A stretch of 64,000 nucleotides of DNA, taken from IMG/VR virus record IMGVR_UViG_3300045988_179268, positions 255,427 through 319,426 of that record. One strand, written 5' to 3'. A model generated the notes under the pieces. The model saw only the letters and a list, made by a program, of their open reading frames with translations. It ran no database searches and had not been told where the DNA came from. Below are positions 1 to 64,000 of the stretch, in pieces (position 1 is the stretch's first letter; each line of letters starts with the position of its first letter). Origin of the DNA: a virus. A program made the position numbers and the translations under genes.

Positions 1-699
1 GCTGAGTTTGCGTGGCGTTCCCCACGAAGCTGGAACAGGCTTATTTCTCAGCTGAGCGCTATTCGCACTAAGGGTCGTTCAGCGGCTGTCTGGTCGCAAC
101 GTGCAACTACTGTTACTACTGGAACTGTTGGACTTTTGGGTTTTCGGGAGATTGAAGGCATCCTTAAGTCGCTTTCTGCTTCTGTGTGCGATATTCAGAA
201 GCAGGTTGCTTCGGCTCAGGGACAGCGTGACTTAGCTAAGACGTTCGGTCAGAGAATCTATAATGAAGGTCGCTGTACCGCAACTTTAAGGAGCATGTTC
301 CGTGAGTACAAGGGACTTCTTGGCTCATGGACGGCATTGCAGGACTTAACTGGTGCTGTTTCATCAGGTTTCCTGGAGCGTGTTAATGAGCGCTTGACTG
401 ACATGAATCTAAGCGATAATGACCATGCTAAGAAGCAGGTGGCTGATGAAATTTGGCGGGCTGTTTCTATCCTTAAGAATTTCCATGAAGACCTTGCATC
501 TGAAAGTGAAAATAACTTTGATATTGACTTGATGGTTACTTCCGACATTACCACTAAGCTTGTTGAAGATTGGAATGCGTTCTGGCACGCAAGCTTGGGG
601 CTGGAGTTCTCTGGGTCGGGAACAGATTTTTCTCCCAATAATTTGAAGGATTCCGCAATGAATATGTTGAAGAATGTGCGTAAAACTTTAGCTTCCTAG
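1..699 (+). CDS. Partial CDS (5' end outside window): C-terminal part of a second AAA+ (MoxR/CobS-like) ATPase paralogue
   Basis: Frame 1 is open from nt 1 (AEFAWRSPRSWNRLISQL...) to TAG 697-699. AWRSPRSWNRLI mirrors AWRSPRSWDNLI in the C-terminal half of the AAA+ ATPase at 12514-14064. Confidence 0.6.
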   Translation, partial: AEFAWRSPRSWNRLISQLSAIRTKGRSAAVWSQRATTVTTGTVGLLGFREIEGILKSLSASVCDIQKQVASAQGQRDLAKTFGQRIYNEGRCTATLRSMFREYKGLLGSWTALQDLTGAVSSGFLERVNERLTDMNLSDNDHAKKQVADEIWRAVSILKNFHEDLASESENNFDIDLMVTSDITTKLVEDWNAFWHASLGLEFSGSGTDFSPNNLKDSAMNMLKNVRKTLAS

Positions 700-747
700 A
701 TTAAGTGCCTGGCATCCCATGCAAATGTGTCGGGGCACCAAACCCAT

Positions 748-793
748 GTTTACCTGTGGGGTTTAATTCATTCATTAACCCCCACAGGTAAAC
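748..793 (+). terminator. Hairpin after the partial ATPase gene
   Basis: 14-bp perfect stem gtttacctgtgggg/ccccacaggtaaac with an 18-nt loop. No clear T-tract. Confidence 0.5.
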
Positions 794-865
794 GGTTGCA
801 TATGCCATACAATATGTGATATACTATCTTTGTAATATATTTTTTTGAAATGTTATAGAAGGAAC

Positions 866-1501
866 ATGCAGACTATCCCTATCGCCACCCGTGAACAGGT
901 GGACATTCCCGCAGGTAGCTACCTAGCCATCCATTCGGAGAATACCAACCCAAAGGTGCCGCCGCATATCGCAGACTTGTTCGCGCACTTCATTACCCAC
1001 CCTGGACAGGAACACTACCCCGCACTCCTACACACCCCTGACGGTCAGACCATTAAGAACATCGACACTGGTGAAGCAGTAGGAATCATTAAGCCCCGGA
1101 AAGAGAAGAATGGTAACTACCTTCTAGTTTTTCATACGGATGCCCCAAAGACAGAAACCGTGCTTCTCACCGTGCTCATCTTCGATGTTGAGTCAAAACA
1201 TGATGCCCAGAAGCTATTGGAGGAGCATTTTTCCAATCTGGTAGCCGAAAATCGCGTCAAGGTTTGGGAAAGCTACGCGCGCACTCTCGTTGAGAAGGGC
1301 GTGAGTACTGAACGTGTCCAGCAGATTAGCGACCTTATCCGTAAGTCTATTCGGGAGGGCAACACTGCTGAGGGCCTTGCCGCCGCTGAAACTGCACTGC
1401 AAGAGGCAGTGATTGAGGCTTCAAAGGTCTTGCAAGCGCAGGCTGATGCGGCAATGGAAGCACACCATAAGATTCAGGAGGAAGAGAACTATGGCAACTA
1501 A
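866..1501 (+). CDS. Hypothetical protein
   Basis: ORF-track frame 845-1501. I moved the start to ATG 866 behind GAAGG. TTG 845 is an alternative, lying only about 3 nt after the predicted TSS of the tgtgatatact element at 825-835. Confidence 0.6.
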   Translation: MQTIPIATREQVDIPAGSYLAIHSENTNPKVPPHIADLFAHFITHPGQEHYPALLHTPDGQTIKNIDTGEAVGIIKPRKEKNGNYLLVFHTDAPKTETVLLTVLIFDVESKHDAQKLLEEHFSNLVAENRVKVWESYARTLVEKGVSTERVQQISDLIRKSIREGNTAEGLAAAETALQEAVIEASKVLQAQADAAMEAHHKIQEEENYGN

Positions 1502-1868
1502 CGACATTAATTTCATTAACTATGTTGTCGCTGAATGTGTGATTGCTGATTATGGGCACATTATGAGCGCCCGCTTCGAGGAATGCACGCCAACCCCCGG
1601 CGTGACAAAGAAACTTCCTCGTGAAGTTTACGCCGCCGCTTACGGCGCGTTTAAGGGAACGTGGTCTGTTGGTAGTGAAATTCATACCTGGCAGTTTGAG
1701 TACGACATGTTAAATCCTCTCATTGAGGCTTTCAGTATTAAGACTAACGGTAAGTATAAGATGACTGCCGTTATTCACGACAGGATTACGCTCAAAAAGG
1801 GCGCATCACACCACCGTATCCTTTTTGAAGTTGCCGCTGTTCCTGAGATGGGAGACACTGATGAGTAG
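1491..1868 (+). CDS. Hypothetical protein
   Basis: ATG 1491 (MATNDINF) sits 9 nt after AGGAGG and overlaps the upstream stop by 11 nt. Confidence 0.7.
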   Translation: MATNDINFINYVVAECVIADYGHIMSARFEECTPTPGVTKKLPREVYAAAYGAFKGTWSVGSEIHTWQFEYDMLNPLIEAFSIKTNGKYKMTAVIHDRITLKKGASHHRILFEVAAVPEMGDTDE

Positions 1869-2118
1869 CACAGATAATGTAACTCTCGCTTTGAACGCCA
1901 TTAAGCGGCGCTACCGCTACAGCCTTAAACTTACTGAGGCGGCACCACTATTGGCAAGAGAGCTTAAGGGCATTACCCTCAATAAGCCTGTCGAGTACGA
2001 AATTTGGGCGGCTCATAAGAAAATGGAAGAACTGCTTATTGAACGTGCAGGTGACGGGCACGAAACCCTTACTGAGTGGTGCTTCGCCCCTGTTAATAAA
2101 ACCCACACCAAGAACTAG
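1861..2118 (+). CDS. Hypothetical protein
   Basis: ATG 1861 (MSSTDNV) follows GGGAGA and overlaps the upstream stop. Confidence 0.65.
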   Translation: MSSTDNVTLALNAIKRRYRYSLKLTEAAPLLARELKGITLNKPVEYEIWAAHKKMEELLIERAGDGHETLTEWCFAPVNKTHTKN

Positions 2119-2134
2119 CCAGAGGAGAGAAATT

Positions 2135-2794
2135 ATGGGTTTCCTTGATGAAAATGTAACTACCCCCGCAAACCGCAAACGCCCAGCAGACCGCGATAAA
2201 ATTGCCGCCCTGCCGAAGATGTATAATGCGAAGGCTGTGATGGCGCGCATTCAGGATAGTCGCGAAGACCTTAATGGCGATGGTACACTTACCCCTGATG
2301 CTATCACGAGCCTGTACCGACCTGACGCGGTAACCCTACGCATGAGCAAAGGCGCTAAACGAACTATGCCGCCTATGCTATGGTCGGAAGACACTGTAAA
2401 CGCCATCATTGACGCATACCCCAACCCTCTGCCGAAGTCTGAGAAAGAGTTAGAGGTTTTAGTTGTTCCCACTGCGTTAAGTAATAATTATGTGTCTTAT
2501 CCACCAAACGATTCCACTAATAATTATCGCTCTAGAATGTGGGAAGCGCTGAATCTGCATCCTGTGTACAGTAAGATTGGTTCGCAGGGCATCGCAGGCT
2601 CCCTATACCGTGTTGCTGATGTCATTGAGGGCGTCTCTGACAGTGGCAAGGCGAGGGCAGAAATGGGTCTTGAACCTATCTATAAGTTCCATAAGGATTG
2701 GGAAAAGGCTCTGTCTATCACTAATGGGCTAGTAGAGTCCATGAATACCCATTTTGATACTTTGGATAAGGAGCGAATCAATGACGGCAAATAA
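2135..2794 (+). CDS. Hypothetical protein
   Basis: ATG 2135 (MGFLDEN) sits 7 nt after GAGGAG. Confidence 0.75.
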   Translation: MGFLDENVTTPANRKRPADRDKIAALPKMYNAKAVMARIQDSREDLNGDGTLTPDAITSLYRPDAVTLRMSKGAKRTMPPMLWSEDTVNAIIDAYPNPLPKSEKELEVLVVPTALSNNYVSYPPNDSTNNYRSRMWEALNLHPVYSKIGSQGIAGSLYRVADVIEGVSDSGKARAEMGLEPIYKFHKDWEKALSITNGLVESMNTHFDTLDKERINDGK

Positions 2795-3575
2795 GTACGC
2801 AGAAGTGTCGAATATCTCTGCTGAGGTGGCGGCGGTACTAACCGTTCTCACACCTGTCGGTGGAGGCGAGTACGCTGTTAAGAGGCATCTACTTGCCCTC
2901 CCTGATGTCTCAGATAGCCAGGCTTCACTTCTTGCCAACATTCCCCAGAACGGTAGCAAGAAGGGTTTCGGTGAGGTGACGGGTGCTAATCTGAATGATA
3001 AGGTGTATCACCTGGTGAAGGGCATCATGTTTTCAAACCCTGGAATCATTCATTCAGGCACCTCGACTATCGCCCGCATTGTAGGTCTGCATGGCTCACG
3101 CCAGGTAGACACAGATGGAACGGTTACTCTCAATGAGAAGTTCTACAGCGAAGGCGACCTGGTGTTCGTCACTCCTGTCAAGGTGGCGACTGTGCCATAC
3201 GTGCGTAAAGATGCACTATCTATCTCCGGCTGGGTCGTGTGTGACACAAAGCAGAAGGACACTCACAACACTTTTGTGGTATTAGGTAAGCCTCCGCTGA
3301 CTATTGACGATATGCCTCGCGGTCACGCCCCTATCATGCGTCTCACCAAGAGCCTACCCCATAACGCTCTTTTCGAAGCAGATGGCTCTCTGCGCATTGC
3401 ATCACATGCGAAGGGGATTGCTGACGCTAAGGGTAGCTACCCGTTTACTAGGGTTGATAGCAAGTTCAGCACCATTTCTGCGATTACTGACCCCGAGTTT
3501 GAGGTATTGCAGGATGATGACGGCATGATTGCTTACCCGGTATGGGTGACTCTTACTGACCGTGTTAATAATTAA
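2781..3575 (+). CDS. Hypothetical protein
   Basis: ATG 2781 (MTANKYAE) sits 7 nt after AAGGAG and overlaps the upstream stop. Confidence 0.75.
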   Translation: MTANKYAEVSNISAEVAAVLTVLTPVGGGEYAVKRHLLALPDVSDSQASLLANIPQNGSKKGFGEVTGANLNDKVYHLVKGIMFSNPGIIHSGTSTIARIVGLHGSRQVDTDGTVTLNEKFYSEGDLVFVTPVKVATVPYVRKDALSISGWVVCDTKQKDTHNTFVVLGKPPLTIDDMPRGHAPIMRLTKSLPHNALFEADGSLRIASHAKGIADAKGSYPFTRVDSKFSTISAITDPEFEVLQDDDGMIAYPVWVTLTDRVNN

Positions 3576-3589
3576 ATTCTTTTACTTGT

Positions 3590-3643
3590 AGAGAAGTAGT
3601 GCGTTGCTGGCTCCAAATTATGCCCGTAGCGCGCTACTTCTCT
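3590..3643 (+). terminator. Hairpin terminator
   Basis: Stem agagaagtagtgcg/cgcgctacttctct (14 bp, one G-U pair) right after the stop at 3575. Confidence 0.5.
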
Positions 3644-3658
3644 AATGCTGTCCTATAG

Positions 3659-3664
3659 TATAAT
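3659..3664 (+). promoter_or_regulatory. TATAAT -10 hexamer placed for a leaderless transcript
   Basis: TATAAT at 3659-3664 ends 7 nt before the A of ATG 3672. There is no SD sequence in between. Confidence 0.35.
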
Positions 3665-3671
3665 TTCTGGC

Positions 3672-4661
3672 ATGACTGACAATATTTCCGAAGAACTTGC
3701 CAGGACTGGCACACGATACGCACCGCTGTTTGTCAGCTTCGCAAGCCTGCTACAGCATTGGGAGTGGCTTGACATGGCGTGGCAAGCCCAAGTGAACGAC
3801 TGGGAGGGTAACCCTACTGATGAGTCTGCTAAAGCATTTTGGGACTCTAGATACAAGTTACCTAACCAGTATCTTGACCTGGATTCGCTAAATAAAATTG
3901 ATTCTTCTAGTGCGACAGTTGAGCTTCGCCTCGCGCGACATAATTGTTCTAAAGATGACTGTGACTCGTGCCTCCTACTGCATAAAGGATATGCTCATCT
4001 TATTGTAGAATCACCACAGCTGGACGTGCCCGCTTACTTAATGGAGCGTGCCCCATCACATAAAAGCATTGAGGTTGATGGTGATTTTTGGGAATTTAAG
4101 CCACGCGAATATCCACCTTTGAAGCTTACACCTGCGACAGGCGACGGATTTGATGTCCCTAAATCTATTTCTCGCGCCAATTACTCAAAGATGGATAAGG
4201 TTAGCGAAGCCCTGCAAATAACAGGATACTTTGTCATTCAAGATTCCGTATCGAAAGCTACTCCAACGATTTTAACGGGTGATGATGACCCTCACCTTGT
4301 CATTACTGTCCCTTATCGCTCATACGTGCCTCGCGAAAGGGAAATTATGGTCGCATACATGGACAATTTGCCTATACCTTATGCAAGACTTGATGGTGGC
4401 GAAGAGAAGCCGGTGGAAGTGTATTCCCCGGAGTCGCAGGTTGCACCTTACGGCACATACCCTCATTGGGAGCGGTGGTTCTGGGATTTGGAAGAGCGTC
4501 AGATTGCGCAGATACGTGCCGAGGCGGAGAAATCAAAAAGGCAGACTAAAGAAGAGTTGCCCACTAATGAAGAGGTAGCAGTTAATAATACCCAAGAAGT
4601 TGCCGAAGGGGAGAAGCTGTCATTTGGGCAGAAGTTCTTTAAGTTCATGTTCAATATTTAA
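3672..4661 (+). CDS. Hypothetical protein
   Basis: ORF-track frame 3645-4661. ATG 3645 lies upstream of the -10 hexamer and just after the hairpin, so ATG 3672 (MTDNISEE) is preferred. Confidence 0.65.
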   Translation: MTDNISEELARTGTRYAPLFVSFASLLQHWEWLDMAWQAQVNDWEGNPTDESAKAFWDSRYKLPNQYLDLDSLNKIDSSSATVELRLARHNCSKDDCDSCLLLHKGYAHLIVESPQLDVPAYLMERAPSHKSIEVDGDFWEFKPREYPPLKLTPATGDGFDVPKSISRANYSKMDKVSEALQITGYFVIQDSVSKATPTILTGDDDPHLVITVPYRSYVPREREIMVAYMDNLPIPYARLDGGEEKPVEVYSPESQVAPYGTYPHWERWFWDLEERQIAQIRAEAEKSKRQTKEELPTNEEVAVNNTQEVAEGEKLSFGQKFFKFMFNI

Positions 4662-4666
4662 TAGAT

Positions 4667-4720
4667 AAATATTTCAGGCGAGACGCTAACTTTCTATTTA
4701 GCGTCTCGCCTGAAATATTT
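4667..4720. terminator. Bidirectional hairpin terminator between convergent genes
   Basis: 23-bp perfect stem aaatatttcaggcgagacgctaa/ttagcgtctcgcctgaaatattt with an 8-nt loop and A/T runs on both sides. Confidence 0.85.
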
Positions 4721-4722
4721 GT

Positions 4723-5109
4723 TTAGAAGCCGCCTACGCCTCTGTGAGAGGTTTTTAGGTGCGTAACGGGTTCTCCGTGCGCCTCGACACCCAGTAGTTC
4801 TATAATAGCCGCTTTCACTGTCTTTAACGTGCTGGCGGCTTTACGCCAGATAATGAGTGTGGAGTCCCTTACGACAAGCGCGGCAACAAGCATCACGGCG
4901 GCGATACCTTCGCCAATAAACCATGCTGTCGCTAACATGATAAGGTGAACCTCTTGACCATTAGGGGCTGTGAATAGGTATAAGTCCTCTGGAACGACTC
5001 TAAGGGCATGACTATAGATAAGCCAGGCAACAAATAGCAGTCCCGGCATATTTAACCCCACGAAGGTGGCGACTTTCTGAATGAGTGATAGTTCTTGGAG
5101 TTTCTGCAT
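4723..5109 (-). CDS. Small membrane protein (two predicted TM segments)
   Basis: The start at MQKLQEL follows GAAAGGAA. Hydrophobic stretches are VATFVGLNMPGLLFVAWLIY and LIMLATAWFIGEGIAAVMLVAALVV. The longer ORF-track extension has no start context. Confidence 0.6.
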   Translation of the reverse strand: MQKLQELSLIQKVATFVGLNMPGLLFVAWLIYSHALRVVPEDLYLFTAPNGQEVHLIMLATAWFIGEGIAAVMLVAALVVRDSTLIIWRKAASTLKTVKAAIIELLGVEAHGEPVTHLKTSHRGVGGF

Positions 5110-5262
5110 AGTTCCTTTCAGTATTTTTAGATGATTTGCAGTATTGAGTGTATCACATATGTTGGCTGGTGGTCGAGGAGCCGTTTTCAGATGTGGTACA
5201 CTCGACTTACTAGGCGTGCAGGTGGCGCACCAATAAATGAAATCTCTCAAGAAGGACAATTT

Positions 5263-5790
5263 GTGACCTACAAATTCAATAAGCACCGCAAGTATGTGAT
5301 GACTGACATCACTAAAGAGTTTATGCACCCCCGCTGGCATAACAAGCTGGTTACCGTACACCGGATTAGGGCAACGCGAGACATTCCCGAGCGACATGTT
5401 GTAGCAGGACAGCTGGGAGGGTGGATTGAGTCGGAGCATAACCTCACGCAGGGTAATAACTCGTGGGTTGCCGAAGACGGCATGGTTTTCGATAACGCTG
5501 TGTGCATGGTAAATGCTCTAGTGTCGGGTAATGCGATGCTGTATGAGGATGCCGTACATCGCGGGATGTCGCTACTTACTGACAATGCTCAGCAGTACGG
5601 ATATAGTCAGACAGGTGGGGCTAGTGCGCTAGGTGGCAATATGACCGTTTCAGGTGGAGCCACGGTCACTGGAACCTATAAGGATGTGCGTGACGCGACA
5701 ATTTCAATGGGAACATACCATCACAATCCTTTATATGAACCTCACCTCATGCTTGAAGAGGAAAACATCTCCCCTGTATTCAGCTGGTAG
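5263..5790 (+). CDS. Left-handed beta-helix repeat protein (YdcK-like, no Cys/His module)
   Basis: GTG 5263 sits 6 nt after GAAGGA. VHRIRATRDIP...GQLGGWIESEHNLTQGNNSWVAEDGMVFDNAVCMVNALVSGNAMLYEDA parallels the protein at 33597-34001 (VYRIRAVRTF...GGYVESEKNLSHDGGAWVYGVARAYENAVVEGNAAL). Confidence 0.6.
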   Translation: MTYKFNKHRKYVMTDITKEFMHPRWHNKLVTVHRIRATRDIPERHVVAGQLGGWIESEHNLTQGNNSWVAEDGMVFDNAVCMVNALVSGNAMLYEDAVHRGMSLLTDNAQQYGYSQTGGASALGGNMTVSGGATVTGTYKDVRDATISMGTYHHNPLYEPHLMLEEENISPVFSW

Positions 5791-5798
5791 TCGTTATC

Positions 5799-5828
5799 TT
5801 GCATGTAGCAGTATTTTTGTGCTACACT
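5799..5828 (+). promoter_or_regulatory. Promoter, TTGCAT-N18-TGTGcTACACT (extended -10)
   Basis: -35 TTGCAT at 5799-5804 and TGTGCTACACT at 5818-5828, about 35 nt upstream of tRNA-Met. Confidence 0.6.
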
Positions 5829-5862
5829 TTAGGTTGTGGCGCTCTTTGAGAGTGACCACTTT

Positions 5863-5936
5863 GCGCCGTTAGCTCAGCAGGTTAGAGCAAGGGACTCATA
5901 ATCCCTGGGTCGCGGGTTCAAGCCCCGCACGGCGTA
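5863..5936 (+). tRNA. tRNA-Met (anticodon CAT; an Ile2 identity cannot be excluded)
   Basis: Manual cloverleaf. Acceptor gcgccgt/acggcgt (G1-U72), D arm gctc..gagc, anticodon stem aggga/tccct with loop ctCATaa, T arm gcggg-ttcaagc-cccgc. Confidence 0.85.
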
Positions 5937-5984
5937 CTCCATGCAAGCAATACATAAACAAACTATCAGAAATCTGGAGGGGAC

Positions 5985-6119
5985 ATGCTTAATAACAGAT
6001 ACACGCGCGAAGAACCGCACACAGACAGCGGCAGTCACAAGCATCACCACTATATTGCACTCATCATTATTGCCGCACTAGCACTACTAGGCGTGGCAGA
6101 GTACCACGACTGGAATTAA
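5985..6119 (+). CDS. Small (44 aa) membrane protein, not in the ORF track
   Basis: ATG 5985 follows GGAGG. The product is MLNNRYTREEPHTDSGSHKHHHYIALIIIAALALLGVAEYHDWN with one hydrophobic helix. Confidence 0.45.
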   Translation: MLNNRYTREEPHTDSGSHKHHHYIALIIIAALALLGVAEYHDWN

Positions 6120-6137
6120 CTAATTCAAGGACAAGAT

Positions 6138-7322
6138 ATGAGCTTCATTGTTAAAGGTAACAACTATAAGTACACGGTAGCTACCCCGCGCTACATCACC
6201 AGTACTTACGCTATCCCCGAAGGTATCCAGCCAGCCCTATATAAGCTGACTGAGCAGGACGTTCCGCTTACTTACGTTACGCGCAAGACGCATAACGCCG
6301 CAACCCGTAAGCCTGAGGAACGTATGCACCCTGTACTGTACAGCAACCCTGAGTCTCAGGCACCCTGGATGGTATTGGGTGAAGAAGACCCTTACCTCAT
6401 TAAGAAGGAGGGGCAGATTCGTCGTGGACCCGTTACGGTAGATATTGCCCCTGATGCTTTCACCAACCAGCCTGCACCTCTAGCCGTAGTTCTTGACGAT
6501 ACTGTTATCGAAAGCCCCTCGTCGTTAGGCTTTTCTCTCCCCAATGAACTTGGCTTCCTCTCAAGCTTTACATACGCGACAGAGCCGTATGTGCTTCGTG
6601 GAGACACCTATGTTGGAGAAGAAGCGTTCCTCAATGGTGGCGTGTCTACTAAGGGGAAGGTTACTATCGGCAATGCTTACATTGAAGCATCCTCACTCAA
6701 GGGCGGGAACATTAAAGTTGGCGGCGGCGCATACGTTGCCAAAAGCCGCATCAAGGGGAATGTGACCATCAACGGTATTGTCTTGGAAAACTCAACGCTA
6801 GACGGAAATATCAACTTCACCGTTCCAGGCAAGACATTCGACTACCAGAATGGAAACCGCCCAGACATGGATAAGGAACCCGTCATCGAAGGTTCCCGAT
6901 ACGTGTCTGACTTCATCAACCATAAGAAGGCACAGACGTTCTTCCAGCCGGAAACAGTCGAAGCACTATTCACAGTAAGCCGTGAAATTGTAGACAGCAA
7001 CCAGCGACAAGCTACTTTCTGCCTCGATTCTGCAAACCACCGCAGTTTTTGTCGTTGTGCCATCTACTTGCCGCTGTACATTATGGCGCGTCCGGCGGCT
7101 ATCCAGTACAACGCAATCATGAGTGGTGAGAGCAGTGTGAGTAAGCTCCCCGCCTGTCACCCCTACGAGTTTATGACCGTAAACAGCCTCGAACCTCTAC
7201 TGGACGCTGAAATTATGGCTAACTATAGTTCTAGTGCTATTGCTAAAGCTACCCCTGCTGATGCGACTGCATGGCGTAAGGCAGTTAAGAAGGTTACTGG
7301 CATCAAGCCGGTATGTGCGTAA
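6138..7322 (+). CDS. Beta-helix / Cys-His-module family protein (dispersed eighth member)
   Basis: GN-type repeats (TIGNAYIEASSLKGGNIKVGGGAYVAKSRIKGNVTINGIV) followed by FCLDSANHRSFCRCAIYLPLYIMARPAAIQY. Confidence 0.85.
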   Translation: MSFIVKGNNYKYTVATPRYITSTYAIPEGIQPALYKLTEQDVPLTYVTRKTHNAATRKPEERMHPVLYSNPESQAPWMVLGEEDPYLIKKEGQIRRGPVTVDIAPDAFTNQPAPLAVVLDDTVIESPSSLGFSLPNELGFLSSFTYATEPYVLRGDTYVGEEAFLNGGVSTKGKVTIGNAYIEASSLKGGNIKVGGGAYVAKSRIKGNVTINGIVLENSTLDGNINFTVPGKTFDYQNGNRPDMDKEPVIEGSRYVSDFINHKKAQTFFQPETVEALFTVSREIVDSNQRQATFCLDSANHRSFCRCAIYLPLYIMARPAAIQYNAIMSGESSVSKLPACHPYEFMTVNSLEPLLDAEIMANYSSSAIAKATPADATAWRKAVKKVTGIKPVCA

Positions 7323-7329
7323 GGCGAAA

Positions 7330-7794
7330 ATGCGAGTAAACAGCATGGATAACCTCAATTGGACACCTGTTAAAACGCATCGCCTAACACGTCACCGACT
7401 GCCTGTGAGCATTCAAACATCTCAACACGACATGCACCACACAGAGCCGATGCTGGAGCCATTCATCGGGGCAACCACTATGGAGGCACTGTGTGTAGCA
7501 TTGGGGGATGGTAAACCTTCAAGGTTTACTATCCTTCCCGTGACAGGCGATAACGAGTTCGGCACGATTACATTGCTTCCATCTGAGAATGTTTTAGCTG
7601 AACTAAACGATAACAATTTGTCGCTTCTAGTTCGGGTTGGCTCTACAGCTACCAAGTTTGTACACGAAGCTCAAACTCGTGACGGCATGTCTCTAGTTAT
7701 GTTTGCATCCCTTATTGCCCCTAAACAGGGTGGGGAGACATATGTGTTAGAGGCGTACAATATTATCGCAACTGGAGGCAACGGTCGCCGCTAA
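7330..7794 (+). CDS. Hypothetical protein
   Basis: First ATG after the upstream stop (MRVNSMDNLNW). The SD sequence is weak. Confidence 0.55.
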   Translation: MRVNSMDNLNWTPVKTHRLTRHRLPVSIQTSQHDMHHTEPMLEPFIGATTMEALCVALGDGKPSRFTILPVTGDNEFGTITLLPSENVLAELNDNNLSLLVRVGSTATKFVHEAQTRDGMSLVMFASLIAPKQGGETYVLEAYNIIATGGNGRR

Positions 7795-7830
7795 AGATAC
7801 TTACAATGGACATGTAGAGAGGAGGAGTAT

Positions 7831-8190
7831 GTGGGCACGATGAAAGCGTCAGATGTAGACCATCTACGCCATGCAGGTACACCGTGGCAACCAATCGCAA
7901 CGAACTACAGCAGTAAAACAGTGCTTGTCCCCACTAATAACCCAAAAATCTACACAGTTTTCGATACAACAGAAGAACCCCATAAGCCCCTCGCTCACAT
8001 TACTCGAAGATATACCAAAACAAAGGAAACTTGGATAGTTTATCCTGCCCCGGAAGTGGTAAAATATGAGAGTATGCGGCATCGAATATCCCAAGGTATC
8101 CCTAACACCGAAAGTGTTAGTCTTGGAGTGGCGTATGCTAAATACTGTGGGTACCTAGAGTACATCCGTAACTCACCCACCTTAAAGTAA
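7831..8190 (+). CDS. Hypothetical protein
   Basis: GTG 7831 sits 5 nt after GAGGAGGAG. Confidence 0.7.
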   Translation: MGTMKASDVDHLRHAGTPWQPIATNYSSKTVLVPTNNPKIYTVFDTTEEPHKPLAHITRRYTKTKETWIVYPAPEVVKYESMRHRISQGIPNTESVSLGVAYAKYCGYLEYIRNSPTLK

Positions 8191-8201
8191 GGAGTGATGT
8201 C

Positions 8202-8498
8202 ATGTCACGTTTCGGTTATTCTGCCCTTAAGAAGAACTCTCGCGTCTCTGGCGCATCGGCGGCAACCCGCCGTAATTCCATCCGCCGCACATCTTCATCT
8301 GGTAGCTCTTCTAGTAGCTACTACTCAGGTGGCAATGACTGGTACGACGATAGCTACTCTAGTTATGATGATTCTTCTTCCAGCTACAGCTCTTCGAGTA
8401 GTTCATCTAGTGATTACTGCTCTTCCTCTGACTCATCTTGGAGTTCCAGCTCATCTTACGATTCTGGCTCCTCTGACTGTGGCTCTTGGAGTGACTAG
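8202..8498 (+). CDS. Ser/Tyr/Asp-rich low-complexity protein with a basic N-terminus
   Basis: ATG 8202 sits 7 nt after AAGGAG. The product is MSRFGYSALKKNSRVSGASAATRRNSIRRTSSSGSSSSSYYSGGNDWYDDSYSSYDDSSSSYSSSSSSSSDYCSSSDSSWSSSSSYDSGSSDCGSWSD. Confidence 0.65.
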   Translation: MSRFGYSALKKNSRVSGASAATRRNSIRRTSSSGSSSSSYYSGGNDWYDDSYSSYDDSSSSYSSSSSSSSDYCSSSDSSWSSSSSYDSGSSDCGSWSD

Positions 8499-8517
8499 CT
8501 AGACAACATATAATAGT

Positions 8518-8565
8518 TCGCCTGCAAACATGCTCTCTTTAGTTATACGGCATGTTTGCAGGCGA
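8518..8565 (+). terminator. Hairpin terminator
   Basis: 16-bp perfect stem tcgcctgcaaacatgc/gcatgtttgcaggcga followed by gtttc. Confidence 0.75.
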
Positions 8566-8683
8566 GTTTCATCTCTAGAAAGGTTAGCTGACTGTCGCCA
8601 ACTTTATTGATATTGCACCCATGCTTTAATATTGGTAATATTAGATACATTAGCAGTATTTTACGGATACCAGATAGGAGGGC

Positions 8684-10285
8684 GTGTTGGCAAAAAATCA
8701 GACGTATAAAGCTTTCACTGTGCGCCCATCCTACATCCTAGACTTGAATGGCGAACTACTGGATAGCGCGCCTACCATGTCTCGGCTTGTCTCTGAGGTT
8801 CGGGGCATCTCGACGTATGCAACCTATACGGTTCGTAATGATACTCAGCTTGCGGCTGACCTGGCTCAGGTTACTGTTTCTCAGCCTGCGGTTGCTGGTC
8901 GTCGGGCTGGCGTTACTATTCCCCCTGAACTGGTAGTGAAGGGCAAGGTGTACAAAAACAAGGCGGGTAAGCTTGTAGAGGAAAAGGTTTTTGGTAGGTC
9001 GCGTAAGGAGTTGCTGTTTAGGCATCGCGTGGTCACTGAGCATCGTTCCTGGAAGGAGCGCGTTAAAGCCGCTAAGGGCACTTCTTCTAAGTATGTTTCG
9101 CAGGGCTGGAAGCGCACGGTGGATGCATCTGCCCCGTCGTATGGTGACGGTGATTTCATCAACTTAGGGGCTGTTGATAAGCAGTACGCGGTCATCGAGA
9201 ACAACCCGGTTGTGGATGGTGAGATTGTTCTCAGGATGGTCATTCAGGGTCAGTGGTATCGACTAATTTTCACCTTCGACAACAAGCGGTTCCCTGAGGG
9301 AAAAGTCACTCTGCCTGTGGTAAAAGTAGAAAACAATCAGCCTGTTTTCATTTTCACCGTCGTGACCGATAATCCTATTGTCCAGTTTTCCGGCGACTAC
9401 ACTATCGGCGTAGACGTGGGTATCAACGATTACGCTACTGTCGTGGTTCGCAACACCAAGACTGGATGTATAGTCAAGGAAACCACCCTCTCACAGCGAG
9501 TCCACTCGCTCTGGAATAGTGTTCGTGCGTCTGAGAAGCAGGTAAAACAGCTCAACAAGAAAGCGGATAAGCTTCTTTATGACCGTCAGGCTCATATGTG
9601 TGCGTTTGATGAGGCGCAGTTGCACCGTGAAGCCGCATCTCGCAAGAAAAGGGAGCTGGCGATTCTTGCCGCACAGGAAATCGCCTACTTGTCGCATCAG
9701 TACGACAACGCTGTTGTGGCTGTGGAAGACCTTGGTTGGGTTAGCAATACCATGCAGAACGGACGCTGGAATCGCGGCGCGTTCACCCAGTGGCTCAACC
9801 ACTACGTCACTCAGAATGGCGGCTGGGTCGTTGCCGTAAACTCTGCAAACACGTCACAGTTGTGTCATATTTGCAATGAAAAAGTGACGCACCCTACTCA
9901 TAGGGTTTCCCTCTGTCCTAAACATGGCGAGATGGATAGGGATGTTAATGCCGCCGCGAATATTGCCGCCCACGCCGCACCCAAGGTGGGGAAGGCGCGC
10001 AAGACTCGCGCGAAAAACCGCAAACTACAGGGCAAGGCACCGCTTAAAACCCCTGTCATCAGGGAAACCCTAAAGTATCCTGGGCGGGACAGGACTAAGA
10101 ACTGCCCTACCCCAAAGAGAAAGAAACGCACTTCTAAGGGGGTGAATCTTCCCATTAGCCCCGCTAGAGTCGTTGTGACTACCGTACTAGCGGACTGGGA
10201 TGCGTTCGGCATCTTGGAGACCGATATGGCGGCTATCAATCGCGGTAACGTAACTTACAAATGTAGGCTATGTAACCTAAATTGA
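8684..10285 (+). CDS. tnpB: TnpB-family (IS605 OrfB / Cas12-ancestor type) RuvC nuclease-like protein, 533 aa, with a long N-terminus and a basic C-terminal tail
   Basis: RuvC-I GVDVGINDYATV. RuvC-II VVAVEDLGWV. Zn-finger plus RuvC-III NTSQLCHICNEK...RVSLCPKHGEMDRDVNAAANIA. The tail is KVGKARKTRAKNRKLQGK...PTPKRKKRTSKG. AGGAGG at 8676-8681 favours TTG 8687 over GTG 8684 as the start. Confidence 0.85.
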   Translation: MLAKNQTYKAFTVRPSYILDLNGELLDSAPTMSRLVSEVRGISTYATYTVRNDTQLAADLAQVTVSQPAVAGRRAGVTIPPELVVKGKVYKNKAGKLVEEKVFGRSRKELLFRHRVVTEHRSWKERVKAAKGTSSKYVSQGWKRTVDASAPSYGDGDFINLGAVDKQYAVIENNPVVDGEIVLRMVIQGQWYRLIFTFDNKRFPEGKVTLPVVKVENNQPVFIFTVVTDNPIVQFSGDYTIGVDVGINDYATVVVRNTKTGCIVKETTLSQRVHSLWNSVRASEKQVKQLNKKADKLLYDRQAHMCAFDEAQLHREAASRKKRELAILAAQEIAYLSHQYDNAVVAVEDLGWVSNTMQNGRWNRGAFTQWLNHYVTQNGGWVVAVNSANTSQLCHICNEKVTHPTHRVSLCPKHGEMDRDVNAAANIAAHAAPKVGKARKTRAKNRKLQGKAPLKTPVIRETLKYPGRDRTKNCPTPKRKKRTSKGVNLPISPARVVVTTVLADWDAFGILETDMAAINRGNVTYKCRLCNLN

Positions 10286-10303
10286 TACGGTGCAGATTTC
10301 TGT

Positions 10304-10534
10304 ATGGATAACAACAATAATTTCCCGGTGTACGAGTCGGATAAGTACCCACGCCCAGCAGTAACCCCGGAAGAAGCTCTCGCCGTTGTGGAAGCTGGTA
10401 TGGGTCTTGCGGGATACACATGCACCGACCCATACCTCAAGGAGCTACTGAGGCAGAGCGCGTATGGCGAAATTACATTTGAGGAATACAGTGAGGCGTG
10501 TACTAAGTACATCCTTGGTGATGACCGCGCCTAA
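10304..10534 (+). CDS. Small protein, weak VbhA-antitoxin-like pattern
   Basis: ...AVVEAGMGLAGYTCTDPYLKELLRQSAYGEITFEEYSEAC resembles the VbhA layout (xLEGLxPS...YxxGEIsxeE). The inhibitory S-x3-E-G glutamate is not present. No SD sequence; the ATG sits 18 nt after the tnpB-like stop. Confidence 0.3.
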   Translation: MDNNNNFPVYESDKYPRPAVTPEEALAVVEAGMGLAGYTCTDPYLKELLRQSAYGEITFEEYSEACTKYILGDDRA

Positions 10535-10588
10535 ATAATTCCGCATATAGACGCTATTAGCGAGAGGGCATTTACATATCTACCGCCA

Positions 10589-10628
10589 AAAAGCCTGGTG
10601 TGAGTGATAGAACTCACGCCAGGCTTTT
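10589..10628 (+). terminator. Rho-independent terminator
   Basis: Stem aaaagcctggtgtgagt/actcacgccaggctttt (one G-U pair) ending in a T-run. Confidence 0.8.
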
Positions 10629-10638
10629 AACATGGAAT

Positions 10639-10667
10639 TTCACAACCATCTAAAAATGTGGTACAGT
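10639..10667 (+). promoter_or_regulatory. Promoter, TTCACA-N17-TGTGGTACAGT
   Basis: Member of the recurrent TGTGnTAnAnT motif. It lies inside the ORF-track N-terminal extension of the VWA gene. Confidence 0.55.
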
Positions 10668-10694
10668 ATAAGTATTGGAAAGGAGGGTAACGGA

Positions 10695-12461
10695 TTGCCC
10701 ACTCAGATTATTATGGCACCCCCGCCGGGTGCTCCCGCAGTAAACAGCATTACAGGTCAGCCCATCAATGGCGAAAAGCCTGAAAAGCCGCCTATTAAGG
10801 TGCGCAAGCTAACCCCTAAAGAGCTTGAGAGGTATATTCACTATATCCAGGAGCTTGTTAAGATTACCCCATACTTCGCACCTATCCTTCGACAGTTGCG
10901 CCCCGCAATTATCAACACGGACAAGGCGTATATTGATAAGCATTGGCGAATCGCGCTCCCTGAGGGCTCCCTAGATGACTATCTGGATTTTGAGACGTTT
11001 ACGAAGATAATGCGTGAAGCGTTGCGTATCGTTATTATTCAGCGAGAACGCGCCGCCCGCGCAGGATACCGTGACGACGAAACCGCCCGCGCATCGTTTG
11101 ACCTGGAAATTAACCAGCGCCTTAGTGGTCTTGGTGGACGAATCAAGCTCGACCCTGAGAATGACTTTGTTCCTGCCGACTACGACCTCCCCCCGTTCGG
11201 TGTCGCGGAGGAGTTCTACGACACCATTCTCCAGTATTTCGAAGAGGAGGAACCCCCTTCGGGTGGCAACTCTTCTAATTCTAATAATGGTCAGCAGGGC
11301 GGGAAGTCTACCAACGGTAGCGGCAACGGAACCCCTACCTCTTCTAACGGGAATAAGGGCTCTGGTACCGCTTCTAAGGGCGGTTCAAGCTCCAACCAAG
11401 AAGAAGGTGGCGACAACCAGGAAGACCCCAACCAGGAAAACACTGGCGATAACGATACTAGCGATTCTGGTAATGGCAACGGTGACGTTGAAGATAGCCA
11501 GGGTGATGAGAGTCAGGATTCTGGCAACGGGGCACCGCCTGACACTTCCGACGAGGAAGGTGGTGACGGCGGCGGCGGTAGTGACACAGGAGAAGATGGT
11601 GAAGAAGACGGAAGCGGTGGGATTACCGACGAGTTCGTGACCAACCACAACCTCCAGGCACTAATGGACGGCGCAGGCATCCAGGCGGCAAGCGAAATGG
11701 TCAAGCGTGAATCTCGTAAGGACATGCTCGCCAAGGTTCGCCAGGAACAGGCTAAAAAGAGCCGAGGCAAGGGTCACAACGAAAGCATCCTTGATTGGGT
11801 TACGAAGACCGAAGCAGGAAACACTGTTCACTGGACTGCATTGCTCAAGCGAACCCTGGCGACGGCTTCTAGCCAGCGAACCGCCGGTGAGACTTACCGA
11901 ACATTCCGCAAGTACAACCGTCTAAACGTCATCATGCCGGATAACCGAGTCATGTTCCCTACCTACTATGACACGAAGCCTCATGTTTACGTGGGTGTGG
12001 ACACGTCAGGCTCCATGCTGAACGAAGTAGACTCCGGTCGCGCATTGGGTAATATCGACCGCATCTTGAATGATTTTAGGAATCGCGCTGAAATGCGAAT
12101 CTGCGCCATTGACACAAAAATGGGCGAGTTCCAGAATGTGAGGGACATCTCCGAAATTAATTTCGTTGGTGGTGGTGGCACTGAAATGGCTCCCTTCGTC
12201 AAGGCTCTCAATGAGTATGACAAGGGTACTGACAGCAAGCACCCGCCCGCCGCGCTAGGAATCCTTATTACGGACGGATACATCGACTGGAAGGCTGTAG
12301 CTAGGGAACTTGGTCAGCGCCACAATTACAAGCTGGCTATCGTCCTCACCTCAGACCACAACAGAAACTCTGTGGTGGAGATGAACAACTACTTTTCCCA
12401 CCTGCCGCTTAACGCACGACCTACCATCATTAAGATTGAGCGCCCGCGAAGCAACTTCTAA
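10695..12461 (+). CDS. VWA-domain protein with a long acidic G/S/N/D-rich linker (CobT / DUF2201-like partner of the adjacent ATPase)
   Basis: TTG 10695 sits 8 nt after AGGAGG; ATG 10713 is an alternative. MIDAS motif VYVGVDTSGSM, then GGGGTEMAP and ILITDGYIDW. About 130 aa of low complexity (GGNSSNSNNGQQGG...GEDGEEDGSGG). Confidence 0.75.
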   Translation: MPTQIIMAPPPGAPAVNSITGQPINGEKPEKPPIKVRKLTPKELERYIHYIQELVKITPYFAPILRQLRPAIINTDKAYIDKHWRIALPEGSLDDYLDFETFTKIMREALRIVIIQRERAARAGYRDDETARASFDLEINQRLSGLGGRIKLDPENDFVPADYDLPPFGVAEEFYDTILQYFEEEEPPSGGNSSNSNNGQQGGKSTNGSGNGTPTSSNGNKGSGTASKGGSSSNQEEGGDNQEDPNQENTGDNDTSDSGNGNGDVEDSQGDESQDSGNGAPPDTSDEEGGDGGGGSDTGEDGEEDGSGGITDEFVTNHNLQALMDGAGIQAASEMVKRESRKDMLAKVRQEQAKKSRGKGHNESILDWVTKTEAGNTVHWTALLKRTLATASSQRTAGETYRTFRKYNRLNVIMPDNRVMFPTYYDTKPHVYVGVDTSGSMLNEVDSGRALGNIDRILNDFRNRAEMRICAIDTKMGEFQNVRDISEINFVGGGGTEMAPFVKALNEYDKGTDSKHPPAALGILITDGYIDWKAVARELGQRHNYKLAIVLTSDHNRNSVVEMNNYFSHLPLNARPTIIKIERPRSNF

Positions 12462-12513
12462 CGCATCAATCCCCAATACCACTTAACCCACCTACAGATA
12501 GGAAATAATCACT

Positions 12514-14064
12514 ATGTCTGCAACCTCTAACAAGGCGACTGGAAACATCTCTGTCGCACCCCTGCCCCTCAAGAAGGCAATGAATTTCGTGAAGACCCTT
12601 GCCTTCCCGAAGAGCAACACTGACGGCTCCCTGCGCCCCGGCTTGTCCGTAGCGCTGATTGGCGAACCCGGTATCGGTAAGACTGCCGCTATTCACGCTC
12701 TCAAGGATGAAATGAACTATGAAGGCGTTGAGGTACTTATCGGTTCTCAGCTGTCCCCTGAAATGATTGGTGGCATCCCATCGGTGGGTGAAACCACTGT
12801 CACTAATGCTGACGGTGTTGTAGAACACATCCCTTCTACCGCATACCTAAACGAGCCGTTCCAGGTTCGTATCCGCGAGAAGAAGAAGGTTATTCTACTG
12901 CTGGATGAGTACAGCAACTCTGGTCCTAACGTCCAGGCGGCTATGCTGTACATCTTTAATGAGCGCCGCTTCCCGGATGGCACTGAAATTCCCGCAGAAA
13001 CCGTTATCCTTTTGGCGACGAACTCTGCTAACTCTTCGGTGAACCCGAACCCCATTGCTCCGCCTACTCAGAACCGTGTCGCATGGCTTCCTGTGACGCA
13101 GGATAAGGACGGCTGGGTTGAAGGCGCTATTGATAACTGGGGTAAGCCTATGCTTGAGCATGAGCCTGCTATCCGTAAGATGGTAGTCAAGTACATGTCT
13201 GACCGTGACGGCGCACTGCATGAGGACGACCGCGATTCCCGCCTTGACCGCTTTGCGTCGGATATGGATAACAACTGCCGCGATGCCGCTACTTACGCAT
13301 GGCGTTCACCTCGAAGCTGGGATAACCTCATTCACGCACTGGCTTTGGCACCTCATGACGACAAGGACACGTTTATTGATTATGCGGAGACTGTTGCGAC
13401 TGCCATTATTGGTTTTGACGGTTACAATGCGTTCAGGGGCGCACTTAGCCGCTACGCAGAGTCGCTGAATAGTGATAATTCTGTCGCCATGATGACCATT
13501 GAAGAGATGTTCGCAGACCCCGGCAAGCTGTCTAAGGGCGTTAAGGAGAACGACCAGAACCTTGCATCTGATGTTGCTGAGCGTCTGGCTGATTACATTC
13601 AGGATAAGATTGACGGCGTGCCTAAGTCTGGCGCTTCCAAGAAGCAGAAGGATGCCCTGGGTGAGGATATTGCGAAGGCATGTAGCTTCATCTACACCCT
13701 TGTGGATGCTTCGTCTCCGTTGAACAATGTTGCATTCCGCGCACCTCTGCATGTGACGCTTACCAAGATTATTGATGCACTCGGTAAGCGAATGGACATC
13801 TTGGGTATTGACCCGGCTAAGCCTGGTCTTCACGTCCCGCACTCCGCACTCTCTGACATGTACTCTAAGTACCTGCTGAATAACCTGCCGCTGGCTTCTA
13901 TGGGCCTTCCTGCTGACACGAATGTGAATCCTCAGAGTGCCAAGGAGGAGAAGGAGCTTAAGAAGAAGCTAGAAAAGGTGATGTGGCACCCGCTGTCTAT
14001 CCCTACCACTTTGATGGCTCAGGCATACTCTAGCCTGCATGATGTAGATAACAATAAGCGTTAA
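12514..14064 (+). CDS. AAA+ ATPase, MoxR / AAA_5 (CobS-like) type
   Basis: Walker A LIGEPGIGKTAA. Walker B VILLLDEYSN. NVQAAMLYIFNERRFPDG...ETVILLATNS matches the MoxR/AAA_5 core. Confidence 0.8.
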   Translation: MSATSNKATGNISVAPLPLKKAMNFVKTLAFPKSNTDGSLRPGLSVALIGEPGIGKTAAIHALKDEMNYEGVEVLIGSQLSPEMIGGIPSVGETTVTNADGVVEHIPSTAYLNEPFQVRIREKKKVILLLDEYSNSGPNVQAAMLYIFNERRFPDGTEIPAETVILLATNSANSSVNPNPIAPPTQNRVAWLPVTQDKDGWVEGAIDNWGKPMLEHEPAIRKMVVKYMSDRDGALHEDDRDSRLDRFASDMDNNCRDAATYAWRSPRSWDNLIHALALAPHDDKDTFIDYAETVATAIIGFDGYNAFRGALSRYAESLNSDNSVAMMTIEEMFADPGKLSKGVKENDQNLASDVAERLADYIQDKIDGVPKSGASKKQKDALGEDIAKACSFIYTLVDASSPLNNVAFRAPLHVTLTKIIDALGKRMDILGIDPAKPGLHVPHSALSDMYSKYLLNNLPLASMGLPADTNVNPQSAKEEKELKKKLEKVMWHPLSIPTTLMAQAYSSLHDVDNNKR

Positions 14065-14079
14065 GGTGTAGTTTGACAC

Positions 14080-14139
14080 GAAAAGCCGTACCAATTTAAG
14101 TAAATCCACGGGGTTAATACTTAAATTGGTACGGCTTTC
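14080..14139 (+). terminator. Hairpin terminator
   Basis: 22-bp stem gaaaagccgtaccaatttaagta/tacttaaattggtacggctttc followed by gtctttt. Confidence 0.8.
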
Positions 14140-14185
14140 GTCTTTTCCCTTAATAATTAGTGCATTGATAGCGGCTTGCAAAATA

Positions 14186-14196
14186 TGTGGTACAAT
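14186..14196 (+). promoter_or_regulatory. Extended -10 element TGTGGTACAAT
   Basis: Recurrent motif, 57 nt upstream of ATG 14253. No good -35. Confidence 0.55.
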
Positions 14197-14252
14197 ATCT
14201 ATATACAGTTTTTCGTTTACTCACTAGAGAATCCACAGAGAGGTAACTGGCA

Positions 14253-15170
14253 ATGAGCCTCACAGACCCGCGCAATCAAGAAACCACTGGCAAGCTTTGC
14301 GCCGCCTCCCCAAGCATTTCTGACAACGCAAAAGTCACGGGTGAATCCACCTTCACCGGAAACCCTAGCTCCCTATCGGGAAACGCACATGCCCACAACG
14401 TAAACCTTACGGCGTGTACCCTGTCTGGCAATGCAGAGGTTGCCAACGGTATCCACATGGGGCTTACCGCAACCGGTAATGCATCTCTTCACGGGTGTAC
14501 AACAATGCTTAAAAGCGCCATTTCGGGGAATGTGAAGGTTCGCGGGAACATTCTTGTATGTGGCGGAAAGCTTAGCGGCAACGTTGAAATTAACGACTTT
14601 GGAGCCGCCGGTGACCCGTGCCCCGTCTTCCCCTGCAACAACGGAGACAGACTATATGACATCGCCCACCTTGCAAGCACTACGGCGGCTTCCGGCAAAG
14701 CCGTCATTAAAGAGCTAGCCTATAGTTCTTTGGCAATAATCAACGCTAATGGCGACTACAGTAGCCTGCGTATCTGCCTCAACGGTGAAGCTCACACGGA
14801 AAACAATCCTCGATGCCACTGCCTCCTCTGGCTCCCCCTCCTACTTGTATGCGACCCTATCGCTACGCACTATTTCCTCCGCGTAGGTGGTAAGCTACAG
14901 CCTATGGGTGAAGGTCATAAGAGCGTGTATGCCGAAGATAGTATCCGCAACCCCTATAATGCATTTAGCTACACCAGCCTTGAAACGCTCATGCGGAAGT
15001 CTCTGGAAGAGCTACCGGATAAATCCTCTGATGATATTTGTAGCCTACTGCTAACGAACATTGAGGCACACAATATGGGCGACAGCATCCCCGATGAATA
15101 CCCTGAGAGCCTATTAAGTCAGTGGGCAGACATCATCAAGGTAGCAACCGGAACCAATATCTTCGATTAA
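14253..15170 (+). CDS. Beta-helix / Cys-His-module family protein
   Basis: Repeats SGNAHAHNV, SGNAEVANG, TGNASLHG, SGNVKVRGN, SGNVEIND, then ICLNGEAHTENNPRCHCLLWLPLLLVCDPIATHYF and DSIRNPYNAF. Confidence 0.85.
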   Translation: MSLTDPRNQETTGKLCAASPSISDNAKVTGESTFTGNPSSLSGNAHAHNVNLTACTLSGNAEVANGIHMGLTATGNASLHGCTTMLKSAISGNVKVRGNILVCGGKLSGNVEINDFGAAGDPCPVFPCNNGDRLYDIAHLASTTAASGKAVIKELAYSSLAIINANGDYSSLRICLNGEAHTENNPRCHCLLWLPLLLVCDPIATHYFLRVGGKLQPMGEGHKSVYAEDSIRNPYNAFSYTSLETLMRKSLEELPDKSSDDICSLLLTNIEAHNMGDSIPDEYPESLLSQWADIIKVATGTNIFD

Positions 15171-15191
15171 GAGCTAAGGAAAGAACCACCT

Positions 15192-16439
15192 ATGCCTGAA
15201 CAGACCGTCGTTGAGCCTTATGCTCACGTTTACACTGTCCTTGATTACTCCAAGGCAGATACCGAGAAAATCACCACACCCACAGGTAAAGCACCAGCAG
15301 TTATTACCAAGGTTCAGAAAGCTGGCGGTAAGCTTATTGCCATCAATGAACGCCGGTGTGAAAATGTTGCTAAGGGTGCGCAATTTGTCGTGGAATCTCC
15401 CGCCAATATGCCGGATGTGAATTTTGGCAATACTGATGAAATTGCCCCTACTGAGTTTTGGGCACCCACCAACGGAGAGGTTCGCCACCCGGCACGCATG
15501 GGCTGGCTTTACGCCACCAGCCCTAAAACTATTGTGGCTGTGGTTGATGAGGCTGTACTGGAGGGGCGCTCTAGCTTTGATGGCGTGAACGTCGTTAAGG
15601 GGCGTGCTGTCGTGAAGGATGCCCGCCTGGAAGGAAAATGCTCCGTAGAAGATGACGCAACCATTAATGGCGGCTGTCATACATTCCTCAAGATGTTCAA
15701 TAAATCAGCAATTACTGGTAATGTAGTCACTGACTGCGTAAAGCTTACAGGCAATGCCCGGATTATGGGTAATGTCAGTGTCCACAATCTACATTTATCT
15801 GGCAATACCCTGATTGACGCACGTGGCTGTGTCCCCGAAGGAGAGCATGTTAATGTTGGTCCTTGGTTTGGCAGGCTCATTAATGACCTTACCGAGTTTG
15901 ACACGTTGCAACTTTTTGGATACTCAGACGAGATGAGCCTTAAGAACTTGTGTCGCATTGCAGAAGCGGTGGGTGGCAATCTTATGCCACCTGATTCACG
16001 TGGAGAGAACCCTTGGCTGAGGGAGGTGACGTTCTGCCTCGACCCGGAGGTTCATGCCCAACATATTGACCGTTGCCGTTGTGCCCTATGGAACCCCTTG
16101 GCGCTCCTTGGCAACGCCGCCGCGATTCATTATATTGTTCGAGCTGAGGGTCTTCTTAAGCCCCCTGGTGAAGCCGTAACACCGTATCTGGACAGTTCAA
16201 TGAGTAACCCTTTTAGCTCATTTTCAATTCTCCAGCTGGAAGACTTAATGAGTGAAGTGTATTCTGGCATGTATGTTGCAGACCGTTATTACGGCAGTAG
16301 CTTCGAGAAAGATAGGGTTACGGAGATGTACATTGAGAACTACGATGCATTCGGAGTGGATATTCCTAGTGAGGATGTTATTACTTCTGAATGTCTCCAA
16401 CAGTTACGGAGCATCATCTTAGGCAAGCCCTGGCTGTAG
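15192..16439 (+). CDS. Beta-helix / Cys-His-module family protein
   Basis: ITGNVVTDCVKLTGNARIMGNVSVHNLHLSGNTLID, then FCLDPEVHAQHIDRCRCALWNPLALLGNAAAIHYI. Confidence 0.85.
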   Translation: MPEQTVVEPYAHVYTVLDYSKADTEKITTPTGKAPAVITKVQKAGGKLIAINERRCENVAKGAQFVVESPANMPDVNFGNTDEIAPTEFWAPTNGEVRHPARMGWLYATSPKTIVAVVDEAVLEGRSSFDGVNVVKGRAVVKDARLEGKCSVEDDATINGGCHTFLKMFNKSAITGNVVTDCVKLTGNARIMGNVSVHNLHLSGNTLIDARGCVPEGEHVNVGPWFGRLINDLTEFDTLQLFGYSDEMSLKNLCRIAEAVGGNLMPPDSRGENPWLREVTFCLDPEVHAQHIDRCRCALWNPLALLGNAAAIHYIVRAEGLLKPPGEAVTPYLDSSMSNPFSSFSILQLEDLMSEVYSGMYVADRYYGSSFEKDRVTEMYIENYDAFGVDIPSEDVITSECLQQLRSIILGKPWL

Positions 16440-16448
16440 GTGCTGGGT

Positions 16449-16482
16449 GTAGTGGCATATATCTCCCGATATGTGCCACTAC
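16449..16482 (+). terminator. Hairpin terminator
   Basis: Stem gtagtggca/tgccactac followed by ttttat. Confidence 0.6.
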
Positions 16483-16513
16483 TTTTATGAGTTCCATACA
16501 TATCCAAGCAATA

Positions 16514-16524
16514 TGTGGTACACT
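16514..16524 (+). promoter_or_regulatory. Extended -10 element TGTGGTACACT
   Basis: Recurrent motif, 32 nt upstream of ATG 16556. Confidence 0.55.
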
Positions 16525-16555
16525 ATTTGTAGTTAATTATTTTTTAGGAGGAAGA

Positions 16556-17767
16556 ATGAGTGACACTCAGATTACTATCACCTGCGAAACTGTAGCTCCG
16601 AGTGAGGGGCGTAACCCAAAGGAGGATACGCTCGTCATTGGTGCTACTAAGGTAAAGGCGCTAAATCAGCTCATCGAATCGGATAAGAGCCTGATTTACG
16701 CATATGCGCCCGGCAATACGCCTGAAAACAACTATCCCGTAATCGTAGCCACCAGTGAAGGTAATCTCCCTGACGTGGACTTCGATAACCCCACAGGGGT
16801 AGACGGCAATGAGTATCCTGCCACCAGTAAGTTCATGCGTGCCAACAGCTACTCTGACTACACTTCGCTAGTCATTGACAACGCGCGCGTATTTGGCGAT
16901 GTAACTTTCAATGAAACATCTCTCATTGAAAACAATGCCACCGTTCGCGACACTACCCTAAACAATGTGACCGCATCCGGCAACTCCAGTATTACTGGCG
17001 GCTCCCACGATAGGCTGACCATCAAGAATAAGGCGACCATTAATGGCGTGACGACCGAGAAGTGCACCATCAAGAACAACGCCTATATTAGTGGAAACAT
17101 CAGGTTTAGCAATGTGACGCTTGAGGGAGATATTAAGATTGACATCCCCCATTCAGACACCGCACTTAATCTCGCAGAGAACACCGAGAAGCTTCTTTAT
17201 AACATTAAGGAAACTAAACCTAACCGTAAGACTAGGCAATTCTACAACGCGGGAAAGTCTTTCGATAGGAAGAGTCTGCTAAACATGCTGTACATCACGA
17301 AGACGGTACTTGAAGACTCGAACGCCCTAAGTGGCGTATGGTGTATCGACCACGCCACACACAAGGAAAACATGGGACTCTGCCACTGCATGTTGTGGTA
17401 CCCGCTGTACCTTATGGGTAACGGAATCGCAATGCAGTACTTCTTCCGCGCAGACGGCATCCTACAGCCTGCCGGTCATGCCCTAAGTGTAAATGTGGAA
17501 GACTCTATCCGCAACCCTTACAGCGCGTTCACAAACGTAATGATGGAAGACCGTATGCGCCTCGTCATTGATGAAATCCTTCAAAGCGACGCTCACCCTA
17601 CCGCATCTTACGGAACTGAGACTGAAACATCTAAGCGATGGAAGGAAGCGGTTACCACATATATTCCTGAAACGAAGAACTTTCCTGTAGTGCTAAGCCG
17701 CACAAAGTGGTGGAACTACAGGTGTGACATCATTGGCGCATCTGAGCTTCGGTTTGGAACACTCTAA
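16556..17767 (+). CDS. Beta-helix / Cys-His-module family protein
   Basis: ATG 16556 (MSDTQITI) follows AGGAGG. The ORF-track start at 16391 runs through a terminator and a promoter. WCIDHATHKENMGLCHCMLWYPLYLMGNGIAMQYF and DSIRNPYSAF. Confidence 0.85.
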   Translation: MSDTQITITCETVAPSEGRNPKEDTLVIGATKVKALNQLIESDKSLIYAYAPGNTPENNYPVIVATSEGNLPDVDFDNPTGVDGNEYPATSKFMRANSYSDYTSLVIDNARVFGDVTFNETSLIENNATVRDTTLNNVTASGNSSITGGSHDRLTIKNKATINGVTTEKCTIKNNAYISGNIRFSNVTLEGDIKIDIPHSDTALNLAENTEKLLYNIKETKPNRKTRQFYNAGKSFDRKSLLNMLYITKTVLEDSNALSGVWCIDHATHKENMGLCHCMLWYPLYLMGNGIAMQYFFRADGILQPAGHALSVNVEDSIRNPYSAFTNVMMEDRMRLVIDEILQSDAHPTASYGTETETSKRWKEAVTTYIPETKNFPVVLSRTKWWNYRCDIIGASELRFGTL

Positions 17768-17788
17768 AGACGAGTCATAACCAGGTTG

Positions 17789-17824
17789 GGGGTGCTAAAG
17801 TTTTTTATTAAATTTTGGCACCCC
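17789..17824 (+). terminator. Hairpin
   Basis: Stem ggggtgctaaagtt/aattttggcacccc (two G-U pairs). No downstream T-tract. Confidence 0.45.
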
Positions 17825-17861
17825 TAACATAACTACCTTATAGAAGTAAGGAGCCTCAGCT

Positions 17862-18866
17862 GTGAATCACGGAACCGTAAGCACTGTTTCTGTAAGCGGC
17901 GTGACAACGAACGGCACCTGTTCCTTTAGAGGTAACGCTCAAGTGTCGGGCGGAACACACACGAATCTAGTTGCTAATGATGACACAAAAATTCTTGGCA
18001 ATGTCAGTACTTATAGAGTGACTGCAACAGGTAAAACCACCATCTCAGGGAACATTCACGTGTACAAAGCGCAGATTGGTGGGGATACCGTTATTGAGGT
18101 TCCTGACGATTTGCCTGAGCCTGCTATTCTTGCGGCTAAAAACAGCGCTAATGGAGTATCTGAGTATAACCAACTGCGTTATGACTTCAAAGACATTACA
18201 CCACACCCTACACGCCAGGGTACGGTGTGGGATAGCTCGTATCTAGCTCCAGCCGCCGGTATCTTACGCGGATTAACCGCAACATACGGACTATTGAAAA
18301 GCGCCTCATGGAGAGAGTTCACTATGTGCCTCAAAGCATCTAAGCATAAGGCACATAATTTACACTGTCGTTGCCTCATGTGGTATCCGCTCATCATGGC
18401 TGGCGACCCACTGGCGTTACAGTATTTGTTCCGGGTAGAAGGTTTGTGTGTTCCGTCAGTCGAGAATGTGGGTTATCCATCCCTTGATGGCACTATCAGG
18501 AACCCGCTTAGCGCACTTAGCTTCTCAGCTTTAGAAAACCTCTTGTCAGAAACAATATCCAGCATCATGGAAGATTGCCTACAAGATGACGTGGACACTA
18601 CCGATGCAGACCTATACCCGTGGGGCGTATATGTTGCAGAGGACGAACTAGAGAGTGCAGATGCGCAAAGAGTGATGAATAACATCTATTTGAATTTATG
18701 TCGAAACATTCAACCTATCTATCACCCTGTTACAGTGAGCCAGCATCAAATAAAGTCAAATTTTAATACCGAGTACCACACCACCTGGTATAAATATGTT
18801 AGACAGTTGCCAGAAAGCTGGCTAACACACTACAGGAATATTGCTGGTACATCCCCCACCATTTAA
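17862..18866 (+). CDS. Beta-helix / Cys-His-module family protein
   Basis: GTG 17862 sits 8 nt after AAGGAG. RGNAQVSGG, LGNVSTY, SGNIHVYKAQIGGDTVI, then MCLKASKHKAHNLHCRCLMWYPLIMAGDPLALQYL. Confidence 0.85.
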   Translation: MNHGTVSTVSVSGVTTNGTCSFRGNAQVSGGTHTNLVANDDTKILGNVSTYRVTATGKTTISGNIHVYKAQIGGDTVIEVPDDLPEPAILAAKNSANGVSEYNQLRYDFKDITPHPTRQGTVWDSSYLAPAAGILRGLTATYGLLKSASWREFTMCLKASKHKAHNLHCRCLMWYPLIMAGDPLALQYLFRVEGLCVPSVENVGYPSLDGTIRNPLSALSFSALENLLSETISSIMEDCLQDDVDTTDADLYPWGVYVAEDELESADAQRVMNNIYLNLCRNIQPIYHPVTVSQHQIKSNFNTEYHTTWYKYVRQLPESWLTHYRNIAGTSPTI

Positions 18867-18868
18867 AG

Positions 18869-19966
18869 ATGAAGAAGGAGACAATGGAAGAGTTTATTGC
18901 GCCTTTCACAGTGAGCTACACTGACCGCCGCCGCAACCCCAAGAAGCACACCTTATATATTTCGACAACAGAGGAGAATGCTCCTACCGGCGAAGGATTC
19001 AATATTTCGCCAGATGCCCAATTGGGCACTATTAAGCATCTAACTCTTAATCACTGCTCCGTTGATAGTGGTGCTGTGGTGCTTAGTGGCAAGCATAGGG
19101 ATTCATCTTTTGATAGCGGTACTTATATTGATGGCAACGTTGATAGTGTTGGAGTAAGCTTTCAGCCGTCACATGAGGGACGTATCTATATCGAGGGTGA
19201 CATTACTATTGTGGGGCGTAATATTTGCGGGGATTTCACTCTCAAGGCAACCACTAGTGGCGAAACAAAAATTTCGTTCGGTCAGCCGCGACTGCTTTAT
19301 TTTCAAAATAAAGGAGACGGCGACTTACTTTACCATCTGCCATCCCTCCTTGCTGTTGAAGGTGAAGATTATGAAGTTGGTATCATTCGCCCGCACACCA
19401 CTGATTTAAGCAGGGGAGACGCACAGAAAAAGCTAAGCGCACTTGAGAAGAACACTGAAAACCTCTCTCAAAGTGGTGTGACAGTGAAAACTTTCTGTGT
19501 CGCTTCTAAAATTCACAACTCTGATAGTTGCCGCTGTGGAATGTACTACCCGCTATTGCTGTTGCGCCACCCACTTGCAATTACATATTTCATCAAAGCT
19601 GTTGATGGGCTGGAGCAGTATATCCCCGAGGCGTACAGTAACCTCACCTGGGCACAGCTCACTCAGATGCTTAATGATGTTAATGAACGTAATGATTATC
19701 TGATTGATAAAATTGCGGATGAGTTGGGAACTAATATTGGCGAGGACAGTTTGAGTGTCAAGCTTTACGAAACTCTCAAGCGTGACTATGGGCTACACGA
19801 CCTGACATTATTGTTTGGTGAGTTAAAGCCTGCGATGAAGGCAGATATTACGCGGGCGCTTACTATTGATAGCGACCGTGGCGTGTATTTCATGCATAGT
19901 GTCGCGGGTAGTGACAAGTTACATAAACGTTCCTATCGGAAGATTCTAGAAGGAGAGGTCTTCTAG
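18869..19966 (+). CDS. Beta-helix / Cys-His-module family protein (subfamily B)
   Basis: The start is coupled to the upstream stop; ATG 18884 is an alternative. FCVASKIHNSDSCRCGMYYPLLLLRHPLAITYF and YSNLTWAQL. Confidence 0.8.
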   Translation: MKKETMEEFIAPFTVSYTDRRRNPKKHTLYISTTEENAPTGEGFNISPDAQLGTIKHLTLNHCSVDSGAVVLSGKHRDSSFDSGTYIDGNVDSVGVSFQPSHEGRIYIEGDITIVGRNICGDFTLKATTSGETKISFGQPRLLYFQNKGDGDLLYHLPSLLAVEGEDYEVGIIRPHTTDLSRGDAQKKLSALEKNTENLSQSGVTVKTFCVASKIHNSDSCRCGMYYPLLLLRHPLAITYFIKAVDGLEQYIPEAYSNLTWAQLTQMLNDVNERNDYLIDKIADELGTNIGEDSLSVKLYETLKRDYGLHDLTLLFGELKPAMKADITRALTIDSDRGVYFMHSVAGSDKLHKRSYRKILEGEVF

Positions 19967-19985
19967 CGGTAGGATAGGTATTGAA

Positions 19986-20020
19986 GTGTCCCCTTGCGAT
20001 TTATTATCTCAAGGGGACAC
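19986..20020 (+). terminator. Hairpin terminator
   Basis: Stem gtgtcccctt/aaggggacac followed by tttg. Confidence 0.7.
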
Positions 20021-20038
20021 TTTGCGTCACGCCGCTAC

Positions 20039-20067
20039 TGGACAACAATTTAAATATGTGGTACACT
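20039..20067 (+). promoter_or_regulatory. Promoter, TGGACA-N17-TGTGGTACACT
   Basis: Recurrent motif, 40 nt upstream of GTG 20107. Confidence 0.6.
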
Positions 20068-20106
20068 TTTAGTGAAATTACTTATCTACTACCATAAGGA
20101 AGCATT

Positions 20107-21708
20107 GTGACCACCCAGCACACCACTAAGGCACTGCTGAAATACAGCCCCGGTTGGACACCCATCACGAACACAACCAGCCTCCCCATCTGGCAACATG
20201 GTGGTTCTAACGTCATCCCTAAGAAGAAGCAACGAACCATCCAGGAACCTGATGGTGTTTGGCGTATCCCTCTTAGTGAAACCTTAAAAGACGGACGCGG
20301 AACCCTGCACACCCCTTTCACGAACGTTTGGAGCGAAGTAGACAGAAAGGTTCGCCCTGAGAATTGGCAGTACCTATCCGTTCTCTACAGTACTGCCGGA
20401 AAATACAATAAGGATAGTGGCGCAATGGAGCCAAATCCTGACGCACCCCTACCGACCGTAATTCGTGACCCTAACGTCAATATTCCCGCCGTTTTTAGTG
20501 ATGCAGAACAGGTTCTCTACAAGTATGATAATGTGTATTCACTGCCCGGATGTGTTGAAAACCTTCTAGGTGGCAACTATATCTACGGTCGAGCTACCGT
20601 AAACCCATATGAGGTTGATATGCGCAATGCAGGTTGTCGAATCTCGGGGGATGCCACTATTGAAAGCGGTGTAATTACTAAAAACTCTATGCCACATGGA
20701 GTGTTTGACGGTCTGCCGCTAACGTCATATTCCAGCAACTCGAAGCTGTTCATTAAAGGTAAAACTGTCGTTCGCAACAGTGCCATCTACCGTGACTGCG
20801 CATTGACAGGAAATACTCTTATTGAAGACAGTTTGCTAGAGAGCGTCCACGTGACCAGTGATAATATCGACCTACATCTCAGCGATGTAAAAATTCTGGG
20901 TGCTGATTTTGCAAGTGAAGGCAATATCGGCATCTCTGGAGCTAAGGTTAAGGGTCTTCATGCCAGGCGAGACGCAAACCTCAGCCTGTCTGGTCAGGCA
21001 AACATTGAACATGTCTGGCTTGAAGGCGGAAATGCTCACATTGAAGGAAATATTGGCTTCATGCTTAGCGCTTTTGGTGGTTCCTTCAAGCTTCGAGCAA
21101 CAGCCCCCAAGGATGGTCGTGGTAGTGACTACCTTTTTGACCGCGTGAACGGATACTACATCCTGCCTCTCATGTTGTCTCAGCGCGACTTTGAATCCTG
21201 TATCCACTGGGATGATGGCTGGACTTCGCCAGAGACAGTTTTCTCTATTAATGTGCTGGGGACGCTTAACCTGAGCACTCAATTGCTACGGAAGCCGCAT
21301 AATATTGAGCAGTTCTGTTGTCTGCCGGACACTCACTTGAACGACCAGTGCCGTTGCGCATTGTACTACCCGCTGTTTCTGATGTGTCACCCGATGGCTG
21401 TTACATACTTCCTTAAGACGGGCGGCTTGGATAATTCGGTTCCTGTACAGTATCAGAGCTTGTCTATTGCCCAGCTTGAAAGCAGTATGGATAACCTTAT
21501 TGTTGAGGTGGGAGAGAATCTGGATATGCGCCAGTCTGTCATTCATTTTATTGGACTCATGAACGGATATGTGCCCGATATTGGAAGTGTGCAAGAGATG
21601 AAAGATACTATTTGTAAAATTTACGGTGTAGACGTTGCTGATATTGTGCGGGACAAGTGTGATTATCGACTGCCATTGGGTCGTAACACGCGGTTTTTCC
21701 GCCGTTAG
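20107..21708 (+). CDS. Beta-helix / Cys-His-module family protein (subfamily B)
   Basis: GTG follows AAGGAAG. SGDATIESG...TGNTLIEDS...EGNIGISGAKVKG...SGQANIEHVWLEGGNAHIEGNIGF, then CCLPDTHLNDQCRCALYYPLFLMCHPMAVTYF and YQSLSIAQL. Confidence 0.85.
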   Translation: MTTQHTTKALLKYSPGWTPITNTTSLPIWQHGGSNVIPKKKQRTIQEPDGVWRIPLSETLKDGRGTLHTPFTNVWSEVDRKVRPENWQYLSVLYSTAGKYNKDSGAMEPNPDAPLPTVIRDPNVNIPAVFSDAEQVLYKYDNVYSLPGCVENLLGGNYIYGRATVNPYEVDMRNAGCRISGDATIESGVITKNSMPHGVFDGLPLTSYSSNSKLFIKGKTVVRNSAIYRDCALTGNTLIEDSLLESVHVTSDNIDLHLSDVKILGADFASEGNIGISGAKVKGLHARRDANLSLSGQANIEHVWLEGGNAHIEGNIGFMLSAFGGSFKLRATAPKDGRGSDYLFDRVNGYYILPLMLSQRDFESCIHWDDGWTSPETVFSINVLGTLNLSTQLLRKPHNIEQFCCLPDTHLNDQCRCALYYPLFLMCHPMAVTYFLKTGGLDNSVPVQYQSLSIAQLESSMDNLIVEVGENLDMRQSVIHFIGLMNGYVPDIGSVQEMKDTICKIYGVDVADIVRDKCDYRLPLGRNTRFFRR

Positions 21709-21732
21709 TAATCATGCCTGACAGTGGCATTG

Positions 21733-21778
21733 AATGGGGGTGTACTTGGCGACATAAATCGCCAAGTACACCCCCATT
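21733..21778 (+). terminator. Hairpin terminator
   Basis: 20-bp perfect stem aatgggggtgtacttggcga/tcgccaagtacacccccatt with a 6-nt loop. Confidence 0.8.
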
Positions 21779-21797
21779 CTTAAGTATCTACCCAATC

Positions 21798-21825
21798 TTG
21801 CAACACTTCTAATTTGTGGTACAAT
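21798..21825 (+). promoter_or_regulatory. Promoter, TTGCAA-N16-TGTGGTACAAT
   Basis: -35 at 21798-21803 and the motif at 21815-21825. Confidence 0.65.
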
Positions 21826-21869
21826 AAACTTGATAAGCTATTTTTGCATTAACAAAAAGGAGAATACTA

Positions 21870-23576
21870 ATGACTTCCACTTCAATGGACTGCCGCCACC
21901 TTATCAAGTATGCGCGAAACCTTAGCAAGAATACTCGATTCCCTGTTTTTCAGCACGCTTACCCTCAAGTAACTAAAGACATTCAGCCCTTTACCTTCGA
22001 GTCAGTCCCTAAGGAGCTTGTCTTGTCCGTTAAGGGTGATGACCTGGCTCCTAGAACTGGCCCCTACTATTATACGGGGGAATGGTATGAGTCTAATCAG
22101 GCGCACCCATACTTTCACTACGTACTCTACGACACCCTGTTTTGGGGTAGTAGAGTTTATAATGAAGACTACTCTTACCCCTCAGTCTTTGAAGATATTG
22201 AGAAGAACCTTCCAAGCCTTCATAAGCACCTCACCATTGCTGGACGAAAGGGACGCAACACCTACTCCCTTCCGCCGGAAGTCTCTAGGAATATCATTGG
22301 CGGCAATAAGATTTACGAAGATGCGAAGGTAGACCCTTTCACCGTAAACATGCGCAATGCTAGGGCGACAATTAGGGGAAAAGCATCTATTGTAAATACT
22401 ACTATTAGCAATGAATCCTCTGAGGACGACTTCGAGATTCCTCGCGGCAGAACCTCTTCCGACTATAGAATCAATATCGGTGGAGACGTTGAAATTAAGG
22501 ACTCCGCTATTTATCATGGTACACAGATTGAAGCCTCTGGAATTATTGCCGGTAGCACCATTGATTCCTTTTGGCACTATGACAAATACGAGGAATACCC
22601 TAAGCTTACATTAGATGTAGCCAATAGCACCTTAAAGGGTATTGTTGCTAATAATTATGATGAAGATAATTTCCCAAACCAATCCATTAAAGTCATTGCA
22701 AAGGATGCAACTATTGATGGGGGCTCTATTAAGGGTTCTTCTTTCCTCAGCATTGAGGGCGCTAGTTGCACTGGCATAGAGGTGTGGAACAGTTCTGTAT
22801 CAATCCTTACCCCTGGTGTAGCACTAAGCTCAACTTCCTTCTATGATGGGAGTAGCTTCACTCTGAGTGGCAATTTTTCATCATTCTGTACGTCATTCTA
22901 TGGTGCTGGAGTTATTGATATTGAGAGCGACGACCACTGGCTACCTGGAGATAATGCATGGGGGGAGGGTCGCAAGATGGCAACCTTCAACCTGTTATAC
23001 TCCGTCCCCTATCTCGCTTCCGCTATTTTTAACCAACCCATTGAAGAGATTGAGAGGCGGTTTCATGTAAATGGCGAGCTGGATACATATAACTACTCTA
23101 AGGTTTTGGAGAAGTCTATCTCGGGAACATTGCGTGCCGCACGTTCAGTTATTCAAACCGGCGCTACTATCAATAGGTTCTGTGTTGCCCCCGATGCACA
23201 CGTCTACGATGACTGCAAATGTGCGCTGTACTACCCACTTCTCCTTGAAGGTGATACAGCCGGGATTCTCTACTTCCTTAAGGTGTCAAACTTAGAGGAA
23301 CATATTCCGCTCCCGTACAAGTATTTGTCGTTTGCACAGCTACGAGACATGATGACCAGCATTGTGAATGAGCGAACAGATGCGTCTTGGGATGGAAACT
23401 GGTGGGAATTGTCCTCAGAGTATTCTAAGAAAATTTCAATGCAGACTCTTAATGACACTATCCGTACACCACAGGATGTTCGCGATGCCGTGACTGGATT
23501 TTGTGGACTAACTGATTTCAGTAAACTTGTTGGACATGCAACGGATGGTTTCAACTTCTCCAATCTTACTGAGTGA
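21870..23576 (+). CDS. Beta-helix / Cys-His-module family protein (subfamily B, largest)
   Basis: ATG sits 7 nt after AAGGAG. FCVAPDAHVYDDCKCALYYPLLLEGDTAGILYF and YKYLSFAQL. Confidence 0.85.
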   Translation: MTSTSMDCRHLIKYARNLSKNTRFPVFQHAYPQVTKDIQPFTFESVPKELVLSVKGDDLAPRTGPYYYTGEWYESNQAHPYFHYVLYDTLFWGSRVYNEDYSYPSVFEDIEKNLPSLHKHLTIAGRKGRNTYSLPPEVSRNIIGGNKIYEDAKVDPFTVNMRNARATIRGKASIVNTTISNESSEDDFEIPRGRTSSDYRINIGGDVEIKDSAIYHGTQIEASGIIAGSTIDSFWHYDKYEEYPKLTLDVANSTLKGIVANNYDEDNFPNQSIKVIAKDATIDGGSIKGSSFLSIEGASCTGIEVWNSSVSILTPGVALSSTSFYDGSSFTLSGNFSSFCTSFYGAGVIDIESDDHWLPGDNAWGEGRKMATFNLLYSVPYLASAIFNQPIEEIERRFHVNGELDTYNYSKVLEKSISGTLRAARSVIQTGATINRFCVAPDAHVYDDCKCALYYPLLLEGDTAGILYFLKVSNLEEHIPLPYKYLSFAQLRDMMTSIVNERTDASWDGNWWELSSEYSKKISMQTLNDTIRTPQDVRDAVTGFCGLTDFSKLVGHATDGFNFSNLTE

Positions 23577-23590
23577 TATGTGAGACAATA

Positions 23591-23627
23591 ACGTAAACCC
23601 GCCCATATTTTTTGGGTGGGTTTACGT
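23591..23627 (+). terminator. Hairpin terminator
   Basis: 15-bp stem acgtaaacccgccca/tgggtgggtttacgt followed by ttgttt. Confidence 0.75.
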
Positions 23628-23651
23628 TTGTTTACCCAAAAAAATATGGGG

Positions 23652-23681
23652 TTGCGCAAGTTTCCTAATCTGTGGTACACT
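23652..23681 (+). promoter_or_regulatory. Promoter, TTGCGC-N18-TGTGGTACACT
   Basis: The motif is at 23671-23681. Confidence 0.6.
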
Positions 23682-23724
23682 ATCCATATAGCAAGCGTTG
23701 AAGTACCACAGAGAGGAAGAACCG

Positions 23725-24045
23725 ATGACCGCAAAGGACTTCACCCCCGCAATTGAAGCAGACCTCAACAACGAGGTAGCCAAAGAGGAAAGCCTGCTCC
23801 AAATCGCTACTTCCTGGGCAAACTACTGGGCTGAGAAGCTTGAAGATGCCAAGACTGCCTACGACCGCGCCCTAGAAGCAATCCAGACCGTCGGCGTACA
23901 GGCACTTGCCATTGCCCGCAAAACCTACGAGAAAGCAACCAAAAAGTTTAAGGAAGCCAAGAGCCGTGTTGAAGAGCATGTAGAAGCACTCAAAGCTCTC
24001 TACGTCCTCTATTACGAGTTCGTAACCCCTTACACCGCAAAGTAG
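23725..24045 (+). CDS. Hypothetical helical/charged protein
   Basis: ATG 23725 (MTAKDFTP) follows GAGAGGAAG. Confidence 0.7.
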   Translation: MTAKDFTPAIEADLNNEVAKEESLLQIATSWANYWAEKLEDAKTAYDRALEAIQTVGVQALAIARKTYEKATKKFKEAKSRVEEHVEALKALYVLYYEFVTPYTAK

Positions 24046-24051
24046 CCCACA

Positions 24052-24240
24052 ATGAACTACTTCACCGCATTGTCAAACAAGCTTGACGAGGCGTACACCC
24101 TAAAGCCCGGCGAAACCTACCACGTCGAATCCGCCACTAACGCGGTCATCGCACACCTCGCCAAGGCTCAAAAGACCTACAACCAGCTCACCCACACAGA
24201 ACTAACCACCATCATTCAACGCCACATCAGCAACAGCTAA
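24052..24240 (+). CDS. Hypothetical protein
   Basis: ORF-track frame. The start is 6 nt after the upstream stop, with no SD sequence. Confidence 0.5.
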   Translation: MNYFTALSNKLDEAYTLKPGETYHVESATNAVIAHLAKAQKTYNQLTHTELTTIIQRHISNS

Positions 24241-24261
24241 GACACCTACAGGAGGCACAAA

Positions 24262-24516
24262 ATGAAGATTAGTGGATACGCCATTGAACGCATTCACAAG
24301 AACATGTACCGCATTATCAACGCAGATGGTCAGCAGGTAGGCATTATCGAACGAAACAAGCAGGCATCTATCCGCCCTGGCACTGGGCGCTGGCACGCAC
24401 GCGGAACCTCAAAGATTACCAGCTACAAGGGACTCACCGCACAGGGCAACAACCTTCGTGAAACACTCACCATCTTCATTGAGTGCCCTTGCCGAACCTA
24501 CATCATTAGCGCCTAA
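24262..24516 (+). CDS. Hypothetical protein
   Basis: ATG sits 7 nt after AGGAGG. Confidence 0.7.
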   Translation: MKISGYAIERIHKNMYRIINADGQQVGIIERNKQASIRPGTGRWHARGTSKITSYKGLTAQGNNLRETLTIFIECPCRTYIISA

Positions 24517-24526
24517 TCGAGCCAAT

Positions 24527-24573
24527 GTTGCGCCTAGTGGGAGGAACCTCACAGCCTCCCCACTAGGCGCAAC
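24527..24573 (+). terminator. Hairpin terminator
   Basis: Stem gttgcgcctagtgggagg/cctccccactaggcgcaac (one bulged nucleotide). Confidence 0.7.
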
Positions 24574-24682
24574 TCATTAAAGATTGATATACTGGGTGAT
24601 GCCTCAAGAGTAAGGCAAAACCTTTGAAGTTAAAAACGGTGACTTCGCTAGGTTCATTCACTCTAACACGAAAGGAAACAGT

Positions 24683-25291
24683 ATGTCTCATGGCTCACGT
24701 TTCATCTACACCGTAACCCAGACCAGCCCAGCTAACGAAGACAATGCGGTCGCGTCTGTTACTGTCCTCGTGACCGACAAGCCGCATATCGGCAAGGATG
24801 GTAATGTTTCAGAGAATCAGAACCACACCGCATTACATGGAACTGCGTTCACTTTCAAGCCGCGTTCGTTCGCCGTCACGAACACATACTCTTACACCCC
24901 TAATGGTCGTAAGTACACCTTCACTCTCTTTAAGAGTGAGCCTGGCAATCGCATCGGTGGCGCAGACGGTCTGCTAGACGGCGGTATGCACAGTGGTACC
25001 GCCGCGAGTCGCTGGATTACTAACAGCACTGCCGTGCTCGAATTTGTTCGTGACTTTGTTGAAGTAAATCAGTTTGAGCTGAATACACTTATCTTGAGTA
25101 GCCGCGCTTGGGGTAAGGACAATGAGGAGTTGCTTAATGAGGCGCACACCGTGACGGGCATTTCAGTGCTTTCTGAAAATGTTCAGACGGCGTTCCTTGC
25201 AAGCCTGGAGGTTCAGTCGAATCTTGCGAACAGTCTTGTAACGAAGTATGTTGCCACGGCGCGACCTGAACTTAATAACTCCAACGACTAA
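24683..25291 (+). CDS. Hypothetical protein
   Basis: ATG follows GAAAGGAAA. Confidence 0.7.
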   Translation: MSHGSRFIYTVTQTSPANEDNAVASVTVLVTDKPHIGKDGNVSENQNHTALHGTAFTFKPRSFAVTNTYSYTPNGRKYTFTLFKSEPGNRIGGADGLLDGGMHSGTAASRWITNSTAVLEFVRDFVEVNQFELNTLILSSRAWGKDNEELLNEAHTVTGISVLSENVQTAFLASLEVQSNLANSLVTKYVATARPELNNSND

Positions 25292-25304
25292 AAATAGGTG
25301 CAAA

Positions 25305-25348
25305 GAAAAGGTGGAATCCCCAAATGATTTAAGGGGTTCCACCTTTTC
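25305..25348. terminator. Bidirectional hairpin between convergent genes
   Basis: Stem gaaaaggtggaa(t)cccc/ggggttccaccttttc with A and T runs flanking it. Confidence 0.75.
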
Positions 25349-25358
25349 TTTTCCCTAC

Positions 25359-25982
25359 CTAAACATGTCCTTTATTGACCCAGGTGCACATCTCCATCAT
25401 ATCTGGAACATGGTTGTGTGTTGCTTTGACACAGGGCTTCCCATCTAGACCTGGGCACTCCACGGAATTTGTTGCCGCCGGGCTAACTAAGCCGTGAATC
25501 TCTTTCACTAAATCTACCCACAGTGAAGGGTTGATAGTTTCCCTGTTTGCCGCATTGTTTAGGATGGCGCAGGCGGCATCATGCGGGGTAATCCCCGCTG
25601 GGAACGTGTAGGCACCCTTTACAGCATACGCATTCGCGGGGTTAGCGTCATGGTAGAGAGATAGCAGGCGCTTGTCGTCATTAGGTACACGGTCAAATAC
25701 GGCTTCCAGATAACCTTGCAGATGTTCGTCATGAACAACTCTGGTGATGACTCGCGCCGTAATATTTACATCTTCACCAGCCGCCGTATGCGTGCTCAAA
25801 TGGATACTTTGAGACGAAGTGACTGGCAAGTCTGTAGGTTTCAAATCTTTTGGCGCTTCACTGAGTGTCATGACTCGGTAAAACCTTACAGGTTTACCTT
25901 CCACTTCCCGATTTTGCGGGTATGGTATAATGGTAGCCTCAATGAAAGTTGTGATGGTCATGTTGCCTGACAGTTCTTCCAT
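25359..25982 (-). CDS. Hypothetical protein
   Basis: ATG follows GAAGGAG on the minus strand. Confidence 0.7.
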   Translation of the reverse strand: MEELSGNMTITTFIEATIIPYPQNREVEGKPVRFYRVMTLSEAPKDLKPTDLPVTSSQSIHLSTHTAAGEDVNITARVITRVVHDEHLQGYLEAVFDRVPNDDKRLLSLYHDANPANAYAVKGAYTFPAGITPHDAACAILNNAANRETINPSLWVDLVKEIHGLVSPAATNSVECPGLDGKPCVKATHNHVPDMMEMCTWVNKGHV

Positions 25983-26062
25983 ACCAAACTCCTTCTCTGT
26001 AGGTATTTAGGGGCTTCCCCCTTATTGTACCGCATGTAGGGAGTGCGCAACAGCAACCCTTC

Positions 26063-26091
26063 TTGCATTAATCAGCAATCTGTGTTACACT
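26063..26091 (+). promoter_or_regulatory. Promoter, TTGCAT-N17-TGTGtTACACT, firing into miniature IS copy 1
   Basis: -35 at 26063-26068 and the motif at 26081-26091. The element's left end starts about 5 nt later. Confidence 0.6.
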
Positions 26092-26095
26092 TTAG

Positions 26096-26557
26096 GTATG
26101 ATTAACCTTTAATTCAACTCGTGCAAATTTGTATGTTTCTGTCATCTATTGTTGCAAAATTTGACGGCTTGTGTCATACTATAAGTACGGGCTCAGAATA
26201 ACCCGACGTAGTTATACGCTGTGTTATTCTGAGCCATAATCGAATCAGTGTTAAGTGTAGTTGTTGCTACCTGAGTTCTGTGGGACAGTTAAATCCATCC
26301 ACCGTCCAGGTTACGGTATATCCGTGACCGCCCCATATTTTTGACGAGATGCAGATTTAGCCCATCTTCACAAGGGCACAAAAATTGGAAGTAAGGATTA
26401 TTACCTTGGCTACTTGGTTCGTTTACACGTAACCCTAAGCGTTATGCGAGGGGCTAGAGGTATCGTAGGGTGCCTATAACAGATGTAAATCTGTTATAAA
26501 TTAAATGCAACGGATAGTTGTTTTTGCAACAATTCGATACACCATTTAAACCTATGC
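26096..26557 (+). mobile_element. Miniature tnpB-less derivative (copy 1) of the IS605/IS1341-type element at 62496-64000
   Basis: The left end (gtatgattaacctttaattcaactcgtgcaaatttgtatg...) and the last ~140 nt align with the full copy. Short islands of the tnpB 3' half are retained (tccatccaccgtc, tttttgacgagatgcagatt). It ends in ttcgatacaccatttaaacctatgc. An internal 13-bp hairpin ggctcagaataac/gttattctgagcc sits at 26190-26235. Confidence 0.8.
26414..26557 (+). ncRNA. Putative omega-RNA scaffold / right end (copy 1)
   Basis: Near-identical to 63857-64000. The hairpin ataacag-N8-ctgttat keeps its stem while the loop differs among the three copies. The 5' boundary is not determinable. Confidence 0.45.
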
Positions 26558-26663
26558 GTCCTTGTAAGGTGAAACTGAGGCACATGACCCACCCCTTACA
26601 TTGAGGCACACTTAATAACTAACTTATCACAAATATACTTTTGGAAAGGATTTTTTCTTTCTC

Positions 26664-27431
26664 ATGACTGACAACGCCAACGTCCCCCGCATTGCCCTGC
26701 ACACGGAAATTCCTGCTGACGCACCACAGTCGTTCATCGACTCCATGAAGCAGATGCGTGAACTTGACGGCGCATCCAAGGAAGCCGCCCTCAAGACCCT
26801 CGAACGCAACGGTATCACAGCACAGGAAATTGCCGCACACCTGGGCATGAGCGAAGAAGAGCTTCTGAGTGATAATTTTGACTTCCCGCTAGATGTTTAC
26901 CCTGAGCATATTGAGTCTGCTATCCGCAAGGTTCACACTCAGTATATTGGTGCAGGTACTTATAGTACCCGCATTGGTGGTCATACTTACACTGTTGGCG
27001 GCAAGGTAACTCTCAAGGTGTTCCCGCGCAATGACCCGCATTGGCATGAAATTGACGACTGGGAAACTACTCTGGAAGCTGTCGTGTATCAGATTCGTGG
27101 TGGCGAGGTTCAGCTGATGCCCGTCATCACCTATGAGCCGGGCACTCTGGAGCTTATGGATTTTGAAGAGTGGCAGGCGCGTCAGGCTGGTTTCAGTGGC
27201 TCGCCGGTAGTCATTAAATCCGAAGCCGCGTTCAACCGTTTCGGTACCCGTAACATCGCTGTTGTTCGCTCTGAACAGCCTCGTGAGCAGGATAAGCCGA
27301 CCGTTGATGAGTTCCGCAATGCCGATTTCACGTGCCTTTTCAATATGGAAGATACTGTTTCTCCTATGGATTGGCGACGTATGCACGCTCTCAATGGGTG
27401 GATTTCCACTCAGGGTACTTATACTGAGTAG
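26664..27431 (+). CDS. Hypothetical protein with a possible N-terminal HTH
   Basis: NGITAQEIAAHLGMSEEEL looks HTH-like. The SD sequence GGAAAGGA is 13 nt upstream. Confidence 0.6.
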   Translation: MTDNANVPRIALHTEIPADAPQSFIDSMKQMRELDGASKEAALKTLERNGITAQEIAAHLGMSEEELLSDNFDFPLDVYPEHIESAIRKVHTQYIGAGTYSTRIGGHTYTVGGKVTLKVFPRNDPHWHEIDDWETTLEAVVYQIRGGEVQLMPVITYEPGTLELMDFEEWQARQAGFSGSPVVIKSEAAFNRFGTRNIAVVRSEQPREQDKPTVDEFRNADFTCLFNMEDTVSPMDWRRMHALNGWISTQGTYTE

Positions 27432-27458
27432 CGGCAGAAGTTGCGCCTTTGCGCTATA

Positions 27459-27515
27459 AGTTTAGGGAGGCTATCGGGCTGGATGTAATGTTTAGCTTGG
27501 TAGCCTCCCTAAACT
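27459..27515 (+). terminator. Hairpin terminator
   Basis: 15-bp stem agtttagggaggcta/tagcctccctaaact followed by tttttat. Confidence 0.7.
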
Positions 27516-27547
27516 TTTTATATGCCTCGAAAGGGTCTTTACTAACC

Positions 27548-28069
27548 ATGTCTGTAAATCCTGCTGAATATGACGCTGAATACGCGATTGATGATGCTTA
27601 TGAGACGTTGCCGTTCTCTGAGCTTGAGCTTCGCGTTGCGATGATGAGTGCCCCGTCCTACCTGTATGGAACGATTGATTTACCTGAGCCTTTACCGTTC
27701 CCGCTGGAAGCTAACACGCTTGTACGCCCGCTACTGAATATCTCCAGCGTCAACGAAGAAATTTCGGCAGACGGTTCATACTCCATGAAATGCGACGTTA
27801 CAGACATTAACACTGGTGAGGGTTTAGAAGACCTCAACGGGCATCTGCATACCCGCAATGTCGCTGACATTATTCCTCGCGCTGTAGCCCACAGTATTAA
27901 CGCGCACACTAGCGAAATCCCAGGTCATTCATGGATTTACGAAAATCCCTACTGGGCACTCTACCAGCCGGAACTTAATCGCATCCAGTTCGCTTACCCC
28001 CTTGCAGGTACTCAGACTGACCTGGACATCCCCACTTTGGAAGACTTAAACGCCGGATACGAAAGCTAA
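27548..28069 (+). CDS. Hypothetical protein
   Basis: ATG 27548 (MSVNPAEY). The ORF-track start at 27449 runs through the terminator hairpin. Confidence 0.6.
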   Translation: MSVNPAEYDAEYAIDDAYETLPFSELELRVAMMSAPSYLYGTIDLPEPLPFPLEANTLVRPLLNISSVNEEISADGSYSMKCDVTDINTGEGLEDLNGHLHTRNVADIIPRAVAHSINAHTSEIPGHSWIYENPYWALYQPELNRIQFAYPLAGTQTDLDIPTLEDLNAGYES

Positions 28070-28086
28070 AGCGTCCTTCACACATG

Positions 28087-28132
28087 GAAAAGCCCCTAGA
28101 AACACCTCTCATTGAGGCTCTAGGGGCTTTTC
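28087..28132. terminator. Bidirectional hairpin
   Basis: 14-bp stem gaaaagcccctaga/tctaggggcttttc. Confidence 0.75.
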
Positions 28133-28154
28133 TGTGCCCTTATACAGCTTCTAC

Positions 28155-28955
28155 CTAAAACAGTGCCATGTCGGTAAAATGCTTCGTTTCAGAAGCTTCC
28201 ACTGCCACATAGCCTGGGAGGGCTTCACGGACAGCAATAGGGGCATCTAGGGTATCCCACTCTTCGGCAGGATGAGTGAGGAACCAGCCAATGCGGGCAA
28301 TTGACTCAGGCATCGCCATCATATCCGCCAAAGTTGAGTCCATCACATCGAACGCCTCAGTGAGAATGCGACCAAGCGGCGAGTCCGCCACCTGAGAAGG
28401 CTTGAGAGGCACAAGCGACTCAACACCCTCAGAGTCAATAAGGCGCGACAAGTCAGCATAGCCGTAACCATCAATAAACTCAATTGCAGGCAAGAAACCT
28501 AGCATCGCATCAATACCGACAGCTGAAATTAGTTTCTTCATATGCGGGCTGACTAACAGATTCAACGTTGCCTGCTGTTCGGCTGTGAACTTACGGACAC
28601 CATGCGTGAACAGTGGCGCTAGTGGGTGCGCATGGGCAGATGCGGAGATGCGCTTCAAGTCTTCAAGTCCAGTATTCGCATTGAAAGCTTCTGCAACACC
28701 TAACGCCTCCAAAGCAAGACTGTAAGAACCGGCAGATAGTGCCGCCTTATGCCACATCCCAGGCGACATGCCGTAGTTGTCAAAGCGGCTAGTGGGCGCA
28801 GGCGGAATTTCTAGCCCATCAGGAAGCCCTAGCGTGCGGTAGACACGTCGCATATAAGAATCCCAGGGGGTAGAAGCGCAGTCCTTCAAGATGTATCGAG
28901 CGAACTGCTGGAAGTTAGGTGCTGACAACTGCATGACTTCGGGTTTTTCAGACAT
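28155..28955 (-). CDS. Hypothetical protein
   Basis: ATG follows AAGGAAGGA on the minus strand. Confidence 0.7.
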   Translation of the reverse strand: MSEKPEVMQLSAPNFQQFARYILKDCASTPWDSYMRRVYRTLGLPDGLEIPPAPTSRFDNYGMSPGMWHKAALSAGSYSLALEALGVAEAFNANTGLEDLKRISASAHAHPLAPLFTHGVRKFTAEQQATLNLLVSPHMKKLISAVGIDAMLGFLPAIEFIDGYGYADLSRLIDSEGVESLVPLKPSQVADSPLGRILTEAFDVMDSTLADMMAMPESIARIGWFLTHPAEEWDTLDAPIAVREALPGYVAVEASETKHFTDMALF

Positions 28956-29019
28956 TTCTGTAACATCCTTCCTTAATTCTTAGTGGATTATGTTGAAGTG
29001 TTAAGTGAGATAGGCTGGT

Positions 29020-29766
29020 TTACCGGAAGAACGAAGAGCTAGTCTTGGCTTTGCCGCCAATTTCGGTTGGTAAATTAAGGCTGGACAGGTTGTAGCGTGA
29101 GCCAGCTGTATTAGCGACTTTCTTCGCACGTTCTTGGCGACGCTTTTCTTTACGGTTCGGGACACTGACCGGGCGTGACATGTTAGCGCGGATAGCCATC
29201 TCACGCATTTCTTCCGGGGTATAATTCACAGAGCGACAACACGAGGTGAACAGCGCCACCAACATATCCGGCGGGATGGTAAGCGTAATGTCTTCCCCAT
29301 CTGTAGTAAATGTGAAGTCTACCAGCCCAGGGACACCCTTCCGAGGCTTAGATGTTAGCATGTCACCATAGGTGTCCCCGATGCGGCATGTCCTATCCTT
29401 GGGTGGTGATGGTGGGTCAATCTTAATATGAGCCGTCCCGCCGCTAGACTTTAACCTCGCCTGAGTACCTTCCACGTCTGCCACAAGCCCGCTATCAAAA
29501 GCTAAATCTCGCAACTGCCGTTCATTATACCCAGTCATGGGGATAGTTGCGGTGAAGAACGCAATAATCTGCTTCGGGTCAAGAATTACCTGCGCCGTCC
29601 TATATCTTTCTTCACCGCTATCTGTAGATGGCAGTACTTCTACGACCTCTAGAAACGCGCCGTGAATATCCCCACCAGCCGGGGACACTAAAATCATATT
29701 TCCATTAGTGAAGGTGAACTCGATAGGTTCTCCTGCCTTGAATGGTTTACGGGCATGAATAGCCAT
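29020..29766 (-). CDS. Hypothetical protein with a basic C-terminus
   Basis: ATG 29766 (MAIHARKPF) sits 5 nt after GGAAAGG. ATG 29784 is an alternative. Confidence 0.65.
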   Translation of the reverse strand: MAIHARKPFKAGEPIEFTFTNGNMILVSPAGGDIHGAFLEVVEVLPSTDSGEERYRTAQVILDPKQIIAFFTATIPMTGYNERQLRDLAFDSGLVADVEGTQARLKSSGGTAHIKIDPPSPPKDRTCRIGDTYGDMLTSKPRKGVPGLVDFTFTTDGEDITLTIPPDMLVALFTSCCRSVNYTPEEMREMAIRANMSRPVSVPNRKEKRRQERAKKVANTAGSRYNLSSLNLPTEIGGKAKTSSSFFR

Positions 29767-29877
29767 GTGAGCCTTTCCAAACATAACAACTGTTACATAA
29801 AATTATAACAGGCCCAGGGGACAAAAACGGCGGTACGCCTGCTTTATACAGGGCGTACCGCCGTAAATATTGAGGGC

Positions 29878-30210
29878 TTACTTGGAGCCGTTAGCCTCAG
29901 CAATCTCATCCTTAGTCAGCTTAATAGCGCCGACCACCTTATTAACACTCTTCGACACCTTAGCAGTGACAGTCTTATGAGCGGGCTTAGTGATGACCTC
30001 GCCGTTTCGCGGGTTCTTGTGGTCACGCTCACCACGCAGAGCAATATCAAAGTTCACAAAGCCAAGAATCTGGAGGGGCTTACCCTCTGCCAGATGCGAC
30101 TTAATGCCCTCAATCAGCTCCTTAGCGAACTTACGACCAGCGGTTAGCGAAATGCCAGCCTTCTCTGCCGCGTCATCAACAATGGTCTGCCAAGCGTTCT
30201 TCTCAGCCAT
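29878..30210 (-). CDS. hup: HU/IHF-family DNA-binding protein
   Basis: ...AAEKAGISLTAGRKFAKELIEGIKSHLAEGKPLQILGFVNFDIALRGERDHKNPRNGEVITKPAHKTVTAKVSKSV matches the HU core (GFGxF...R.GRNP.TGE.I.I.A). Confidence 0.85.
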   Translation of the reverse strand: MAEKNAWQTIVDDAAEKAGISLTAGRKFAKELIEGIKSHLAEGKPLQILGFVNFDIALRGERDHKNPRNGEVITKPAHKTVTAKVSKSVNKVVGAIKLTKDEIAEANGSK

Positions 30211-30547
30211 AAGAGTTACCTCAATCATATAGAGTTATTATTTACAGGTGCATTGCAGTGCCAGGGCAACATCTAGGACGCTACCTTTATATGGCATGTT
30301 CATGCACCGCGACAGTGGAAAATCCGCCTGTCATGGCAAGATATAGCGCGTTACGCATCTTGACCAGTAGAACCTAGATGCTTAGGAGTATCCTTGAGGC
30401 ACCCAAGACGCGAAAGATAAATCTCAGCGCCGAAACAGGTTCGATACCTCAAGTTTAGCATAACCACTCGCCAAAACTTGGTTTTTCAAAAGATTTAACA
30501 GTGAAACACCTCACACAAAAAAATAATATAAATCCGGTATAATGGGC

Positions 30548-30575
30548 TTGCAACCCACCTGGACTGTGCTATACT
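30548..30575 (+). promoter_or_regulatory. Promoter, TTGCAA-N16-TGTGcTATACT, inside a 650-bp ORF-free region
   Basis: -35 at 30548-30553 and the motif at 30565-30575. A second TATAAT lies at 30538-30543. Confidence 0.55.
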
Positions 30576-30581
30576 TGTGTT

Positions 30582-30813
30582 ACGGGGCGACTTAACCCGC
30601 CGCTCCCTAACATAACCCTTGCAGGTCTAACCCGCCTGCATCCCATTGCTTAGAAACTCTCCTGCACTACCTGAATCCATCACCAACAGGTAAGAGAGTA
30701 TCATCTAAGTAAGTAGGGGCACGCCTAACACCACCATAACCACCCGGCGTGCCCCTACATCACCCCAAGTGGAGTCGCATAAACAAACCCCGTTTATGTG
30801 ACTCCACTTTTTT
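30582..30813 (+). ncRNA. Candidate ~230-nt non-coding RNA
   Basis: Bounded by the promoter at 30548-30575 and an intrinsic terminator at 30767-30813 (17-bp stem plus T6). Internal hairpins are tgcagg/cctgca (30619-30639) and a 13-bp stem gtaggggcacgcc/ggcgtgcccctac (30713-30758). No ATG with an SD sequence inside. Confidence 0.4.
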
Positions 30814-30883
30814 GCTATGTACGCAATATGCCTACCATTAAACTGTAGGACACACATAAATAGAAGAAGAAAGACCTAAAAAC

Positions 30884-32119
30884 ATGACAACACAAACAAC
30901 AGGGACAGATTCTCCTCCGAAATACCATCTCAACAACGATAACGACTTCGGTAAATGTGACGCGAAAGAAGCAGAGAGGTGCCCTTACCGAGATAATCCG
31001 CATGGGTCACTGAACCACGTCTGCACCATTGCTGAACAGATGTCCAATGATAAGTTTGCCCCAAAGTATGCTCGCGAAAAAGCAAGACGTGAAGCATATG
31101 AAGCGAAACGTGCGCAAAAGATGGCATCGGAAAAGGCAGACGCGAAAAAAGTTGGTTCAGACACCACTCCAGCCACTCAACCAAATGCTGACGCTAAGCC
31201 CAAACCATCAGCCACCAAGCCGCCATCTCCTAAGCCTGGCATCCCTAAACCAGGTAGTATGCCGCACCCAACGCCACCCAACGCCAGTAAGCCACGCACA
31301 TTACCTAACGCTAAGTCGATAGCTGATACGCCTCTCCAGCCTGGCGACATAAAAGTTTCAGGTCTTAATGGGCGCACTTATATTCTTCCTTCACCGAAAG
31401 AGCGAACACCTCAGACGGAAGAAGAGTACTTAGTTGAACTGGAAAAGCAACGCATCTACCTAGATAGGGCAAGGTACATCACTGACCGTGATGCAAAGAT
31501 GCGTGACCCTAAGACTCCGGCGCGGGAGGTTCGTAGATTACAGCGTGAACTTGACCGGGAGAAGTCTAAGGCTGAGGAAAATGGTGTGCCGTGGGATGTT
31601 CCTCAGATTCTTTCATTGTGGGCTTTTAAACAGAGAACTGCCCGTAAAAAGGGTACTCGCGCGCATTGGCCCCGTCTCACGAAGGGTCAAAGGCAAATCA
31701 CTTATCAGCAGATGGATGAGGCAAGCATCGAAAGGTTCCATCAGCATGTGAAAGCCATCAACCCGGTCACACTTGATTTCAGTCAGCATGTGTATGAGAA
31801 ACTAGCCACGGGGAAACTGGCAGGGCTGACGGCGGAAGATGTATACTTCACGCTTCAATCGTATAACCCTGGCACATATTCCATCACAGAATACGACGAT
31901 AAACGTAAATCTGGGCGGTCTATCAGTATTCGTTCAAAGGAGTATAGTCGTGTTATCGCCCCTGAGAAGGGTGCACCGCCGGAAGAGTGCAACCTCATCC
32001 TAGTTATCAGTATCGACCCGCCACATCAGCAGGTAGTTACCGCGTATTGGAAGCCTGTGAATCAGTTCCCGAAAGAGTCCGGTATTCGATTTAAAGACCG
32101 TTGGCTCAAGGTCACATAA
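30884..32119 (+). CDS. Hypothetical protein with an N-terminal H..C..CPY..H knuckle and a Pro/Lys-rich linker
   Basis: KYHLNNDNDFGKCDAKEAERCPYRDNPHG, then KPKPSATKPPSPKPGIPKPGSMPHPTPP. Confidence 0.7.
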   Translation: MTTQTTGTDSPPKYHLNNDNDFGKCDAKEAERCPYRDNPHGSLNHVCTIAEQMSNDKFAPKYAREKARREAYEAKRAQKMASEKADAKKVGSDTTPATQPNADAKPKPSATKPPSPKPGIPKPGSMPHPTPPNASKPRTLPNAKSIADTPLQPGDIKVSGLNGRTYILPSPKERTPQTEEEYLVELEKQRIYLDRARYITDRDAKMRDPKTPAREVRRLQRELDREKSKAEENGVPWDVPQILSLWAFKQRTARKKGTRAHWPRLTKGQRQITYQQMDEASIERFHQHVKAINPVTLDFSQHVYEKLATGKLAGLTAEDVYFTLQSYNPGTYSITEYDDKRKSGRSISIRSKEYSRVIAPEKGAPPEECNLILVISIDPPHQQVVTAYWKPVNQFPKESGIRFKDRWLKVT

Positions 32120-32176
32120 CAATGATAGCTATATGTTATGCAACACGAACTTAATGTGAAGGAATAATTACGAAAA

Positions 32177-32587
32177 ATGGCACGCCCCCAATACCCAGTC
32201 ATCACGCTTACTTACGAGAATAGGCGAACAGGCACATATCGAGTTATCATCGCTCCCGGTGTAACTGTTCAATCGGAAACGGGCGACATTCCCTTAGAGG
32301 ATGTAGCGGCGAAAGCACGCATCACATTCAAAATGAGGGAAAGACTCACCAGTGACAGGGATAGCCTCTACAAAACGTTAGAAGACGTTTGTACAAACCC
32401 GAACATTCGCAGTAAGCCCGAGTTGTGGCGCATTATCGTACTTAGCGACGATGACCTAGAAACTGTATCCGACTTGTGTACAAGTGAGAACGTCGAAGTT
32501 GCGGAGATGACGCTTCGTGAAATTGGTCAGCGGGCTAAACAGGTGTATGATGGTTCCTTGGAACCTGTTAGAAATATTATCAAATAG
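32177..32587 (+). CDS. Hypothetical protein
   Basis: ORF-track frame. The SD sequence is weak. Confidence 0.6.
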   Translation: MARPQYPVITLTYENRRTGTYRVIIAPGVTVQSETGDIPLEDVAAKARITFKMRERLTSDRDSLYKTLEDVCTNPNIRSKPELWRIIVLSDDDLETVSDLCTSENVEVAEMTLREIGQRAKQVYDGSLEPVRNIIK

Positions 32588-32588
32588 T

Positions 32589-32617
32589 TTGCATACCTGA
32601 TTTTTATATGCTATAGT
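32589..32617 (+). promoter_or_regulatory. Promoter, TTGCAT-N17-TGcTATAGT, upstream of a four-tRNA cluster
   Basis: -35 at 32589-32594 and the extended -10 at 32609-32617. Confidence 0.55.
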
Positions 32618-32721
32618 AGGTTAAGGACGGGCGGCTACAGCTTGTCCAACAAAACACAGGGGTTCGCGAATCTTGTGTCCCATGTGGGAATCTTGACAGT
32701 AGTTGAGGTTCCCACATATAA

Positions 32722-32794
32722 TGGGGTATGGTGTAATGGCAGTCACGCCGGTCTTTGGAACCGTGTAGTGTAGGTTCGAATCCTGCTACCCCAG
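32722..32794 (+). tRNA. tRNA-Gln (anticodon TTG)
   Basis: Acceptor tggggta/tacccca, anticodon loop ctTTGga, T arm gtagg-ttcgaat-cctgc. Confidence 0.8.
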
Positions 32795-32816
32795 CTTAAA
32801 ACTAAATATTGTTTAT

Positions 32817-32888
32817 TGAGATGTGGTGTAATTGGCAACACGCCGGGCTCTGACCCCGGTACTTTAGGTTCGAATCCTACCATCTCAG
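32817..32888 (+). tRNA. tRNA-Gln (anticodon CTG)
   Basis: Acceptor tgagatg/catctca, anticodon stem ccggg/cccgg with loop ctCTGac, T loop ggttcgaatcc. Confidence 0.8.
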
Positions 32889-32921
32889 CGTCAGTCGAGA
32901 GTTCCACCTCTGGGCTGTTTT

Positions 32922-33010
32922 GGATAGGTGGCAGAGCGGCTTAATGCACTGGTCTTGAAAACCAGAGAGCCCTTAGCGGGGTTCCGCGGGTTCGAATCCC
33001 GCCCTATCCG
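32922..33010 (+). tRNA. tRNA-Ser (anticodon TGA), long variable arm
   Basis: Acceptor ggatagg/cctatcc, anticodon stem ctggt/accag with loop ctTGAaa, variable arm gagcccttagcggggttc. Confidence 0.85.
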
Positions 33011-33015
33011 CATTT

Positions 33016-33088
33016 TCCTCCTTAGCTCAATTGGTAGAGCGACGGTTTCATACGCCGTTGGTTATCGGTTCAAGTCCGGTAGGAGGGT
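33016..33088 (+). tRNA. tRNA-Met or Ile2 (anticodon CAT)
   Basis: Acceptor tcctcct/aggaggg (U1-G72), anticodon stem acggt/gccgt with loop ttCATac, T arm atcgg-ttcaagt-ccggt. Confidence 0.75.
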
Positions 33089-33124
33089 CGTCAAAAATAT
33101 ATTCACTGTCAGCAGTGGAAAATG

Positions 33125-33170
33125 AGGTGACCAGCAAGCTATAACTGTAGCACACTGGTCACCTTTTTTT
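33125..33170 (+). terminator. Rho-independent terminator of the tRNA cluster
   Basis: Stem aggtgaccag/ctggtcacct followed by T7. Confidence 0.8.
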
Positions 33171-33204
33171 ATATTCCTTTTCGCAACTAGCGGGTAAAAG
33201 AAAT

Positions 33205-33243
33205 TTACCCCTGATGGAGTGTTCTCTACTTCATCAGGGGTAA
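33205..33243 (-). terminator. Hairpin after the minus-strand gene pair
   Basis: 12-bp stem ttacccctgatg/catcaggggtaa just past the stop at 33252. Confidence 0.6.
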
Positions 33244-33251
33244 TCCAATGT

Positions 33252-33584
33252 TTATGCCTCAACCTCGCCAATAACGAAAGTTACCTCATCGACTTCCGTA
33301 TCCACCTCAATATCAAGAATAGGGGTGATTGAGGTGACGTTATGTTTAAACCCAGCGAGTGCTTCCGGCGCATATTCCTCATGGTTAATCACCTTATGAA
33401 GAGTACGTGCTATCCCGCCGGTTGGGGAAACAATGGTGCCGCTAACATGGGTCTTAGTGGGGCTATGCGGGACGTTCAAAGTTGAGATTTTAAGCTTGTA
33501 CCCGGACATATCTTTATCTGCAAGCTTAGCTAGTTCTGAGATGAAGAAGTTTGACCGGGCAGGGAAGGTGATAGTCGTAGTCAA
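33252..33584 (-). CDS. Hypothetical protein
   Basis: TTG start sits 8 nt after AAGAGG on the minus strand. Confidence 0.6.
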   Translation of the reverse strand: MTTTITFPARSNFFISELAKLADKDMSGYKLKISTLNVPHSPTKTHVSGTIVSPTGGIARTLHKVINHEEYAPEALAGFKHNVTSITPILDIEVDTEVDEVTFVIGEVEA

Positions 33585-33596
33585 AGTGTGTGCCTC

Positions 33597-34001
33597 TTAG
33601 TAGTGCTTCTTGTTGAGAGTGAGGGTGCCTTCGCCTGCGAGGATTTCGCCGTTGAGGTGAATGGGGCGGTTACCCGTAATAGAGATGTTGCCGTCAATGT
33701 CGCCGGTACCAGATACAATAATGTCCCCGCCGATGACTGCGTTACCCTTTGCGGCTACAAGACCACGCAACGCGGCGTTACCTTCGACTACGGCATTCTC
33801 GTATGCACGGGCGACACCGTACACCCATGCGCCACCGTCATGCGAGAGGTTCTTTTCACTCTCTACGTATCCGCCGTAGGTTCCTGCTTCAATGGTATTC
33901 TTGCCATTGGTGAAGGTGCGTACTGCGCGGATGCGGTAGACCTTGGAGCCGGATGCGGTGGTGAGAACGTCCTTAGTGAGTTCGTACTTCTTTTCAGACA
34001 T
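33597..34001 (-). CDS. Left-handed beta-helix repeat protein (YdcK-like, no Cys/His module)
   Basis: ATG 34001 (MSEKKYEL) follows AAAGGAAA. VYRIRAVRTF...GGYVESEKNLSHDGGAWVYGVARAYENAVVEGNAALRGLVAAKGNAVIGGDIIVSGTGDIDGNISITGN. Confidence 0.7.
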   Translation of the reverse strand: MSEKKYELTKDVLTTASGSKVYRIRAVRTFTNGKNTIEAGTYGGYVESEKNLSHDGGAWVYGVARAYENAVVEGNAALRGLVAAKGNAVIGGDIIVSGTGDIDGNISITGNRPIHLNGEILAGEGTLTLNKKHY

Positions 34002-34248
34002 GGTGTTTCCTTTGTGTTGAGCGTTATCCCCGTCTGATTTGGGGTTATACACATTATTTTACCACCAATTTATGTGTTCCACATATTTTTCTACCTGTGG
34101 TGTTGTACACATCTTCGATGCTTGGGCGTATATGCTAGAATGTTTTATATGCTGTTCGCACCGCTTGCGATACCCCTAAGCGGGGTCTTATCTGTGGTGT
34201 GGGTGAGCCTATTTTCTGATACTACATGGTTAGGTTGGTATTTTATAC

Positions 34249-36660
34249 ATGTCTCCTGTTTATGAGCCTCCACAGAGGTACGGTGAACGTATCGCGAACC
34301 TATGGGGTTCGAACGCGCTAAAGTCCCATGTCTTCGACGCATTAGCGCAGACTTCCGTCTCACAGTCATCTATCCTTAATGCACCTAAGAGTGACTTGAC
34401 GCTACTTGAAAAGCGATGGATTGACTTCTTCACATATATTGGTGTTTCGCCCGAGGTCATTGCCAAGTCGCTGAACAATGTGCGCGATGTTGAGGCGATT
34501 GAGGCTCGCCAAAGCTCAAAGGCTTCTAAGAACGCTGTACTTGAGATGCGTATTGAGCGTAAGAACAGCGTCCAGTCTCCGCCGCCTTACCCTTACAAAG
34601 ATGACGTTAGGGAAACGGATGACCCCACGCTTGCAACTAATCGTGAGCGTGCCGCCCTCTACGACATTGGCGTAGATACGGGCATGAAGTGGGATGAGTG
34701 GCGCACCGAAGATGTGATGTACCTTGAGTATGTCATGTCCCGTTACGGTGGCGAGGGGTTAAACTCAGACCTTTTCGTGTACTACACGCTGTTCACCCCT
34801 ATGAATGTCCGCACGCTACCCAGGCTACTGAATGAGCGTAAAGACAAAGTGGGTACGTACAGTTCTCCGGTACCTTGCCCCTATGTGTTCTCTTACAGCG
34901 ACTATGTATCTTCGGGTCTTAGCCGCCGATTCACCGCGTTCAACGGTGAGTACCTTTACAGCCCAACGCTTAGGGGTGAAAATGAAGAAGTCTTTGACGC
35001 TTTGAGGCGTACAGAAAATGTAGAGCATATTTGCGTTAATGTGGATAAGCTGTCTACCGTTTCTGGGCACACGGTCACCCATCAGAGTTTAGCGTTGTCC
35101 CTGTTGTGGAATGGTGCTTCTAAGAGCACTATTGAGAACACGCTTGCCTCTTCCTTTGAAATTACTGAACATAGCGCCTATTCAACCCTCATTGATGCAC
35201 TGAAAACAAGGAAAAATGGTGAGCCTACCGCGCCGAAGCACGCACTTCATTATGTGCCAACCTCAAAGGTGCCAGCACTCAGCTACTACCCGAACATTTA
35301 CTATAAGCCTGAGATGACATTCACAGGCTTTGACGATAAGGAATACACCCTTAACCCGTGGTCTACCGTGACCGCCAAGTTCATTGGTGTCCCCCTACAG
35401 GAGAGGCTGTACCTGGCATGGCTTGCAGAGAACTACCCTGAACGTGCTGTAGCCCGATATGTCGCCCTCTACACTCCAAGTAAGGACTTTAACGGATTCG
35501 CCAGAGGTGTAGCTATTGGCGACTACCTTGACAAGGCGAAGCGGGCGAAGGGTACTGTAGTCAAAGAAGTCCCTTGCCCGTTTGAAGTACCTATGGAAGC
35601 TGTCTACGACGCAGGTACAGAAAGCGTCCTGTACTACGAGCATCTTAACGTGAAGAACGGTGCTGTGGTAGACATTGGGTGGGATGCCTCTCAGGTATTC
35701 ATTTCCGAGGCTGATTTCAGTGCTTCTCTTGAACAGTCTGCTAAGCCTGAGAAGGCGGTTCAAGAGGAACTTAGCTTTGAGGGGGAGCCGGAACCTGCTG
35801 TTGCGGATGAACAGCCCGCCGTTGAGGAAGCTTCTGTTGAGGATACCTCTGACGAGTTCATGGACTCTATGGCGAAATTGGTTGGGAGTGGCAATACCAC
35901 TAAGGTAGGCGACACCGAGGGGCGCGCCACCGACACGGCTGAGGAAGCTCAGGTAAGCGCCACTAAGGAAAGTGAGGCATATCAGGCACCCTCCACTACC
36001 GAGAAGAAAACTGTCCCTGTAGCACATGCACTTCCTGAATGTGCGCCGCAGTATAAGCCGCTACCTGGTGACAGTAAGCTCGCTATTGATTTTGCGTTGC
36101 CAGGGGTTGATGAGGCAATTGACCACGGCGCATTGAACCGCGCCCAGCAGGAAGCATTGAACATTGCTCGACGTACACCATTCGCCCCTCTAGCGCCTGC
36201 ACCTAAGCATTCTGGGCACACGCTAGGAGATGTGGCTGTGAAGACTTCACAGGCTGTCTCAGGGGTTATGCGTCGCATTATTGCCGCCAATGAGGAAGCT
36301 GTCACTAATGCCCCCCTCAGCGTCATTGCGGCATTACTGAACATTCCGCCTCTGGCTGTGGTGACCATCCTTACCCGTGAACATGGGTGGGGTTCCTCTA
36401 TTGAAGGTCTAGCGGCATTGGTGAATGTTCACCCTGACACAATGTTCAGTGTTTTTGCTAAGCAGTTTGACTCTAACGCACCTTTCAGCTCTGTGCCAGT
36501 AATTTTCGGCATCAGTGTTGATGAGGCACTACGAACACTTATTGGTAACAATGCTGGATTGGATTTGAAGGACATCCCTCTGTCCCTTATTGCGGAAGCG
36601 TTGGGTAAAACGCAGGATGCCATCATTGCCGACAGTATCGGTCTGGGTTCACTACTGTAA
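34249..36660 (+). CDS. Large hypothetical protein (803 aa) with several HTH-like segments and an acidic central region
   Basis: Repeated motifs of the form LS.IA..L(G/N).....(I/V), for example LSVIAALLNIPPLAVVTIL and LSLIAEALGKTQDAIIADSIG. No SD sequence at ATG 34249. Confidence 0.7.
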   Translation: MSPVYEPPQRYGERIANLWGSNALKSHVFDALAQTSVSQSSILNAPKSDLTLLEKRWIDFFTYIGVSPEVIAKSLNNVRDVEAIEARQSSKASKNAVLEMRIERKNSVQSPPPYPYKDDVRETDDPTLATNRERAALYDIGVDTGMKWDEWRTEDVMYLEYVMSRYGGEGLNSDLFVYYTLFTPMNVRTLPRLLNERKDKVGTYSSPVPCPYVFSYSDYVSSGLSRRFTAFNGEYLYSPTLRGENEEVFDALRRTENVEHICVNVDKLSTVSGHTVTHQSLALSLLWNGASKSTIENTLASSFEITEHSAYSTLIDALKTRKNGEPTAPKHALHYVPTSKVPALSYYPNIYYKPEMTFTGFDDKEYTLNPWSTVTAKFIGVPLQERLYLAWLAENYPERAVARYVALYTPSKDFNGFARGVAIGDYLDKAKRAKGTVVKEVPCPFEVPMEAVYDAGTESVLYYEHLNVKNGAVVDIGWDASQVFISEADFSASLEQSAKPEKAVQEELSFEGEPEPAVADEQPAVEEASVEDTSDEFMDSMAKLVGSGNTTKVGDTEGRATDTAEEAQVSATKESEAYQAPSTTEKKTVPVAHALPECAPQYKPLPGDSKLAIDFALPGVDEAIDHGALNRAQQEALNIARRTPFAPLAPAPKHSGHTLGDVAVKTSQAVSGVMRRIIAANEEAVTNAPLSVIAALLNIPPLAVVTILTREHGWGSSIEGLAALVNVHPDTMFSVFAKQFDSNAPFSSVPVIFGISVDEALRTLIGNNAGLDLKDIPLSLIAEALGKTQDAIIADSIGLGSLL

Positions 36661-36679
36661 ACTCAGCCGCTATTAAAAA

Positions 36680-36719
36680 TATTGGGAGGTAGCTCTACTG
36701 TCAGAGTTGCCTCCCAATA
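36680..36719 (+). terminator. Hairpin
   Basis: Stem tattgggagg/cctcccaata. It overlaps the ORF-track start of the next gene. Confidence 0.5.
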
Positions 36720-36772
36720 CCGTAATTATCTCGACAGTTAAGGGAGAGTTTGTTTTGGAAGAGAACGCCACT

Positions 36773-37630
36773 ATGCATCGCACACCACGCATCTACGCAT
36801 ACGTTCGTAGGAGCCCTAACGGTGAGGCAAAGGTTCGCAAGTATATTGAAGAAACATGGGGTAAGGCGACGCTTGATGAGTTTGACTCATATGGCGGCAT
36901 GTACACCGCCCCCAAGTCGGACAACCCTGATTCGACATGCGAAGGCACCGTTTACAAGCATCTTGTCGAAGAGGTAATGGAACCGCTGGATACGCTTATT
37001 GTCCCGAATGTTCTATCCCTAGAAGGTAAAAATGAATGCATGGCTCACCGGCTTTGGGAGTTGCGTTCTGACGATAAAAGCTTCGTATGCATCAATTCAC
37101 CAGACTACAACTTCACGCCTGAGGATGATGCCGATTTCATTTTCCACCTCATTATAGGTTATGAGTTTAAGCAACTCATGAAAGGGAAGGTTGATAACGT
37201 TGCTCTACTGCCTATTCCCAAAAGCTTGCAACACAAGGTGAAACACGAATCTACCCCAGCAGGCGAATATGTCGCTGACACTCTACCCATTCCTCTAACC
37301 CCCGAGGGTGAGGTTATTGCTGAGAAGCCAGAGTCGCTTGGCGACTGGTCTGTGAGTAAGCTGTCGGAGCATACTCAGCGCCAAGCCACCGACCTTGCCG
37401 ATAACATTATCTCAGCGAATAGAAAACAGCTATCCATGTTACCTGCCGGTCAGTTCGAAGATTTTACTGGAATCAACCCCGTACAGGCGTTGCTTACCCC
37501 TGGGTTTGATGTACAGTCACAGTTGTTCGCCGCACGGGATGCTGTTGCTAAGAAAACATTTAGTAGCTTGAGTAAGACCTTGAACGTCCCTGTGGATAAG
37601 TTAGTTTCGCAGGCATTGGGTCTGAGTTAA
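36773..37630 (+). CDS. Serine-recombinase (resolvase)-like protein, possibly degenerate
   Basis: RIYAYVRRSPNGE compares with the resolvase motif YxRVSTxxQ. DTLIVPNVLSLEG compares with GDxLVVxxLDRLxR, with the Arg residues missing. There is a C-terminal HTH-like SLSKTLNVPVDKLVSQALG. Confidence 0.3.
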   Translation: MHRTPRIYAYVRRSPNGEAKVRKYIEETWGKATLDEFDSYGGMYTAPKSDNPDSTCEGTVYKHLVEEVMEPLDTLIVPNVLSLEGKNECMAHRLWELRSDDKSFVCINSPDYNFTPEDDADFIFHLIIGYEFKQLMKGKVDNVALLPIPKSLQHKVKHESTPAGEYVADTLPIPLTPEGEVIAEKPESLGDWSVSKLSEHTQRQATDLADNIISANRKQLSMLPAGQFEDFTGINPVQALLTPGFDVQSQLFAARDAVAKKTFSSLSKTLNVPVDKLVSQALGLS

Positions 37631-37652
37631 AAGTAGCACCCAGAATTTAAAG

Positions 37653-37717
37653 ATGAGAAGTCCCTAAGATTTTTATTGCCATTACTTGTGGCACCGAAAA
37701 TCTTAGGGACTTCTCAT
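37653..37717 (+). terminator. Hairpin terminator
   Basis: 21-bp perfect stem atgagaagtccctaagatttt/aaaatcttagggacttctcat. Confidence 0.75.
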
Positions 37718-37741
37718 TATTGGGGCGGTAACACTGAAACT

Positions 37742-37754
37742 CTTTGATATATAT
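37742..37754 (+). promoter_or_regulatory. CTTTGATATATAT motif (second promoter-like class)
   Basis: About 155 nt upstream of ATG 37910. One of five related copies in the window. Confidence 0.35.
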
Positions 37755-37909
37755 TACGTGACAGTTCAAACACCATAAACTGAGCCCCGATTTGTGAAGC
37801 AGAACGTGTTGTATGAAGTTGCTATCACAAGGAACTGTAAGAACCTAAGAGCGTGGCGTATGCCGCCGGGGTTCAGCACCTAGTATATAAAGATGGAGAA
37901 AAATTAATT

Positions 37910-39580
37910 ATGGCTGGTCTACATTTTAGTCCTTTCCTTCCGCCTTTCCCTGGTGTGGGCGTTTGTAAAGCAATGAGTGCCGACACCTGCCCCTATGGTG
38001 GTGCAGATACTCACATTATCACCGAGTACCTGCCGCCTGAGATGCAGGAAATGCTTCTTGGTGACCCGCCTATCTACCCGCCAAAGAGTGCTATCAATAA
38101 GGCTCTTGAAGCTTCCATGAGTACCGCCGGTACCCGCATGTTCATGAAGTTCATTAATGATAGGGCTAAGCCTCAAATCATGAACAACTACATTGCTAAG
38201 TCTGTGTCTGGTAGCCGCCGCCGCGCGAAGACAGCGGAGGGTAAGATGATGATTCAGGCTATGCGCGGTAAGGCTGGCGCAAACCTGATGATGAACTCCT
38301 TCAAGAAGTTTAAGGGCAAGTATGGTGACGCTGAGGGTATGGCGAACTACGAGGAGTTCACCAAGTGGCGTACCGAGAACATTGAACAGGAAGATGCCCG
38401 TAAGCTTGCACTTGATGAGTTCCTGGCCCGTAAGGATGCGCCTAGTAACAGTGGTCCTCGTAACGCCGCCGAGAGGAAGCGTAAAGAGGAAGTCCGTGAC
38501 GCTAAGCAGGCGAAGTACGATAAGAAACTTCGTGAGTACCAGGCGCTTCTCGACAGAGGTGTACCCGCTGAGAAGCTTGAGGGTAAGCGTAATGAGCTGA
38601 GGAAACTCGCGCCGAAGAAGACCGGCAACGAGTACATGAAGGACAAGGTTCACAAAGCCTCCCTCGTGAAGGAAACTTCGGTTACTGTCACGAAGAAGGA
38701 CGGCTCCCAGGAAAACATCGACTTCCTTGAACTGTCTGAGAAGAAGTCCTTGGTGAAGGCGTACAACGATAGTGTGGAAGCCGCTAATGACCGCCTAGCA
38801 TACATCATGAGTATTTCTGAGAACCCCGCTATCAAGGATGGCACTGGTATCGGTAACGAAATCTCTCTTGTTCATGAGGGTAGGCGTGTCAATGTTAAGT
38901 TTAACTACAACAAGATTGATACTGACAAGCTGGATGCTTTGCCGAAGAAGGTTCGTGATAGCATCACGAAGGGCAGTAGCACCCGAATCAATATTGAGGG
39001 CTGGGATGCGGCTCTAGCTAACGGTGACATCACTCAGGAAGAGTACGACCTGGTGACGCAGGACGTTAGTGAGATTAACTACCTGTCGCCAAGGCTTGAC
39101 GCTCAGGCTCAGGAAGAGGTTGGTGTTAAGTTTACGCCTCCAGTTAAGAGCCGTTCCGTGAACAGGGTTAAGGACGTTCGTTCCACTCTGAATGATGTTT
39201 GTAGGGACTTTGCTGTAGCTGATAAGGCGTTTAAAGAGAAGTCTGGTGGTAAGACCGCTAAGGAACTTAATAAGGAAGTTCTTGCTGGCTCTAAAGCTAT
39301 TAAAGACCACATGGCTGATGAGTATGCGCCGGGCATGAGCCTTATCATGGGTACTAGTAGCTCTGATGTTGGCACGAACATCGTTCAGTCTTCTAGAAGG
39401 CAGTCTGCGGCTAAATCTGTTCAGACTAAGGTGTTTGGTCCGAGGCTTGATACGCTGATGCGTACCTACGGCACGAGTTCTGCTTCTTACGACTATGAGT
39501 TGATGAAGGAGAAGTTCTCACCCGAGGAATTGAAGGAATACACCTACACGTCGGCTGAGATTACCACTGAGGAAATTTAG
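37910..39580 (+). CDS. Highly charged hypothetical protein with an N-terminal H..C..CPY..H knuckle
   Basis: MAGLHFSPFLPPFPGVGVCKAMSADTCPYGGADTHI. Lys/Glu/Arg-rich body. Confidence 0.7.
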   Translation: MAGLHFSPFLPPFPGVGVCKAMSADTCPYGGADTHIITEYLPPEMQEMLLGDPPIYPPKSAINKALEASMSTAGTRMFMKFINDRAKPQIMNNYIAKSVSGSRRRAKTAEGKMMIQAMRGKAGANLMMNSFKKFKGKYGDAEGMANYEEFTKWRTENIEQEDARKLALDEFLARKDAPSNSGPRNAAERKRKEEVRDAKQAKYDKKLREYQALLDRGVPAEKLEGKRNELRKLAPKKTGNEYMKDKVHKASLVKETSVTVTKKDGSQENIDFLELSEKKSLVKAYNDSVEAANDRLAYIMSISENPAIKDGTGIGNEISLVHEGRRVNVKFNYNKIDTDKLDALPKKVRDSITKGSSTRINIEGWDAALANGDITQEEYDLVTQDVSEINYLSPRLDAQAQEEVGVKFTPPVKSRSVNRVKDVRSTLNDVCRDFAVADKAFKEKSGGKTAKELNKEVLAGSKAIKDHMADEYAPGMSLIMGTSSSDVGTNIVQSSRRQSAAKSVQTKVFGPRLDTLMRTYGTSSASYDYELMKEKFSPEELKEYTYTSAEITTEEI

Positions 39581-39634
39581 TGATTGCTTGACGTGGTAAT
39601 GCGTTAGGTTTGAACAAATAGTATGGTGAAACTG

Positions 39635-39684
39635 AGGTGTGTAGAGTCAGTTGGTCTTTTATGGCTGGCAGGCTCTACACACCT
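39635..39684 (+). terminator. Rho-independent terminator
   Basis: Stem aggtgtgtagag/ctctacacacct followed by ttttcc. Confidence 0.7.
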
Positions 39685-39764
39685 TTTCCATACCTCCGCC
39701 TGCTATACATTTTATGTCGCAACACAACACGTTTTTAGTTTCACTTTACTGTTAGGAGCCTATC

Positions 39765-40736
39765 TTGGCTGAGTCTACGAACAACATTACCCCTGCTAAC
39801 TCTGGTTCCGCTTGGCGTAACAGCGATGAGAAGAGCGTCGTTCCTGCTGAGAGTCTGCGTAATGCGCCTCAGAATCACGCGGAGGATGTTTCCATTGAGG
39901 AGCTGTTGCCGGAGGGTGTGCCTTTCTACGATGAGGAGGAAGGTGTTACGTCTATCCGTGTAGGTAACACTATTCTGTCTTACTCTCAGGATGAGGATTT
40001 TGAGATTCGTTCCTTGGCGGAAGCTTATGAGTTCTTGGGCGCTTTGAAAGCACCTATGGACATTGAACTGCCTGACATTAGTGCTCTCACACCGTTTGAT
40101 GGCTTCCCTGAGAATGTTACGGACATTGAGGAGCCTGTATATGGCCCGGAGCTGGCTTTACATCTCCAGGGTCGCGGCATGGATGTCGAGATGAATAACG
40201 TTGAAGCTCAGTGGCTTGTCACTGGTCTTGCGGCTGATGGTTATGGTGCGTCACCGATTGCTGACCACGGTGGCGACAACAGCATCATTTATTCTCACGT
40301 CCTCACCCCGGATGGTACTGATAGCGAGATTCGTGCTCTTATTTTCAGGTCTGTGCCTGTTGATGGGGTTAGTGACCGTGGCGCTATGGCGTGCTGGGCT
40401 ACTTCCACGCTACTGAGCACCACTGAGCGTCTTGTGCGTCTTTATGAGCGTGATTCGGACGACATGGTTGAAGAGTATGAGCCTCAGGAAGATTATGTTG
40501 ATGCGGCTTCTGCCGTGAAGGTGTTCTCTGTCATTATCCCGGATAGTGAGAAGTCCTCTGCTATTGAGCGTCAGCAGTATGCTGAGTTGCTTGGCTATGT
40601 TGTTGCGCAGTGGTTGGAGCCTGATTTTGAGTTGTTGGATGCCGCCAACGAAGTAGAAGAAGCACGCAAGGAAGAACAGCGCAAGATGTTGGCTGATGCT
40701 AAAGCCGCTAAAGAAGAGGCGAAGAAAGCAAAGTAA
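39765..40736 (+). CDS. Acidic hypothetical protein
   Basis: TTG 39765 follows AGGAG. Confidence 0.65.
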   Translation: MAESTNNITPANSGSAWRNSDEKSVVPAESLRNAPQNHAEDVSIEELLPEGVPFYDEEEGVTSIRVGNTILSYSQDEDFEIRSLAEAYEFLGALKAPMDIELPDISALTPFDGFPENVTDIEEPVYGPELALHLQGRGMDVEMNNVEAQWLVTGLAADGYGASPIADHGGDNSIIYSHVLTPDGTDSEIRALIFRSVPVDGVSDRGAMACWATSTLLSTTERLVRLYERDSDDMVEEYEPQEDYVDAASAVKVFSVIIPDSEKSSAIERQQYAELLGYVVAQWLEPDFELLDAANEVEEARKEEQRKMLADAKAAKEEAKKAK

Positions 40737-40744
40737 ACACTCTT

Positions 40745-40799
40745 AAATATGATGAAGGAGTCCCTGGTCAATGTCGCTGGGGACTCCTTCATCATATTT
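40745..40799. terminator. Bidirectional hairpin
   Basis: 20-bp stem aaatatgatgaaggagtccc/gggactccttcatcatattt. Confidence 0.8.
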
Positions 40800-40808
40800 G
40801 CTATATGG

Positions 40809-41072
40809 TTACTGGTTGGGGAAGGTTAATTCCACTTCTACACCTTCGTTTGCGTAGTGCTTAATGATTGCGGTTGTGGTCTTCTTGAGCACGTCATCAA
40901 TAATTTCCGGGTCTGCGTCAATAACGTAGTCGTGAGCGATGTCTAGACCTTCATTGATGACTGGGTAATGGTCAATAACGGCGTAGTCTTCGCTGTCGAG
41001 GGTGAGGTATGTGACGACATGCTGTTTGTCGCCTGCCTGGATGACTGAGTAGATTGTGGGTGAGATGTTCAA
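40809..41072 (-). CDS. Small acidic hypothetical protein
   Basis: TTG start follows AAGGAAAAA on the minus strand. Confidence 0.55.
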   Translation of the reverse strand: MNISPTIYSVIQAGDKQHVVTYLTLDSEDYAVIDHYPVINEGLDIAHDYVIDADPEIIDDVLKKTTTAIIKHYANEGVEVELTFPNQ

Positions 41073-41158
41073 GACTTTTTCCTTACCTGTTTGATATGTT
41101 CCTAATGATGCGATTCTTCATTAGGGGTTCTGTTGCTCGACCATTATACAGGAGTCCT

Positions 41159-41172
41159 CTTTGGATATATAG
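41159..41172 (+). promoter_or_regulatory. CTTTGGATATATAG motif
   Basis: About 120 nt upstream of ATG 41291. Confidence 0.35.
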
Positions 41173-41290
41173 CTCACCGTTTTGTTTCCGTTAGGGTTAG
41201 ATGCCTGTTGCCGTGTCCTGGTTGGGTGTGTAGCTCTTCTTTGTGTGCCCGCTGTGTTGGAGCCTGGTTTTTACTAGTTTGTTCTTCAAC

Positions 41291-42727
41291 ATGGCGGGTA
41301 TTTTTATGGCTTTTATGCATTTTTCTCCAAGTGACGGCGGAGGGGAATTACGTATGCTTCCGTGTACATCCCCTGACGGCTGTCCTTATAAGAATTTAAA
41401 TAGTGCTACAGTTGGTGTCCCGAAGGTTCACGGAGATATTGCGTTTATGACTTCCGTTCAGGAGTACGTTGGTGCTGTCAATGCTGAGATTGCGGCGGCG
41501 AGTGTTGAGCGTGCTTCGCAGGGGTTGCCTTTGGATACGCCTGAGTTTCGTGAGTGGTTGATGGGTAAGCTGAGGGCTAAGACGCATCCACCGATTCGTG
41601 AGATGGAAGGCGCTGGGTATGCGAATGATGACCCTTGGGCACCGTGGCTCCCTAATGGTGAGTTCACGCCGCTGTATCAGAGTGAGCAGGATAAGGAGGC
41701 GTTGCGCGCCAAGCACCCTGATGCGTCTGAGAAGTGGATTCGAAAAAAGATTGAGTTGGAAACTAGGCAACAGCCAACTATTACTCAGTATGCTGGGCGT
41801 GAGGCATACACGCTTGATTATGAGTATCAGGATGAGTCTTATGCGGTGACTGGTGCACCTTCAACGGATACGACAATCCACGACGTGTTCATCTATACTC
41901 GCGACCCTTTTATTCAGGCGAACCACGGTGGGATACTGAACCTTGACCAGAACGAACAGCACCTTTTCATTGCCGATTATGAGTCCAACCCTGCCCGAAT
42001 TGATAGGGTGGAATGCGACTATAATAACCCGCTACTATCAGGGTTGCCGGTAGAACATATTCAGGCGTATAGGGGTGCCCGACCGTATTTCACTCCTACG
42101 CTTGCTGATAACCCGAAGGTTGAAGGTCTTCCTGACCGCCCAGATTATGATTTTCCCGATGTTGTGTTGAGTGCGCCGCTTATCCGTAAGGATGCTGATG
42201 ATAAGGAACGGGCTTGGGTTTCGCGGCGCAAAGCAGGTGAGAGCATCACGGGTAACGCTTACCGTTCAGGTGCTTTTGAGATGACTGGTGGTTTCTATAA
42301 CTATAACTCTGCTACAGTTACGACAGACCATTTGCGAATCAATGACCAGAATGGTGATTACATTCAGACTCCACATATTTACGCGCCCATATTTAACCGA
42401 AATAGTACTGTCCTAAATATTAAAAGTCCTACGGATGCCAGGTTCTTCGAGGATAGGTTTGTCACCTATGATGAGGGTGCTGACACGTATAGTATTGATT
42501 GGAAGAAGCTTCATGATTTAGGTATTGATATGCTGGTTTTTGATGAGTGTAAAGAGATGTGGGATAACGCCCTCAATCCTCGTGAACAGCGCGGCTTCGC
42601 ATGGGAAGGATTAGACCATTCCATGCAGGCGTATATCGTAAACGGGTCAGCTGTTTGCGGTTGGGTTCGTTATGATACTGGCATGAGGTATGCACCTTAT
42701 GGCGGCGCACGCGGCGGTGGACATTAG
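41291..42727 (+). CDS. Hypothetical protein with an N-terminal H..C..CPY..H knuckle
   Basis: MAGIFMAFMHFSPSDGGGELRMLPCTSPDGCPYKNLNSATVGVPKVHG. The start was chosen by analogy with MAGLHFSP at 37910. No SD sequence. Confidence 0.6.
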   Translation: MAGIFMAFMHFSPSDGGGELRMLPCTSPDGCPYKNLNSATVGVPKVHGDIAFMTSVQEYVGAVNAEIAAASVERASQGLPLDTPEFREWLMGKLRAKTHPPIREMEGAGYANDDPWAPWLPNGEFTPLYQSEQDKEALRAKHPDASEKWIRKKIELETRQQPTITQYAGREAYTLDYEYQDESYAVTGAPSTDTTIHDVFIYTRDPFIQANHGGILNLDQNEQHLFIADYESNPARIDRVECDYNNPLLSGLPVEHIQAYRGARPYFTPTLADNPKVEGLPDRPDYDFPDVVLSAPLIRKDADDKERAWVSRRKAGESITGNAYRSGAFEMTGGFYNYNSATVTTDHLRINDQNGDYIQTPHIYAPIFNRNSTVLNIKSPTDARFFEDRFVTYDEGADTYSIDWKKLHDLGIDMLVFDECKEMWDNALNPREQRGFAWEGLDHSMQAYIVNGSAVCGWVRYDTGMRYAPYGGARGGGH

Positions 42728-42764
42728 CCGCATCTTTGGTGCGGTATCCAGTGCGGCAATGCTT

Positions 42765-42776
42765 TTTGATATATAG
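42765..42776 (+). promoter_or_regulatory. TTTGATATATAG motif
   Basis: About 70 nt upstream of ATG 42845. Confidence 0.35.
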
Positions 42777-42844
42777 GGAGTGGGGGCGGTCTGCTACCAC
42801 ACCCCATTTTTCACTAAAATTTATAAAGAAAAGAGAAAAATTTA

Positions 42845-45319
42845 ATGGCTACTAAAATTCACGTTGGATTCAAGGACGGGAAGCTAACCAGCGGCAAATG
42901 CGAAGCCGATAAGGGTAAATGCCCATATGGTAACCACTTCCCATCACAGAGTGAAGCAGATAAGTACCAAGAGCATGTCGCTGAAATTCTTCACAGCCCT
43001 CAGTACCGTGACCTGGCGGCAGGGCATGAAGCTTATGCCGCTGAGGGTGGCGGAAAGATGACCACTCAAGACGCTTTAGGTATGGGCTTCCCTGAGGAAG
43101 TAGCTAAGCTGATTGGCGGTGAGCCGACCGACCCTAAGTATGCCCGCGAAAACGTTGGCGTAGAGACTGTTGAGGAGCCTGTAGCTGAACCTGCGCAGGC
43201 GGAAGAGGTTTCTGCCGCTACAAGTCAAGATAAAGAAGTATCTGCCGAGGAACCAACGCCGAAGCCGAAGACTAAGCCTCGCAAGAAGACCGTTAAGGAA
43301 GAGGAGCCCATTGAGGAAGTTGGGCATGATGCGCCACCTGAGAAGTTTGACCTTAATAGCGCGGAAGGTAAAGAGCAACTATACACTATCTTAAACTCAT
43401 ACAAGAAGTCTGCACCCGAAGACTTCTCCGTGATGCCTTCGTCCATGCATAAGTATGCTAATCTCAGCTTCCTCACCATGAAGAATGACCCTGAATATCA
43501 GAAGCTAAAGGATGAGTATGCTGGGTTTGCTAAAGGGTTGGCGGCACTACGCGCTAATATGGACGACCAGCTTCCCGATGAGGATAAAGCACGTATGCAA
43601 TACCTCGTGGATTCCATGAAGCCCCTGGATGATTCTATGGGGAGCATTCGGCGCGGCATTGCGGAAGAGATGGGGTGGGAACCATCGGAAGACGACGGCT
43701 TGAACACCTGGCGTTCTGTTGCGAATTACGGTGAAGAAGACAATGACGTGAATGACAGAATCGTTGAAGACCTTCTTGCCCGCCGTGTCCGTGGTGAATC
43801 AGAAGAAGACCGCCAAGAAGCATACGACACCATTAACGGCGACCTTCTCCAGCGTACACGATACAAAGCGACAGCGGATGCGCCGCCAGCCCACACATGG
43901 GAAAAGGTTATGGGTAAGCAAACCCCTTGGAATAATCATATTTCCACGGTTGAGTTGAATAAGCTTGCTCACCATCAGACTGTAAACGCTTATAGTGACA
44001 TGTTGGCTGCTGGTCGTGAAGCGAAGAAAGCCGCCAACGCGCGTAAAGCTGACTCTGTTGATGAACTGAAAGCTAAGTCTGCGAAGCTCAGCATCTCAGG
44101 CGATAAAGCTAAACCTATCTACGACTACACGCAATATGGAGATACTGACGCTGAACGAGAGTATTATCAGCGTGCCAGTGAGCGAACCAAGGCAAGGCTT
44201 AAGCCTGGTGCTTATGTGATGCTTGCCGGTTTGGATGCGGAAACATACCAGATTGCACCCGATGGTGGCTTAAAAACCACTGATGGTAAGCTGTGGGGCT
44301 ATGTGGACTTTAAGACTGGTGCAATGTATGACGTGGATGGTCAGCATCTAGGTAATAAAGGTGGTGCCCGTGTTTACGCTAACACAGATGAGCTGTTGCG
44401 TTATGCCGCGCTAGACAACGGTTCACACGATACACCAGGTAGCACGTCAGCAGACCCAGGGTACAAGAGCAGGTATGAGACTGACCCGAAGCACTCTAAG
44501 GAGTTTCAAAAGGTTTACGACCATCTTCGCCGCAATGAACAGGGTTGGGCTGAGGTAGCTAAGCGCAACCAAGAGATTGACTTGGCTGTACATGGCAAAG
44601 ACGGCTTCGACCTATACGATGAGGCTGTAGCTAAGTATGGAATGAAGGAGCTTGACCTCCGAAGGTTTGATGTGAACCCGAACGGCGAGAAGGTTCTTAA
44701 GAACCGTGTCAAGGAACATATCGCTAAAGAAATTAACGCCGGTAGGCTTGCTTACGATTTTAAGTCAGACTCCTTGGAAAAGGTTCAGCGTGATTCGATT
44801 GAGTCGTATGCGCCGAAGGAAGCGCTTGATGATTTCTTTGCAAGCGATACCCCTCCCGCTACTCGTGCGTCCATCATGAGTGCGGCTAGGCGTAAACGTG
44901 AACTCATCACGGCTCAGGCAGACCAGTTCGCTGGCGCTATTGAGAGCAAACCGACTGAGTATAGTGCGATTGGGCATAGGCGTAGAAGGTGGGCTGGCAG
45001 TTCAAAAATTCCATTGGGGAACGCTAAGACTGGCAACCTGATTTATTCACCAGCAACTCATGGGTACGAGAACAACCTTCATGAGACTTATGTGGTAGTA
45101 GACCAGGAAAAGAAGCTCATGGTTCCAGTTACCGAGGGCTTGACCCCTGAGAGTATGTTTAACCAGCAGAACAAGGGTTGGATGTCGTCTCCAGTGACTA
45201 CATCAGAGTACACTGTTCAGAACTTGTTGCGTCGCTACAAGTCGGGTGACCCAACTCTGGATGTACGTGAGATTCCGAATGATGATGACAGCTCCGCCGC
45301 TAATCTTCGAGTCTGGTAA
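42845..45319 (+). CDS. Large paralogue family protein 1 of 4 (824 aa), N-terminal knuckle
   Basis: MATKIHVGFKDGKLTSGKCEADKGKCPYGNHF. LIGGEPTDPKYARENVG. ADPGYKSRYETDPKHSKEF. SAARRKRELITAQADQFAGAIE. Ends ...NLRVW. Confidence 0.85.
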   Translation: MATKIHVGFKDGKLTSGKCEADKGKCPYGNHFPSQSEADKYQEHVAEILHSPQYRDLAAGHEAYAAEGGGKMTTQDALGMGFPEEVAKLIGGEPTDPKYARENVGVETVEEPVAEPAQAEEVSAATSQDKEVSAEEPTPKPKTKPRKKTVKEEEPIEEVGHDAPPEKFDLNSAEGKEQLYTILNSYKKSAPEDFSVMPSSMHKYANLSFLTMKNDPEYQKLKDEYAGFAKGLAALRANMDDQLPDEDKARMQYLVDSMKPLDDSMGSIRRGIAEEMGWEPSEDDGLNTWRSVANYGEEDNDVNDRIVEDLLARRVRGESEEDRQEAYDTINGDLLQRTRYKATADAPPAHTWEKVMGKQTPWNNHISTVELNKLAHHQTVNAYSDMLAAGREAKKAANARKADSVDELKAKSAKLSISGDKAKPIYDYTQYGDTDAEREYYQRASERTKARLKPGAYVMLAGLDAETYQIAPDGGLKTTDGKLWGYVDFKTGAMYDVDGQHLGNKGGARVYANTDELLRYAALDNGSHDTPGSTSADPGYKSRYETDPKHSKEFQKVYDHLRRNEQGWAEVAKRNQEIDLAVHGKDGFDLYDEAVAKYGMKELDLRRFDVNPNGEKVLKNRVKEHIAKEINAGRLAYDFKSDSLEKVQRDSIESYAPKEALDDFFASDTPPATRASIMSAARRKRELITAQADQFAGAIESKPTEYSAIGHRRRRWAGSSKIPLGNAKTGNLIYSPATHGYENNLHETYVVVDQEKKLMVPVTEGLTPESMFNQQNKGWMSSPVTTSEYTVQNLLRRYKSGDPTLDVREIPNDDDSSAANLRVW

Positions 45320-45331
45320 TATACCATAATT

Positions 45332-45344
45332 CTTTGATATAAAG
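45332..45344 (+). promoter_or_regulatory. CTTTGATATAAAG motif
   Basis: Directly after the stop of paralogue 1 and upstream of terminator 45369-45402. Confidence 0.3.
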
Positions 45345-45368
45345 TTAGGGGACATCCTCAATATAGGG

Positions 45369-45402
45369 AGGCACCGAACCATCGTTGGGTGGTTCGGTGC
45401 CT
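45369..45402 (+). terminator. Rho-independent terminator
   Basis: 12-bp stem aggcaccgaacc/ggttcggtgcct followed by ttttt. Confidence 0.8.
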
Positions 45403-45417
45403 TTTTGGTGCGCAACC

Positions 45418-45428
45418 TGATATATAGG
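45418..45428 (+). promoter_or_regulatory. TGATATATAGG motif
   Basis: About 75 nt upstream of ATG 45501. Confidence 0.35.
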
Positions 45429-45500
45429 AGATATAAGCTTTGTCGAGAAGTATTCTTCTTTTCAGCGCTTAGCATTTTTGTATGTAAGGAGAAAAATAGT

Positions 45501-48015
45501 ATGGCTACTAAAATTCACGTTGGTTTTAGAGATGGGAAGCTGACGGCGGGTAAGTGTGAGGCTGATAAGGGTAAATGCCCTTACGGTAACCACTTCGCGT
45601 CGCAGAGTGAAGCCGACAAATACCAAGAGCATGTTGCTGAGATTCTACACAGCCCTAAATATCGCGACTTAGCGGCTGGATTTGAGGCGATGGGCGCGGG
45701 TGGCAACGCCATGACTACCCAAGACGCTTTAGCCAATGGTTTCCCGCCGGAAATTGCTAAGCTTATTGGTGGTGAGCCTACTGACCCGAAATATGCGCGT
45801 GAAAACGTTGGCGTAGAGACTGTTGAGGAGCCTGTAGCTGAACCTGTGCAGGTGGATGTGGAGGATTCCCCACCTGTCGTCAGTGGCGAAAGCGCGAAAG
45901 TAGAAGAGGCAGAACAGCTATCTGAAAAGGAGCCGGAAACCGTCGAATCTCCCGTTTCTGAGTCAGAGGTGGCTACACCCCGACCAGCCAACGATGGCGC
46001 GGTTAGCCATGATGTGCCACCAGAACCAGGTAGTATTGACATCAACACCCCCGAAGGTGTTGAACGATTCATTGAGGTTCTTGACAGTTACAGGGTGTCA
46101 GATAGTGACAGCTTTAAGAAGTTCGCGCCATATTTAAAGCGAGCTGTTTACGCTACCGATGACCCAAATGGTAACTGGAGCAAGGTTGAAAAGGAGCTAG
46201 AAAGGTATGCTAGGGCTGTAAACCATGTGCGCACCGGGAGTCTTGAGAGGATGCAGGAGAAAGACAGGGAAAATAGTAGGCGACTTACCGATGTTGGCGT
46301 TGAGGTAACTATGGCGGATGCGGCGGCTAACAAATACTACGAGCGTCAGGGGTTAGAAGTTCCTGGCTACGGAGCATTCCGTGCAATTGCGAACTATGGC
46401 GAGTTCGGCAATGAAATTAACGATGTTATTGTGCAAGATACCCTCTTGAGGCGCACTCAGGACAAGAATACTGGTGACCGCATTGCCGCGTATAAAGCCA
46501 TTTCACCATCTATCGTATATGAAGACAATGTTTCAGGTGAAGCCGACTGGCATCGTGAGATAGGTATGACTGGAATCCCCTACAGCGCTCCTACTGAGAT
46601 GGGGTATGACCCAGACATTGAGATGAATAAGCTTAGGCGACATCTGTTTGTCAATAAGTATAGTGACATGCTTACCAAAGACCGTAATCTCAAAAAGCGT
46701 GCGAACTCTACTATGAACGGCTTAACTGTTCAGGAAATTGAGGAGAAATCCAAGTCTCCCTATAATAGCACTGATAGCGGTAAAGCGATTTACAGCGGAG
46801 ACTACGCAAGGTCACACGATAAAGACCTGGGTGGATGCGTATTATAGTCAGGCGGCAAAACGCACAGCAGAAAAATTGAAGCCTGGCTCTTACGTCATGC
46901 TAAACAATTACGACGCTGAGGTGTACCAGATTGGGGAGGATGGTGCGTTACTCACTCCAGAAGGCAACGTTTGGGGGCGTGTAGACTTTGAAAAGGGCAC
47001 CATTCATGACTCACAGGGAGTCAATATCTATGATACTCAGGGCGGTGCCCGACTCTATGCTGATGCCGACGAGTTGATGCGTTATGCCGCATTAGATGAC
47101 CAACCTAACGGTCTTGTCACCTCTGCTGACCCTGGCTACAGGTCTAAGTATGAGGATGACCCGAAGCTGAGCAAGAAGTTTGAGCGCGCCGTCAAATATC
47201 TTGAGTCGATGGAGGCTTTAGAGAACGAGGCGGCTATTAGGCAACAGGAGTTCGCTACAGCGTCCAGGTCATATAGCCCGAGTGAGCTGTACGACATTGC
47301 GACTGCAAAGTTTGGTATGCCTCACTTTGATAGGGAGTTGGCGAAGGATAAGTCGAAAGAAGCCATGATGAAGAAGGAAATCATGGTGCAGGATTATTTG
47401 CGTGAACAGTTCATGGAGCATGGCGCTAGGAACAATTTCAGGAACGGCACTATCGTAAAGTCGAACCGTCGAGGGTTGAGTGCTTTAGCACCTAAAAAGT
47501 CACTTGATGAGGTTCTTGGCAAGAATGTACCTGTGGCTGTGAAAGCTTCCATCATTAACGCGGCTAAGCGCAAACGCGCTAGGGAAACTGCTCAGGGCGA
47601 CGCATTTGCGGGCGCTTTTGAAAGGAAAATTACTGAGATAAACCCGACCAGTAAGAGGCGTAGAAGCTGGGGTGACAAGCCTCTACCGCCCGCTTATGCC
47701 CGAACCGGAGACTTACTGTACAACCCCGTTGGTGAGCCTGACGGTAAACACACAACATTTGTTGTGGTAGACCGCGAAAAGGGGTTAATGGTCGAGCTTA
47801 ACACTCGCACCCCACAGCACAGGACGAGGCGACACAACGCTAAGCAGATGGAAATTGACCCTAATTACGGGCTAGTCCCTGAGAAGCATCTAGCTTTAAC
47901 ATCTGAGTACGCCATCCAGGATGCTCTGAAACGTTACGAGATGGGCGACCCAAGCCTCAAAGTGAATTTCATGCCTCTAGAAGATGACAACGATATGCTC
48001 TTGAAGCTTTGGTAG
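45501..48015 (+). pseudogene. Large paralogue family member 2 of 4, interrupted by a single-nucleotide frame change near 46824
   Basis: The first frame reads ...AIYSGDYARSHDK and then DLGGCVL-stop at 46845-46847. The next frame continues TWVDAYYSQAAKRTAEKLKPGSYVMLN. Joined, this aligns residue-for-residue with PIYAGHSDAWDDKYLQDSYYKEASAETKEKLKPGSFMMLN of paralogue 3. Confidence 0.7.
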
Positions 48016-48050
48016 AACCAAGCTGGCTTCAACATCAATAGATGGCACAG

Positions 48051-48094
48051 GTGCCTGGCTTAGCGGTGTAGGAAACCGCGGCTAAGCCAGGCAC
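48051..48094 (+). terminator. Hairpin
   Basis: 14-bp stem gtgcctggcttagc/gctaagccaggcac, followed by a C-run instead of a T-run. Confidence 0.5.
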
Positions 48095-48104
48095 CCCCCC
48101 CCCC
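48094..48104. repeat. Homopolymeric C11 tract
   Basis: cccccccccc c read directly at 48094-48104, 43 nt upstream of ATG 48148. Confidence 0.9.
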
Positions 48105-48147
48105 TTAGTTAAGGGGTAGCATATTTTTATAAAAGGAGAAAAATAGT

Positions 48148-50583
48148 ATGGCTACTAAAGTTCACGTTGGGTTTAAGAATGGCAAGCTAACCAGTGGCAA
48201 GTGTGAGGCGGATGTTCGCGCTTGCCCTTATGGTAACCATTTTGCGTCGCAGAGTGAAGCAGACAAATATCGAGAAGATGTTGCCGCAATTCTTTACAGC
48301 CCTGAGTATCGCCACCTAGCGGAAAGCTATGAGGTCTTTGGTGCAGAGGGCGGCAAGATGACCACTGAGCAGGCTTTAGGTCAAGGTTTCCCGCCGGAAA
48401 TTGCGAAGCTTATCGGTGGTGAGCCGACTGACCCGAAGTATGCGCGTGAGAATGTGGGCAAAGACGTTGTGCCAGAGGTTGCGGCTGACGACTCGCCAGT
48501 TGATGCCCTTTCGTCAAGTGGCGCTGAGGTGAAGCAGGAAAGTGCCCCTGTAGACCACTCAAGGAAACCCAAAGGTATTGACCTTGAGACGGAAGAAGGT
48601 GTCGCAAGGTTTAAAGAGATTCTGAATAGCTACACGGTTTCTTCCCGTGAGGAATTTGAACAGCCACCGAGTAGGCTACGCAGGATTATCCGCCTTATCG
48701 ACCCGAGGCGCAAAGCTAAGCTGGTAAAGGAATATAAGACTTTCGGGTCTGTGCTTACCGCATTGCGCACTGGTCAAATTATGAGCCTCAAGAAGGAGGA
48801 GAGTAATCAGCTTACAGATATTCTGATGTATCAGTCTCGATACCGCTTATCAGCAATGAAGAAATATCGAGAACTAGGGAAAAGTAACCCTGACGACACT
48901 TTATTCAGAAGCATTGCGAGTTATGGTGAGGCGGGTAATGATGCGAATGATTTAATCACTTTAACCACGCTGGCTAGGCGTGCGGCAGGCGTGAATGAAG
49001 ATGACGACTTTGCGGGGTATGAGGCTGTTGATGCTGACCTTATTCATAATGACGGTGTTGCTGGTGAAGAGGAGTGGAACCGTGTAGTCGGCAGGGATGG
49101 CATTCCTTATGGCGCGCCAACTGAGATGGGGTATGACCCTGACATTGAGCTGAATAAGATTAGGCATATGAAGCTTGCTAATAGGTATAGTGACATGCTT
49201 GCGGATAGCCGCGCCAAAAAGAAGCTTGCGAACGCCACGATGGATGGTCTGACGGTGGGTGAAATCTTAGCGAAGGTGGATGCCCCTAACCAGAGGCACA
49301 GTTCGTCACAGCCTATCTATGCGGGTCATAGCGACGCTTGGGATGACAAGTATCTACAGGACAGCTATTACAAGGAAGCGTCAGCTGAAACTAAGGAGAA
49401 GTTGAAGCCAGGCTCGTTTATGATGCTTAACGGGCGAGACGCGGAAGTTTATCGGATTCGTGAAGATGGTGCTCTCGTTACGCCGGAAGGCAAGACGTGG
49501 GGTCACGTCGATTTTAAGACTGGTCGTGTCCATAACGCACATGGTGAAAACATTGTTGTGAGTCACAAAGGTGCCCGCGTGTACGCTAATGAGGGTGAGT
49601 TGATGCGTTACGCCGCGCTTGATGACGTTGAAGAGATGCCCGCTGGCGGTATCGTTGGGGCAACCAGTTCCTCTGACCCTGGATATAGGTCTAAGTATGA
49701 GGATGACCCAAAGTTAAGTAAGAAGTTTGAACGCGCCGTCAGGCACCTTAAGCGTGAGGAGAAGGCGCTCACCTTTAGGGCTAAGATGCAAGAAGAGTAT
49801 GGTCGAGCTGTTGCTCAGCATGACGCGGCAGACCTGTACACTATCGCTACCAGCAAGCTTGGGATGCCTCCATTCAGTAAGGAAGTTGCCGAAGACAACT
49901 CCCCCAACGGTATCTTGTACAGGGAAATTGAGACGAAGAGGTATCTTGAGAGCCAGTTCCGCGCCGGTAAAGCAAGGTATGATTTCGGAAAGAAAGCTAT
50001 TGTAAAGAGTAACCGTAAGCCCATTGAAGACCTTATGCCTAAGAAGTCTCTGAGTGATGTTCTTGGTGATGATTTGCCTGTGGCTACGAAGGTTTCTATT
50101 ATGAACGCGGCTAGACGTAATCGCAACAGAGTCACTACCCAGGGCGACCAGTTCGCTGGCGCTTTTGAAGGTAAGATTGGGGCGCATAACCCGTCAGCGC
50201 ATAGGCGTAAAAACTGGTCTACTGAGAGGGTCGCGCCTGAACAAGCTGAAACGGGTAGCCTGTTATACAACCCTGACGCTAAGTACGATGACAAGTATGA
50301 AGTGTTTGTGGTGGTAGACCGCGAAAAGGGTCTGATGGCTCCCATTAAAGAAGCTACTTGGCAACATAGGACTCAAGCCCAGGAGGAGTCAGCTAAGGAG
50401 CGTAAGGCAAGAATGTATAGGGAAATTGATAAGGCGAAGGAATTGTCCCGTAAGGACATGGCGCTTGCGTCTGAATATTCTATTCAGGATGCTTTGAACC
50501 GCCACAAGATGAAAGACCCAAGCCTTAAGGTGGAGGTTATGCCTCTACAGTTGAAGAACCAGCGAGGTCTGGCTCTCTGGTAA
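48148..50583 (+). CDS. Large paralogue family protein 3 of 4 (811 aa)
   Basis: MATKVHVGFKNGKLTSGKCEADVRACPYGNHF. LIGGEPTDPKYARENVG. SDPGYRSKYEDDPKLSKKFERAV. Ends ...GLALW. Confidence 0.85.
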   Translation: MATKVHVGFKNGKLTSGKCEADVRACPYGNHFASQSEADKYREDVAAILYSPEYRHLAESYEVFGAEGGKMTTEQALGQGFPPEIAKLIGGEPTDPKYARENVGKDVVPEVAADDSPVDALSSSGAEVKQESAPVDHSRKPKGIDLETEEGVARFKEILNSYTVSSREEFEQPPSRLRRIIRLIDPRRKAKLVKEYKTFGSVLTALRTGQIMSLKKEESNQLTDILMYQSRYRLSAMKKYRELGKSNPDDTLFRSIASYGEAGNDANDLITLTTLARRAAGVNEDDDFAGYEAVDADLIHNDGVAGEEEWNRVVGRDGIPYGAPTEMGYDPDIELNKIRHMKLANRYSDMLADSRAKKKLANATMDGLTVGEILAKVDAPNQRHSSSQPIYAGHSDAWDDKYLQDSYYKEASAETKEKLKPGSFMMLNGRDAEVYRIREDGALVTPEGKTWGHVDFKTGRVHNAHGENIVVSHKGARVYANEGELMRYAALDDVEEMPAGGIVGATSSSDPGYRSKYEDDPKLSKKFERAVRHLKREEKALTFRAKMQEEYGRAVAQHDAADLYTIATSKLGMPPFSKEVAEDNSPNGILYREIETKRYLESQFRAGKARYDFGKKAIVKSNRKPIEDLMPKKSLSDVLGDDLPVATKVSIMNAARRNRNRVTTQGDQFAGAFEGKIGAHNPSAHRRKNWSTERVAPEQAETGSLLYNPDAKYDDKYEVFVVVDREKGLMAPIKEATWQHRTQAQEESAKERKARMYREIDKAKELSRKDMALASEYSIQDALNRHKMKDPSLKVEVMPLQLKNQRGLALW

Positions 50584-50615
50584 CGCCCCATTTGCAGATA
50601 ATTACATTGTGTTTT

Positions 50616-50663
50616 GGTGCCCAGCTTAACACCAACCTATCTAAGCTAGTTAAGCTGGGCACC
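50616..50663 (+). terminator. Hairpin terminator
   Basis: 15-bp stem ggtgcccagcttaac/gttaagctgggcacc. Confidence 0.7.
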
Positions 50664-50716
50664 TTGCCCTGTCAGGGGTTTACATATTTTTATTTCAAAG
50701 AAAAGAGAAGAATACT

Positions 50717-53191
50717 ATGACTACGAAAATGCACGTTGGATTCAGGGACGGTCAGCTAGTTAGCGGCAAGTGCGAAGCTGACAAAGGGAAATGTCCTTAT
50801 GGTAATCATTTCGCGTCGCAGAGTGAGTCAGATGCGTATAGGGAGCATGTCGCTGAAATTCTTTATAGCCCTGAATGTGCAGGTTTGGCGGCTGGTCTTG
50901 AAGCAATGGGCACCGCAAGTAACGGCATGACCACTGAGCAGGCTTTGGCGAACGGCTTCCCAGAGGAGATTGCGAAGCTGATTGGTGGTGAGCCTACCGA
51001 CCCGAAGTATGCCCGTGAAAACGTTGGTAAAGAACTGGAAGATGACTCACTTGAAGAGCTTCGTGAGGCGCTGAGTGGCAACCTGGGCGACGGGACAGAT
51101 GACGATGATGATTATGAGCCTCCAGCCTCTATGAGCGAAGCTATTGATGAGTTCATCGCAAAGCATGAAGTTTCTTCCCTGCGAGAAGCTTTAGGTGGCG
51201 AAACTCACGCCCTGGTTCATAGGTCTGTACCGGAAGGTATTGACCTTGAAACAGAAGAGGGTGCCGCTAAGTTCATGGAAGTGCTCAGTAGCTACAAGAT
51301 GTCAGCCAGAAGCGACTTTGAAGAGCTTCCCCCTTCGCTAGATAGGCACGGCTACACCTACTCCTATGGGGATAGAAGCAGTGATTACTACAAGTCCCTA
51401 AAGAACGAATACCAGAACTTTGGCGTAGCTTTAACCGCTTTGCGCACAGGGCAGACTGACCAGTTGAGCGTAGATGAGCTTGACATTGCTTCGGAGCATG
51501 AGGCTGAGTTCAACATCCTAAACGCGGCGGCAGATGCGGCATACGAGGGTGTTGATGGTGAGCGTGATACACGTGGCTGGCGTTCTGTCACAGACTACGG
51601 CGAAGAGGGTAACCAGGTTAATGACTCAATTATGCGTAGCATGATAATCCAGTCCGCGAATGGCGCTAATCGCCACTACCGCACTGAGGCATACAACCAC
51701 CTTAATGCGGACGTTATCTACAACGATGGTATCGGCGGGAATGACACATGGGAATATTACATGGGTGATTTGTCGCAGGATGAACTGTCTAAGTTGGGTT
51801 TAAGCCCTGACATTGAGATGAATAAATTGCGCCATCACCTGTATGCAGAGAGGTACGGTGAGGAGCTTGAAAATGCGGATAAGGCAAAGCATGAAGCGGC
51901 GCGTAAAAGTGCTGGGACAAGCCTGGAAGACCTTAAAGCGAACATTAAGTCCAACACCTCCAGCCTTGACCAGCTAAAAAATTCCCCCATTAGCAAGAAC
52001 TTCTATCTGCATAATTCTTCACCAGCTGTGAAGGCTTACCACAAGGAAGCTGGCGCGAAGTTGAAGGAGAAGATTAAGCCCGGCTCTTTCGTTATGCTGA
52101 ACAGGCAGGATGCGCTTGTATACAGGATTGAGGAAGACGGCTCCCTCCGCACTCCAGACGGGGCGCTATGGGGGCACGTGAACCTTAAAACGGGTGCGAT
52201 GCATGACATTGACGGCACAAACATGCTTCATTCTGGTGGTGCTCGTGTCTACAGCAATGAGGATGAGCTGTATAAATATGCGGCGCTTGACGACGGGTTC
52301 CACCACCAGTCAGGGTGGTTCTCTGCTGACCCTGGTATCGTAAGCACCTATGAGGGTAGTGGCACCTACGGGAAACTGTTCGATAACGTAACTGATTACC
52401 TTAAGGAACGTGAGGACGCGCTAACGGAGCAGTCTCGCCGTAGCAGGGAGCTTGCAGATGGCGTGGACTCTATGGACGCAGGGAAGCTTTACGACGTTGC
52501 TCGAAAGAAGTTCGGGATGCCTGCCATCAGCAAGTCCAGCAATGCACTCAAAGCAGGTAACGAAGGCGAGCTCAAGCGTGAGGTGAGGAAGTACCTCAAG
52601 GGGCAGATTGACTCTGGCAAAGTGGAGTTTGATGCTAACACGAAGGAGTTCAAAGCTTCTAATCGTGAACCAGTGAAGCAGTATAACGAGGCTGAGGATA
52701 TGAAGCGTATCCTTGGTGAGAGTAATGACATCCCAGTGGCGACTCGTGTATCTATCATGAACAGCGCCCGCCGCAAGCGCGACATGATTACGGCTCAGGC
52801 TGACCAGTTCGCAGGTGCGTTTGAGCCGAGGCTTACGGAACATAACCCTGTGGCATCTAGGCGCGTGAACTGGAATCACGAATCGGTAAAAGTCAAGGAC
52901 GCTGAGAAGGGTAATCTTATCATTAGCAACACTATGGATAAGGATGGTACACGCGACACTTACGTTGTTGTGGATGCAGAGAAGGGGCTTATGGTTCAGA
53001 TTGACACTAACCTTACACCTACAGCTAGGTTGAGTGACCCTGATGGCAGTAGGGCAAGCGCTTTCCAGGCTACTACTTCCGAGTATGCTGTTCAGAATAT
53101 TTTGCGCCGCTACGAATTGGAAGACCAGTCTCTTAACGTTCAGCCTATCTCTGATAAAAATAGGTACGGTGATAGACTTCAAGTCTGGTAG
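50717..53191 (+). CDS. Large paralogue family protein 4 of 4 (824 aa)
   Basis: MTTKMHVGFRDGQLVSGKCEADKGKCPYGNHF. LIGGEPTDPKYARENVG. NSARRKRDMITAQADQFAGAFE. Ends ...RLQVW. Confidence 0.85.
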   Translation: MTTKMHVGFRDGQLVSGKCEADKGKCPYGNHFASQSESDAYREHVAEILYSPECAGLAAGLEAMGTASNGMTTEQALANGFPEEIAKLIGGEPTDPKYARENVGKELEDDSLEELREALSGNLGDGTDDDDDYEPPASMSEAIDEFIAKHEVSSLREALGGETHALVHRSVPEGIDLETEEGAAKFMEVLSSYKMSARSDFEELPPSLDRHGYTYSYGDRSSDYYKSLKNEYQNFGVALTALRTGQTDQLSVDELDIASEHEAEFNILNAAADAAYEGVDGERDTRGWRSVTDYGEEGNQVNDSIMRSMIIQSANGANRHYRTEAYNHLNADVIYNDGIGGNDTWEYYMGDLSQDELSKLGLSPDIEMNKLRHHLYAERYGEELENADKAKHEAARKSAGTSLEDLKANIKSNTSSLDQLKNSPISKNFYLHNSSPAVKAYHKEAGAKLKEKIKPGSFVMLNRQDALVYRIEEDGSLRTPDGALWGHVNLKTGAMHDIDGTNMLHSGGARVYSNEDELYKYAALDDGFHHQSGWFSADPGIVSTYEGSGTYGKLFDNVTDYLKEREDALTEQSRRSRELADGVDSMDAGKLYDVARKKFGMPAISKSSNALKAGNEGELKREVRKYLKGQIDSGKVEFDANTKEFKASNREPVKQYNEAEDMKRILGESNDIPVATRVSIMNSARRKRDMITAQADQFAGAFEPRLTEHNPVASRRVNWNHESVKVKDAEKGNLIISNTMDKDGTRDTYVVVDAEKGLMVQIDTNLTPTARLSDPDGSRASAFQATTSEYAVQNILRRYELEDQSLNVQPISDKNRYGDRLQVW

Positions 53192-53206
53192 TTAATGCTC
53201 ACCTTT

Positions 53207-53240
53207 AAAGGTGGGGCGGAGATGTTTCCGCTCCACCTTT
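53207..53240 (+). terminator. Rho-independent terminator
   Basis: Stem aaaggtggggcgg/ccgctccaccttt (one mismatch) followed by a T-rich run. Confidence 0.7.
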
Positions 53241-53330
53241 TTCTTTGCCTAATATTGGATGCGCCCATCTCTGCGAGGTGCTACTATATTAAAGCACCTA
53301 TTAGTCAAGATTTACTGTAGGAGGTTAGGT

Positions 53331-53621
53331 GTGGCAAACTCGAAGTTTACACGCAATGCGTTGCACAGTGTAAAACGCCCGACTCTAAATACGTTGTCGC
53401 TGGGTTTTTGGGTGGCGCGTCTTAATTCTGACACGAATGGCGCATTGACCGATACAGCCGCAAAACTTCACTCTACCCGCAACTACCAAGGCTCTCCAGC
53501 TGAGGCGCTTACGGAAGCCGCTGGAGCCCTTTCAGTGCAAATCGGCAGGGCTCCCTCGCCCATTGAGGTACTTAGCTATGTTGCAGGCGTTATTGACGCA
53601 CGTATGGAGGCACCATTTTAA
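53331..53621 (+). CDS. Hypothetical protein
   Basis: GTG 53331 sits 6 nt after GGAGG. Confidence 0.6.
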   Translation: MANSKFTRNALHSVKRPTLNTLSLGFWVARLNSDTNGALTDTAAKLHSTRNYQGSPAEALTEAAGALSVQIGRAPSPIEVLSYVAGVIDARMEAPF

Positions 53622-54460
53622 TGAACGCACCAACACCCCTAGCACCAACTGTCCCTGTCGAAGAAGGGTGCGTTTACCAGTACTTGACGGGAATCCCCCT
53701 CGTTCACATGAAGCAGGTTTCAGCACTACCAGGCGAGAGTGGTGCGATGTTTGAAGTTACTGGAATATTCCTGTGGCGTGCTCGACCCGAAGGTTTCGTT
53801 CCGTCTGATAAAGATTTTACGATTGAGACACTGCTTAGGGAATCAGGTATTGTGCCAACGCCCACGAGTGAAGAAGCTGGCGAAGCCGCCGCACAGCAGG
53901 GTCAGCTCCCCTTGGGAGATAAGGGAAGCCGTAACATCTCTGGCAGGGCAACGGCAACGATGGATGCTACAGATTGGCAGATTCCAGTCGATGCGCGCGC
54001 TATGTTGTTGTCTGATTCTATTTCAGCACCAATTTATGATTTTCTTCAAGGGTATGTGACACCTAAAGCGGATGGCTACCCTTTCCCAAATTTCGACCTT
54101 ATAGATGATAAGGATATTGAAGAGGGAATTTTAGCGGCTAAGACGTTGAAACCTGTTGAAGGGGAGCCTCCGGTAGTTACAGCCTATAGGTCTGTTCAAC
54201 TTCTCATTTCCCAATCGGGAGACTGGATGTTGCCGCTCATGGAAGAGGATGAGCTAGTCACTTTCTACAGGAAATGTCTCAATGCCACGTTTGAGACAGT
54301 GGCAGACCTCATGAGATACTGCATCACCTACTTTTACCCGATGCCGTATGAAGAGTTGGCATACACGGTAGAGACATTCCGCATGAACTGGGCTGGCGTG
54401 ATTAACGTCATAGAGGAAAATAATGCCCGTGACTTGCAATTAGCGGAAAGTTTGTTGTAG
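53621..54460 (+). CDS. Hypothetical protein
   Basis: TAATG stop/start overlap with the upstream gene. Confidence 0.7.
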   Translation: MNAPTPLAPTVPVEEGCVYQYLTGIPLVHMKQVSALPGESGAMFEVTGIFLWRARPEGFVPSDKDFTIETLLRESGIVPTPTSEEAGEAAAQQGQLPLGDKGSRNISGRATATMDATDWQIPVDARAMLLSDSISAPIYDFLQGYVTPKADGYPFPNFDLIDDKDIEEGILAAKTLKPVEGEPPVVTAYRSVQLLISQSGDWMLPLMEEDELVTFYRKCLNATFETVADLMRYCITYFYPMPYEELAYTVETFRMNWAGVINVIEENNARDLQLAESLL

Positions 54461-54488
54461 AGTAGTTATTACCAAGGTTGATGTTGCG

Positions 54489-54532
54489 CCTCTGGGGGTG
54501 AGGAGCCCCACAGGGAAATCTACCCCCAGAGG
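54489..54532 (+). terminator. Hairpin terminator
   Basis: Stem cctctggggg/cccccagagg followed by tttcatcttt. Confidence 0.65.
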
Positions 54533-54552
54533 TTTCATCTTTCTCAACTTTG

Positions 54553-54563
54553 TGTGATATAAT
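54553..54563 (+). promoter_or_regulatory. Extended -10 element TGTGATATAAT upstream of a tRNA pair
   Basis: TATAAT at 54558-54563 preceded by TGTG. Confidence 0.5.
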
Positions 54564-54646
54564 ATTTCTGTAGCTGAGCCATATACGCCTATGCAGGAGT
54601 CCCACAGGGAAATCCGAACTAGGCTGACTCATTTACAGTGTCTTTA

Positions 54647-54720
54647 CGGGGTGTAGCGCAGTTTGGTAGCGCATCTGCTTTGGGAGCAGAGGGTCGCAGG
54701 TTCAAATCCTGTCACCCCGA
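54647..54720 (+). tRNA. tRNA-Pro (anticodon TGG)
   Basis: Acceptor cggggtg/caccccg, anticodon stem tctgc/gcaga with loop ttTGGga, T arm gcagg-ttcaaat-cctgt. Confidence 0.85.
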
Positions 54721-54722
54721 CG

Positions 54723-54838
54723 AACAACGAAGAGATTCATGCATTGAATATAGATTCTATTCATGATGATTCTATTTTATGCACTTAATAACCGTACTCT
54801 AGACAATGGTGTGTTTTCGCAACTCTCTCTTCGTTGTT
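54723..54838. repeat. 13-bp perfect inverted repeat enclosing a 90-nt AT-rich spacer between two tRNAs
   Basis: aacaacgaagaga (54723-54735) pairs with tctcttcgttgtt (54826-54838). Inside are direct repeats gattctatt x2 and attcatg x2. Confidence 0.7.
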
Positions 54839-54840
54839 TT

Positions 54841-54912
54841 GCCGGTTTAGCTCAGTGGTAGAGCGGTGATTTCGTAAGTCATAAGTCGTCAGTTCGATTC
54901 TGACAATCGGCT
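54841..54912 (+). tRNA. tRNA-Thr (anticodon CGT)
   Basis: Acceptor gccggtt/aatcggc, loop ttCGTaa, T arm gtcag-ttcgatt-ctgac. The anticodon stem closes with two G-U pairs. Confidence 0.75.
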
Positions 54913-54915
54913 CTT

Positions 54916-54957
54916 AGGTGGGTAGCTTCGTTCCGGGGTCCAAGAAGCTACCCACCT
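54916..54957 (+). terminator. Hairpin terminator after tRNA-Thr
   Basis: 14-bp stem aggtgggtagcttc/gaagctacccacct followed by tatcttttt. Confidence 0.75.
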
Positions 54958-55039
54958 TATCTTTTTACCTCTGCACATTTCATGTGTGGAGGTTTTTCTA
55001 TGTTTTCCCTATGGTTTTTCGGTATGCAAACTGGGTTTG

Positions 55040-55064
55040 TGTGATATAGAATTGTGAGTATAAT
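55040..55064 (+). promoter_or_regulatory. Tandem -10-like elements (TGTGATATAGA, TGTGAGTATAAT) at the left boundary of miniature IS copy 2
   Basis: The TATAAT hexamer at 55059-55064 is formed by the first bases of the element. The same gtataattaacc start is seen in the full copy at 62496. Confidence 0.4.
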
Positions 55065-55516
55065 TAACCTTTAATTCAACTCGTACAAAATTGTATGTTT
55101 CTGCCATCTATTGTTACAAAATTTGACGGCGTGTGTCATACCATAAGTACAGGCTCAGAATAACCCGATGTAGTTACACGCTGTGTTATTCTGAGTCATA
55201 ATCGAATCAGTGTTAAGGCTAGTTGTTGCTACCTAAGTCCTGTGGGATAGTTAAATCCATCCACCGTCCAGGTTGCGGTATATCCGTGACCGCCCCATAT
55301 TTTTGACGAGATGCAGATTTAACCCATCCTTCACAAGGGCACAAAAACTGGAAGTAAGGATTGTCTTAGCTACTTGGTTTGGTTACATGTAACCCTAAGC
55401 GCTTAGCGAGGGGCTAGAGGTATCGTAGGGTGCCTATAACAGTTTTTCTGTCATGAATTAAATGCAACATTTGAGTGTTTTTTTGTAGCACTTCGATACA
55501 CCATTTAAACCTATGC
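55058..55516 (+). mobile_element. Miniature tnpB-less derivative (copy 2) of the IS605/IS1341-type element
   Basis: Collinear with copy 1 over its whole length with scattered substitutions. Same ends (gtataattaacctttaattcaactcg ... cttcgatacaccatttaaacctatgc). Confidence 0.8.
55374..55516 (+). ncRNA. Putative omega-RNA scaffold / right end (copy 2)
   Basis: Aligns with 26414-26557 and 63857-64000. Differences cluster in hairpin loops. Confidence 0.45.
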
Positions 55517-55644
55517 ACCAGTCAGTGCTGTGTTTTTCTTCTTTTATGGAGTTGGCACTGGTGGCTCTTCCGCATCAGCGGGAGTGTCAGCTGGTTTTGC
55601 ATTTCTTGTTCATTCAGACTTCCTATGAGGAGAGAGAGATTATA

Positions 55645-58359
55645 TTGGCTAAGAACCCTAAGCGTTCCATGAAGAAGACTTTGACTGCCAGTGTCGGCTT
55701 GGCACTGGTGGGTACCGGCTCAATCGCTGGCGCGGCTAATGCCATCACCGCCAATGATGCGAAGCCGCATAACTTCGAGGGCGCTGTATCGGCTGAGGCT
55801 TACAGCAAGACCACTCAGGACATCCCCGTTGATTACAGCGCGCTTGACGAGGCTGTGAAGGTGGCTAAGGAGAAGGGTGTTAAGGTTACTCAGGGTGAGA
55901 CTGAGGAGGTGAAGGTCGCCACTTCTGCCGAGGCAGACGCTAAGGTTGCTGAGGCGAAGAAGGAAAGTACCGCAAACATTGAGAAGTTGCGTGCGGCTGT
56001 GAAGACCATTGCCGACAATAAGGCTGACGCTGAGAAGGTTGCTAAGGCTAATGCTGACCGTTCCGCTTTGGAGAAGCAGATTGCTTCTATCAAGGCAGAG
56101 AACGAGAAGATTACCAAGGAGAACGAGGAAGCTACTAAGCGTTACAACGAGGCGAAGGCGGCTTACGACAAGCTGTACGCTGAGCAGGTAACTAACGCTG
56201 ACCCGTACAAGGCTATCCATAACGCTGACAAGCTTGCTCTGGATAAGCCTTTCGAAATTGTGGACAGCCCGAACAACCTTGTTTCTATTAATGGCAAGGC
56301 TCCTTCCAGTTCTAACGCTGACCGTAGTGATTTCCCTGATAGCTGGTCTTCCGAGTACGCTTACCGCTTCACTAACCTTGACCCGAACAACCCCAACCTG
56401 ACTATGAAGTATAAGGGTGTTGCGGTTGATAAGGAAACTAAGCGCCCGTTGGATGCTGAGGTGAAGATTCTCCGCTTTGTCGATAACCCGGCAGGTTCCC
56501 CGGTGAACGCCGATGGTTCCGCTAAGTGGCAGAACATGTATGATGTCTATTCTTCTTTTAATGACATTGTTGCAAAGCAGAAGGTATATGCTTCTGAGGT
56601 TCAGCTGACCTATACCTACAGTGATACTGGCGAGAAGTACGAGAAGAAGATTTATGATACCGTTGGCTCTCTGAACGCTCAGGAGAATAACGGCACTGAG
56701 TCCGCTGTTCGTTACGAGTTCACCGCACCGGGTAAGGGTGTTATCGCCACCTATGTCAGTTCTGAGTCGCGTATCGCGCCTGATGCCCAGAAGATTAACG
56801 GTACCGCTTCCCAGATGGTAGACCGTGGCTTCTACATTAAGGCTGGTTCGAACCAGGGTGGCGTGGTGTTCGATGAGAACGACGATGCGTTGAAGTACCT
56901 GGGTGTTACTTACCTGATGGAGAATGGTGGTACGTTCTTCTTCGGTACCACTGGTAATGCTGGTGTCCCTGGCACTGACGGTGTTATTGGTGACCCGCAG
57001 AAAACTGGTGCTTCCCGTTACAGTGATTACTCTATTGACGCTTCTTACAACCACCTGATGCTGAGTGCTAATACTGTTGCGCCTACCGCTGTTGCTCCGG
57101 TTAAGCCTCAGTTGAAGCCTTTGAAGCCTGTCCCTGAGCTTCCTCCGGTGGCTAAGCCTACCCCGAAGCCGGTTCCCGAGGTTAAGGTGAACAAGAAGGT
57201 CATTAAGTTGGCTAATGTCGCGCCTGAGAAGACTGTCGCAAACGAGGATGTCGTTATCCCTGCTGGTAACGATTTGCCGACACAGACTGTTACTGGTAAC
57301 ACCGGCATGAAGGCTCCTGAGCAGTTCTCCATTACTGACCTTGTGGAGTATGCGAAGGACGGCGACGGTAATTGGCGTGCGTTGGTTTCCATTACCGAGG
57401 ATAAGCTTAAGGTTGTGGATGCGTCCGGTAAGGATGTGACTAACCTCTTCGACATTAAGGTTGAGAAGGGTAAGCTTGTCTCTGGTACTGGCACTGACTT
57501 TGATGGTCATGTGGCAGATGTGGTCACCGCTACCGCTAAGGAACCGGGTAAGCTGGCTGTTAACAGCTCTTACTCCCTCAAGGTGGAGTCCAAGTCTCTG
57601 AATGATTTCAAGGCTGATGAGATGCGTGACCTTGGTGTTGTGACCATCAACAACAAGCCCATCGTCACCTCTATTCACCGTGTGAAGGAGATTACAGGTC
57701 AGGTCAATAAGGAGCTGACTACTCCTGCATCTGAGGTGAAGCCGGGCGCTACCCTGCGCTGGAAGGCTCAGGCTAAAAACGCCTCCGGTGCAGACATGGA
57801 GAAGGCGGTCATCTCTGAGTTCCCCGACAATGCGCAGTTCGATGTTGCGTCCGTGAAGTTCCTGAATACTAACGGTCGAGGCGTTGTAAACGGCAATGTT
57901 TGGGAGATTGGTGAGTTGAAGGCGGGTGAGACTGTCGAGTTTGAGGTTGAGGTAACCCTCAAGAATGACCTTGACATGGCGCGTATCGCTTCCGAGGGTA
58001 TTCTGAACACGATTGTGCTGACGAATAACCCCACCCCGACTGACCCGACCCCGACCACTCCTCCTGAGAAGTGCCAGGTGAACGCTACTGTCGATGAGGA
58101 TACTGATGGTTGCGATATGACGGTTACTAAGGTCACCCCTCCGCCGGTAACCCCGGAGTCCCCGAAGCCTTCTGAACCTGCTAAGCCGGAACAGCCGAAG
58201 GAAATTGAGAAGGCTAAGGCTGAGACTGGTGATACTGGTTACGGCATTGCTGGGCTGGATGCGACTACTGCCGCTGGTGGTATCGGCATCCTGGCTCTTG
58301 CGGGTGGCGCTGTGTACTTCGCCAAGCGCCGCAAGAAGAACGAAGGTGACGCTTCCTAA
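55645..58359 (+). CDS. Cell-wall-anchored surface protein: signal peptide, Ala/Lys/Glu coiled coil, globular region, Pro-rich linker, DUF11-like domain, LPXTG-like sorting signal
   Basis: TTG 55645 sits 6 nt after GAGGAGAGAGAG; ATG 55669 is an alternative. Signal peptide KKTLTASVGLALVGTGSIAGAANA. Pro-rich linker APVKPQLKPLKPVPELPPVAKPTPKPVPE. DUF11-like KPGATLRWKAQAKNASG...WEIGELKAGETVEFEVEVTL. C-terminus KAETGDTG plus the hydrophobic stretch GIGILALAGGAVYFA plus KRRKKNEG. Confidence 0.8.
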   Translation: MAKNPKRSMKKTLTASVGLALVGTGSIAGAANAITANDAKPHNFEGAVSAEAYSKTTQDIPVDYSALDEAVKVAKEKGVKVTQGETEEVKVATSAEADAKVAEAKKESTANIEKLRAAVKTIADNKADAEKVAKANADRSALEKQIASIKAENEKITKENEEATKRYNEAKAAYDKLYAEQVTNADPYKAIHNADKLALDKPFEIVDSPNNLVSINGKAPSSSNADRSDFPDSWSSEYAYRFTNLDPNNPNLTMKYKGVAVDKETKRPLDAEVKILRFVDNPAGSPVNADGSAKWQNMYDVYSSFNDIVAKQKVYASEVQLTYTYSDTGEKYEKKIYDTVGSLNAQENNGTESAVRYEFTAPGKGVIATYVSSESRIAPDAQKINGTASQMVDRGFYIKAGSNQGGVVFDENDDALKYLGVTYLMENGGTFFFGTTGNAGVPGTDGVIGDPQKTGASRYSDYSIDASYNHLMLSANTVAPTAVAPVKPQLKPLKPVPELPPVAKPTPKPVPEVKVNKKVIKLANVAPEKTVANEDVVIPAGNDLPTQTVTGNTGMKAPEQFSITDLVEYAKDGDGNWRALVSITEDKLKVVDASGKDVTNLFDIKVEKGKLVSGTGTDFDGHVADVVTATAKEPGKLAVNSSYSLKVESKSLNDFKADEMRDLGVVTINNKPIVTSIHRVKEITGQVNKELTTPASEVKPGATLRWKAQAKNASGADMEKAVISEFPDNAQFDVASVKFLNTNGRGVVNGNVWEIGELKAGETVEFEVEVTLKNDLDMARIASEGILNTIVLTNNPTPTDPTPTTPPEKCQVNATVDEDTDGCDMTVTKVTPPPVTPESPKPSEPAKPEQPKEIEKAKAETGDTGYGIAGLDATTAAGGIGILALAGGAVYFAKRRKKNEGDAS

Positions 58360-58439
58360 TAGAGGTGTTGCTGACATCACTCAGTTACGATTATGTTTCT
58401 GCCGGAAGGTGTGCTAAACTAGTTACAGAGTGATAGACG

Positions 58440-58477
58440 GAAACCCCCTACGCATAAGGATGTACGTAGGGGGTTTC
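58440..58477 (+). terminator. Rho-independent terminator
   Basis: 13-bp stem gaaaccccctacg/cgtagggggtttc followed by tttat. Confidence 0.8.
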
Positions 58478-58481
58478 TTTA

Positions 58482-58490
58482 TGCTATAAT
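58482..58490 (+). promoter_or_regulatory. Extended -10 promoter TGCTATAAT
   Basis: A perfect TGnTATAAT, 4 nt after the terminator. Confidence 0.45.
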
Positions 58491-58735
58491 TGTTTATGGT
58501 TGATGTTTTAAGTGCTGACCATGTTAAGTGCCTCCATTGTTGAGGCATTGGTTACGGTACGGTCTTCAACCCTTGCTTGAGTTTTCTGCTGGTGTGCATT
58601 CGGCGTGTGCGCCATATCTTGAAACGCCTCTGGTGGATGGGGTATCCCAAGGAGTGTTTGAGTTCAGGGTCATGGTTTCGTCGTCTGTGATTGGTAATGC
58701 TTTCGCTATCCGGCGGTGCTTGCTCGTAGCTGGCT

Positions 58736-58774
58736 GAAAAGCCCCTCACTGGAAGAATCAGTGAGGGGCTTTTC
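58736..58774. terminator. Bidirectional hairpin
   Basis: 16-bp stem gaaaagcccctcactg/cagtgaggggcttttc. Confidence 0.8.
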
Positions 58775-58796
58775 TAGTTATATCGCTTTTATGAGG

Positions 58797-59606
58797 TTAC
58801 TGTGGTGTGTTTGTTGCGGCAGGCTGAGCTACTGTCTGCGCGCCGCCTTTAACGTATGCGCTGTGGTTTGCCTGCTTTACGTGAAGCACTAGGATTGTCT
58901 TGCCAGTGTAGGTGGCGTTCGGTTCATAGTGTAGGAAGCCCTGGATGCGCGTGTTGTAGTTGTTCTTAATTGCTTGACGGGCGTTGTTTAGGGTGATGGG
59001 GCGTAGACCGTTTGCGCGAATATCAGCTTCATTGCCCTTAATCTGAGGTGCCACTACAGCGTATTCTTCCCCGCCTTCTGCAACGTCGTCAAGGATGACA
59101 ATTTCTGCATACTTGTCAGCGGAGAGGATGCCGTTCTGCTCCTTGCTGTCAGCTGGTTTAATCTTGTACTCGTTGATTGGTTGGGCAACAACGCTTGAAC
59201 CTGAGATGACAGGGGCACCTTCAAGGGCGTTAATAATATCGGTTAGTTTCTGTTTATCTGCATCAGTTGCCTCACCAGTGTGGTTGGGGTTAGGGACGAC
59301 AGGGTTTTCTGCCGTATTTGTAGAGTTATTGGGTTCAGTGGTTACGTCGCCCTGTACGGTCGTAATAGTACCCGGTTTCTGTTCCTCAGTCCCGTTCATG
59401 CCGGTGGCGTAGTCGTTACCCTGGGCGTATTCGGGATGCTGAGCGTCACGGCTGGCTTCAAGTGTTACAGGTGAAGTGGGGGTTGCCGAGGCTGAGGCTG
59501 TTGCTGAGGGGGTATTAGTGTCAGTGGTGTTGCTTGCGGTCTGTGGGGCGCACGCCGAGAGTGCTACTGTGAGGGTGAGGAGGGTTAGCGCCAGAGGCTT
59601 CTTCAT
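58797..59606 (-). CDS. Lipoprotein
   Basis: MKKPLALTLLTLTVALSAC carries the lipobox LSAC, followed by a Thr/Ser/Ala/Pro-rich linker. ATG sits 6 nt after AAGGA. Confidence 0.8.
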   Translation of the reverse strand: MKKPLALTLLTLTVALSACAPQTASNTTDTNTPSATASASATPTSPVTLEASRDAQHPEYAQGNDYATGMNGTEEQKPGTITTVQGDVTTEPNNSTNTAENPVVPNPNHTGEATDADKQKLTDIINALEGAPVISGSSVVAQPINEYKIKPADSKEQNGILSADKYAEIVILDDVAEGGEEYAVVAPQIKGNEADIRANGLRPITLNNARQAIKNNYNTRIQGFLHYEPNATYTGKTILVLHVKQANHSAYVKGGAQTVAQPAATNTPQ

Positions 59607-59699
59607 ATGTTATCCTTGTAATGTATTAGGTGAGGTGCCCCGACTTTGGGGCACCTGATTAGCACCTGTTCTTTTAAGAATATCAGATATGGTGGCTAT

Positions 59700-60554
59700 A
59701 TGCGCAATAATCACGAAAATATTAAGAGTTCAGAGGGTACTGGCGAGGGGCATAAAATTTCTCGCCGTGTACTACTATTTGGTGGGGCGGCGGCAGTTGT
59801 TGGCGGCGGCTGGTGGGGATTATCGACTTATCGACCATATGTAGGGAAAGATAACACTATTCGGGTGCCTTATACAGCAATTCACCAAGACGCTGTGCCG
59901 GTAGCTACAACTGATGCTGGGCAGGCGGTGTACCAGCCACCGGCTGACCTTGAGGGCGATAAAATGCCCGTACTTGACGACTACACTCTATATGCACCTG
60001 AGCCAGCCCATGAGGTACACGCCCCGGCTTGCGAGGCTGATGCCAATAAGATAACCAGCGAAATACCCGTAAACCTTCCAGCCTTCGGGTGGCACATACC
60101 GTCTCTAGGGGTTTCTTCTAGCATGATTTCTAGTGGTGTTCAGAATGGGCGAATGGTGCTCCCCATCACAACTGACGGTTCAGGCATCTGGTATTCACCC
60201 TCTAACCCTATCTCCGCTACTGAGGGCTCCACAATCCTTGCGGGTCACGTTAATAAGCAGAACTATTATTTGTCGCCGTGGGGATACCTTCACCGACTCA
60301 AGGGGTGCGAGAGGGTGTTTGTTACTGATGGGGCGGGAAAAGTTACCCAGTGGCATGTTGCCGAGATGTACACAGTCCCACAAAGCGACCTGACGAAAGT
60401 TGATGAGATGTGGCAGAAAACTGGTTCACGCTCACTATGGCTTGTAACGTGCGCAGGCTTTCAGGTGGGGAATGACGGCGCGTCAGCTTATGGCAACACT
60501 TTTGGATTTGGGTATCAGTATAATCTTGTCGTTAAATGTGAGCCATGTGTTTAA
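59700..60554 (+). CDS. Sortase-like transpeptidase (class F-like)
   Basis: N-terminal TM anchor VLLFGGAAAVVGGGWWGL. His motif STILAGHVN. Cys motif SLWLVTCAG. Tail YQYNLVVKCE resembles class F Y-x-D-N-V-V-V, but the usual Arg after the Cys is not evident. Confidence 0.6.
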   Translation: MRNNHENIKSSEGTGEGHKISRRVLLFGGAAAVVGGGWWGLSTYRPYVGKDNTIRVPYTAIHQDAVPVATTDAGQAVYQPPADLEGDKMPVLDDYTLYAPEPAHEVHAPACEADANKITSEIPVNLPAFGWHIPSLGVSSSMISSGVQNGRMVLPITTDGSGIWYSPSNPISATEGSTILAGHVNKQNYYLSPWGYLHRLKGCERVFVTDGAGKVTQWHVAEMYTVPQSDLTKVDEMWQKTGSRSLWLVTCAGFQVGNDGASAYGNTFGFGYQYNLVVKCEPCV

Positions 60555-60560
60555 AAGAGC

Positions 60561-60601
60561 AAAGTCGCCCTAGTCATAAAATGAATGGCTAGGGCGACTT
60601 T
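60561..60601. terminator. Bidirectional hairpin
   Basis: 13-bp stem aaagtcgccctag/ctagggcgacttt. Confidence 0.8.
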
Positions 60602-60620
60602 TATTGCCTTTTACTGACGG

Positions 60621-61439
60621 TTAGTTGGCGGCGAACCAGTACGCTACGGGAATCCAGACGACACCATCATTACCTGTAGTAATTGCACGACCAGACACAC
60701 CCTCCATATAGACGGGTCCCATGCCAAAATTCGTTCCCTCAATCTTACTCATAAAAGCCCACGCTACCGTTGCCGCGTCAGCACCCATTAGCTTCTCACC
60801 AATAATTTCCGTTTCAAGGTCAGTGACAACAATACCGACGGACGGCGCAGGGTCGCCTGCGTAGAAAAGGGCATCAATACTATGTCCCTGAGCAACCTTG
60901 CGGCTACCAACCTTTACACCAACCCAGCCAGGAAGAAATTCTACCGGCGGCTCATCCGACTTATAGGAGGGGGCTTCAATCATGCGGTACGTTGCGAACG
61001 TTACGCGACAATCCACCGTGTGCGCGTTTAGGGGCATGTTGATTACGTTCATATTGCCGTTTTCGTCAAACTTAAACGGTTTAAGTTCACTGTTCTTAAC
61101 CTTCAAGCCACCAACGGGGAAGGAAACATGCTTAGCCAGATACAGAACCTTCTCCTCATCACCTTCTGTGAAGTAAATAAAAGATGGGTTCAGGGAGAAG
61201 ATGGCGGTGGCAATTGCCTTAGGCGAAGAGTTGATGGTCAGCGGGCGGCGAGACATCACCGATAACTGGAAAATGGAGGTGGGACCCTGTGGGATGTGAA
61301 GCAGGTTAGCGCCATCTACGACAAGGAAAATTGCGAGATGACCGCCTTTGTCGTAGTTAAAAAGAAGCTGAGCGTTTGCGGATTCATTGACAGTACGGGT
61401 AGGGGTTACCAAACTAGGGTTGGTGAAGTTAGTGGACAC
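60621..61439 (-). CDS. Hypothetical protein
   Basis: GTG 61439 sits 5 nt after AAGGAGG on the minus strand. The ORF-track extension to 61520 overlaps the divergent promoter. Confidence 0.7.
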   Translation of the reverse strand: MSTNFTNPSLVTPTRTVNESANAQLLFNYDKGGHLAIFLVVDGANLLHIPQGPTSIFQLSVMSRRPLTINSSPKAIATAIFSLNPSFIYFTEGDEEKVLYLAKHVSFPVGGLKVKNSELKPFKFDENGNMNVINMPLNAHTVDCRVTFATYRMIEAPSYKSDEPPVEFLPGWVGVKVGSRKVAQGHSIDALFYAGDPAPSVGIVVTDLETEIIGEKLMGADAATVAWAFMSKIEGTNFGMGPVYMEGVSGRAITTGNDGVVWIPVAYWFAAN

Positions 61440-61493
61440 ATTTTCCTCCTTAGAAATTTTGAATGTCTCTACATTGTAGCACAACAGTACAGG

Positions 61494-61521
61494 TTGTAAG
61501 CATAGAAATATGTGGTACAAT
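61494..61521 (+). promoter_or_regulatory. Promoter, TTGTAA-N16-TGTGGTACAAT
   Basis: The motif is at 61511-61521. Confidence 0.6.
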
Positions 61522-61558
61522 ATTTTTAGTTGAAAATTTTCCTACCAGGAGGCAAACC

Positions 61559-62119
61559 TTGAAGACCATCGACACTGAAAAGCTTACCCAGGCTCCCGCT
61601 ACTGACGGCATTTGGGAAATCCTTGATGACACCAAGGAGCATACTTTTAATACCGACATTCAGGAAGCAACCACTATTGAGCAGTATATTGAGGAACACC
61701 CTAAGATGCCTCTCGACATTGCTTACGATAAGGTAGATGAGCTAAACGAAGAAATTATTGCCAGCAACGCGCATGTGCTTCGCGAAATGTCCAAGAAGCA
61801 TGGCGAGGCATACGCTCAGAACATCGCAACGCTTTATGAATCTATCGCATCCGACATCTACCGCAACACTGGCGATTTCGGCATCGCAGGCGACCCGACT
61901 TTCATGTTTGCTGAAATTGGTCTGCTTCGTACCGTCTCTCCGGGCGGTATCCCGCTGGACACCTTCGAAGAGATGATTTCTTGCGGCTCACTCACTTACA
62001 ACATTGCATACAGCAACCTTGGTGGCAATATCGCGTTCAAGGACAACCCCGGCAATGATGAAGCGGCACGTAAGCTGTACAACATCTTCTACAATGCCGC
62101 CAAGGAACGGTTGCTTTAA
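61559..62119 (+). CDS. Hypothetical protein
   Basis: TTG 61559 sits 6 nt after AGGAGG. Confidence 0.65.
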   Translation: MKTIDTEKLTQAPATDGIWEILDDTKEHTFNTDIQEATTIEQYIEEHPKMPLDIAYDKVDELNEEIIASNAHVLREMSKKHGEAYAQNIATLYESIASDIYRNTGDFGIAGDPTFMFAEIGLLRTVSPGGIPLDTFEEMISCGSLTYNIAYSNLGGNIAFKDNPGNDEAARKLYNIFYNAAKERLL

Positions 62120-62179
62120 TGCCACTCGATGCTATAAACTCATTACCTTAAAAGAATCACCAAAAAGGAAGGGCTAGGA

Positions 62180-62410
62180 ATGTTTTCTGGCTTGATTAAG
62201 ATTTTCAAGAAGCCAGCTGAGCCGGAGAATGGGTACTCCACAGAATCCAGCAAAGACCCTAAGCCTGTCTCTGATGTACCCTTAGTAGAGGGCGGGGCAG
62301 GCCAAGTCGATACTCGCATCATTCGCCTAAACACAGCTGATGTTGCACGTGCGCAGACCCGCGCAACGGGCGTTGGGGGAGCAACCCTCATTGACCCTAT
62401 CAGGTTTTAA
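62180..62410 (+). CDS. Hypothetical small protein
   Basis: ATG follows AAGGAAGGG. Confidence 0.6.
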   Translation: MFSGLIKIFKKPAEPENGYSTESSKDPKPVSDVPLVEGGAGQVDTRIIRLNTADVARAQTRATGVGGATLIDPIRF

Positions 62411-62418
62411 CTAAAGAT

Positions 62419-62461
62419 AAGTGAAGCACCCCTGTCATTAGAAGGCGGGGGTGCTTCACTT
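62419..62461 (+). terminator. Hairpin terminator
   Basis: 14-bp stem aagtgaagcacccc/ggggtgcttcactt. Confidence 0.75.
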
Positions 62462-62605
62462 ATGATACTATAGAGTCGTTCACACCCATCCAGTAGTATA
62501 ATTAACCTTGAGTCCAACTTGCACAAAATTGTATATTACTGTAGTCAGCTGTTGATAAAATTAGCGCCTTATGAGATACTGAGTGTACACGAAAGGAGGA
62601 ACCTA

Positions 62606-63877
62606 ATGCAACTGGCGGAGCGGCACCTTATCAAGCCGAATCACGAGCTCTATCCTATACTGGATGACTTAACGTTCAAGGCTAAGAATCTTTACAATCA
62701 TGGGCTGTATCTTTATCGTCAGTCGTATTTTGAGCACAAAAAGAACTCTGAAACCCCTGTTTTGTCATGGGCTGATATTGATAAGAGCCTGCGGAAGCAA
62801 GGTCACGTAGACATGCGCGCCCTGCCGTCTAAGGTTGCTAACGCCGTGCTGAAAAACTTAGGCGAAAACATCACTTCGTTTTGGAAGCTGGTGCACCTAA
62901 AAAATAGCGGCAAACTGGCGCAGAACCCTAAGCTTCCTGGTTATCTGCATAAGACTGATGGGCGTTATGCTTTGTCTTTTAATTATCAGACTTTTGGTGC
63001 TAAGCGCGGTTCCAATAATGAGCTGTTTTTGTGCCCAAAAGGTATTAACCTACCCATTTCCACTAAGGTTGATAATCCCAAGCAGGTTCGTATTGTACCT
63101 AGCCACAATAATTTTATTATTGAGGTTGTTTATGATGCAGAAGAGAGTGTGCCTAAAAGCACGTCTAGATATGCTGGTATTGATTTAGGAGTAGATAATT
63201 TTGCTACCGTCACATTCTCCACCCAAAATAACCCGTTAATTATTAAGGGTCTTGAGCTAAAGTCTATCAATCAGGGCTACAACCGCCTTATTACCAAAGC
63301 GCAAACCCTGCTCCCCAAAACCCAGAAGACAAGTCGGTCCATCCACCGTCTTTGGTCACGCCGCTCATGGGTTCTTCGAACGAAAATCCATCAGATGACG
63401 GCTTTCCTCACCACTCTTTTTGACGAGATGCAGATTGAAAAAGTCTTTATCGGGAAAAACAATAACTGGAAGCAGAAATTGCCTTTTGGTAAGAAGGTTA
63501 AACAGCGCTTCGTTTATCTCCCTTATGAAACTTTCATCGAGCAATTGCAGTATAAATGTCAATTGCGAGGAATTACTGTTGTCATACAGGAAGAGTCATA
63601 CACATCTAAGGCTAGTTTCTTGGATAGCGACGATATTCCTGTTTACGGTGAAACAGATAACCCGAAGTTTTCTGGACGCAGGATTAACCGAGGACTCTAC
63701 CGCACTGGTGATGGTCAGTTAATAAATGCTGACGTTAATGGGTCGTATAACATTCTGCGAAAAGGACTAGCAAATAGTCGCCTGTCTTTCAAGGTGCATA
63801 ACCCATTAATTCATCCTCTTGTTGTCAAGGGTATTGGAGAAGAATCTAACGAAAAGTTGGTTCGTCTATACATGTAA
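62606..63877 (+). CDS. tnpB: TnpB (IS605 OrfB family) RNA-guided nuclease, 423 aa
   Basis: ATG 62606 follows AAAGGAGG. GIDLGVDNFATV (RuvC-I Asp). IGKNNNWKQKLPFGKKVKQRFVYLPY. VVIQEESYTSKASFLD (Glu). RGLYRTGDGQLINADVNGSYNILRKG (Asp). No Cys zinc finger between the last two motifs. Confidence 0.9.
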   Translation: MQLAERHLIKPNHELYPILDDLTFKAKNLYNHGLYLYRQSYFEHKKNSETPVLSWADIDKSLRKQGHVDMRALPSKVANAVLKNLGENITSFWKLVHLKNSGKLAQNPKLPGYLHKTDGRYALSFNYQTFGAKRGSNNELFLCPKGINLPISTKVDNPKQVRIVPSHNNFIIEVVYDAEESVPKSTSRYAGIDLGVDNFATVTFSTQNNPLIIKGLELKSINQGYNRLITKAQTLLPKTQKTSRSIHRLWSRRSWVLRTKIHQMTAFLTTLFDEMQIEKVFIGKNNNWKQKLPFGKKVKQRFVYLPYETFIEQLQYKCQLRGITVVIQEESYTSKASFLDSDDIPVYGETDNPKFSGRRINRGLYRTGDGQLINADVNGSYNILRKGLANSRLSFKVHNPLIHPLVVKGIGEESNEKLVRLYM

Positions 63878-64000
63878 CCCTAAGCTTATGGCGAGGGGGT
63901 AGAGGTACTGTAGGGTGCCTATAACAGGTTCTACCTGTTATGAATTAAATGCAACGGATAGTTGTTTTTGCAACAATTCGATACACCATTTAAACCTATG
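63857..64000 (+). ncRNA. Putative omega-RNA scaffold / right end of the full-length element
   Basis: It overlaps the tnpB 3' end and runs to the element terminus, as omega-RNAs do in characterised TnpB systems. The hairpin is ataacag-gttctac-ctgttat. The 5' boundary is unknown. Confidence 0.5.

Follow-up and report, generated by a model that had tools for sequence, protein, structure and literature searches.

Left-handed beta-helix proteins such as YdcK (PDB 2f9c), LpxA, the gamma-carbonic-anhydrase-like proteins and the LbH part of eIF2B-epsilon have a ~17-residue period with three ~6-residue faces. Bactofilins (PF04519, DUF583) form short triangular beta-solenoids of similar coil length and have disordered tails. 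Zinc-binding anti-sigma (ZAS) domains are small and all-alpha, with the ligand order Cys, His, Cys, Cys and the spacing C-x~25-H-x3-C-x2-C. MoxR-vWA pairs act with adjacent modular third components that bear a conserved C-terminal domain (Kaur et al., 2020; PMC7159879). In the VMAP conflict systems described there, MoxR and vWA genes lie beside modular proteins with conserved C-terminal and variable N-terminal parts. For jumbo phages, the excerpts of Iyer et al. (2021; PMC7824862) note a MoxR-vWA pair with an N-terminal metallopeptidase, and no mention of a beta-helix/Cys-His array beside it was found in those excerpts. No such array is present in the MoxR neighbourhood of Vibrio phage phiKT1024, the one annotated cultured phage examined.

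The window, meaning the whole 64-kb stretch of DNA analysed, contains exactly eight copies of a family that combines beta-helix repeats with a C-terminal Cys/His module, and none of them is on the minus strand according to the module HMM (Table 1). All eight ORFs of the original prediction are present on the plus strand at the coordinates given there; their total is ~10.0-10.1 kb, not about 10.5 kb. Gene 3 had been taken to begin at 16391. Although the frame is open from there, its true start is most likely 16556, because a terminator and a promoter fall within the longer ORF and because independent gene calls give the same 403 aa. Some gene calls start gene 5 at 18884 (360 aa), and gene 6 has a long N-terminal extension. 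The eight paralogues share 18-25% overall identity. Pairwise BLASTP E values range from 1e-5 to 1e-33 and the alignments span both solenoid and module, so the family likeness is not due to chance. Elsewhere in the window are a 948-aa adhesin-like ORF and a separate array that encodes proteins of ~820 aa.

Table 1. Features of the array region and its neighbours, in window coordinates
Feature	Position	Strand	Evidence
Dispersed family copy, 394 aa, C-x5-H-x3-C-x-C	6138..7322	+	ORF, motif, module HMM E=1.4e-20
Module of dispersed copy	~6975-7319	+	module HMM
vWA (DUF2201) protein, upstream neighbour	10632..12461	+	Pfam PF09967, motifs, synteny
MoxR-like AAA_5 ATPase, immediately upstream of array	12514..14064	+	Pfam PF07728, motifs, synteny
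Terminator-like hairpin with T-run, ATPase gene to array	14082..14138	+	-37.1 kcal/mol, z=-7.75
Promoter element TGTGGTACAAT (extended -10), genes 1-2	14186..14196	+	motif search
Array gene 1, 305 aa	14253..15170	+	ORF, alignment, motif, AlphaFold model m898e9ac2e21e
Array gene 2, 415 aa; module ~15990-16436	15192..16439	+	ORF, motif, module HMM
Terminator hairpin, 15-bp stem and TTTT, after gene 2	16449..16482	+	z=-4.54
Promoter element TGTGGTACACT, gene 3, probably genes 4-5	16514..16524	+	motif search
Array gene 3, 403 aa from revised (most likely) start; module ~17297-17764	16556..17767	+	ORF, motif, gene call
19-bp hairpin without T-run, genes 3/4	17785..17828	+	z=-5.35
Array gene 4, 334 aa, GTG start; module ~18282-18863	17862..18866	+	ORF, motif, module HMM
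Array gene 5, 365 aa, short-spacer subfamily; module ~19451-19963	18869..19966	+	ORF, motif, HMM
Hairpin after gene 5	19983..20023	+	z=-5.37
Promoter element TGTGGTACACT, gene 6; TGGACA -35 17 nt upstream	20057..20067	+	motif search
Array gene 6, 533 aa, GTG start; module ~21271-21705	20107..21708	+	ORF, motif, module HMM
21-bp perfect hairpin after gene 6	21732..21779	+	-48.3 kcal/mol, z=-9.32
Promoter element TGTGGTACAAT, gene 7; TTGCAA -35 16 nt upstream	21815..21825	+	motif search
Array gene 7, 568 aa; module ~23136-23573	21870..23576	+	ORF, motif, module HMM
Hairpin terminator after gene 7, array end	23590..23628	+	z=-5.45

When 1.84 billion representative proteins were searched exhaustively with HMMER, 48 family members were retrieved. 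The sources that could be traced are all metagenomic contigs, mostly 280-410 kb in size, and no NCBI or UniRef source occurs among the cluster members. The eight copies sit in a giant, uncultured gut phage-like element, and across lineages the tandem copy number is 5, 6, 7 or 16. This multigene family is specific to one clade, and its soluble, mildly acidic proteins have three parts: an N-terminal extension that is particular to each paralogue (0 to ~250 aa), a triangular beta-solenoid with ~17 residues per coil, of the left-handed-beta-helix/YdcK type, and a shared all-alpha domain of ~130-150 aa without detectable relative. In gene 1, the solenoid spans ~aa 20-115 and the module ~aa 137-300.

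The beta-helix repeats noted at first are indeed a solenoid, and its type can now be given as left-handed-beta-helix/YdcK-like. The repeat period is 17, with sub-harmonics of 6, 11 and 22, each coil has three faces of ~6 residues, the solenoids are short (~5-8 coils), and their only invariant residues are Gly. YdcK-type proteins are the best profile matches (E=5e-4 to 0.04), with YdcK itself the best PDB sequence match (E=5e-4); the leading PDB matches also include gamma-carbonic-anhydrase-like subunits, VioB, LpxA and eIF2B-epsilon. Weak matches to NCBIfam YdcK_fam and to Pfam B_solenoid_ydck, Hexapep and LbH_EIF2B were also found; all scores are far under the family cut-offs (~19 bits against a cut-off of 350 for YdcK_fam). 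Unlike the left-handed beta-helix enzymes, the array solenoid conserves no acyltransferase or carbonic-anhydrase active-site residues, and none of the YdcK-type proteins has the C-terminal Cys/His module.

The solenoid also resembles that of bactofilins, and some jumbo phages build cytoskeletal structures. The array proteins could accordingly be polymer-forming cytoskeletal or scaffold proteins that stack end to end and give structure to a compartment for replication or assembly in the infected cell. In line with this, 3 of 46 family members show weak Bactofilin matches (best E=3.6e-4, 20.2 bits), and PHROGs 5070 and 7964, neither with an assigned function, match the repeats. However, every bactofilin match is below the gathering score of 27.9, BacA (2n3d) reaches only E=1.2, and left-handed-beta-helix proteins match better, YdcK and not bactofilin being the best match. 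Where bactofilins have disordered tails, the array proteins have a folded C-terminal domain, and in the structural model this helical domain may cap that end of the solenoid. A set of 6-17 divergent paralogues is also not expected of a polymer, and we regard a scaffold role as very improbable.

The C-terminal module is a genuinely new domain family, without known relative in the databases searched. Pfam searches with the full proteins, all 46 family members and 39 isolated modules did not recognise it and gave scattered noise, and none of the PHROGs, NCBIfam, PADLOC and PDB sequence profiles matched it. The AlphaFold model of gene 1 (pTM 0.84; module pLDDT ~88-97) predicts an all-alpha module, and Foldseek found no neighbour for this model in PDB or BFVD. 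A match of the C-terminal block to a characterised family had been named beforehand as refuting; none was found in these profile and structure searches, in agreement with the original remark that the module could not be placed in a named family. The module is similar to ZAS domains in being all-alpha with the same ligand order, but differs in spacing (C-x5-H-x3-7-C-x-C) and in its position in the protein. Pfam zf-HC2 gave no match on the 39 modules even at E<=1.

When the eight copies are aligned, three Gly in the solenoid are invariant, and after them C, H, C, C, P, L and Y; the eight motif strings quoted earlier are all correct. Among 39 diverse modules (16-43% identity to the reference), only C, H, C-x-C and Y are invariant, and the same residues are invariant across all full-coverage representatives. 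The Cys and His residues thus stay constant in distant homologues, a check fixed beforehand, while adjoining residues that had been called conserved drift; the PL pair, for example, is not invariant once relatives are added (P in 35/39, L in 31/39). The family-wide motif is therefore Cys-x5-His-x(3-7)-Cys-x-Cys plus one Tyr (C175, H181, C188, C190 and Y207 in gene 1), and other module residues are not invariant. The division into two subfamilies was borne out. They also differ in the His-to-Cys spacing (x6 and x4, with x3 in the dispersed copy) and in a ~13-aa insert. The tail Y-x-x-L-[ST]-x-AQL holds for 18869-23576, whereas DSIRNPYxAF is exact in genes 1 and 3 only and reads DSSMSNPFSSF in gene 2.

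Four of the five invariant residues are Cys or His, and Asp, Asn, Ser, Lys or Arg form no conserved set in the 39 modules; together this is the typical pattern of a structural metal site. The four Cys/His residues are probably ligands of a single structural metal ion, with Zn2+ the likeliest candidate. The model places them on loops and helix ends after the long first helix of the domain: C175 directly precedes a short helix, H181 ends it, and C188 and C190 stand at the start of the following helix. Mobile elements often carry effector arrays that encode enzymes, and the module could instead be an enzyme with catalytic Cys/His (e.g. a thiol hydrolase or transferase) or catalytic-metal ligands, the solenoid targeting substrates. 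The invariant Cys and His together with the invariant Tyr and a frequent Glu (31/39) are consistent with this. We nevertheless consider it improbable: the Cys-His gap of only five residues is unlike known Cys-His dyads, Tyr is the sole other invariant residue, with no polar set beside it, Foldseek matches no enzyme fold, and the Pfam hits are noise. C-x-C motifs are also known from Cu(I)-binding proteins and thiol switches, and MoxR/vWA systems elsewhere insert metal cofactors, so the cluster might have a redox role or hold something other than zinc (as a disulfide switch, a Cu(I) site or an Fe-S cluster) in proteins that act as sensors and not as static adaptors. One His and three Cys in a single short segment are most commonly a structural Zn site, however, and in Pfam-type profile searches the sequence is unlike any known Fe-S or Cu-sensor family, making a redox role quite improbable.

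The proposed TGTGGTACAnT promoters and hairpin terminators, and the split into several transcription units, were upheld. The element has nine exact matches in the window, all on the plus strand, and 16 sites with <=1 mismatch against 4.07 expected, a number that 0/100 shuffles reached. Four sites lie 40-60 nt upstream of array genes, and long hairpins are found in every intergenic gap (z from -4.5 to -9.3). The array genes occupy insulated transcription units with sigma-70-like extended -10 promoters. The same motif is also located upstream of the vWA gene, of small genes and of a tRNA gene, and it recurs ahead of array genes in L007, L008 and L017; the plus strand of the 27-61 kb large-ORF block lacks it. 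Such an invariant 11-mer may mark promoters that are specific to the phage and belong to any temporal class.

The array genes are genuine and old; each is retained individually, and purifying selection acts on them (dN/dS 0.09-0.32). Copies have positional 1:1 orthologues in L007, and positional orthologues persist where the vWA and ATPase proteins of the genomes share no more than ~50% identity. The dispersed copy has positional orthologues in L007 and L008. Between orthologues, the module is 32-50% identical and the N-terminal part 24-42%. These values do not fit the earlier description as fast-diverging; what varies is the number of copies (5-16) and the mosaic pattern left by recombination, which has sharp breakpoints and extends beyond the array. 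One breakpoint between strains coincides with the hairpin between genes 3 and 4 in the identity profile.

The upstream vWA protein has a peptidase-like N-terminal region without HExxH, a long G/S/N/acidic linker and an intact MIDAS (DTSGS); a promoter motif at 10657 suggests that its true start may be later. The MoxR-like ATPase has intact Walker A (GEPGIGKT) and Walker B (ILLLDE) motifs, and the AAA+ pair looks competent. The order vWA, AAA_5, array is found in four lineages (the window, L007/L013/L014, L008 and L017+L015), and AAA_5 synteny upstream of the array in L007, L008, L012, L013/L014 and L017. This conserved placement of the array just behind a vWA/MoxR pair was not part of the original description. 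Because the whole region is collinear among relatives, with downstream small-gene order likewise conserved, this adjacency possibly reflects inherited gene order and not functional coupling. Compared to VMAP systems, the third component here consists of 5-16 tandem paralogues, the vWA protein lacks an effector domain, and the element is phage-like, not a cellular genome. VMAP-C is mixed alpha+beta with ~7 strands and conserved polar residues (PMC7159879), while for the array module an all-alpha fold is predicted, and Cys/His are its defining residues. The neighbour is of the same kind as the jumbo-phage pair in the excerpts of PMC7824862, with a vWA N-terminal region of DUF2201 type in which R-E-x-L-R replaces HExxH in all four lineages.

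Left-handed-beta-helix domains commonly trimerise, and tandem beta-helix paralogues with a copy number of 5-16 and sharply bounded mosaicism may also be virion fibres, spikes or decoration proteins, with the solenoid as shaft or receptor-binding part, the module for attachment or (tri)merisation and MoxR/vWA as assembly chaperone. A virion-assembly role was proposed for jumbo-phage MoxR-vWA pairs in the excerpts of Iyer et al. (PMC7824862), which also cite the requirement of such a pair for tail assembly in Acidianus two-tailed virus. Against this, Pfam, PHROGs, PDB and BFVD gave no match to a tail-fibre, tailspike or intramolecular-chaperone family. The array proteins vary at the N-terminus and are conserved at the C-terminus, whereas most fibre sets show the opposite arrangement, and the solenoids have few coils. 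The promoter class is common to a tRNA gene and small genes, one copy (in L005) lies in a non-structural context near thyA and DHFR, the mosaicism is not array-specific, and the ~820-aa protein array and the 948-aa ORF are better fibre candidates. A fibre role is thus rather unlikely.

The best overall explanation, to which we assign a probability of roughly 0.4, is a structural zinc site in a shared docking domain, combined with a solenoid and N-terminus particular to each paralogue, possibly acting with MoxR/vWA. The bound ion would probably hold together the fold region after the first long helix. More tentatively, the conserved domain may serve as a common docking or assembly handle, with solenoid and N-terminus giving paralogue-specific binding, so that the 6-17 different adaptors of a genome would all be brought to the same partner. 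The best candidate for this partner would be the MoxR/vWA chaperone pair, found immediately ahead of the array in all lineages seen. Against this explanation, dispersed copies (at 6138 in the window and in L005 and L003) lie apart from the pair, a terminator and a separate promoter stand between the ATPase gene and gene 1, and large tandem mosaic beta-helix arrays beside an assembly chaperone also fit virion fibres. The weakest step is that the proteins might be accessory host-interaction factors in the infected cell, not core virion parts. The family represents a new domain on a common beta-helix.

The genes of this family are real and under selection, in predicted separate transcription units, and each product comprises an N-terminal extension, a beta-helix repeat section (the solenoid) resembling left-handed beta-helix (LbH) proteins, and a new C-terminal domain, predicted to be all-alpha, hereafter the module. 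Eight ORFs were identified on the plus strand where the original prediction had placed them, seven in a tandem array and one dispersed, and the eight motif strings that it had quoted were all reproduced by a regular-expression check. A scan with a module HMM found exactly eight copies in the window. The eight proteins share 18–25% overall identity, and the invariant columns of their alignment are three solenoid Gly residues followed by C, H, C, C, P, L, and Y. BLASTP between paralogues gives E values of 1e-5 to 1e-33 over both the solenoid and the module. The DSIRNPYxAF tail assigned to one subfamily is exact in two genes and differs in the other members; His-to-Cys spacing (x6, x4, and x3) is a further difference between the subfamilies. 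The summed size of the genes is ~10.1 kb, rather than the ~10.5 kb first claimed. Gene 3 probably encodes a protein of 403 aa from the start listed in the table: the longer ORF would enclose both a terminator and a promoter, and 403 aa is also the length in independent gene calls.

The array had been proposed to carry its own TGTGGTACAnT promoters and hairpin terminators, and both elements were recovered. Nine exact TGTGGTACAnT sites are present in the window, all on the plus strand. With at most one mismatch there are 16 sites against 4.07 expected, a count reached in 0 of 100 shuffles. Most sites precede a gene start by 30–60 nt and are correctly oriented. Because a TTGCAx or TGGACA element lies 16–18 nt upstream of many of them, these sites can be read as putative sigma-70-type promoters with an extended -10 (TGn-TACAnT). 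The motif is also found in relatives, upstream of the vWA gene and the array genes. Each intergenic gap of the array contains a hairpin of 14–21 bp (z of -4.5 to -9.3).

The solenoid appears to be of a known kind. LbH (hexapeptide-repeat) proteins are characterized by imperfect tandem hexapeptides, with about 18 residues per triangular coil. Autocorrelation of the family's repeats gives a period of 17 residues and sub-harmonics at 6, 11, and 22, and a first AlphaFold run with eight sequences gave regular strands over residues 21–114. The best PDB matches of the full-length profile are all LbH proteins, namely YdcK (2f9c, E = 5e-4), gamma-carbonic-anhydrase-like subunits, VioB, LpxA, and eIF2B-epsilon, and all are weak (E = 5e-4 to 0.04). 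Matches in PHROGs are confined to the repeat section (phrog_5070 and phrog_7964, both of unknown function). Membership of the YdcK family (NCBIfam NF040481, an equivalog) was rejected, with 18.7–19.1 bits for two of the eight proteins against a cut-off of 350 bits. A bactofilin-like polymer is a less likely reading: the best score to Bactofilin (PF04519) is 20.2 bits, below the gathering score of 27.9, only 3 of 46 members match at E ≤ 0.1, and bactofilin BacA (PDB 2n3d) matches the family profile at E = 1.2 only. Since every library match scores below the curated thresholds, the solenoid appears to be LbH/YdcK-like in kind and outside every curated family. DNA mimicry by the solenoid parts was rejected, as they are only mildly acidic (pI 5.2–6.5). 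Two small solenoid-only proteins without the Cys/His module are also encoded in the window, on opposite strands, and share 30% identity over 140 aa. The promoter motif within the first of these ORFs indicates that its gene starts later than the ORF; the gene call is 199 aa.

When 1.84 billion cluster representatives were searched exhaustively by HMMER with the eight-module profile, only 48 proteins passed E ≤ 1e-3, and 30 of these also passed E ≤ 1e-10. The Cys/His pattern held: C, H, and C-x-C are present in every match covering the site, so the claimed conservation is not lost in more distant homologues. The [WY]xPL block fared less well, its P-L drifting among the matches to PA, PF, GL, SL, GV, PQ, PR, PM, and PH. 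When 39 diverse modules (16–43% identical to the reference) were aligned with MAFFT, C, H, C, C, and Y were invariant, with an Ala kept in 37/39, a Pro in 35/39, and a later Glu in 31/39. The Cys/His signature of the module holds to the limit of detectable homology. A word-indexed homologue search returned no match with the eight-module profile and four short fragments only with the 39-module profile. Neither megablast with the array nor tblastn with gene 3 found a match in 50,697 phage records, and only two IMG/VR loci were found using the ATPase as anchor. All cluster members lack an NCBI or UniRef source and are named "hypothetical protein"; they lie on contigs of up to 412 kb.

The original prediction could not place the module in any named family, and this stands: no confident profile or structure match to a characterized family was found in Pfam, PHROGs, NCBIfam, PADLOC, PDB, or BFVD. 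Pfam searches with the eight proteins, 46 aligned family members, and 39 isolated modules (at E ≤ 1) returned scattered singletons only for the module, and at this threshold none of the 39 matched a Pfam zinc-finger model. There was no relevant match in NCBIfam, and the PADLOC models, consulted for anti-phage defence and known anti-defence components, matched one protein only (E = 0.041, 10.4 bits). A PDB sequence match to FbpB (7rps, E = 0.003–0.56) is taken as spurious because it is limited to a generic helical stretch outside the Cys/His site. In the first AlphaFold run the module had a pLDDT below 50, and that model was left out of the fold search. AlphaFold2 with 46 sequences gave a mean pLDDT of 78.5 and a pTM of 0.84, with ~88–97 for the module. 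In this model of the 305-aa gene 1 product the module is predicted to be all-alpha, with helices at residues 145–165, 178–181, 190–198, 202–211, 234–237, 240–253, 259–272, and 284–299. C175 is predicted just before a short helix and H181 at its end, with C188 and C190 at the start of the helix that follows. A Foldseek search with the complete model returned no neighbour from PDB (best E = 0.49, TM ≤ 0.2) or BFVD (best E = 0.29). The module is a bona fide new domain without a detectable relative in the libraries searched, and our literature search found no description of this beta-helix plus Cys/His module family.

Directly upstream of the array are a vWA (DUF2201) gene and a gene for a MoxR-like AAA_5 ATPase. 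Four lineages share the order vWA, AAA_5, array, with vWA and ATPase proteins just ~47–54% identical to those of the window. One further family copy lies a few kb upstream of this block and a conserved set of three small genes follows it; dispersed copies also occur elsewhere, for example adjoining thyA/DHFR in relative L005. Copy numbers differ among relatives (see table). The 16-copy array is a composite of two loci joined at 95% identity over a 1.3-kb overlap, and its middle is interrupted by two unrelated genes for multi-pass membrane proteins. Three consecutive genes of 287–288 aa in L005 suggest another tandem paralogue set in the clade.

Features of the window and of related loci (L012, a close strain of the window; other L numbers, further relatives), with the number of family copies as tandem + dispersed.
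Locus	Feature	Position	Strand	Family copies
Window	ORF with MoxR-like stretch	1-696		
Window	Solenoid-only protein	5131-5790	+	
Window	Promoter motif in this ORF	5192		
Window	Dispersed family copy	6138-7322	+	
Window	Ser-rich ORF	8202-8498		
Window	TnpB/Cas12f1-like_TNB gene	8684-10285		
Window	vWA (DUF2201) gene	10632-12461		
Window	MoxR-like AAA_5 ATPase gene	12514-14064		
Window	Array, genes 1-7	14253-23576	+	7+1
Window	Gene 1	14253-15170	+	
Window	Gene 3, probable start	16556	+	
Window	Solenoid-only protein	~33597-34058	-	
Window	Array of ~820-aa paralogues	42845-53191		
Window	Split paralogue, first ORF	45405-46847		
Window	Split paralogue, second ORF	46738-48015		
Window	tRNA-Pro(TGG)	54647-54721		
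Window	948-aa ORF	55513-58359	+	
Window	886-aa ORF	55720-58380	-	
Window	IS-type transposase	62519-63877		
L012	Homologue of TnpB segment	915-2465	-	
L005	Three genes of 287-288 aa	18367-21041		
L007, L013, L014	Array			6+1
L008	Array			5+1
L017 + L015	Composite array			16 tandem
L015	Inserted membrane-protein gene	4792-5691		
L015	Inserted membrane-protein gene	5704-6792		

The Walker A and Walker B motifs of the ATPase and the MIDAS (DTSGS) of the vWA protein are intact. The N-terminal peptidase-like region of the vWA protein has R-E-x-L-R at the place of the expected HExxH in all four lineages. The same protein contains a ~130-aa linker rich in Gly, Ser, Asn, and acidic residues, and PHROGs files it as "HNH endonuclease" (phrog_1314), a label that looks misleading. 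The ORF at the window start includes a 62-aa stretch that is 34% identical to residues 263–322 of the MoxR-like ATPase (E = 1.5e-6). Cellular vWA-MoxR systems include a modular third component (PMC7159879), and the array genes resemble VMAP, that component of the vWA-MoxR ternary systems, in adjoining MoxR ATPase and vWA genes in the four lineages. By its published description (PMC7159879), VMAP-C is a mixed alpha+beta C-terminal domain with about seven strands and conserved polar residues, whereas the module is predicted to be all-alpha, with C, H, C, C, and Y as its only invariant residues.

In a neighbour-joining tree, window modules pair with those of L007 by array position, on long branches, and L008 shows lineage-specific duplications. 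This pattern means that the duplications are old and that each copy has been retained in its own right, alongside some birth and death of copies. The array had also been described as fast-diverging. Diversifying selection was rejected, with a dN/dS of 0.09–0.32 for every family gene between the window and L012. Synonymous divergence between these two strains is mosaic, with 0.04–0.10 for the vWA gene, the ATPase gene, and genes 1–3 versus 0.24–0.88 for genes 4–7 and the dispersed copy. Identity is at least 94% over 10.3–17.8 kb, drops abruptly at the hairpin that separates genes 3 and 4, ranges from 69 to 95% through genes 4–6, is back at 97% where gene 7 begins, and declines again into the non-family genes downstream (profile over 10291–25155). 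Array-specific hyper-divergence was rejected. With sharp breakpoints at intergenic elements, and a tract of low identity that runs on past the array into non-family genes, the mosaicism is recombination between strains, not hypermutation of the array. A segment homologous to the TnpB gene, which separates the dispersed copy from the vWA gene, is 77% identical in L012; as it is inverted and located elsewhere there, this segment is mobile.

The main rival explanation, possible but less probable, is that the family proteins are virion fibres assembled by the MoxR/vWA chaperone. Among orthologue pairs the module is more conserved (32–50% identity) than the N-terminal part (24–42%), the reverse of the polarity in most fibre sets, which counts against this explanation. 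A match to a tail fibre, tailspike, or Peptidase_S74 intramolecular chaperone was absent from Pfam, PHROGs, PDB sequences, Foldseek PDB, and BFVD, and the "putative tail fiber" chain 9rkv_M scores E = 2.5 only. The promoter class of the array is shared with a tRNA gene and small genes, which also argues against fibres, and other ORFs of the window are better fibre candidates.

An identical copy of the window is found within a 319-kb contig (IMG taxon 3300053491), and a Logan contig is identical to it as well. One public set files its element as a "complete metagenomic plasmid", and close relatives are filed as viral genomes in IMG/VR (3300045988). Two relatives of 307 and 361 kb are viral UViGs from a human faecal co-assembly, the only habitat traced for the clade. 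We call the element jumbo phage-like; identity with Jug phages was rejected on GC content (27–30% versus ~49% here). The window contains seven tRNA genes, a TnpB-like gene, and an IS transposase, with nearly all genes on one strand, and GC skew is strongly positive from ~38 kb onward. Megablast of 40–64 kb against phage records matched only tRNA-Pro, a gene with 98.7% identity to its counterparts in Synechococcus phages. The IS-type transposase (phrog_506, E = 8e-42) lies in a patch of lower GC (0.44 versus ~0.49); it was rejected as a host clue, its best matches among species-representative genomes being cyanobacterial and only 38–39% identical. An RNA-polymerase DFDGD motif was not found in the window, and about 30 other ORFs have almost no Pfam, PHROG, or PDB match. 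A second, unrelated tandem array encodes four paralogues of ~820 aa (39–52% identical) without a Pfam, PHROG, or PDB match; one is split into overlapping ORFs, which could be a frameshift or a pseudogene. The 948-aa ORF (Adhesin_P1_N and DUF11) is nearly fully overlapped by an 886-aa ORF on the other strand. A 98-aa low-complexity, extremely Ser-rich ORF overlaps a 102-aa ORF in another frame. Unannotated, clade-restricted (orphan) gene families are common in huge phages.

Taken by parts, the solenoid and the MoxR/vWA neighbourhood are of known kinds and the module is new. Its C, H, C, and C residues probably bind a structural metal, putatively zinc, since they are the sole invariants besides one Tyr and in the predicted model cluster within 12–16 residues at helix ends. 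No signal peptide or membrane segment was seen by eye, so the proteins probably stay in the reducing cytoplasm, which is consistent with a metal site. Compared with structural metal binding, a redox sensor at the Cys/His site and an enzymatic role of the module are both less likely readings. The module may serve as a docking or assembly handle common to the paralogues, with the divergent solenoid and N-terminus giving each its specificity. The neighbouring MoxR/vWA pair would be the leading candidate partner of the module, by analogy with cellular vWA-MoxR systems (PMC7159879) and with the MoxR-vWA pair noted in jumbo phages by Iyer et al. (PMC7824862). With a probability of about one in five, the pair and array may together constitute a phage-borne "chaperone plus client battery" of a kind not described before, in which the module would be a new metal-binding fold. 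The AAA+ machine would then recognize the Cys/His domain as a common handle and would load, metalate, remodel, or deploy 5–16 beta-helix adaptors, each for a different host target.

The module lends itself well to structure determination and to metal analysis and could be proposed as a new Pfam family, and its family marks an almost wholly unannotated clade of roughly 280–410 kb elements. What the MoxR/vWA chaperone pairs of giant phages act on has so far only been guessed at, and an array beside a competent-looking pair would offer a concrete candidate that can be tested.

Follow-up and report, generated by a model that had tools for sequence, protein, structure and literature searches.

A conserved N-terminal His/Cys/Cys/His domain carried by unrelated proteins of giant uncultivated phage-like or plasmid-like elements

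Why should seven genes within one stretch of DNA of 64,000 nucleotides (the window) open with the same short His/Cys/Cys/His motif, and what might this motif do for the proteins that carry it? The initial annotation had proposed that these seven genes share the motif, referred to here as the knuckle, at their extreme N-termini. A six-frame regex scan of the window with C-x(4,8)-C-P-[YFW] yielded 13 matches, seven of which lay within long ORFs, every one N-terminal in a plus-strand gene named in that annotation; the other six were found in non-coding frames full of stops. Shuffling of the window proteins (n=56, 2000 times each) gave C..CP[YFW] with a mean of 0.042 and a maximum of 2, compared with seven observed, and for the full H..C..CP..H pattern 0.003 were expected by shuffling and seven were observed in ORFs. 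The common opening of the seven genes was borne out by the seven N-terminal ORF matches against 0.042 expected, and a similar frequency of the motif at random positions, which would have spoken against it, was not seen, all ORF matches being N-terminal.

The gene at 30884..32119 (+) encodes a protein of 411 aa, with the knuckle at nt 30926-31003 (H15, C25, C33-P-Y, H40). Its family is the only one with a leader of about 14 residues ahead of the His, and the C-terminal part of the product (aa 267-394) matched phrog_1905, a family of unknown function. Orphan bodies follow the knuckle in the products of 37910..39580 (+; 556 aa; knuckle nt 37922-38014; H5, C19, C27-P-Y, H35) and of 41306..42727 (+; 473 aa; knuckle nt 41318-41431; H5, C20, C26-P-Y, H42). 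The start of the latter gene is likely 41306 (MAFMHF...), rather than 41291 or 41243, since this start yields the 473-aa product as called by gene callers in relatives. Orthologues of the 37910 gene were found at loci L001, L002, L004, L008 and L009, and those of the 41306 gene at L001-L004, L008 and L009. The remaining four genes are paralogues with ligands at H6, C19, C26 (C26-P-Y in paralogue 1) and H31: paralogue 1 (824 aa; 42845..45319, +; knuckle nt 42860-42937), paralogue 2 (45501..48015, +; knuckle nt 45516-45593), paralogue 3 (811 aa; 48148..50583, +; knuckle nt 48163-48240) and paralogue 4 (824 aa; 50717..53191, +; knuckle nt 50732-50809). A frameshift located between about 46800 and 46834 divides paralogue 2 into a front half (45501-46847) and a back half (46834-48015); the gene placed at 45501 in the initial annotation does carry the tag, but represents only the front half of this paralogue.

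When the sequences following the tag were compared by blastp, 30884, 37910, 41291 and the four paralogues formed four separate clusters (E<=1e-5), in agreement with the view that the first three bodies are unrelated to each other and to the paralogues. In paralogue 1, the knuckle leads into a conserved helical subdomain that extends to about aa 105, then an acidic linker at aa 107-157, which is disordered in the AlphaFold full-length model and separates the putative handle from the body, and finally a large body, the 824-aa model having no significant match among BFVD folds. Identity among the four paralogues was 72-82% over residues 1-105, 36-39% in the body and 19-23% in the linker. Conservation of the Cys and His residues in orthologues had been set beforehand as a test of the motif, and His, Cys, Cys, Pro and His were retained in all four families. 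In the 820-aa paralogue family, THVGF..G.L.SG.C.A....CPYGNH persisted down to an overall identity of 32%; at the diverged loci L003, L004, L008 and L009, the 37910 and 41291 families still had H, C, C, P, Y and H; and the motif residues of the 30884 family were retained in its orthologues L086/L087 at 64% identity.

Four of the genes had also been described as lying behind an upstream DNA motif, given as CTTTGATATATAG. An element was indeed present upstream of all four, but that sequence was matched only with one or two mismatches. The core TTGATATATAK occurred in five copies in the window, all on the plus strand and all upstream of 37910, 41291, 42845 and 45501, the last having two. The promoter-like element TTGATATATAT (37744..37754, +) lies 156 nt upstream of 37910 and resembles an extended -10; TGGATATATAG (41162..41172, +) lies upstream of the 41306 gene, TTGATATATAG (42766..42776, +) 69 nt upstream of 42845, and both TTGATATAAAG (45334-45344, +) and CTGATATATAG (45417-45427, +) upstream of 45501. 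The element was conserved 5′ of orthologues elsewhere, diverged relatives included. Three of the four tagged families of the window have this conserved promoter-like element in common, in line with co-regulation.

An upstream element shared by several tagged genes, together with the near-identical N-termini of the four paralogues, would also be expected if the common N-terminus were a by-product of DNA-level copying (a 5′ cassette spread by recombination or gene conversion) or of translation initiation, the peptide itself having no role. This explanation is largely refuted and highly improbable. Over codons 1-50, the four paralogues showed 14-23 synonymous, but only 3-13 non-synonymous codon differences, the amino acids being retained; the abundance of synonymous changes in the tag region indicates selection on the protein. 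Moreover, the same residues were invariant across loci of 27-57% GC with unrelated upstream regions, and the three singleton families have the ligand pattern in common, not the DNA.

The motif is almost certainly the core of a real conserved protein domain. The domain comprises about 45-50 residues, i.e. M-x(1-4)-[YF]-H-[IVL]-x9-C-[KR]-A-x2-G-x-C-P-[YFL]-x(2-11)-H-[FY]-x-[ST]-x-E-[EK]-A followed by a helix. Across 36 families whose bodies are unrelated, the first His and the two Cys were invariant, and the Ala, the Pro and the second His were conserved in at least 90%. The spacing was H-x9-C in 23 and C-x6-C in 31 of these families; K or R followed the first Cys in 25, and the second Cys was followed in 34 by Pro and then by Y, F or L. 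AlphaFold predicted strands at residues 5-10, 13-18 and 30-32 and a helix at 35-49 (pLDDT 76-88), in the full-length model as well as for the isolated domain. The first His is thereby placed in a beta-hairpin, both Cys in a loop and the second His in a short third strand, ahead of the alpha-helix, and this compact arrangement could gather the four residues in the model. The four conserved residues probably hold one structural metal ion, presumably zinc, as their conservation and the predicted fold suggest. The idea of a small zinc knuckle thus agrees with the invariant ligands, the tight spacing and the compact AlphaFold fold, while an assignment to a named knuckle or finger family in Pfam was not obtained. 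The [ST]-x-E that is conserved behind the second His is accounted for by helix capping and does not speak for a protease site.

A different use of the same residues would be a heme-regulatory or redox-sensing motif, in which the Cys-Pro-hydrophobic unit and a nearby His would make the stability or activity of the tagged proteins respond to heme or to oxidation state. Cys-Pro followed by a hydrophobic residue is the form of known Cys-Pro heme-regulatory motifs; the frequent Pro after the second Cys conforms to it, and His residues are on hand as a second axial ligand. We regard this as very unlikely: a structural metal site accounts better for the four invariant ligands, their tight spacing and the predicted compact fold, Cys-Pro is frequent in ordinary zinc knuckles as well, and no heme-related genes were seen nearby in the window or in the flanks of six other loci.

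The domain was previously uncatalogued and is absent from Pfam, where it gave no match even at E<=10. Searches of NCBIfam, PHROGs, PDB sequences and PDB folds likewise gave no significant match to it; Foldseek against PDB returned nothing below E=4.5, and BFVD folds showed no significant match to the 824-aa model. A retroviral-type CCHC zinc knuckle (Pfam zf-CCHC, C-x2-C-x4-H-x4-C) was rejected on the spacing, which is H-x9..14-C-x5..7-C-x..-H here, and on the missing Pfam match, and a zinc ribbon or rubredoxin-like site (two CxxC or CPxCG knuckles) on the lack of a CxxC pair and the Foldseek result. A profile weighted towards the window family had its best PDB match in the tristetraprolin finger GRCPYGSRCHF (E=0.61), and this match was absent with the broader profile of 36 families. 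A CCCH (C3H1) finger (C-x7-8-C-x5-C-x3-H) was rejected on these grounds, on the lack of a Pfam match and on there being only two conserved Cys.

That the motif might be a local peculiarity of seven genes was contradicted by its distribution, since the domain is widespread in giant uncultivated elements. It heads at least 37 unrelated protein bodies (37 body clusters) in a census that was seeded with a few peptide patterns and is biased and incomplete. Among 165 occurrences on 85 loci, the first His lay 1-6 residues past the nearest ATG in about 153, the rest being mostly explained by alternative start codons, and in a scan of 1.84 billion representatives all true matches began at residue 1-9. 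Tagged bodies that could be named were an ADP-ribosyltransferase, a CCA-adding-type nucleotidyltransferase, a YqaJ exonuclease, a zeta-toxin-like kinase and HEAT repeats, confirmed in Pfam as ADPrib_exo_Tox (47 bits), PolyA_pol (72 bits), YqaJ (55 bits), Zeta_toxin (57 bits) and HEAT. Tagged genes were observed in tandem or back-to-back arrays; L067, for instance, has four of them inside 3 kb, and L010-L013 have divergent pairs. A search of 185,579 species genomes revealed no relative of the 820-aa paralogue family.

The carriers are giant (~130-730 kb) uncultivated phage-like or plasmid-like elements, on contigs of up to 727 kb with 27-57% GC. No capsid, portal, terminase or prohead protease genes were seen in the window, and no capsid, portal or terminase genes in about 56 kb of flanks from six other loci. 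Some carriers looked plasmid-like or Inocle-like, having SecA/SecY, DNA polymerase III alpha, a sortase and a TrwB-type coupling protein in the neighbourhood; on low-GC contigs, the motif was found close to DNA polymerase III alpha and a sortase. Relatives of the window are orphan-rich contigs of 307-366 kb, with insertion-sequence genes, tRNAs, sortase and LPXTG proteins, and are listed in IMG/VR as viral contigs. The window itself contains TnpB/OrfB_IS605, Sortase and Adhesin_P1_N genes, and 10 Pfam families were matched across its 56 ORFs. Inocles are giant extrachromosomal elements of oral Streptococcus with a GC content of 24-32%, defined as circular replicons of about 245-395 kb (PMC12340149). 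As carriers, irrespective of the motif, the two resemble each other in that insertion sequences, sortase A/LPXTG proteins and a majority of orphans were all found in the window. They differ in GC content, which is about 49% in the window and 49-53% in its relatives, compared with 24-32% in the described Inocle taxa (PMC12340149).

From the pattern of occurrence, the knuckle may be a portable docking or address handle for proteins, a reading to which we give a probability of roughly 0.4. As a common handle it would bind one element-encoded partner, and varied, fast-evolving cargo proteins would thereby be gathered at one place; the leading candidate for the partner would be the apparatus by which proteins are loaded to accompany the DNA into a new cell. 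The placement at residues 2-7, the unrelated and partly effector-like bodies, the tandem arrays and a tag that is far better conserved than the body all fit an address tag.

Three of the five annotated bodies, i.e. the CCA-adding enzyme, the YqaJ exonuclease and the zeta/AAA_33 kinase, act or may act on nucleic acids, and these fit equally well with the main rival explanation, in which the knuckle is a small nucleic-acid-binding finger, loosely CCCH-like, that tethers proteins to ssRNA, tRNA or DNA. The kinase could be a polynucleotide kinase, and the ADP-ribosyltransferase can be added to these bodies in favour of the finger, as can the conserved aromatics flanking the ligands ([YF]-H, C-P-[YF], H-[FY]) and the K or R after the first Cys. 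The stretch C-[KR]-x..G-x-C-P-Y-G-x-x-H-F locally resembles the tristetraprolin-type C-x8-C-x5-C-x3-H (e.g. GRCPYGSRCHF), and aromatic residues adjoin the ligands in both; the knuckle has only two Cys, however, and one ligand would sit on the N-terminal beta-strand. The tristetraprolin match itself was weak and did not outlast the broader profile, and no finger model in Pfam was hit. The core is approximately neutral (+0.4) and the following helix acidic (-2.1), which makes the whole domain acidic and sets it apart from nucleic-acid fingers, which are typically basic. Nor would one expect a generic binding module at residues 2-7 in all 37 families, and most bodies are orphans without a link to nucleic acids. 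A nucleic-acid finger is considered rather unlikely.

Within the docking reading, delivery or packaging as the specific role of the knuckle is our leading guess and, drawn by analogy, a tentative one. It is conceivable, although doubtful, that huge phages and/or Inocle-like replicons have a delivery route of their own for proteins and that the knuckle serves as its address label, every tagged protein being loaded and sent with the DNA into the next host cell; the tagged repertoire may then be switched by phase-variable C-tracts. In phage T4, internal proteins and Alt are loaded into the prohead by means of an N-terminal capsid-targeting sequence, which the prohead protease removes; this tag is unstructured, some 10-20 residues long, and lacks Cys or His ligands. 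Both are short, extreme N-terminal elements common to unrelated proteins of one mobile element, and the cargo here includes an ADP-ribosyltransferase. The knuckle differs in that it is predicted to fold into a domain of about 45 residues in which H/C/C/H are invariant, and it has no sequence similarity to the T4 tag. The MuF polymorphic toxins of temperate phages and the 'polyvalent proteins' of phages and conjugative elements (PMC5576092, PMC5512222) are likewise encoded by mobile elements and thought to travel with DNA, and have a constant N-terminal module before variable, often enzymatic or toxin-like bodies (ART, kinase, nuclease). The module here is about ten times smaller, however, and neither Phage_Mu_F, on whose absence from the Pfam scans an assignment to the MuF toxins was rejected, nor any other known trafficking domain was detected in the tagged proteins. 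A search of the text of PMC5512222 for zinc-, cysteine- and knuckle-type domains (Zn-ribbon, ZnR, treble clef) turned up no such domain.

As a label for delivery, the domain would allow a simple profile search to list all the early effectors that these elements encode, and if it does act in loading or delivery, it would represent a protein-trafficking signal of a new type in mobile elements of Gram-positive bacteria. Most genes of the giant phages and giant extrachromosomal elements in the human oral and other microbiomes have no known function, and a recognisable short N-terminal domain on dozens of unrelated proteins offers a first handle on this uncharacterised fraction. It groups an ADP-ribosyltransferase, a zeta-toxin-like kinase, a nuclease and a tRNA-repair-type enzyme in one functional class, predicts a common partner and, being a small fusion tag, can be tested directly. 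Even as a structural cap or nucleic-acid finger only, it would deserve a Pfam entry as a new domain family. Copy-number change, truncations and frameshifts were also observed among the tagged genes of relatives, consistent with fast-evolving conflict or cargo genes.

The window was scanned in six frames with the regular expression C-x(4,8)-C-P-[YFW], which gave 13 matches in the 64 kb. Six of these lay in stop-ridden frames, while the other seven were situated at the N-termini of + strand ORFs, exactly those for which the initial annotation had claimed a common His/Cys/Cys/His segment, here called the tag. The putative ligands are H15/C25/C33/H40 in the product of gene 30884 (411 aa), H5/C19/C27/H35 in that of 37910 (556 aa), H5/C20/C26/H42 in that of 41306 (473 aa) and H6/C19/C26/H31 in the four paralogues of an approximately 820-aa family encoded at 42845 (824 aa), 45501, 48148 (811 aa) and 50717 (824 aa). 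When 56 non-overlapping ORF products of the window were each shuffled 2000 times, the Cys part matched 0.042 times on average and the complete H..C..CP..H arrangement 0.003 times, compared with the seven matches observed. The bodies behind the tag had been described as unrelated, and without the tag the three single proteins and the paralogues indeed formed four separate blastp clusters. Two of the genes had to be redrawn. The start placed at 41291 is most likely 41306, and 45501 carries the motif but is not a whole gene; it represents the first half of a paralogue (45501-48015) that is frameshifted between approximately 46800 and 46834, where no homopolymer is present.

The motif is genuine and larger in scope than first realised. 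It had been treated as a matter of seven local genes, and 165 genuine occurrences were counted across 85 loci. Searching 1.84 billion representative proteins with a profile built from the first 50 residues gave 28 matches at E<=1e-3, all starting at residue 1-9 except one false positive, a repeat protein; among the matches were small proteins of unrelated sequence, for example MSQKYHVKPDGTVGVCKAERGRCPYQSAPHFNSEQEAQNY. When short alignments of the tag were used in word-indexed searches, these yielded uninformative fragments only. By pattern-seeded scans the tag was recovered on 13 IMG/VR contigs, two MAG contigs (the only ones carrying it among GTDB genomes) and 60 metagenome contigs. The tagged bodies fell into 37 unrelated clusters, at loci with a GC content of 27-57%. 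In about 153 of the 165 occurrences the first His was situated 1-6 residues past the closest ATG, with alternative start codons in most others, and a short leader ahead of the tag is peculiar to the 30884 family. In an alignment of 36 family representatives, of which MTKFHISKHGMPAPCKAEKGNCPYGGEESHFNSLEEAQ is a modal example, H, C and C were invariant, and the A of C-x-A, the P and the second H were at least 90% conserved. The modal spacing was H-x9-C (23/36 families) and C-x6-C (31/36), and Y or F directly preceded the first His in 30/36. The versions in the window are the more divergent ones, their spacings ranging from H-x9-C to H-x14-C and from C-x5-C to C-x7-C.

Retention of the Cys and His residues in orthologues was observed for all four families of the window. 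Forty homologues of the 824-aa protein, metagenomic without exception, preserve THVGF..G.L.SG.C.A....CPYGNH down to 32% overall identity, and orthologues of the 30884 product at 64% identity retain KYHVNKQDEYGKCSAKDPADCPFCDEPHG. In syntenic loci of diverged relatives, L003 and L004 (GC 51-52%) and L008 and L009 (GC 53%), both the 556-aa and the 473-aa family preserved H, C, C, P, Y and H. Within the first 50 codons, the four window paralogues differed by 14-23 synonymous changes against only 3-13 that were non-synonymous, and this excess of synonymous changes excludes both recent gene conversion and a conserved nucleic-acid cassette at the 5′ end as the source of the similarity. As judged from the codons, selection acts on the tag as protein, not as DNA. 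Identity between the paralogues was 74-82% over residues 1-34 and 72-76% over residues 35-105, compared with 19-23% in the linker and 36-39% in the body.

The 824-aa paralogue was modelled with AlphaFold2 using 21 homologues (mean pLDDT 79.9). Strands are predicted at residues 5-10 and 13-18, forming a hairpin whose first strand bears H6 and whose second is directly followed by C19; next come a loop with C26-P-Y, a strand at 30-32 bearing H31 and a helix at 35-49. Further predicted helices continue to about residue 90, and a disordered acidic linker (107-157) leads to a large, mostly helical body. The same elements were obtained when the domain was modelled alone (pLDDT 76). Since residue 6 is opposite residues 16-18 in the register of the predicted hairpin, the four putative ligands may plausibly meet at its open end. 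We infer that the tag binds a single structural metal ion, probably zinc. Foldseek found nothing significant for the isolated domain in the PDB (best E=4.5) or for the 824-aa model in the PDB (best E=1.2) or BFVD (best E=0.32).

Sequence comparison did not assign the tag to a known family either. Pfam gave no match to it with either the full proteins or their N-termini alone, no NCBIfam model matched the tag, 36 N-termini had no match in PHROGs, and PDB sequence profiles gave no significant match. A single weak match to DUF7552 (18 bits, below the cut-off) was confined to one protein and did not recur. The best PDB sequence match of a window-weighted profile was the CCCH finger of tristetraprolin (GRCPYGSRCHF; E=0.61), and it was gone with the 36-family profile; the tag resembles this finger but is not a member of its family. 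The ligand pattern of the tag fits neither a CCHC knuckle nor a CCCH finger nor a zinc ribbon, and the domain was not found described in text searches of the literature. On these comparisons, giant uncultivated elements possess in the tag a new N-terminal His/Cys domain that is uncatalogued. It is conserved, modular, strictly N-terminal and selected at the protein level, with an invariant H/C/C/H set and a compact predicted fold.

Most tagged bodies are orphans. The few exceptions confirmed by Pfam are an ADP-ribosyltransferase (PF03496, 47 bits; L022, 5995-6912), a nucleotidyltransferase of the CCA-adding or poly(A) polymerase type (PF01743, 72 bits; L024, 4207-5080), a YqaJ exonuclease (55 bits; L071, from 4007), a zeta-toxin/AAA_33 kinase (57 bits; L077, from 3828) and HEAT repeats. 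By eye, a C-terminus at locus L032 (VYRG..SYSFD..GEAELMV) also looked like that of an ADP-ribosyltransferase of the R-S-E type, a likeness missed by Pfam. PDB matches of the 41306 body were weak and not significant (APOBEC3A, E=0.098; others similar). Tagged genes were often clustered, with four within 3 kb in L067 and three each in L023 and L065, and L010-L013 contain divergent pairs. The counterpart of the 45501 paralogue in the related locus L001 is broken at another site, and L003 has a 224-aa truncated copy beside a TnpB gene. Copies in this paralogue array are gained, lost and degraded.

We infer that the tag has the same function in every carrier, whatever body it precedes. The tag would serve as a docking or address handle, drawing varied, fast-evolving cargo to one partner. 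This reading is based on the strict position (37/37 families), the flexible linker between tag and body, the far stronger conservation of the tag than of the body, the effector-like enzymes among the bodies, the changes in copy number, truncations and frameshifts in the tandem arrays, and the promoter-like element common to three window families. The main rival is a nucleic-acid finger, which would suit the CCA-adding enzyme, exonuclease and kinase bodies; against it weigh the neutral core of the tag, its acidic helix and the strict N-terminal rule. A Cys-Pro motif of the heme or redox kind is a less likely alternative. For the docking handle, the leading candidate role would be the loading of cargo for co-transfer with DNA, by analogy with the capsid-targeting sequence of T4 and with MuF toxins (PMC5576092, PMC5512222).

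The promoter-like element, TTGATATATAK, was found in five + strand copies (37744-37754, 41162-41172, 42766-42776, 45334-45344 and 45417-45427), all 70-170 nt upstream of tagged genes. An upstream DNA motif had been reported before and is present, but only with 1-2 mismatches to the version then given. The element is retained upstream of the orthologues in the related loci L001-L004, L008 and L009 and is absent upstream of 30884, 48148 and 50717. It has the look of a promoter specific to these elements and is similar to an extended -10. A sigma-70 promoter scan showed no enrichment; one site (37728-37755) overlaps the conserved element. Homopolymeric C tracts lie beside or within the paralogues at 48094-48104 in the window (C11, some 45 nt before the start of 48148), at 9939-9949 in L004 (also C11 and upstream of a paralogue), at 10338-10346 in L003, at 15583-15591 in L008 and at 13004-13011 in L009. 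The tract in L008 (C9) lies in the linker-coding region of an intact 846-aa gene, while in the L009 orthologue of that gene the tract is C8 and the open frame spans only 158 aa. This difference may reflect either phase variation by slipped-strand mispairing or a homopolymer assembly error.

The contigs related to the window measure 307-366 kb, two of them being viral contigs of IMG/VR, and further carriers range from 130 to 335 kb, apart from two larger ones of 437 and 727 kb. Carriers include IMGVR_UViG_3300045988_174371, ENA ERZ28635718 scaffold_5 and Ga0308170_10000007. Among cultured phages and plasmids, megablast gave no match to window positions 30000-54000 and tblastn none to the 824-aa protein or the tag sequence; a match of the tag to Escherichia phage fEgEco12 (E=9) was spurious, being internal to an RCC1-like gene. 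The 820-aa family had no relative among the 185,579 species genomes of GTDB. No capsid, portal or terminase genes were recognisable in the window. A surface protein of the LPXTG type that carries Adhesin_P1_N (55513-58359) and a sortase (59646-60554) indicate a Gram-positive host. In size, insertion sequences, sortase and LPXTG proteins and share of orphan genes the element resembles Inocles, but their GC content is 24-32% (PMC12340149), compared with 49% in the window and 49-53% in the window and its relatives, and identity with Inocles as described was rejected on this ground. The element is possibly Inocle-like, and may belong to a lineage of giant oral elements with higher GC that has yet to be described, or be a huge phage. 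The carriers as a whole could be huge phages, plasmid-like replicons or both. In low-GC carriers the flanks contain genes for SecA, SecY, DNA polymerase III alpha, NAD ligase, sortase and a TrwB-type coupling protein.

The window also encodes HU and seven tRNAs (two Met, two Gln, Ser, Pro and Thr; 5863-5937, 32722-33089 and 54647-54913), four of whose genes cluster between 30884 and the remaining tagged array. An IS605-family TnpB (OrfB_IS605 and Cas12f1-like TNB; 8684-10285) precedes a VWA/DUF2201 protein, whose long insert is acidic and rich in Gly and Ser, and a MoxR-type AAA_5 ATPase (10632-14064). A second large orphan family consists of seven tandem + strand paralogues (14253-23576; 305-568 aa) whose repeats are of a beta-helix or bactofilin-like type, with a single weak match to Bactofilin in Pfam and a conserved common C-terminal segment containing C-R-C-x-L-[WY]-x-P-L. 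An untagged 803-aa protein (34249-36660) in the conserved array carries V-P-C-P-[YF] internally at aa 209 and 442, each copy preceded by a basic stretch, which suggests an internal duplication distinct from the N-terminal tag.

Follow-up and report, generated by a model that had tools for sequence, protein, structure and literature searches.

What do four large tandem paralogues, assigned no function when first read, contribute to the genetic element that carries them? They lie in a 64,000-nt stretch of the IMG/VR record IMGVR_UViG_3300045988_179268, hereafter referred to as the window. Their description as collinear paralogues in the first-pass annotation is correct: all four (A to D, or copies 1 to 4; Table 1) are encoded on the plus strand with a pairwise protein identity of 39.5-51.5%, and copies 2 and 3 form the closest pair. 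The ORFs of copies 1, 3 and 4 are intact, while copy 2 is split over 45501-46847 and 46738-48015, in frames offset by +1. The frameshift noted in this second copy is genuine, as its sole out-of-frame indel relative to the intact B orthologue of L013 (P0020, 837 aa; 89% nt identity) is one extra G, which turns GG into GGG at ~46829-46832. L021, a JGI contig, matches the window at 100% identity along 22.5 kb and displays the same break in copy B. It may be the window's own source, and the shared break is therefore not independent proof.

The conserved islands reported earlier are present, although some of the quoted motifs fit just three of the four copies. Copy 4 has DPGIVSTYEGSG in place of DPGY(R/K)S(K/R)YE, and copy 1 reads LKPGAYVMLAG at the LKPGS.VMLN island. 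The peptide LIGGEPTDPKYARENVG, described as invariant, is indeed identical in all four copies, which likewise all terminate in L-x-[VL]-W. Homologues that are full-length and intact all share this terminus, even at an identity as low as 23%. The prediction places its invariant Trp within the fold (pLDDT 82-89), so that this residue is probably structural and adds nothing to the idea of docking discussed below.

Table 1. Features of the paralogue locus and its neighbourhood (positions in the window).
Feature	Position	Strand	Basis or remark
411-aa knuckle gene (H15, C25, C33, H39), fourth family	30884..32119	+	motif near N-terminus
556-aa knuckle gene (H5, C19, C27, H35), third family	37910..39580	+	N-terminal motif
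473-aa knuckle gene (H5, C20, C26, H42), different family	41306..42727	+	HCC(H) N-terminus
TGATATATAGG motif	42767..42777	+	second occurrence 45418-45428
Hairpin and T run between 473-aa gene and copy A	42776..42811	+	folding
Paralogue A, 824 aa, intact	42845..45319	+	ORF; AF2 pLDDT 82.4
N-terminal module of copy A, residues 1-105	42845..43159	+	invariant columns; predicted secondary structure
Acidic Pro/Glu-rich disordered linker of copy A, residues ~106-165	43160..43339	+	pLDDT 26-48, pI 4.0-4.5
Most conserved body part of copy A, residues 453-545	44201..44479	+	pLDDT 86-95; dN/dS 0.02-0.13
Perfect 14-bp G+C-rich hairpin, then TTTTT, 3' of copy A	45370..45406	+	folding
Paralogue B, +1 frameshift, repaired product 838 aa	45501..48015	+	ORFs and orthologue comparison
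Long hairpin 3' of copy B	48050..48095	+	folding; then 11-C homopolymer 48094-48104, no T run
Paralogue C, 811 aa, intact	48148..50583	+	ORF
15-bp-stem hairpin 3' of copy C, without T run	50616..50663	+	folding
Paralogue D, 824 aa, intact	50717..53191	+	ORF
Strong hairpin and T run 3' of copy D, array end	53207..53242	+	terminator scan and fold
Conserved downstream neighbours	55513..60554	+	Pfam Adhesin_P1_N, DUF11, Sortase
AgI/II-type adhesin with signal peptide	55513-58359
Gene between adhesin and sortase	58797-59606	minus
Sortase	59646-60554		Pfam Sortase

With a preceding hairpin and a separate ribosome-binding site, each gene looks like an independent expression unit. The Shine-Dalgarno-bearing starts previously ascribed to the copies were recovered as AAGGAG or AAGAGA 8-12 nt 5' of each ATG. 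The array spacers measure only 132-181 nt and hold no small immunity genes between the copies. Every spacer contains a long G+C-rich hairpin, but the claim that terminators separate the copies holds only in part, as just some of these hairpins look like canonical intrinsic terminators. A T run is found 3' of the hairpin only at 42776-42811, 45370-45406 and 53207-53242, and a consensus terminator scan had its sole match at 53207-53240; the hairpin that follows copy A likewise looks like an intrinsic terminator. The 11-C tract behind the copy B hairpin is the sole homopolymer of at least 9 bases in the window. In many relatives the TGATATATAGG motif recurs 3' of the spacer hairpins of this locus, and it may act as an extended -10 promoter element.

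No recognisable enzymatic motif or known family could be found in Pfam, PHROGs, NCBIfam, PADLOC, PDB sequences or Foldseek, in agreement with the earlier reading. Profile HMMs of Pfam-A, PHROGs v4, NCBIfam 20 and PADLOC 2 gave no significant match for copies A, C and D; the best subthreshold matches were CRIM1_C (E 0.2) and an NCBIfam domain (E 0.0086, below its cut-off), and no family recurred when 14 diverse family members were searched at E up to 5. Against PDB sequences, the best E from profile searches was only 0.11. The Foldseek comparison suggested earlier, with E <=0.001 or TM >0.5 regarded as a fold match, placed the AlphaFold model next to no known fold (best PDB match E 0.42, TMq 0.07; best BFVD match E 0.27), and no homology emerged that would explain the architecture. 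The suggested phage-database search, run over 50,697 phage records, likewise produced no match at the DNA or protein level. A screen of 1.84 billion representative proteins yielded matches to only 27 clusters, and the family was seen only in metagenome contigs of 283-379 kb; the conservation statistics given here consequently rest on a narrow clade.

The proteins are nevertheless under clear constraint. The dN/dS analysis that had been proposed gave 0.07-0.16 between orthologues of every paralogue, far beyond chance, which implies that the paralogues are real, constrained genes; values of about 0.1 show no sign of diversifying selection. We conclude that they are real, selectively maintained proteins without a known family or fold. 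The paralogues are ancient, as shown by saturation at synonymous sites (pS 0.55-0.80) and by the gene order A-(E)-(B/C)-D, which two diverged element groups have in common. The four genes are an old, lineage-restricted multigene family.

The predicted architecture is that of two modules joined by a flexible segment. In the AlphaFold model (pLDDT 82.4, pTM 0.73), the N-terminal head comprises a basic HCCH knuckle (a beta-hairpin and a strand), four short helices and the invariant GEPTDPKYARENVG at its end; copies B, C and D open with the same 105-residue module (from 45501, 48148 and 50717, respectively). The candidate metal ligands H6, C19, C26 and H31, with the spacing H-x12-C-x6-C-x4-H, are fully conserved among 26 family members as well as distant homologues and four unrelated families. 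Four conserved Cys/His residues at fixed spacing are the generic signature of zinc knuckles, and the ~32-residue knuckle probably binds zinc.

The disordered stretch of the model (residues 107-156) lies inside the linker, which is 40-70 residues long, differs in length and sequence in every copy (alignment gaps) and has the highest dN/dS of any region (0.14-0.58). The earlier picture of conserved islands separated by acidic linkers thus needs modification: one acidic disordered linker exists, while the other variable stretches are predicted helices. In the model, the helical region 166-430 is the most divergent portion of a confidently folded alpha/beta body of ~660 residues. Residues 453-545 of this body contain a six-strand beta unit, KPG..VML..DAEVY...DG...G..WG.VD..TG, and the SADPG..S.YE island. 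Polar residues that are invariant family-wide, down to 23% identity, are K453, D464, Y468, S535, D537, S542 and E545 in this segment and R712 and R713 beyond it.

The proteins look soluble from their sequences, as neither a hydrophobic segment (maximum KD19 <0.9) nor a signal peptide was found in them. As a whole they are acidic (pI 4.9-6.9), in contrast to head residues 1-34 (pI about 9). Their identification as Sec- or sortase-dependent surface proteins was rejected because of the polar basic N-terminus, the low maximal 19-residue hydropathy and the L-x-V/L-W end, which takes the place of an LPXTG sorting signal with hydrophobic anchor.

The recombination analysis that had been recommended uncovered direct traces of exchange between paralogues, and the histories of head and body differ. 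The 105-residue head clusters by genome, the body by orthologue. Heads of different paralogues within one element group are 73-93% identical, whereas orthologous heads across element groups are only 51-63% identical. The D copies of L001 and L009 illustrate this pattern, as their bodies are 90% identical and their heads only 56%; the first 40 codons of the L009 D copy share 92% DNA identity with paralogue C' of L008. Sequence comparison thus indicates that the head evolves in concert within a genome, a feature that had been missed. In orthologue pairs without a head swap, dN/dS is 0.02-0.11 for the head and 0.02-0.13 for the beta core. However, we also have to consider that this mosaic of heads and bodies could arise without selection for compatibility, since the conserved head is the best substrate for homologous recombination between paralogues. 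Inside the window the heads display no recent homogenisation (pS 0.55-0.77), and purifying selection alone therefore explains much of their similarity.

Array size is equally changeable. Copy number varies from 1 to 4 among the elements, with recurrent broken copies and one inversion. Paralogue A heads every multi-copy array examined in the two closely related element groups (orthologues 88-98% identical in L001, L003, L007 and L013, and 45% in L006, L008 and L009), and D, where present, is the final member (orthologues 76-81% identical in L001, L003, L009 and L013). C has orthologues of 86-99% identity in L003 and L007, while B is missing from L007, the closest relative. Broken or rearranged middle copies occur in the window, L008, L009 and L013, and the cluster lists also include split family members. 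A and D are thus the stable members of the array, and the middle copies B, C and E are gained, lost, broken and rearranged.

The sequences also reveal that the N-terminal motif is common to three other genes upstream of the array, which had likewise been overlooked. An HCCH knuckle begins 7 of the 31 ORFs of at least 250 aa in the window, compared to 0.002 expected from shuffles. It was found in four unrelated protein families, only ever at the extreme N-terminus, and the four residues H, C, C and H do not vary in the 14 N-termini compared. The knuckle genes all point the same way within one 22-kb block. The 473-aa gene lies directly 5' of the family gene or array in eight of nine distinct related elements (the exception being L012), with a protein identity of 48-99% across relatives.

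Residues 374-442 of the 473-aa protein weakly match the C-terminal half of APOBEC3A (PDB E 6.6e-4; hhalign probability 84%), in an alignment that spans only the equivalent of beta4-alpha6. An identity as AID/APOBEC deaminase was rejected, as HxE and PCxxC are missing upstream and Pfam gives no APOBEC match. The AF2 model of this protein is poor (pLDDT 43).

These observations raise the question of what the head recognises. One answer, doubtful in our view, is that the knuckle is a DNA or RNA zinc finger and that the knuckle proteins process, coat or organise the DNA of the element. The basic first 34 residues point in this direction, as do the weak resemblance of the 473-aa protein to a ssDNA deaminase and the long, Ala/Lys/Pro-rich, histone-H1-like tail in which the L010 orthologue of the 556-aa protein ends; tails of this kind are known from histone-like DNA-binding proteins of actinobacteria. 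The H-x12-C spacing of the knuckle is presumably also that of the T4 gp32 zinc site. By contrast, the whole proteins and their linker are acidic, which would make them odd DNA binders if the partner is DNA, and the APOBEC-like match is without HxE, PCxxC or Pfam support, in a poorly modelled protein; the paralogue family itself has no similarity to APOBEC. Furthermore, a non-specific finger is not expected to differ by 40-50% between element groups and yet remain 73-93% identical within them.

We favour a different explanation, with a probability of about 0.35: the paralogues are soluble two-module proteins with a zinc-knuckle docking head, an acidic linker, a conserved core and a copy-specific variable helical region, on an extrachromosomal element of 283-379 kb in a Gram-positive gut bacterium. 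Zinc binding, docking and specificity in the helical region are the parts of it that we infer. The proteins would be cytoplasmic, with the head tethered to the body through the acidic disordered linker. The head would serve as a common docking or adaptor module for all copies and the three other knuckle proteins, and its partner would be either one element-specific protein machine or the element's own DNA. The invariant residues K453, D464, Y468, S535, D537, S542, E545, R712 and R713 suggest that the body core may bind a ligand or act in catalysis, while the divergent helical region 166-430 may direct each paralogue to a different target. The array would then supply isoforms that share one address but differ in specificity. 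It is conceivable, though doubtful in our view, that the HCCH knuckle is a new address tag which steers the paralogues and the 411-, 556- and 473-aa proteins to one machine, and that the array is a set of diversified effectors of a new fold; such a tag would serve either to deliver the proteins into another cell or to assemble them at a single site.

The conserved neighbourhood suggests other roles. The order of adhesin, minus-strand gene and sortase is repeated in L001, L003, L006, L009, L010, L012 and L013, and a sortase is present at every locus. The order of family gene, small gene, 205-279-aa gene, Adhesin_P1_N and sortase is retained even in L010 and L012, where the family is only 23-26% identical, and a SecA gene lies 9-15 kb downstream of the locus in L010 and L018. 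Such linkage would fit cytoplasmic accessory factors of a surface module, for example chaperones, scaffolds or modifying enzymes for the adhesin, the sortase and the Sec system. We consider this improbable: strong hairpin terminators and two of the seven scattered tRNA genes of the window divide the array from the adhesin, no similarity to known accessory-Sec, glycosyltransferase or chaperone families was found, and the common head on three other unrelated proteins is left unexplained.

The nature of the host element bears on two further alternatives. Relatives are contigs of 283-379 kb, two of which are listed as viral in IMG/VR, and some ENA record names suggest a human cohort. No phage hallmark (terminase, portal, capsid, tail, lysis) was detected with PHROG and Pfam among about 40 ORFs of the window and ~30 kb of relatives' flank, a search that covered only about 20-30% of the 319-kb genome. 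The phage framing implied at first is hence unsupported by hallmark genes in this region or by a match to cultured phages. The proteins might nevertheless be packaged into the virion of a huge phage and ejected from it, with the head as capsid-targeting sequence, perhaps cut before the linker at the invariant ...KYARE/NVG... (slash, cleavage point), and the bodies injected together with the DNA. The viral listing of relatives in IMG/VR, the tRNA genes and a hypervariable locus with variable gene number and an N-terminal segment in common are compatible with this; the T4 internal-protein locus and the inner-body families of phiKZ-like phages are likewise hypervariable and share only an N-terminal segment. 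The conserved A-R-E tripeptide at the head end fits what we take to be the S/A/G-x-E cleavage motif of phiKZ-type prohead proteases, but A-x-E tripeptides are common by chance. With no structural, packaging or lysis match among about 40 window ORFs, none to any phage record searched, and a folded zinc domain of 105 residues that far exceeds known capsid-targeting sequences, we judge virion packaging to be quite unlikely. Sortase-bearing human-gut genomes of such size that lack terminase have moreover been described (PMC12934698).

The latter are the Hodor conjugative megaplasmids of the human gut, which measure 211-389 kb and are mislabelled as viral by pipelines (bioRxiv 2026, PMC12934698). 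They possess sortases, Sec-type export genes, TnpB elements and mostly unannotated genes, with SecY/G/E and trigger factor beside a class B sortase and surface proteins of >7,300 and 2,600 aa; their defining genes are Rep_3, ParA/ParB/ParM, VirB4, VirD4 and a MOBH relaxase (PMC12934698). The study does not describe the paralogue family of this locus (PMC12934698). Size (283-379 kb), viral classification of relatives and a sortase at every locus agree with Hodors, and the element that hosts the array may be a Hodor-type megaplasmid misclassified as a huge phage. The GC content is 48.8% here, versus 47.1% and 44.6% in the two Hodor groups. The window and the relatives' flanks (~20-30% of the genome) show neither Rep_3, ParABM, VirB4, VirD4, MOBH nor the 7,300-aa surface protein, and the three ORFs adjoining the relatives' SecA have no SecY or trigger factor match in PDB sequences. 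This SecA contains an intein and is closest to M. tuberculosis SecA1, Nocardia and Tsukamurella (~49% identity), versus ~40-43% for Bacillota, and the best NCBIfam match of the sortase is class F, at 42 bits well below the curated cut-off, whereas Hodors are assigned to Bacillota and have sortases of classes A, B and C (PMC12934698).

If the element is such a megaplasmid, the knuckle proteins could be its cargo, sent through a T4SS or made first from the entering DNA for establishment or anti-defence, with the head as a tag for the coupling machinery. Consistent with this are the Hodor-like contig size, habitat and viral misclassification, the sortase, Sec-type and TnpB genes, the co-orientation of the knuckle genes in one 22-kb block and a C5 DNA methylase a few kb downstream in relatives. 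One tag on several unrelated proteins also has the look of a secreted effector set. The cluster adjoins an AgI/II-type adhesin and a sortase, a setting resembled by enterococcal pCF10, where aggregation-substance genes adjoin the transfer genes. We still hold cargo to be unlikely: no T4SS, relaxase, Rep or Par gene was seen in the 64-kb window or some 30 kb of additional flank, the T4SS signals known so far lie internally or at the C-terminus and are not N-terminal zinc knuckles, a zinc domain that is folded would hardly serve as a secretion signal, and the class F-like sortase and actinobacterial SecA1-like SecA deviate from Hodors.

The shared N-terminal head is our best lead to the function of this region. 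Judged from cluster sizes of up to 370 sequences, the elements are present in hundreds of public metagenome assemblies, and almost none of the genes in these 283-379 kb genomes can be annotated. A short, probably metal-binding motif marks seven of the genes, recombines as one block and opens an orphan protein whose fold is predicted with confidence. Should the head prove to be an address tag or a finger for nucleic acid, its partner would give a function to about 15 kb of conserved, uncharacterised sequence next to the adhesin and sortase genes and help to decide between a plasmid-like and a phage-like element; if the body is an enzyme, it would represent a new fold with defined invariant residues. 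If none of these readings is true, the array is an ordinary lineage-specific multigene family under birth and death.

Among known systems, the head and inner-body families of phiKZ-like jumbo phages offer a similar picture of adjacent, large, biochemically uncharacterised paralogues in a very large genome, with conserved N-terminal regions that may end in an A-x-E protease site. However, neither sequence nor fold similarity to any viral protein emerged in BFVD (best E 0.27) or PHROGs, and no virion genes were seen nearby. The internal-protein locus of T4-like phages is comparable in being hyperplastic, with a variable number of tandem genes in which a conserved N-terminal segment acts as address and the rest differs. 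In T4 the capsid-targeting sequence spans 10-19 residues and is removed by cleavage, whereas the present head is a folded domain of 105 residues with four putative metal ligands, and the bodies of about 660 residues are mutually homologous; no capsid, protease or other hallmark gene was found here, and we do not claim membership. Polymorphic toxins (MuF-, LXG- or Rhs-linked) likewise combine one N-terminal module with unrelated C-terminal parts in one mobile-element locus and recombine at the module boundary. The family matches neither MuF, LXG, Rhs nor any known toxin domain, immunity genes between the copies and diversifying selection are both absent, and the variation lies elsewhere: polymorphic toxins vary at the C-terminal tip, while here the C-terminal third is conserved and the middle helical region is variable.

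Four collinear paralogues, the second of them frameshifted, make up the array as the first-pass annotation had proposed; the ORF list gives three intact genes and, between the first two of these, a split one (copy B). Pairwise protein identity among the four copies is 39.5-51.5%, with copies 2 and 3 as the closest pair. Compared to its intact orthologue in the related metagenome locus L013 (89% nucleotide identity), copy B differs out of frame at a single point, where an additional G at about 46829-46832 turns GG into GGG. A JGI contig without any difference from the window across 22.5 kb carries the same break; as this contig may be the window's own source, the additional G may be a real mutation or a consensus error. 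The presumed source contig (JGI 3300053491, Ga0557493_018680) measures 319,371 bp and carries the array at about 298-308 kb.

The conserved islands previously read from the sequence are present. LIGGEPTDPKYARENVG does not vary among the four copies; several of the other motifs are valid in three copies only. The common C-terminus is confirmed, as L-x-[VL]-W ends every copy, and so is a separate ribosome-binding site for each gene (AAGGAG or AAGAGA, 8-12 nt 5' of the ATG). The terminators postulated between the copies stand in part: a long G+C-rich hairpin lies in the spacer before each gene, but a T run follows only the hairpins before copy A, after copy A and after copy D, and the hairpin 3' of copy B is followed by an 11-C tract instead. 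This homopolymer (48094-48104), directly after copy B's hairpin and 44 nt 5' of the start of copy C, is the only one of at least nine bases in the window and may represent a slippage-prone tract or a weak assembly point; an 11-C run is also found upstream of the family gene in locus L002. The motif TGATATATAGG occurs in the window at 42767-42777 and 45418-45428 and nowhere else. It, or a near variant, recurs behind the hairpin in the spacers of the corresponding locus in L001, L002, L003, L006 and L008, and may be an extended -10 promoter element.

Features of the array and its surroundings (nucleotide positions in the window) and of the copy A protein (residue positions)
Feature	Position	Strand	Remarks
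Seven tRNA genes (Met x2, Gln x2, Ser, Pro, Thr)	5863-5937, 32722-33089, 54647-54913
Two TnpB genes	8684-10285, 62519-63877		Cas12f-like / IS200-IS605-associated
VWA-like (DUF2201) protein and AAA_5 ATPase, adjoining	10632-14064		ATPase of MoxR/dynein type
Two adjacent proteins	15192-17767		weak bactofilin-like matches; after VWA/AAA_5 pair
411-aa knuckle gene	30884-32119	+	upstream of array
556-aa knuckle gene	37910-39580	+	upstream of array
473-aa knuckle gene	41306-42727	+	just upstream of array
Hairpin and T run	42776-42811		spacer before copy A
Copy A	42845-45319	+	intact ORF, 824 aa
Hairpin and T run	45370-45406		spacer after copy A
Copy B	45501-46847 and 46738-48015	+	split ORF, frames one base apart
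Copy C	48148-50583	+	intact ORF, 811 aa
Copy D	50717-53191	+	intact ORF, 824 aa
Hairpin and T run	53207-53242		after copy D
AgI/II-type adhesin gene	55513-58359		signal peptide; Adhesin_P1_N, DUF11 and AgI_II_C2 matches
Sortase gene	59646-60554		best score class F, far under curated cut-off
Beta-hairpin, loop, third strand	residues 1-32		bear H6, C19, C26, H31
Four short helices	residues 35-90
Invariant GEPTDPKYARENVG	residues 92-105
Linker	residues 107-156		disordered, acidic, Pro/Glu-rich, variable length
Long helices	residues 166-451		most divergent part between paralogues, pN ~0.5
Six-strand unit	residues 457-511		KPG..VML..DAEVY and WG.VD..TG
Island SADPG..S.YE	residues 535-545
Further helices and strands	after residue 545		include AARRKR, HRRR.W, VVVD.EKGLM
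Folded tail	residues ~785-824		ends in invariant Trp

Each paralogue joins a small N-terminal head (residues 1-105 of copy A) to a large body through an acidic linker. The pI is about 9 for the basic residues 1-34 and about 4.3 for the linker; neither a hydrophobic segment nor a signal peptide was found in the paralogues. Invariance across the whole family extends to K4, H6, G12, C19, C26, H31, E43, K453, P454, G455, D464, Y468, G474, G499, S535, D537, G539, S542, E545, R712, R713 and W824. From 26 sequences, AlphaFold2 produced a confident model (mean pLDDT 82.4, pTM 0.73, 372 residues at 90 or higher). We set aside the idea that the terminal Trp is part of a flexible docking peptide resembling those of clamp- or SSB-binding proteins or a T4SS signal, because the last 40 residues are folded in the model (pLDDT 82-94).

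The first-pass annotation had recognised no known family, and our searches agree. Pfam, PHROGs, NCBIfam and PADLOC gave no match on the paralogues, and scans of ten neighbours against the same libraries likewise count among the searches without finds. No recurring family emerged when 14 diverse members were scanned singly at E values up to 5, and profile searches against all PDB sequences reached a best E of 0.11. Foldseek with the AlphaFold2 model returned a best E of 0.42 (TM 0.07) against the PDB and of 0.27 against BFVD. A 45-residue profile of the N-terminal knuckle, searched against 5.8 billion proteins, recovered short fragments of the same genes and nothing else; literature searches yielded NMR pulse-sequence papers alone for "HCCH" and nothing on huge phages that encode SecA. 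In sequence as in fold, the family is outside every library searched; it is new as an unclassified family, and a new mechanism is not claimed. Large mobile elements often carry arrays of orphan paralogues.

The distribution of the family is very narrow. A search of 5.8 billion clustered proteins matched 40 clusters, all from metagenome assemblies and many on contigs of 200-350 kb, none of them with a functional name or Pfam domain; with an exhaustive HMMER profile search through 1.84 billion representatives, no more than 27 clusters emerged, all of this same family and several of them fragments. Full-length distant members, 23-28% identical, retain the N-terminal motif and the terminal Trp. 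A GTDB scan with one genome per species produced 174 pattern matches, none related, and neither the array nor its 473-aa neighbour matched any of 50,697 phage records (INPHARED) or 72,556 plasmid records (PLSDB) by megablast or tblastn. Two relatives, 307 and 361 kb long, are present in IMG/VR. The paralogues are real, constrained genes: orthologue dN/dS (Nei-Gojobori) is 0.07-0.16 for every paralogue, and in orthologue pairs with an unswapped head it is 0.02-0.11 for the first 105 residues and 0.02-0.13 for the beta-rich core, the linker having the highest values of all regions. Comparisons among paralogues show saturation at synonymous sites (pS 0.55-0.80), which indicates that the duplications are old.

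Copy number varies between related loci. The window carries A, frameshifted B, C and D, and its 98% relative L007 has A followed by C without B, with the same 181-nt spacer. L001 possesses A and D; L003 has A, C and D. In a second element group, L006 carries A', E and C' (A' and C' being counterparts of A and C, and E a further orthologous group) with a TnpB element in D's place, L008 has A', E, C' and a frameshifted D, and L009 A', a 5'-truncated C' and D. L002 and L010 have one copy each and L012 has two; split members of 337-487 aa also appear in the cluster listings. Across the eight arrays of the two closely related groups, copy A is never missing or broken, D is lacking in L006 and frameshifted in L008, and the middle copies come and go. 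The array is the product of birth-and-death evolution of an old family, not of a recent amplification. In L013, a 210-kb relative (region 9317-14557), A is followed by an inverted segment with C(1-614) and intact B, then by C(611-811) and D. Relative to A and D, the orientation of B and of codons 1-614 of C is thus reversed, and C is split into ORFs of 637 and 206 aa; this is either a real inversion within the array or a misassembly.

The histories of head and body are discordant. Among 20 family genes taken from the window and eight related loci, the bodies (residues 166-824) sort into the orthologous groups A to E and a distant group F, whereas the heads (residues 1-105) sort by genome group. 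The A, B, C and D heads of the window's group are 73-93% mutually identical and the A', C' and D heads of the second group (L006, L008, L009) 77-90%, while orthologous heads between the two groups share only 51-63%. The clearest mosaic is D of L001 and L009, with bodies 90% and heads 56% identical. The first 40 codons of L009 D have 92% DNA identity to C' of L008; past codon 40, identity to C' drops to 35-50% and that to the D orthologue climbs to 83-94%. Copy A of the window and its 98% relative in L007 are 100% identical in the centre and only 92-96% in the head. The head is thus exchanged between paralogues by recombination, which is evident in pairs other than the window's own copies. Recent gene conversion as the sole cause of head similarity within the window is rejected, since synonymous sites in these heads are near saturation (pS 0.55-0.77). 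Selection for a head that fits a resident partner could account for the exchange, or the head could simply be the best-conserved stretch and hence the best recombination substrate; the data are compatible with both.

The head motif is not confined to the paralogues. Seven of the 31 window ORFs with 250 aa or more contain the pattern H-x7-16-C-x4-8-C-P-[YFV], in each case confined to the first 40 residues, against an expectation of 0.002 ORFs from shuffled proteins. Its other carriers, the 411-, 556- and 473-aa proteins encoded upstream, are apart from the motif unrelated to the paralogues and to one another, and their orthologues in distant relatives (L002, L010, L012) retain it. When 14 N-termini of the four families are aligned, conservation is complete at the initiator Met, at the first and second His and at both Cys. 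That four predicted metal ligands are invariant and placed alike in four different proteins indicates a small, probably zinc-binding module that serves as a common head.

We also considered the 473-aa gene as a truncated paralogue and dropped this candidate (hhalign E about 0.1, not significant); its similarity to the paralogues is limited to the knuckle and a short WG.V.Y.TG...GGAR stretch. The protein is 48-99% identical among relatives, with about 170 of 473 positions invariant in five aligned cluster representatives. One segment (residues 374-442) is similar to human APOBEC3A in that protein's C-terminal half, from beta4 to alpha6, with 30% identity over 66 columns, an E of 6.6e-4 in the search of PDB sequences and an hhalign probability of 84%. 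The 473-aa protein lacks the deaminase motifs HxE and PCxxC, Pfam gives no APOBEC match and the AF2 model is poor (pLDDT 43); this sequence resemblance is a weak lead. In the 290-kb relative L010, the orthologue of the 556-aa protein (4662-6956) bears a C-terminal tail of about 190 residues with Ala/Lys/Pro repeats of the AAKKA/PAKKA type; in Actinobacteria, histone-H1-like DNA-binding tails typically have this composition.

As a working model, to which we assign a probability of roughly 35%, the paralogues would be soluble two-module proteins. Through the zinc-knuckle head, all copies would dock onto one element-specific partner, as would the three other knuckle proteins, with the acidic linker supplying reach; the conserved core, which contains invariant Lys, Asp, Tyr, Ser, Glu and Arg residues, would bind or modify a ligand, and the divergent helical region would determine the target of each paralogue. 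The analysis establishes module boundaries, shared motif, selective constraint, recombination and copy-number dynamics, and from these zinc binding, docking, ligand binding and specificity are inferred. Rival explanations either specify the partner of the head or drop docking. Nucleic-acid-binding proteins, a rather unlikely alternative, would fit the basic knuckle, the Ala/Lys/Pro-rich tail on one orthologue of the 556-aa protein and the weak APOBEC3A-like stretch of the 473-aa protein. A shared, recombining HCCH head on seven genes and a confident new fold provide a tractable entry into a prevalent, dark gut element.

The gene order of the neighbourhood (knuckle genes, family, small gene, 205-279-aa gene, adhesin, minus-strand gene, sortase) is kept even in relatives whose family members are only 23-26% identical. 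Adhesin and sortase adjoin the array in all relatives and point to a Gram-positive host; that the paralogues are accessory factors of this module we consider very unlikely. Two of the seven tRNA genes sit between the array and the adhesin gene. The closest plasmid-borne matches of the TnpB proteins are only about 40% identical and give no clue to the host, and the window ORFs not named here or in the table are unannotatable. A few kb further on, relatives encode TnpB, a C5 DNA methylase and an intein-interrupted SecA; these genes and unannotatable ORFs are what a search along the IMG/VR contig for plasmid or phage hallmarks, in stretches of 3-10 kb, brought up. The SecA, of 1167-1183 aa, lies about 9-15 kb downstream of the array (L018, IMGVR_UViG_3300045988_174371, 9052-12555; L010, from 21628), and the L018 protein harbours a gp41-1-type mini-intein near residue 106. 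Its extein is nearest to M. tuberculosis SecA1 (E 3.6e-217) and the SecA of Nocardia and Tsukamurella, at about 49% identity. The cumulative GC skew (about 24000-32000) is lowest near 31 kb, and a steady rise follows across the co-oriented 31-60 kb block. A replication origin at this minimum was discarded: neither iterons nor an AT-rich tract were found there, and the minimum probably marks a change in gene orientation.

The element itself could be a phage, in which case the paralogues might be virion cargo with a cleavable head, a quite unlikely reading; phage structural, packaging or lysis genes were not detected in the window. Alternatively, it may belong to the Hodors, conjugative megaplasmids of the human gut of 211-389 kb (mean 351 kb) with 38 curated genomes, which carry several sortases, Sec genes, TnpB elements and giant surface proteins, are without terminase and are routinely labelled viral by geNomad and VirSorter2 (PMC12934698). 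The 2026 preprint describing them does not mention this gene family (PMC12934698). On a megaplasmid, the paralogues might be establishment factors delivered by its T4SS, which we regard as unlikely. The Hodor-defining Rep_3, Par, VirB4, VirD4 and MOBH are absent from the DNA read here, a part of the genome, and the sortase class and SecA affinity may point towards Actinomycetota, whereas Hodors are assigned to Bacillota. On the other hand, the contigs match Hodors in size (283-379 kb), in viral classification and in gene types, and we put the chance that the host element is one of them at about one in two.
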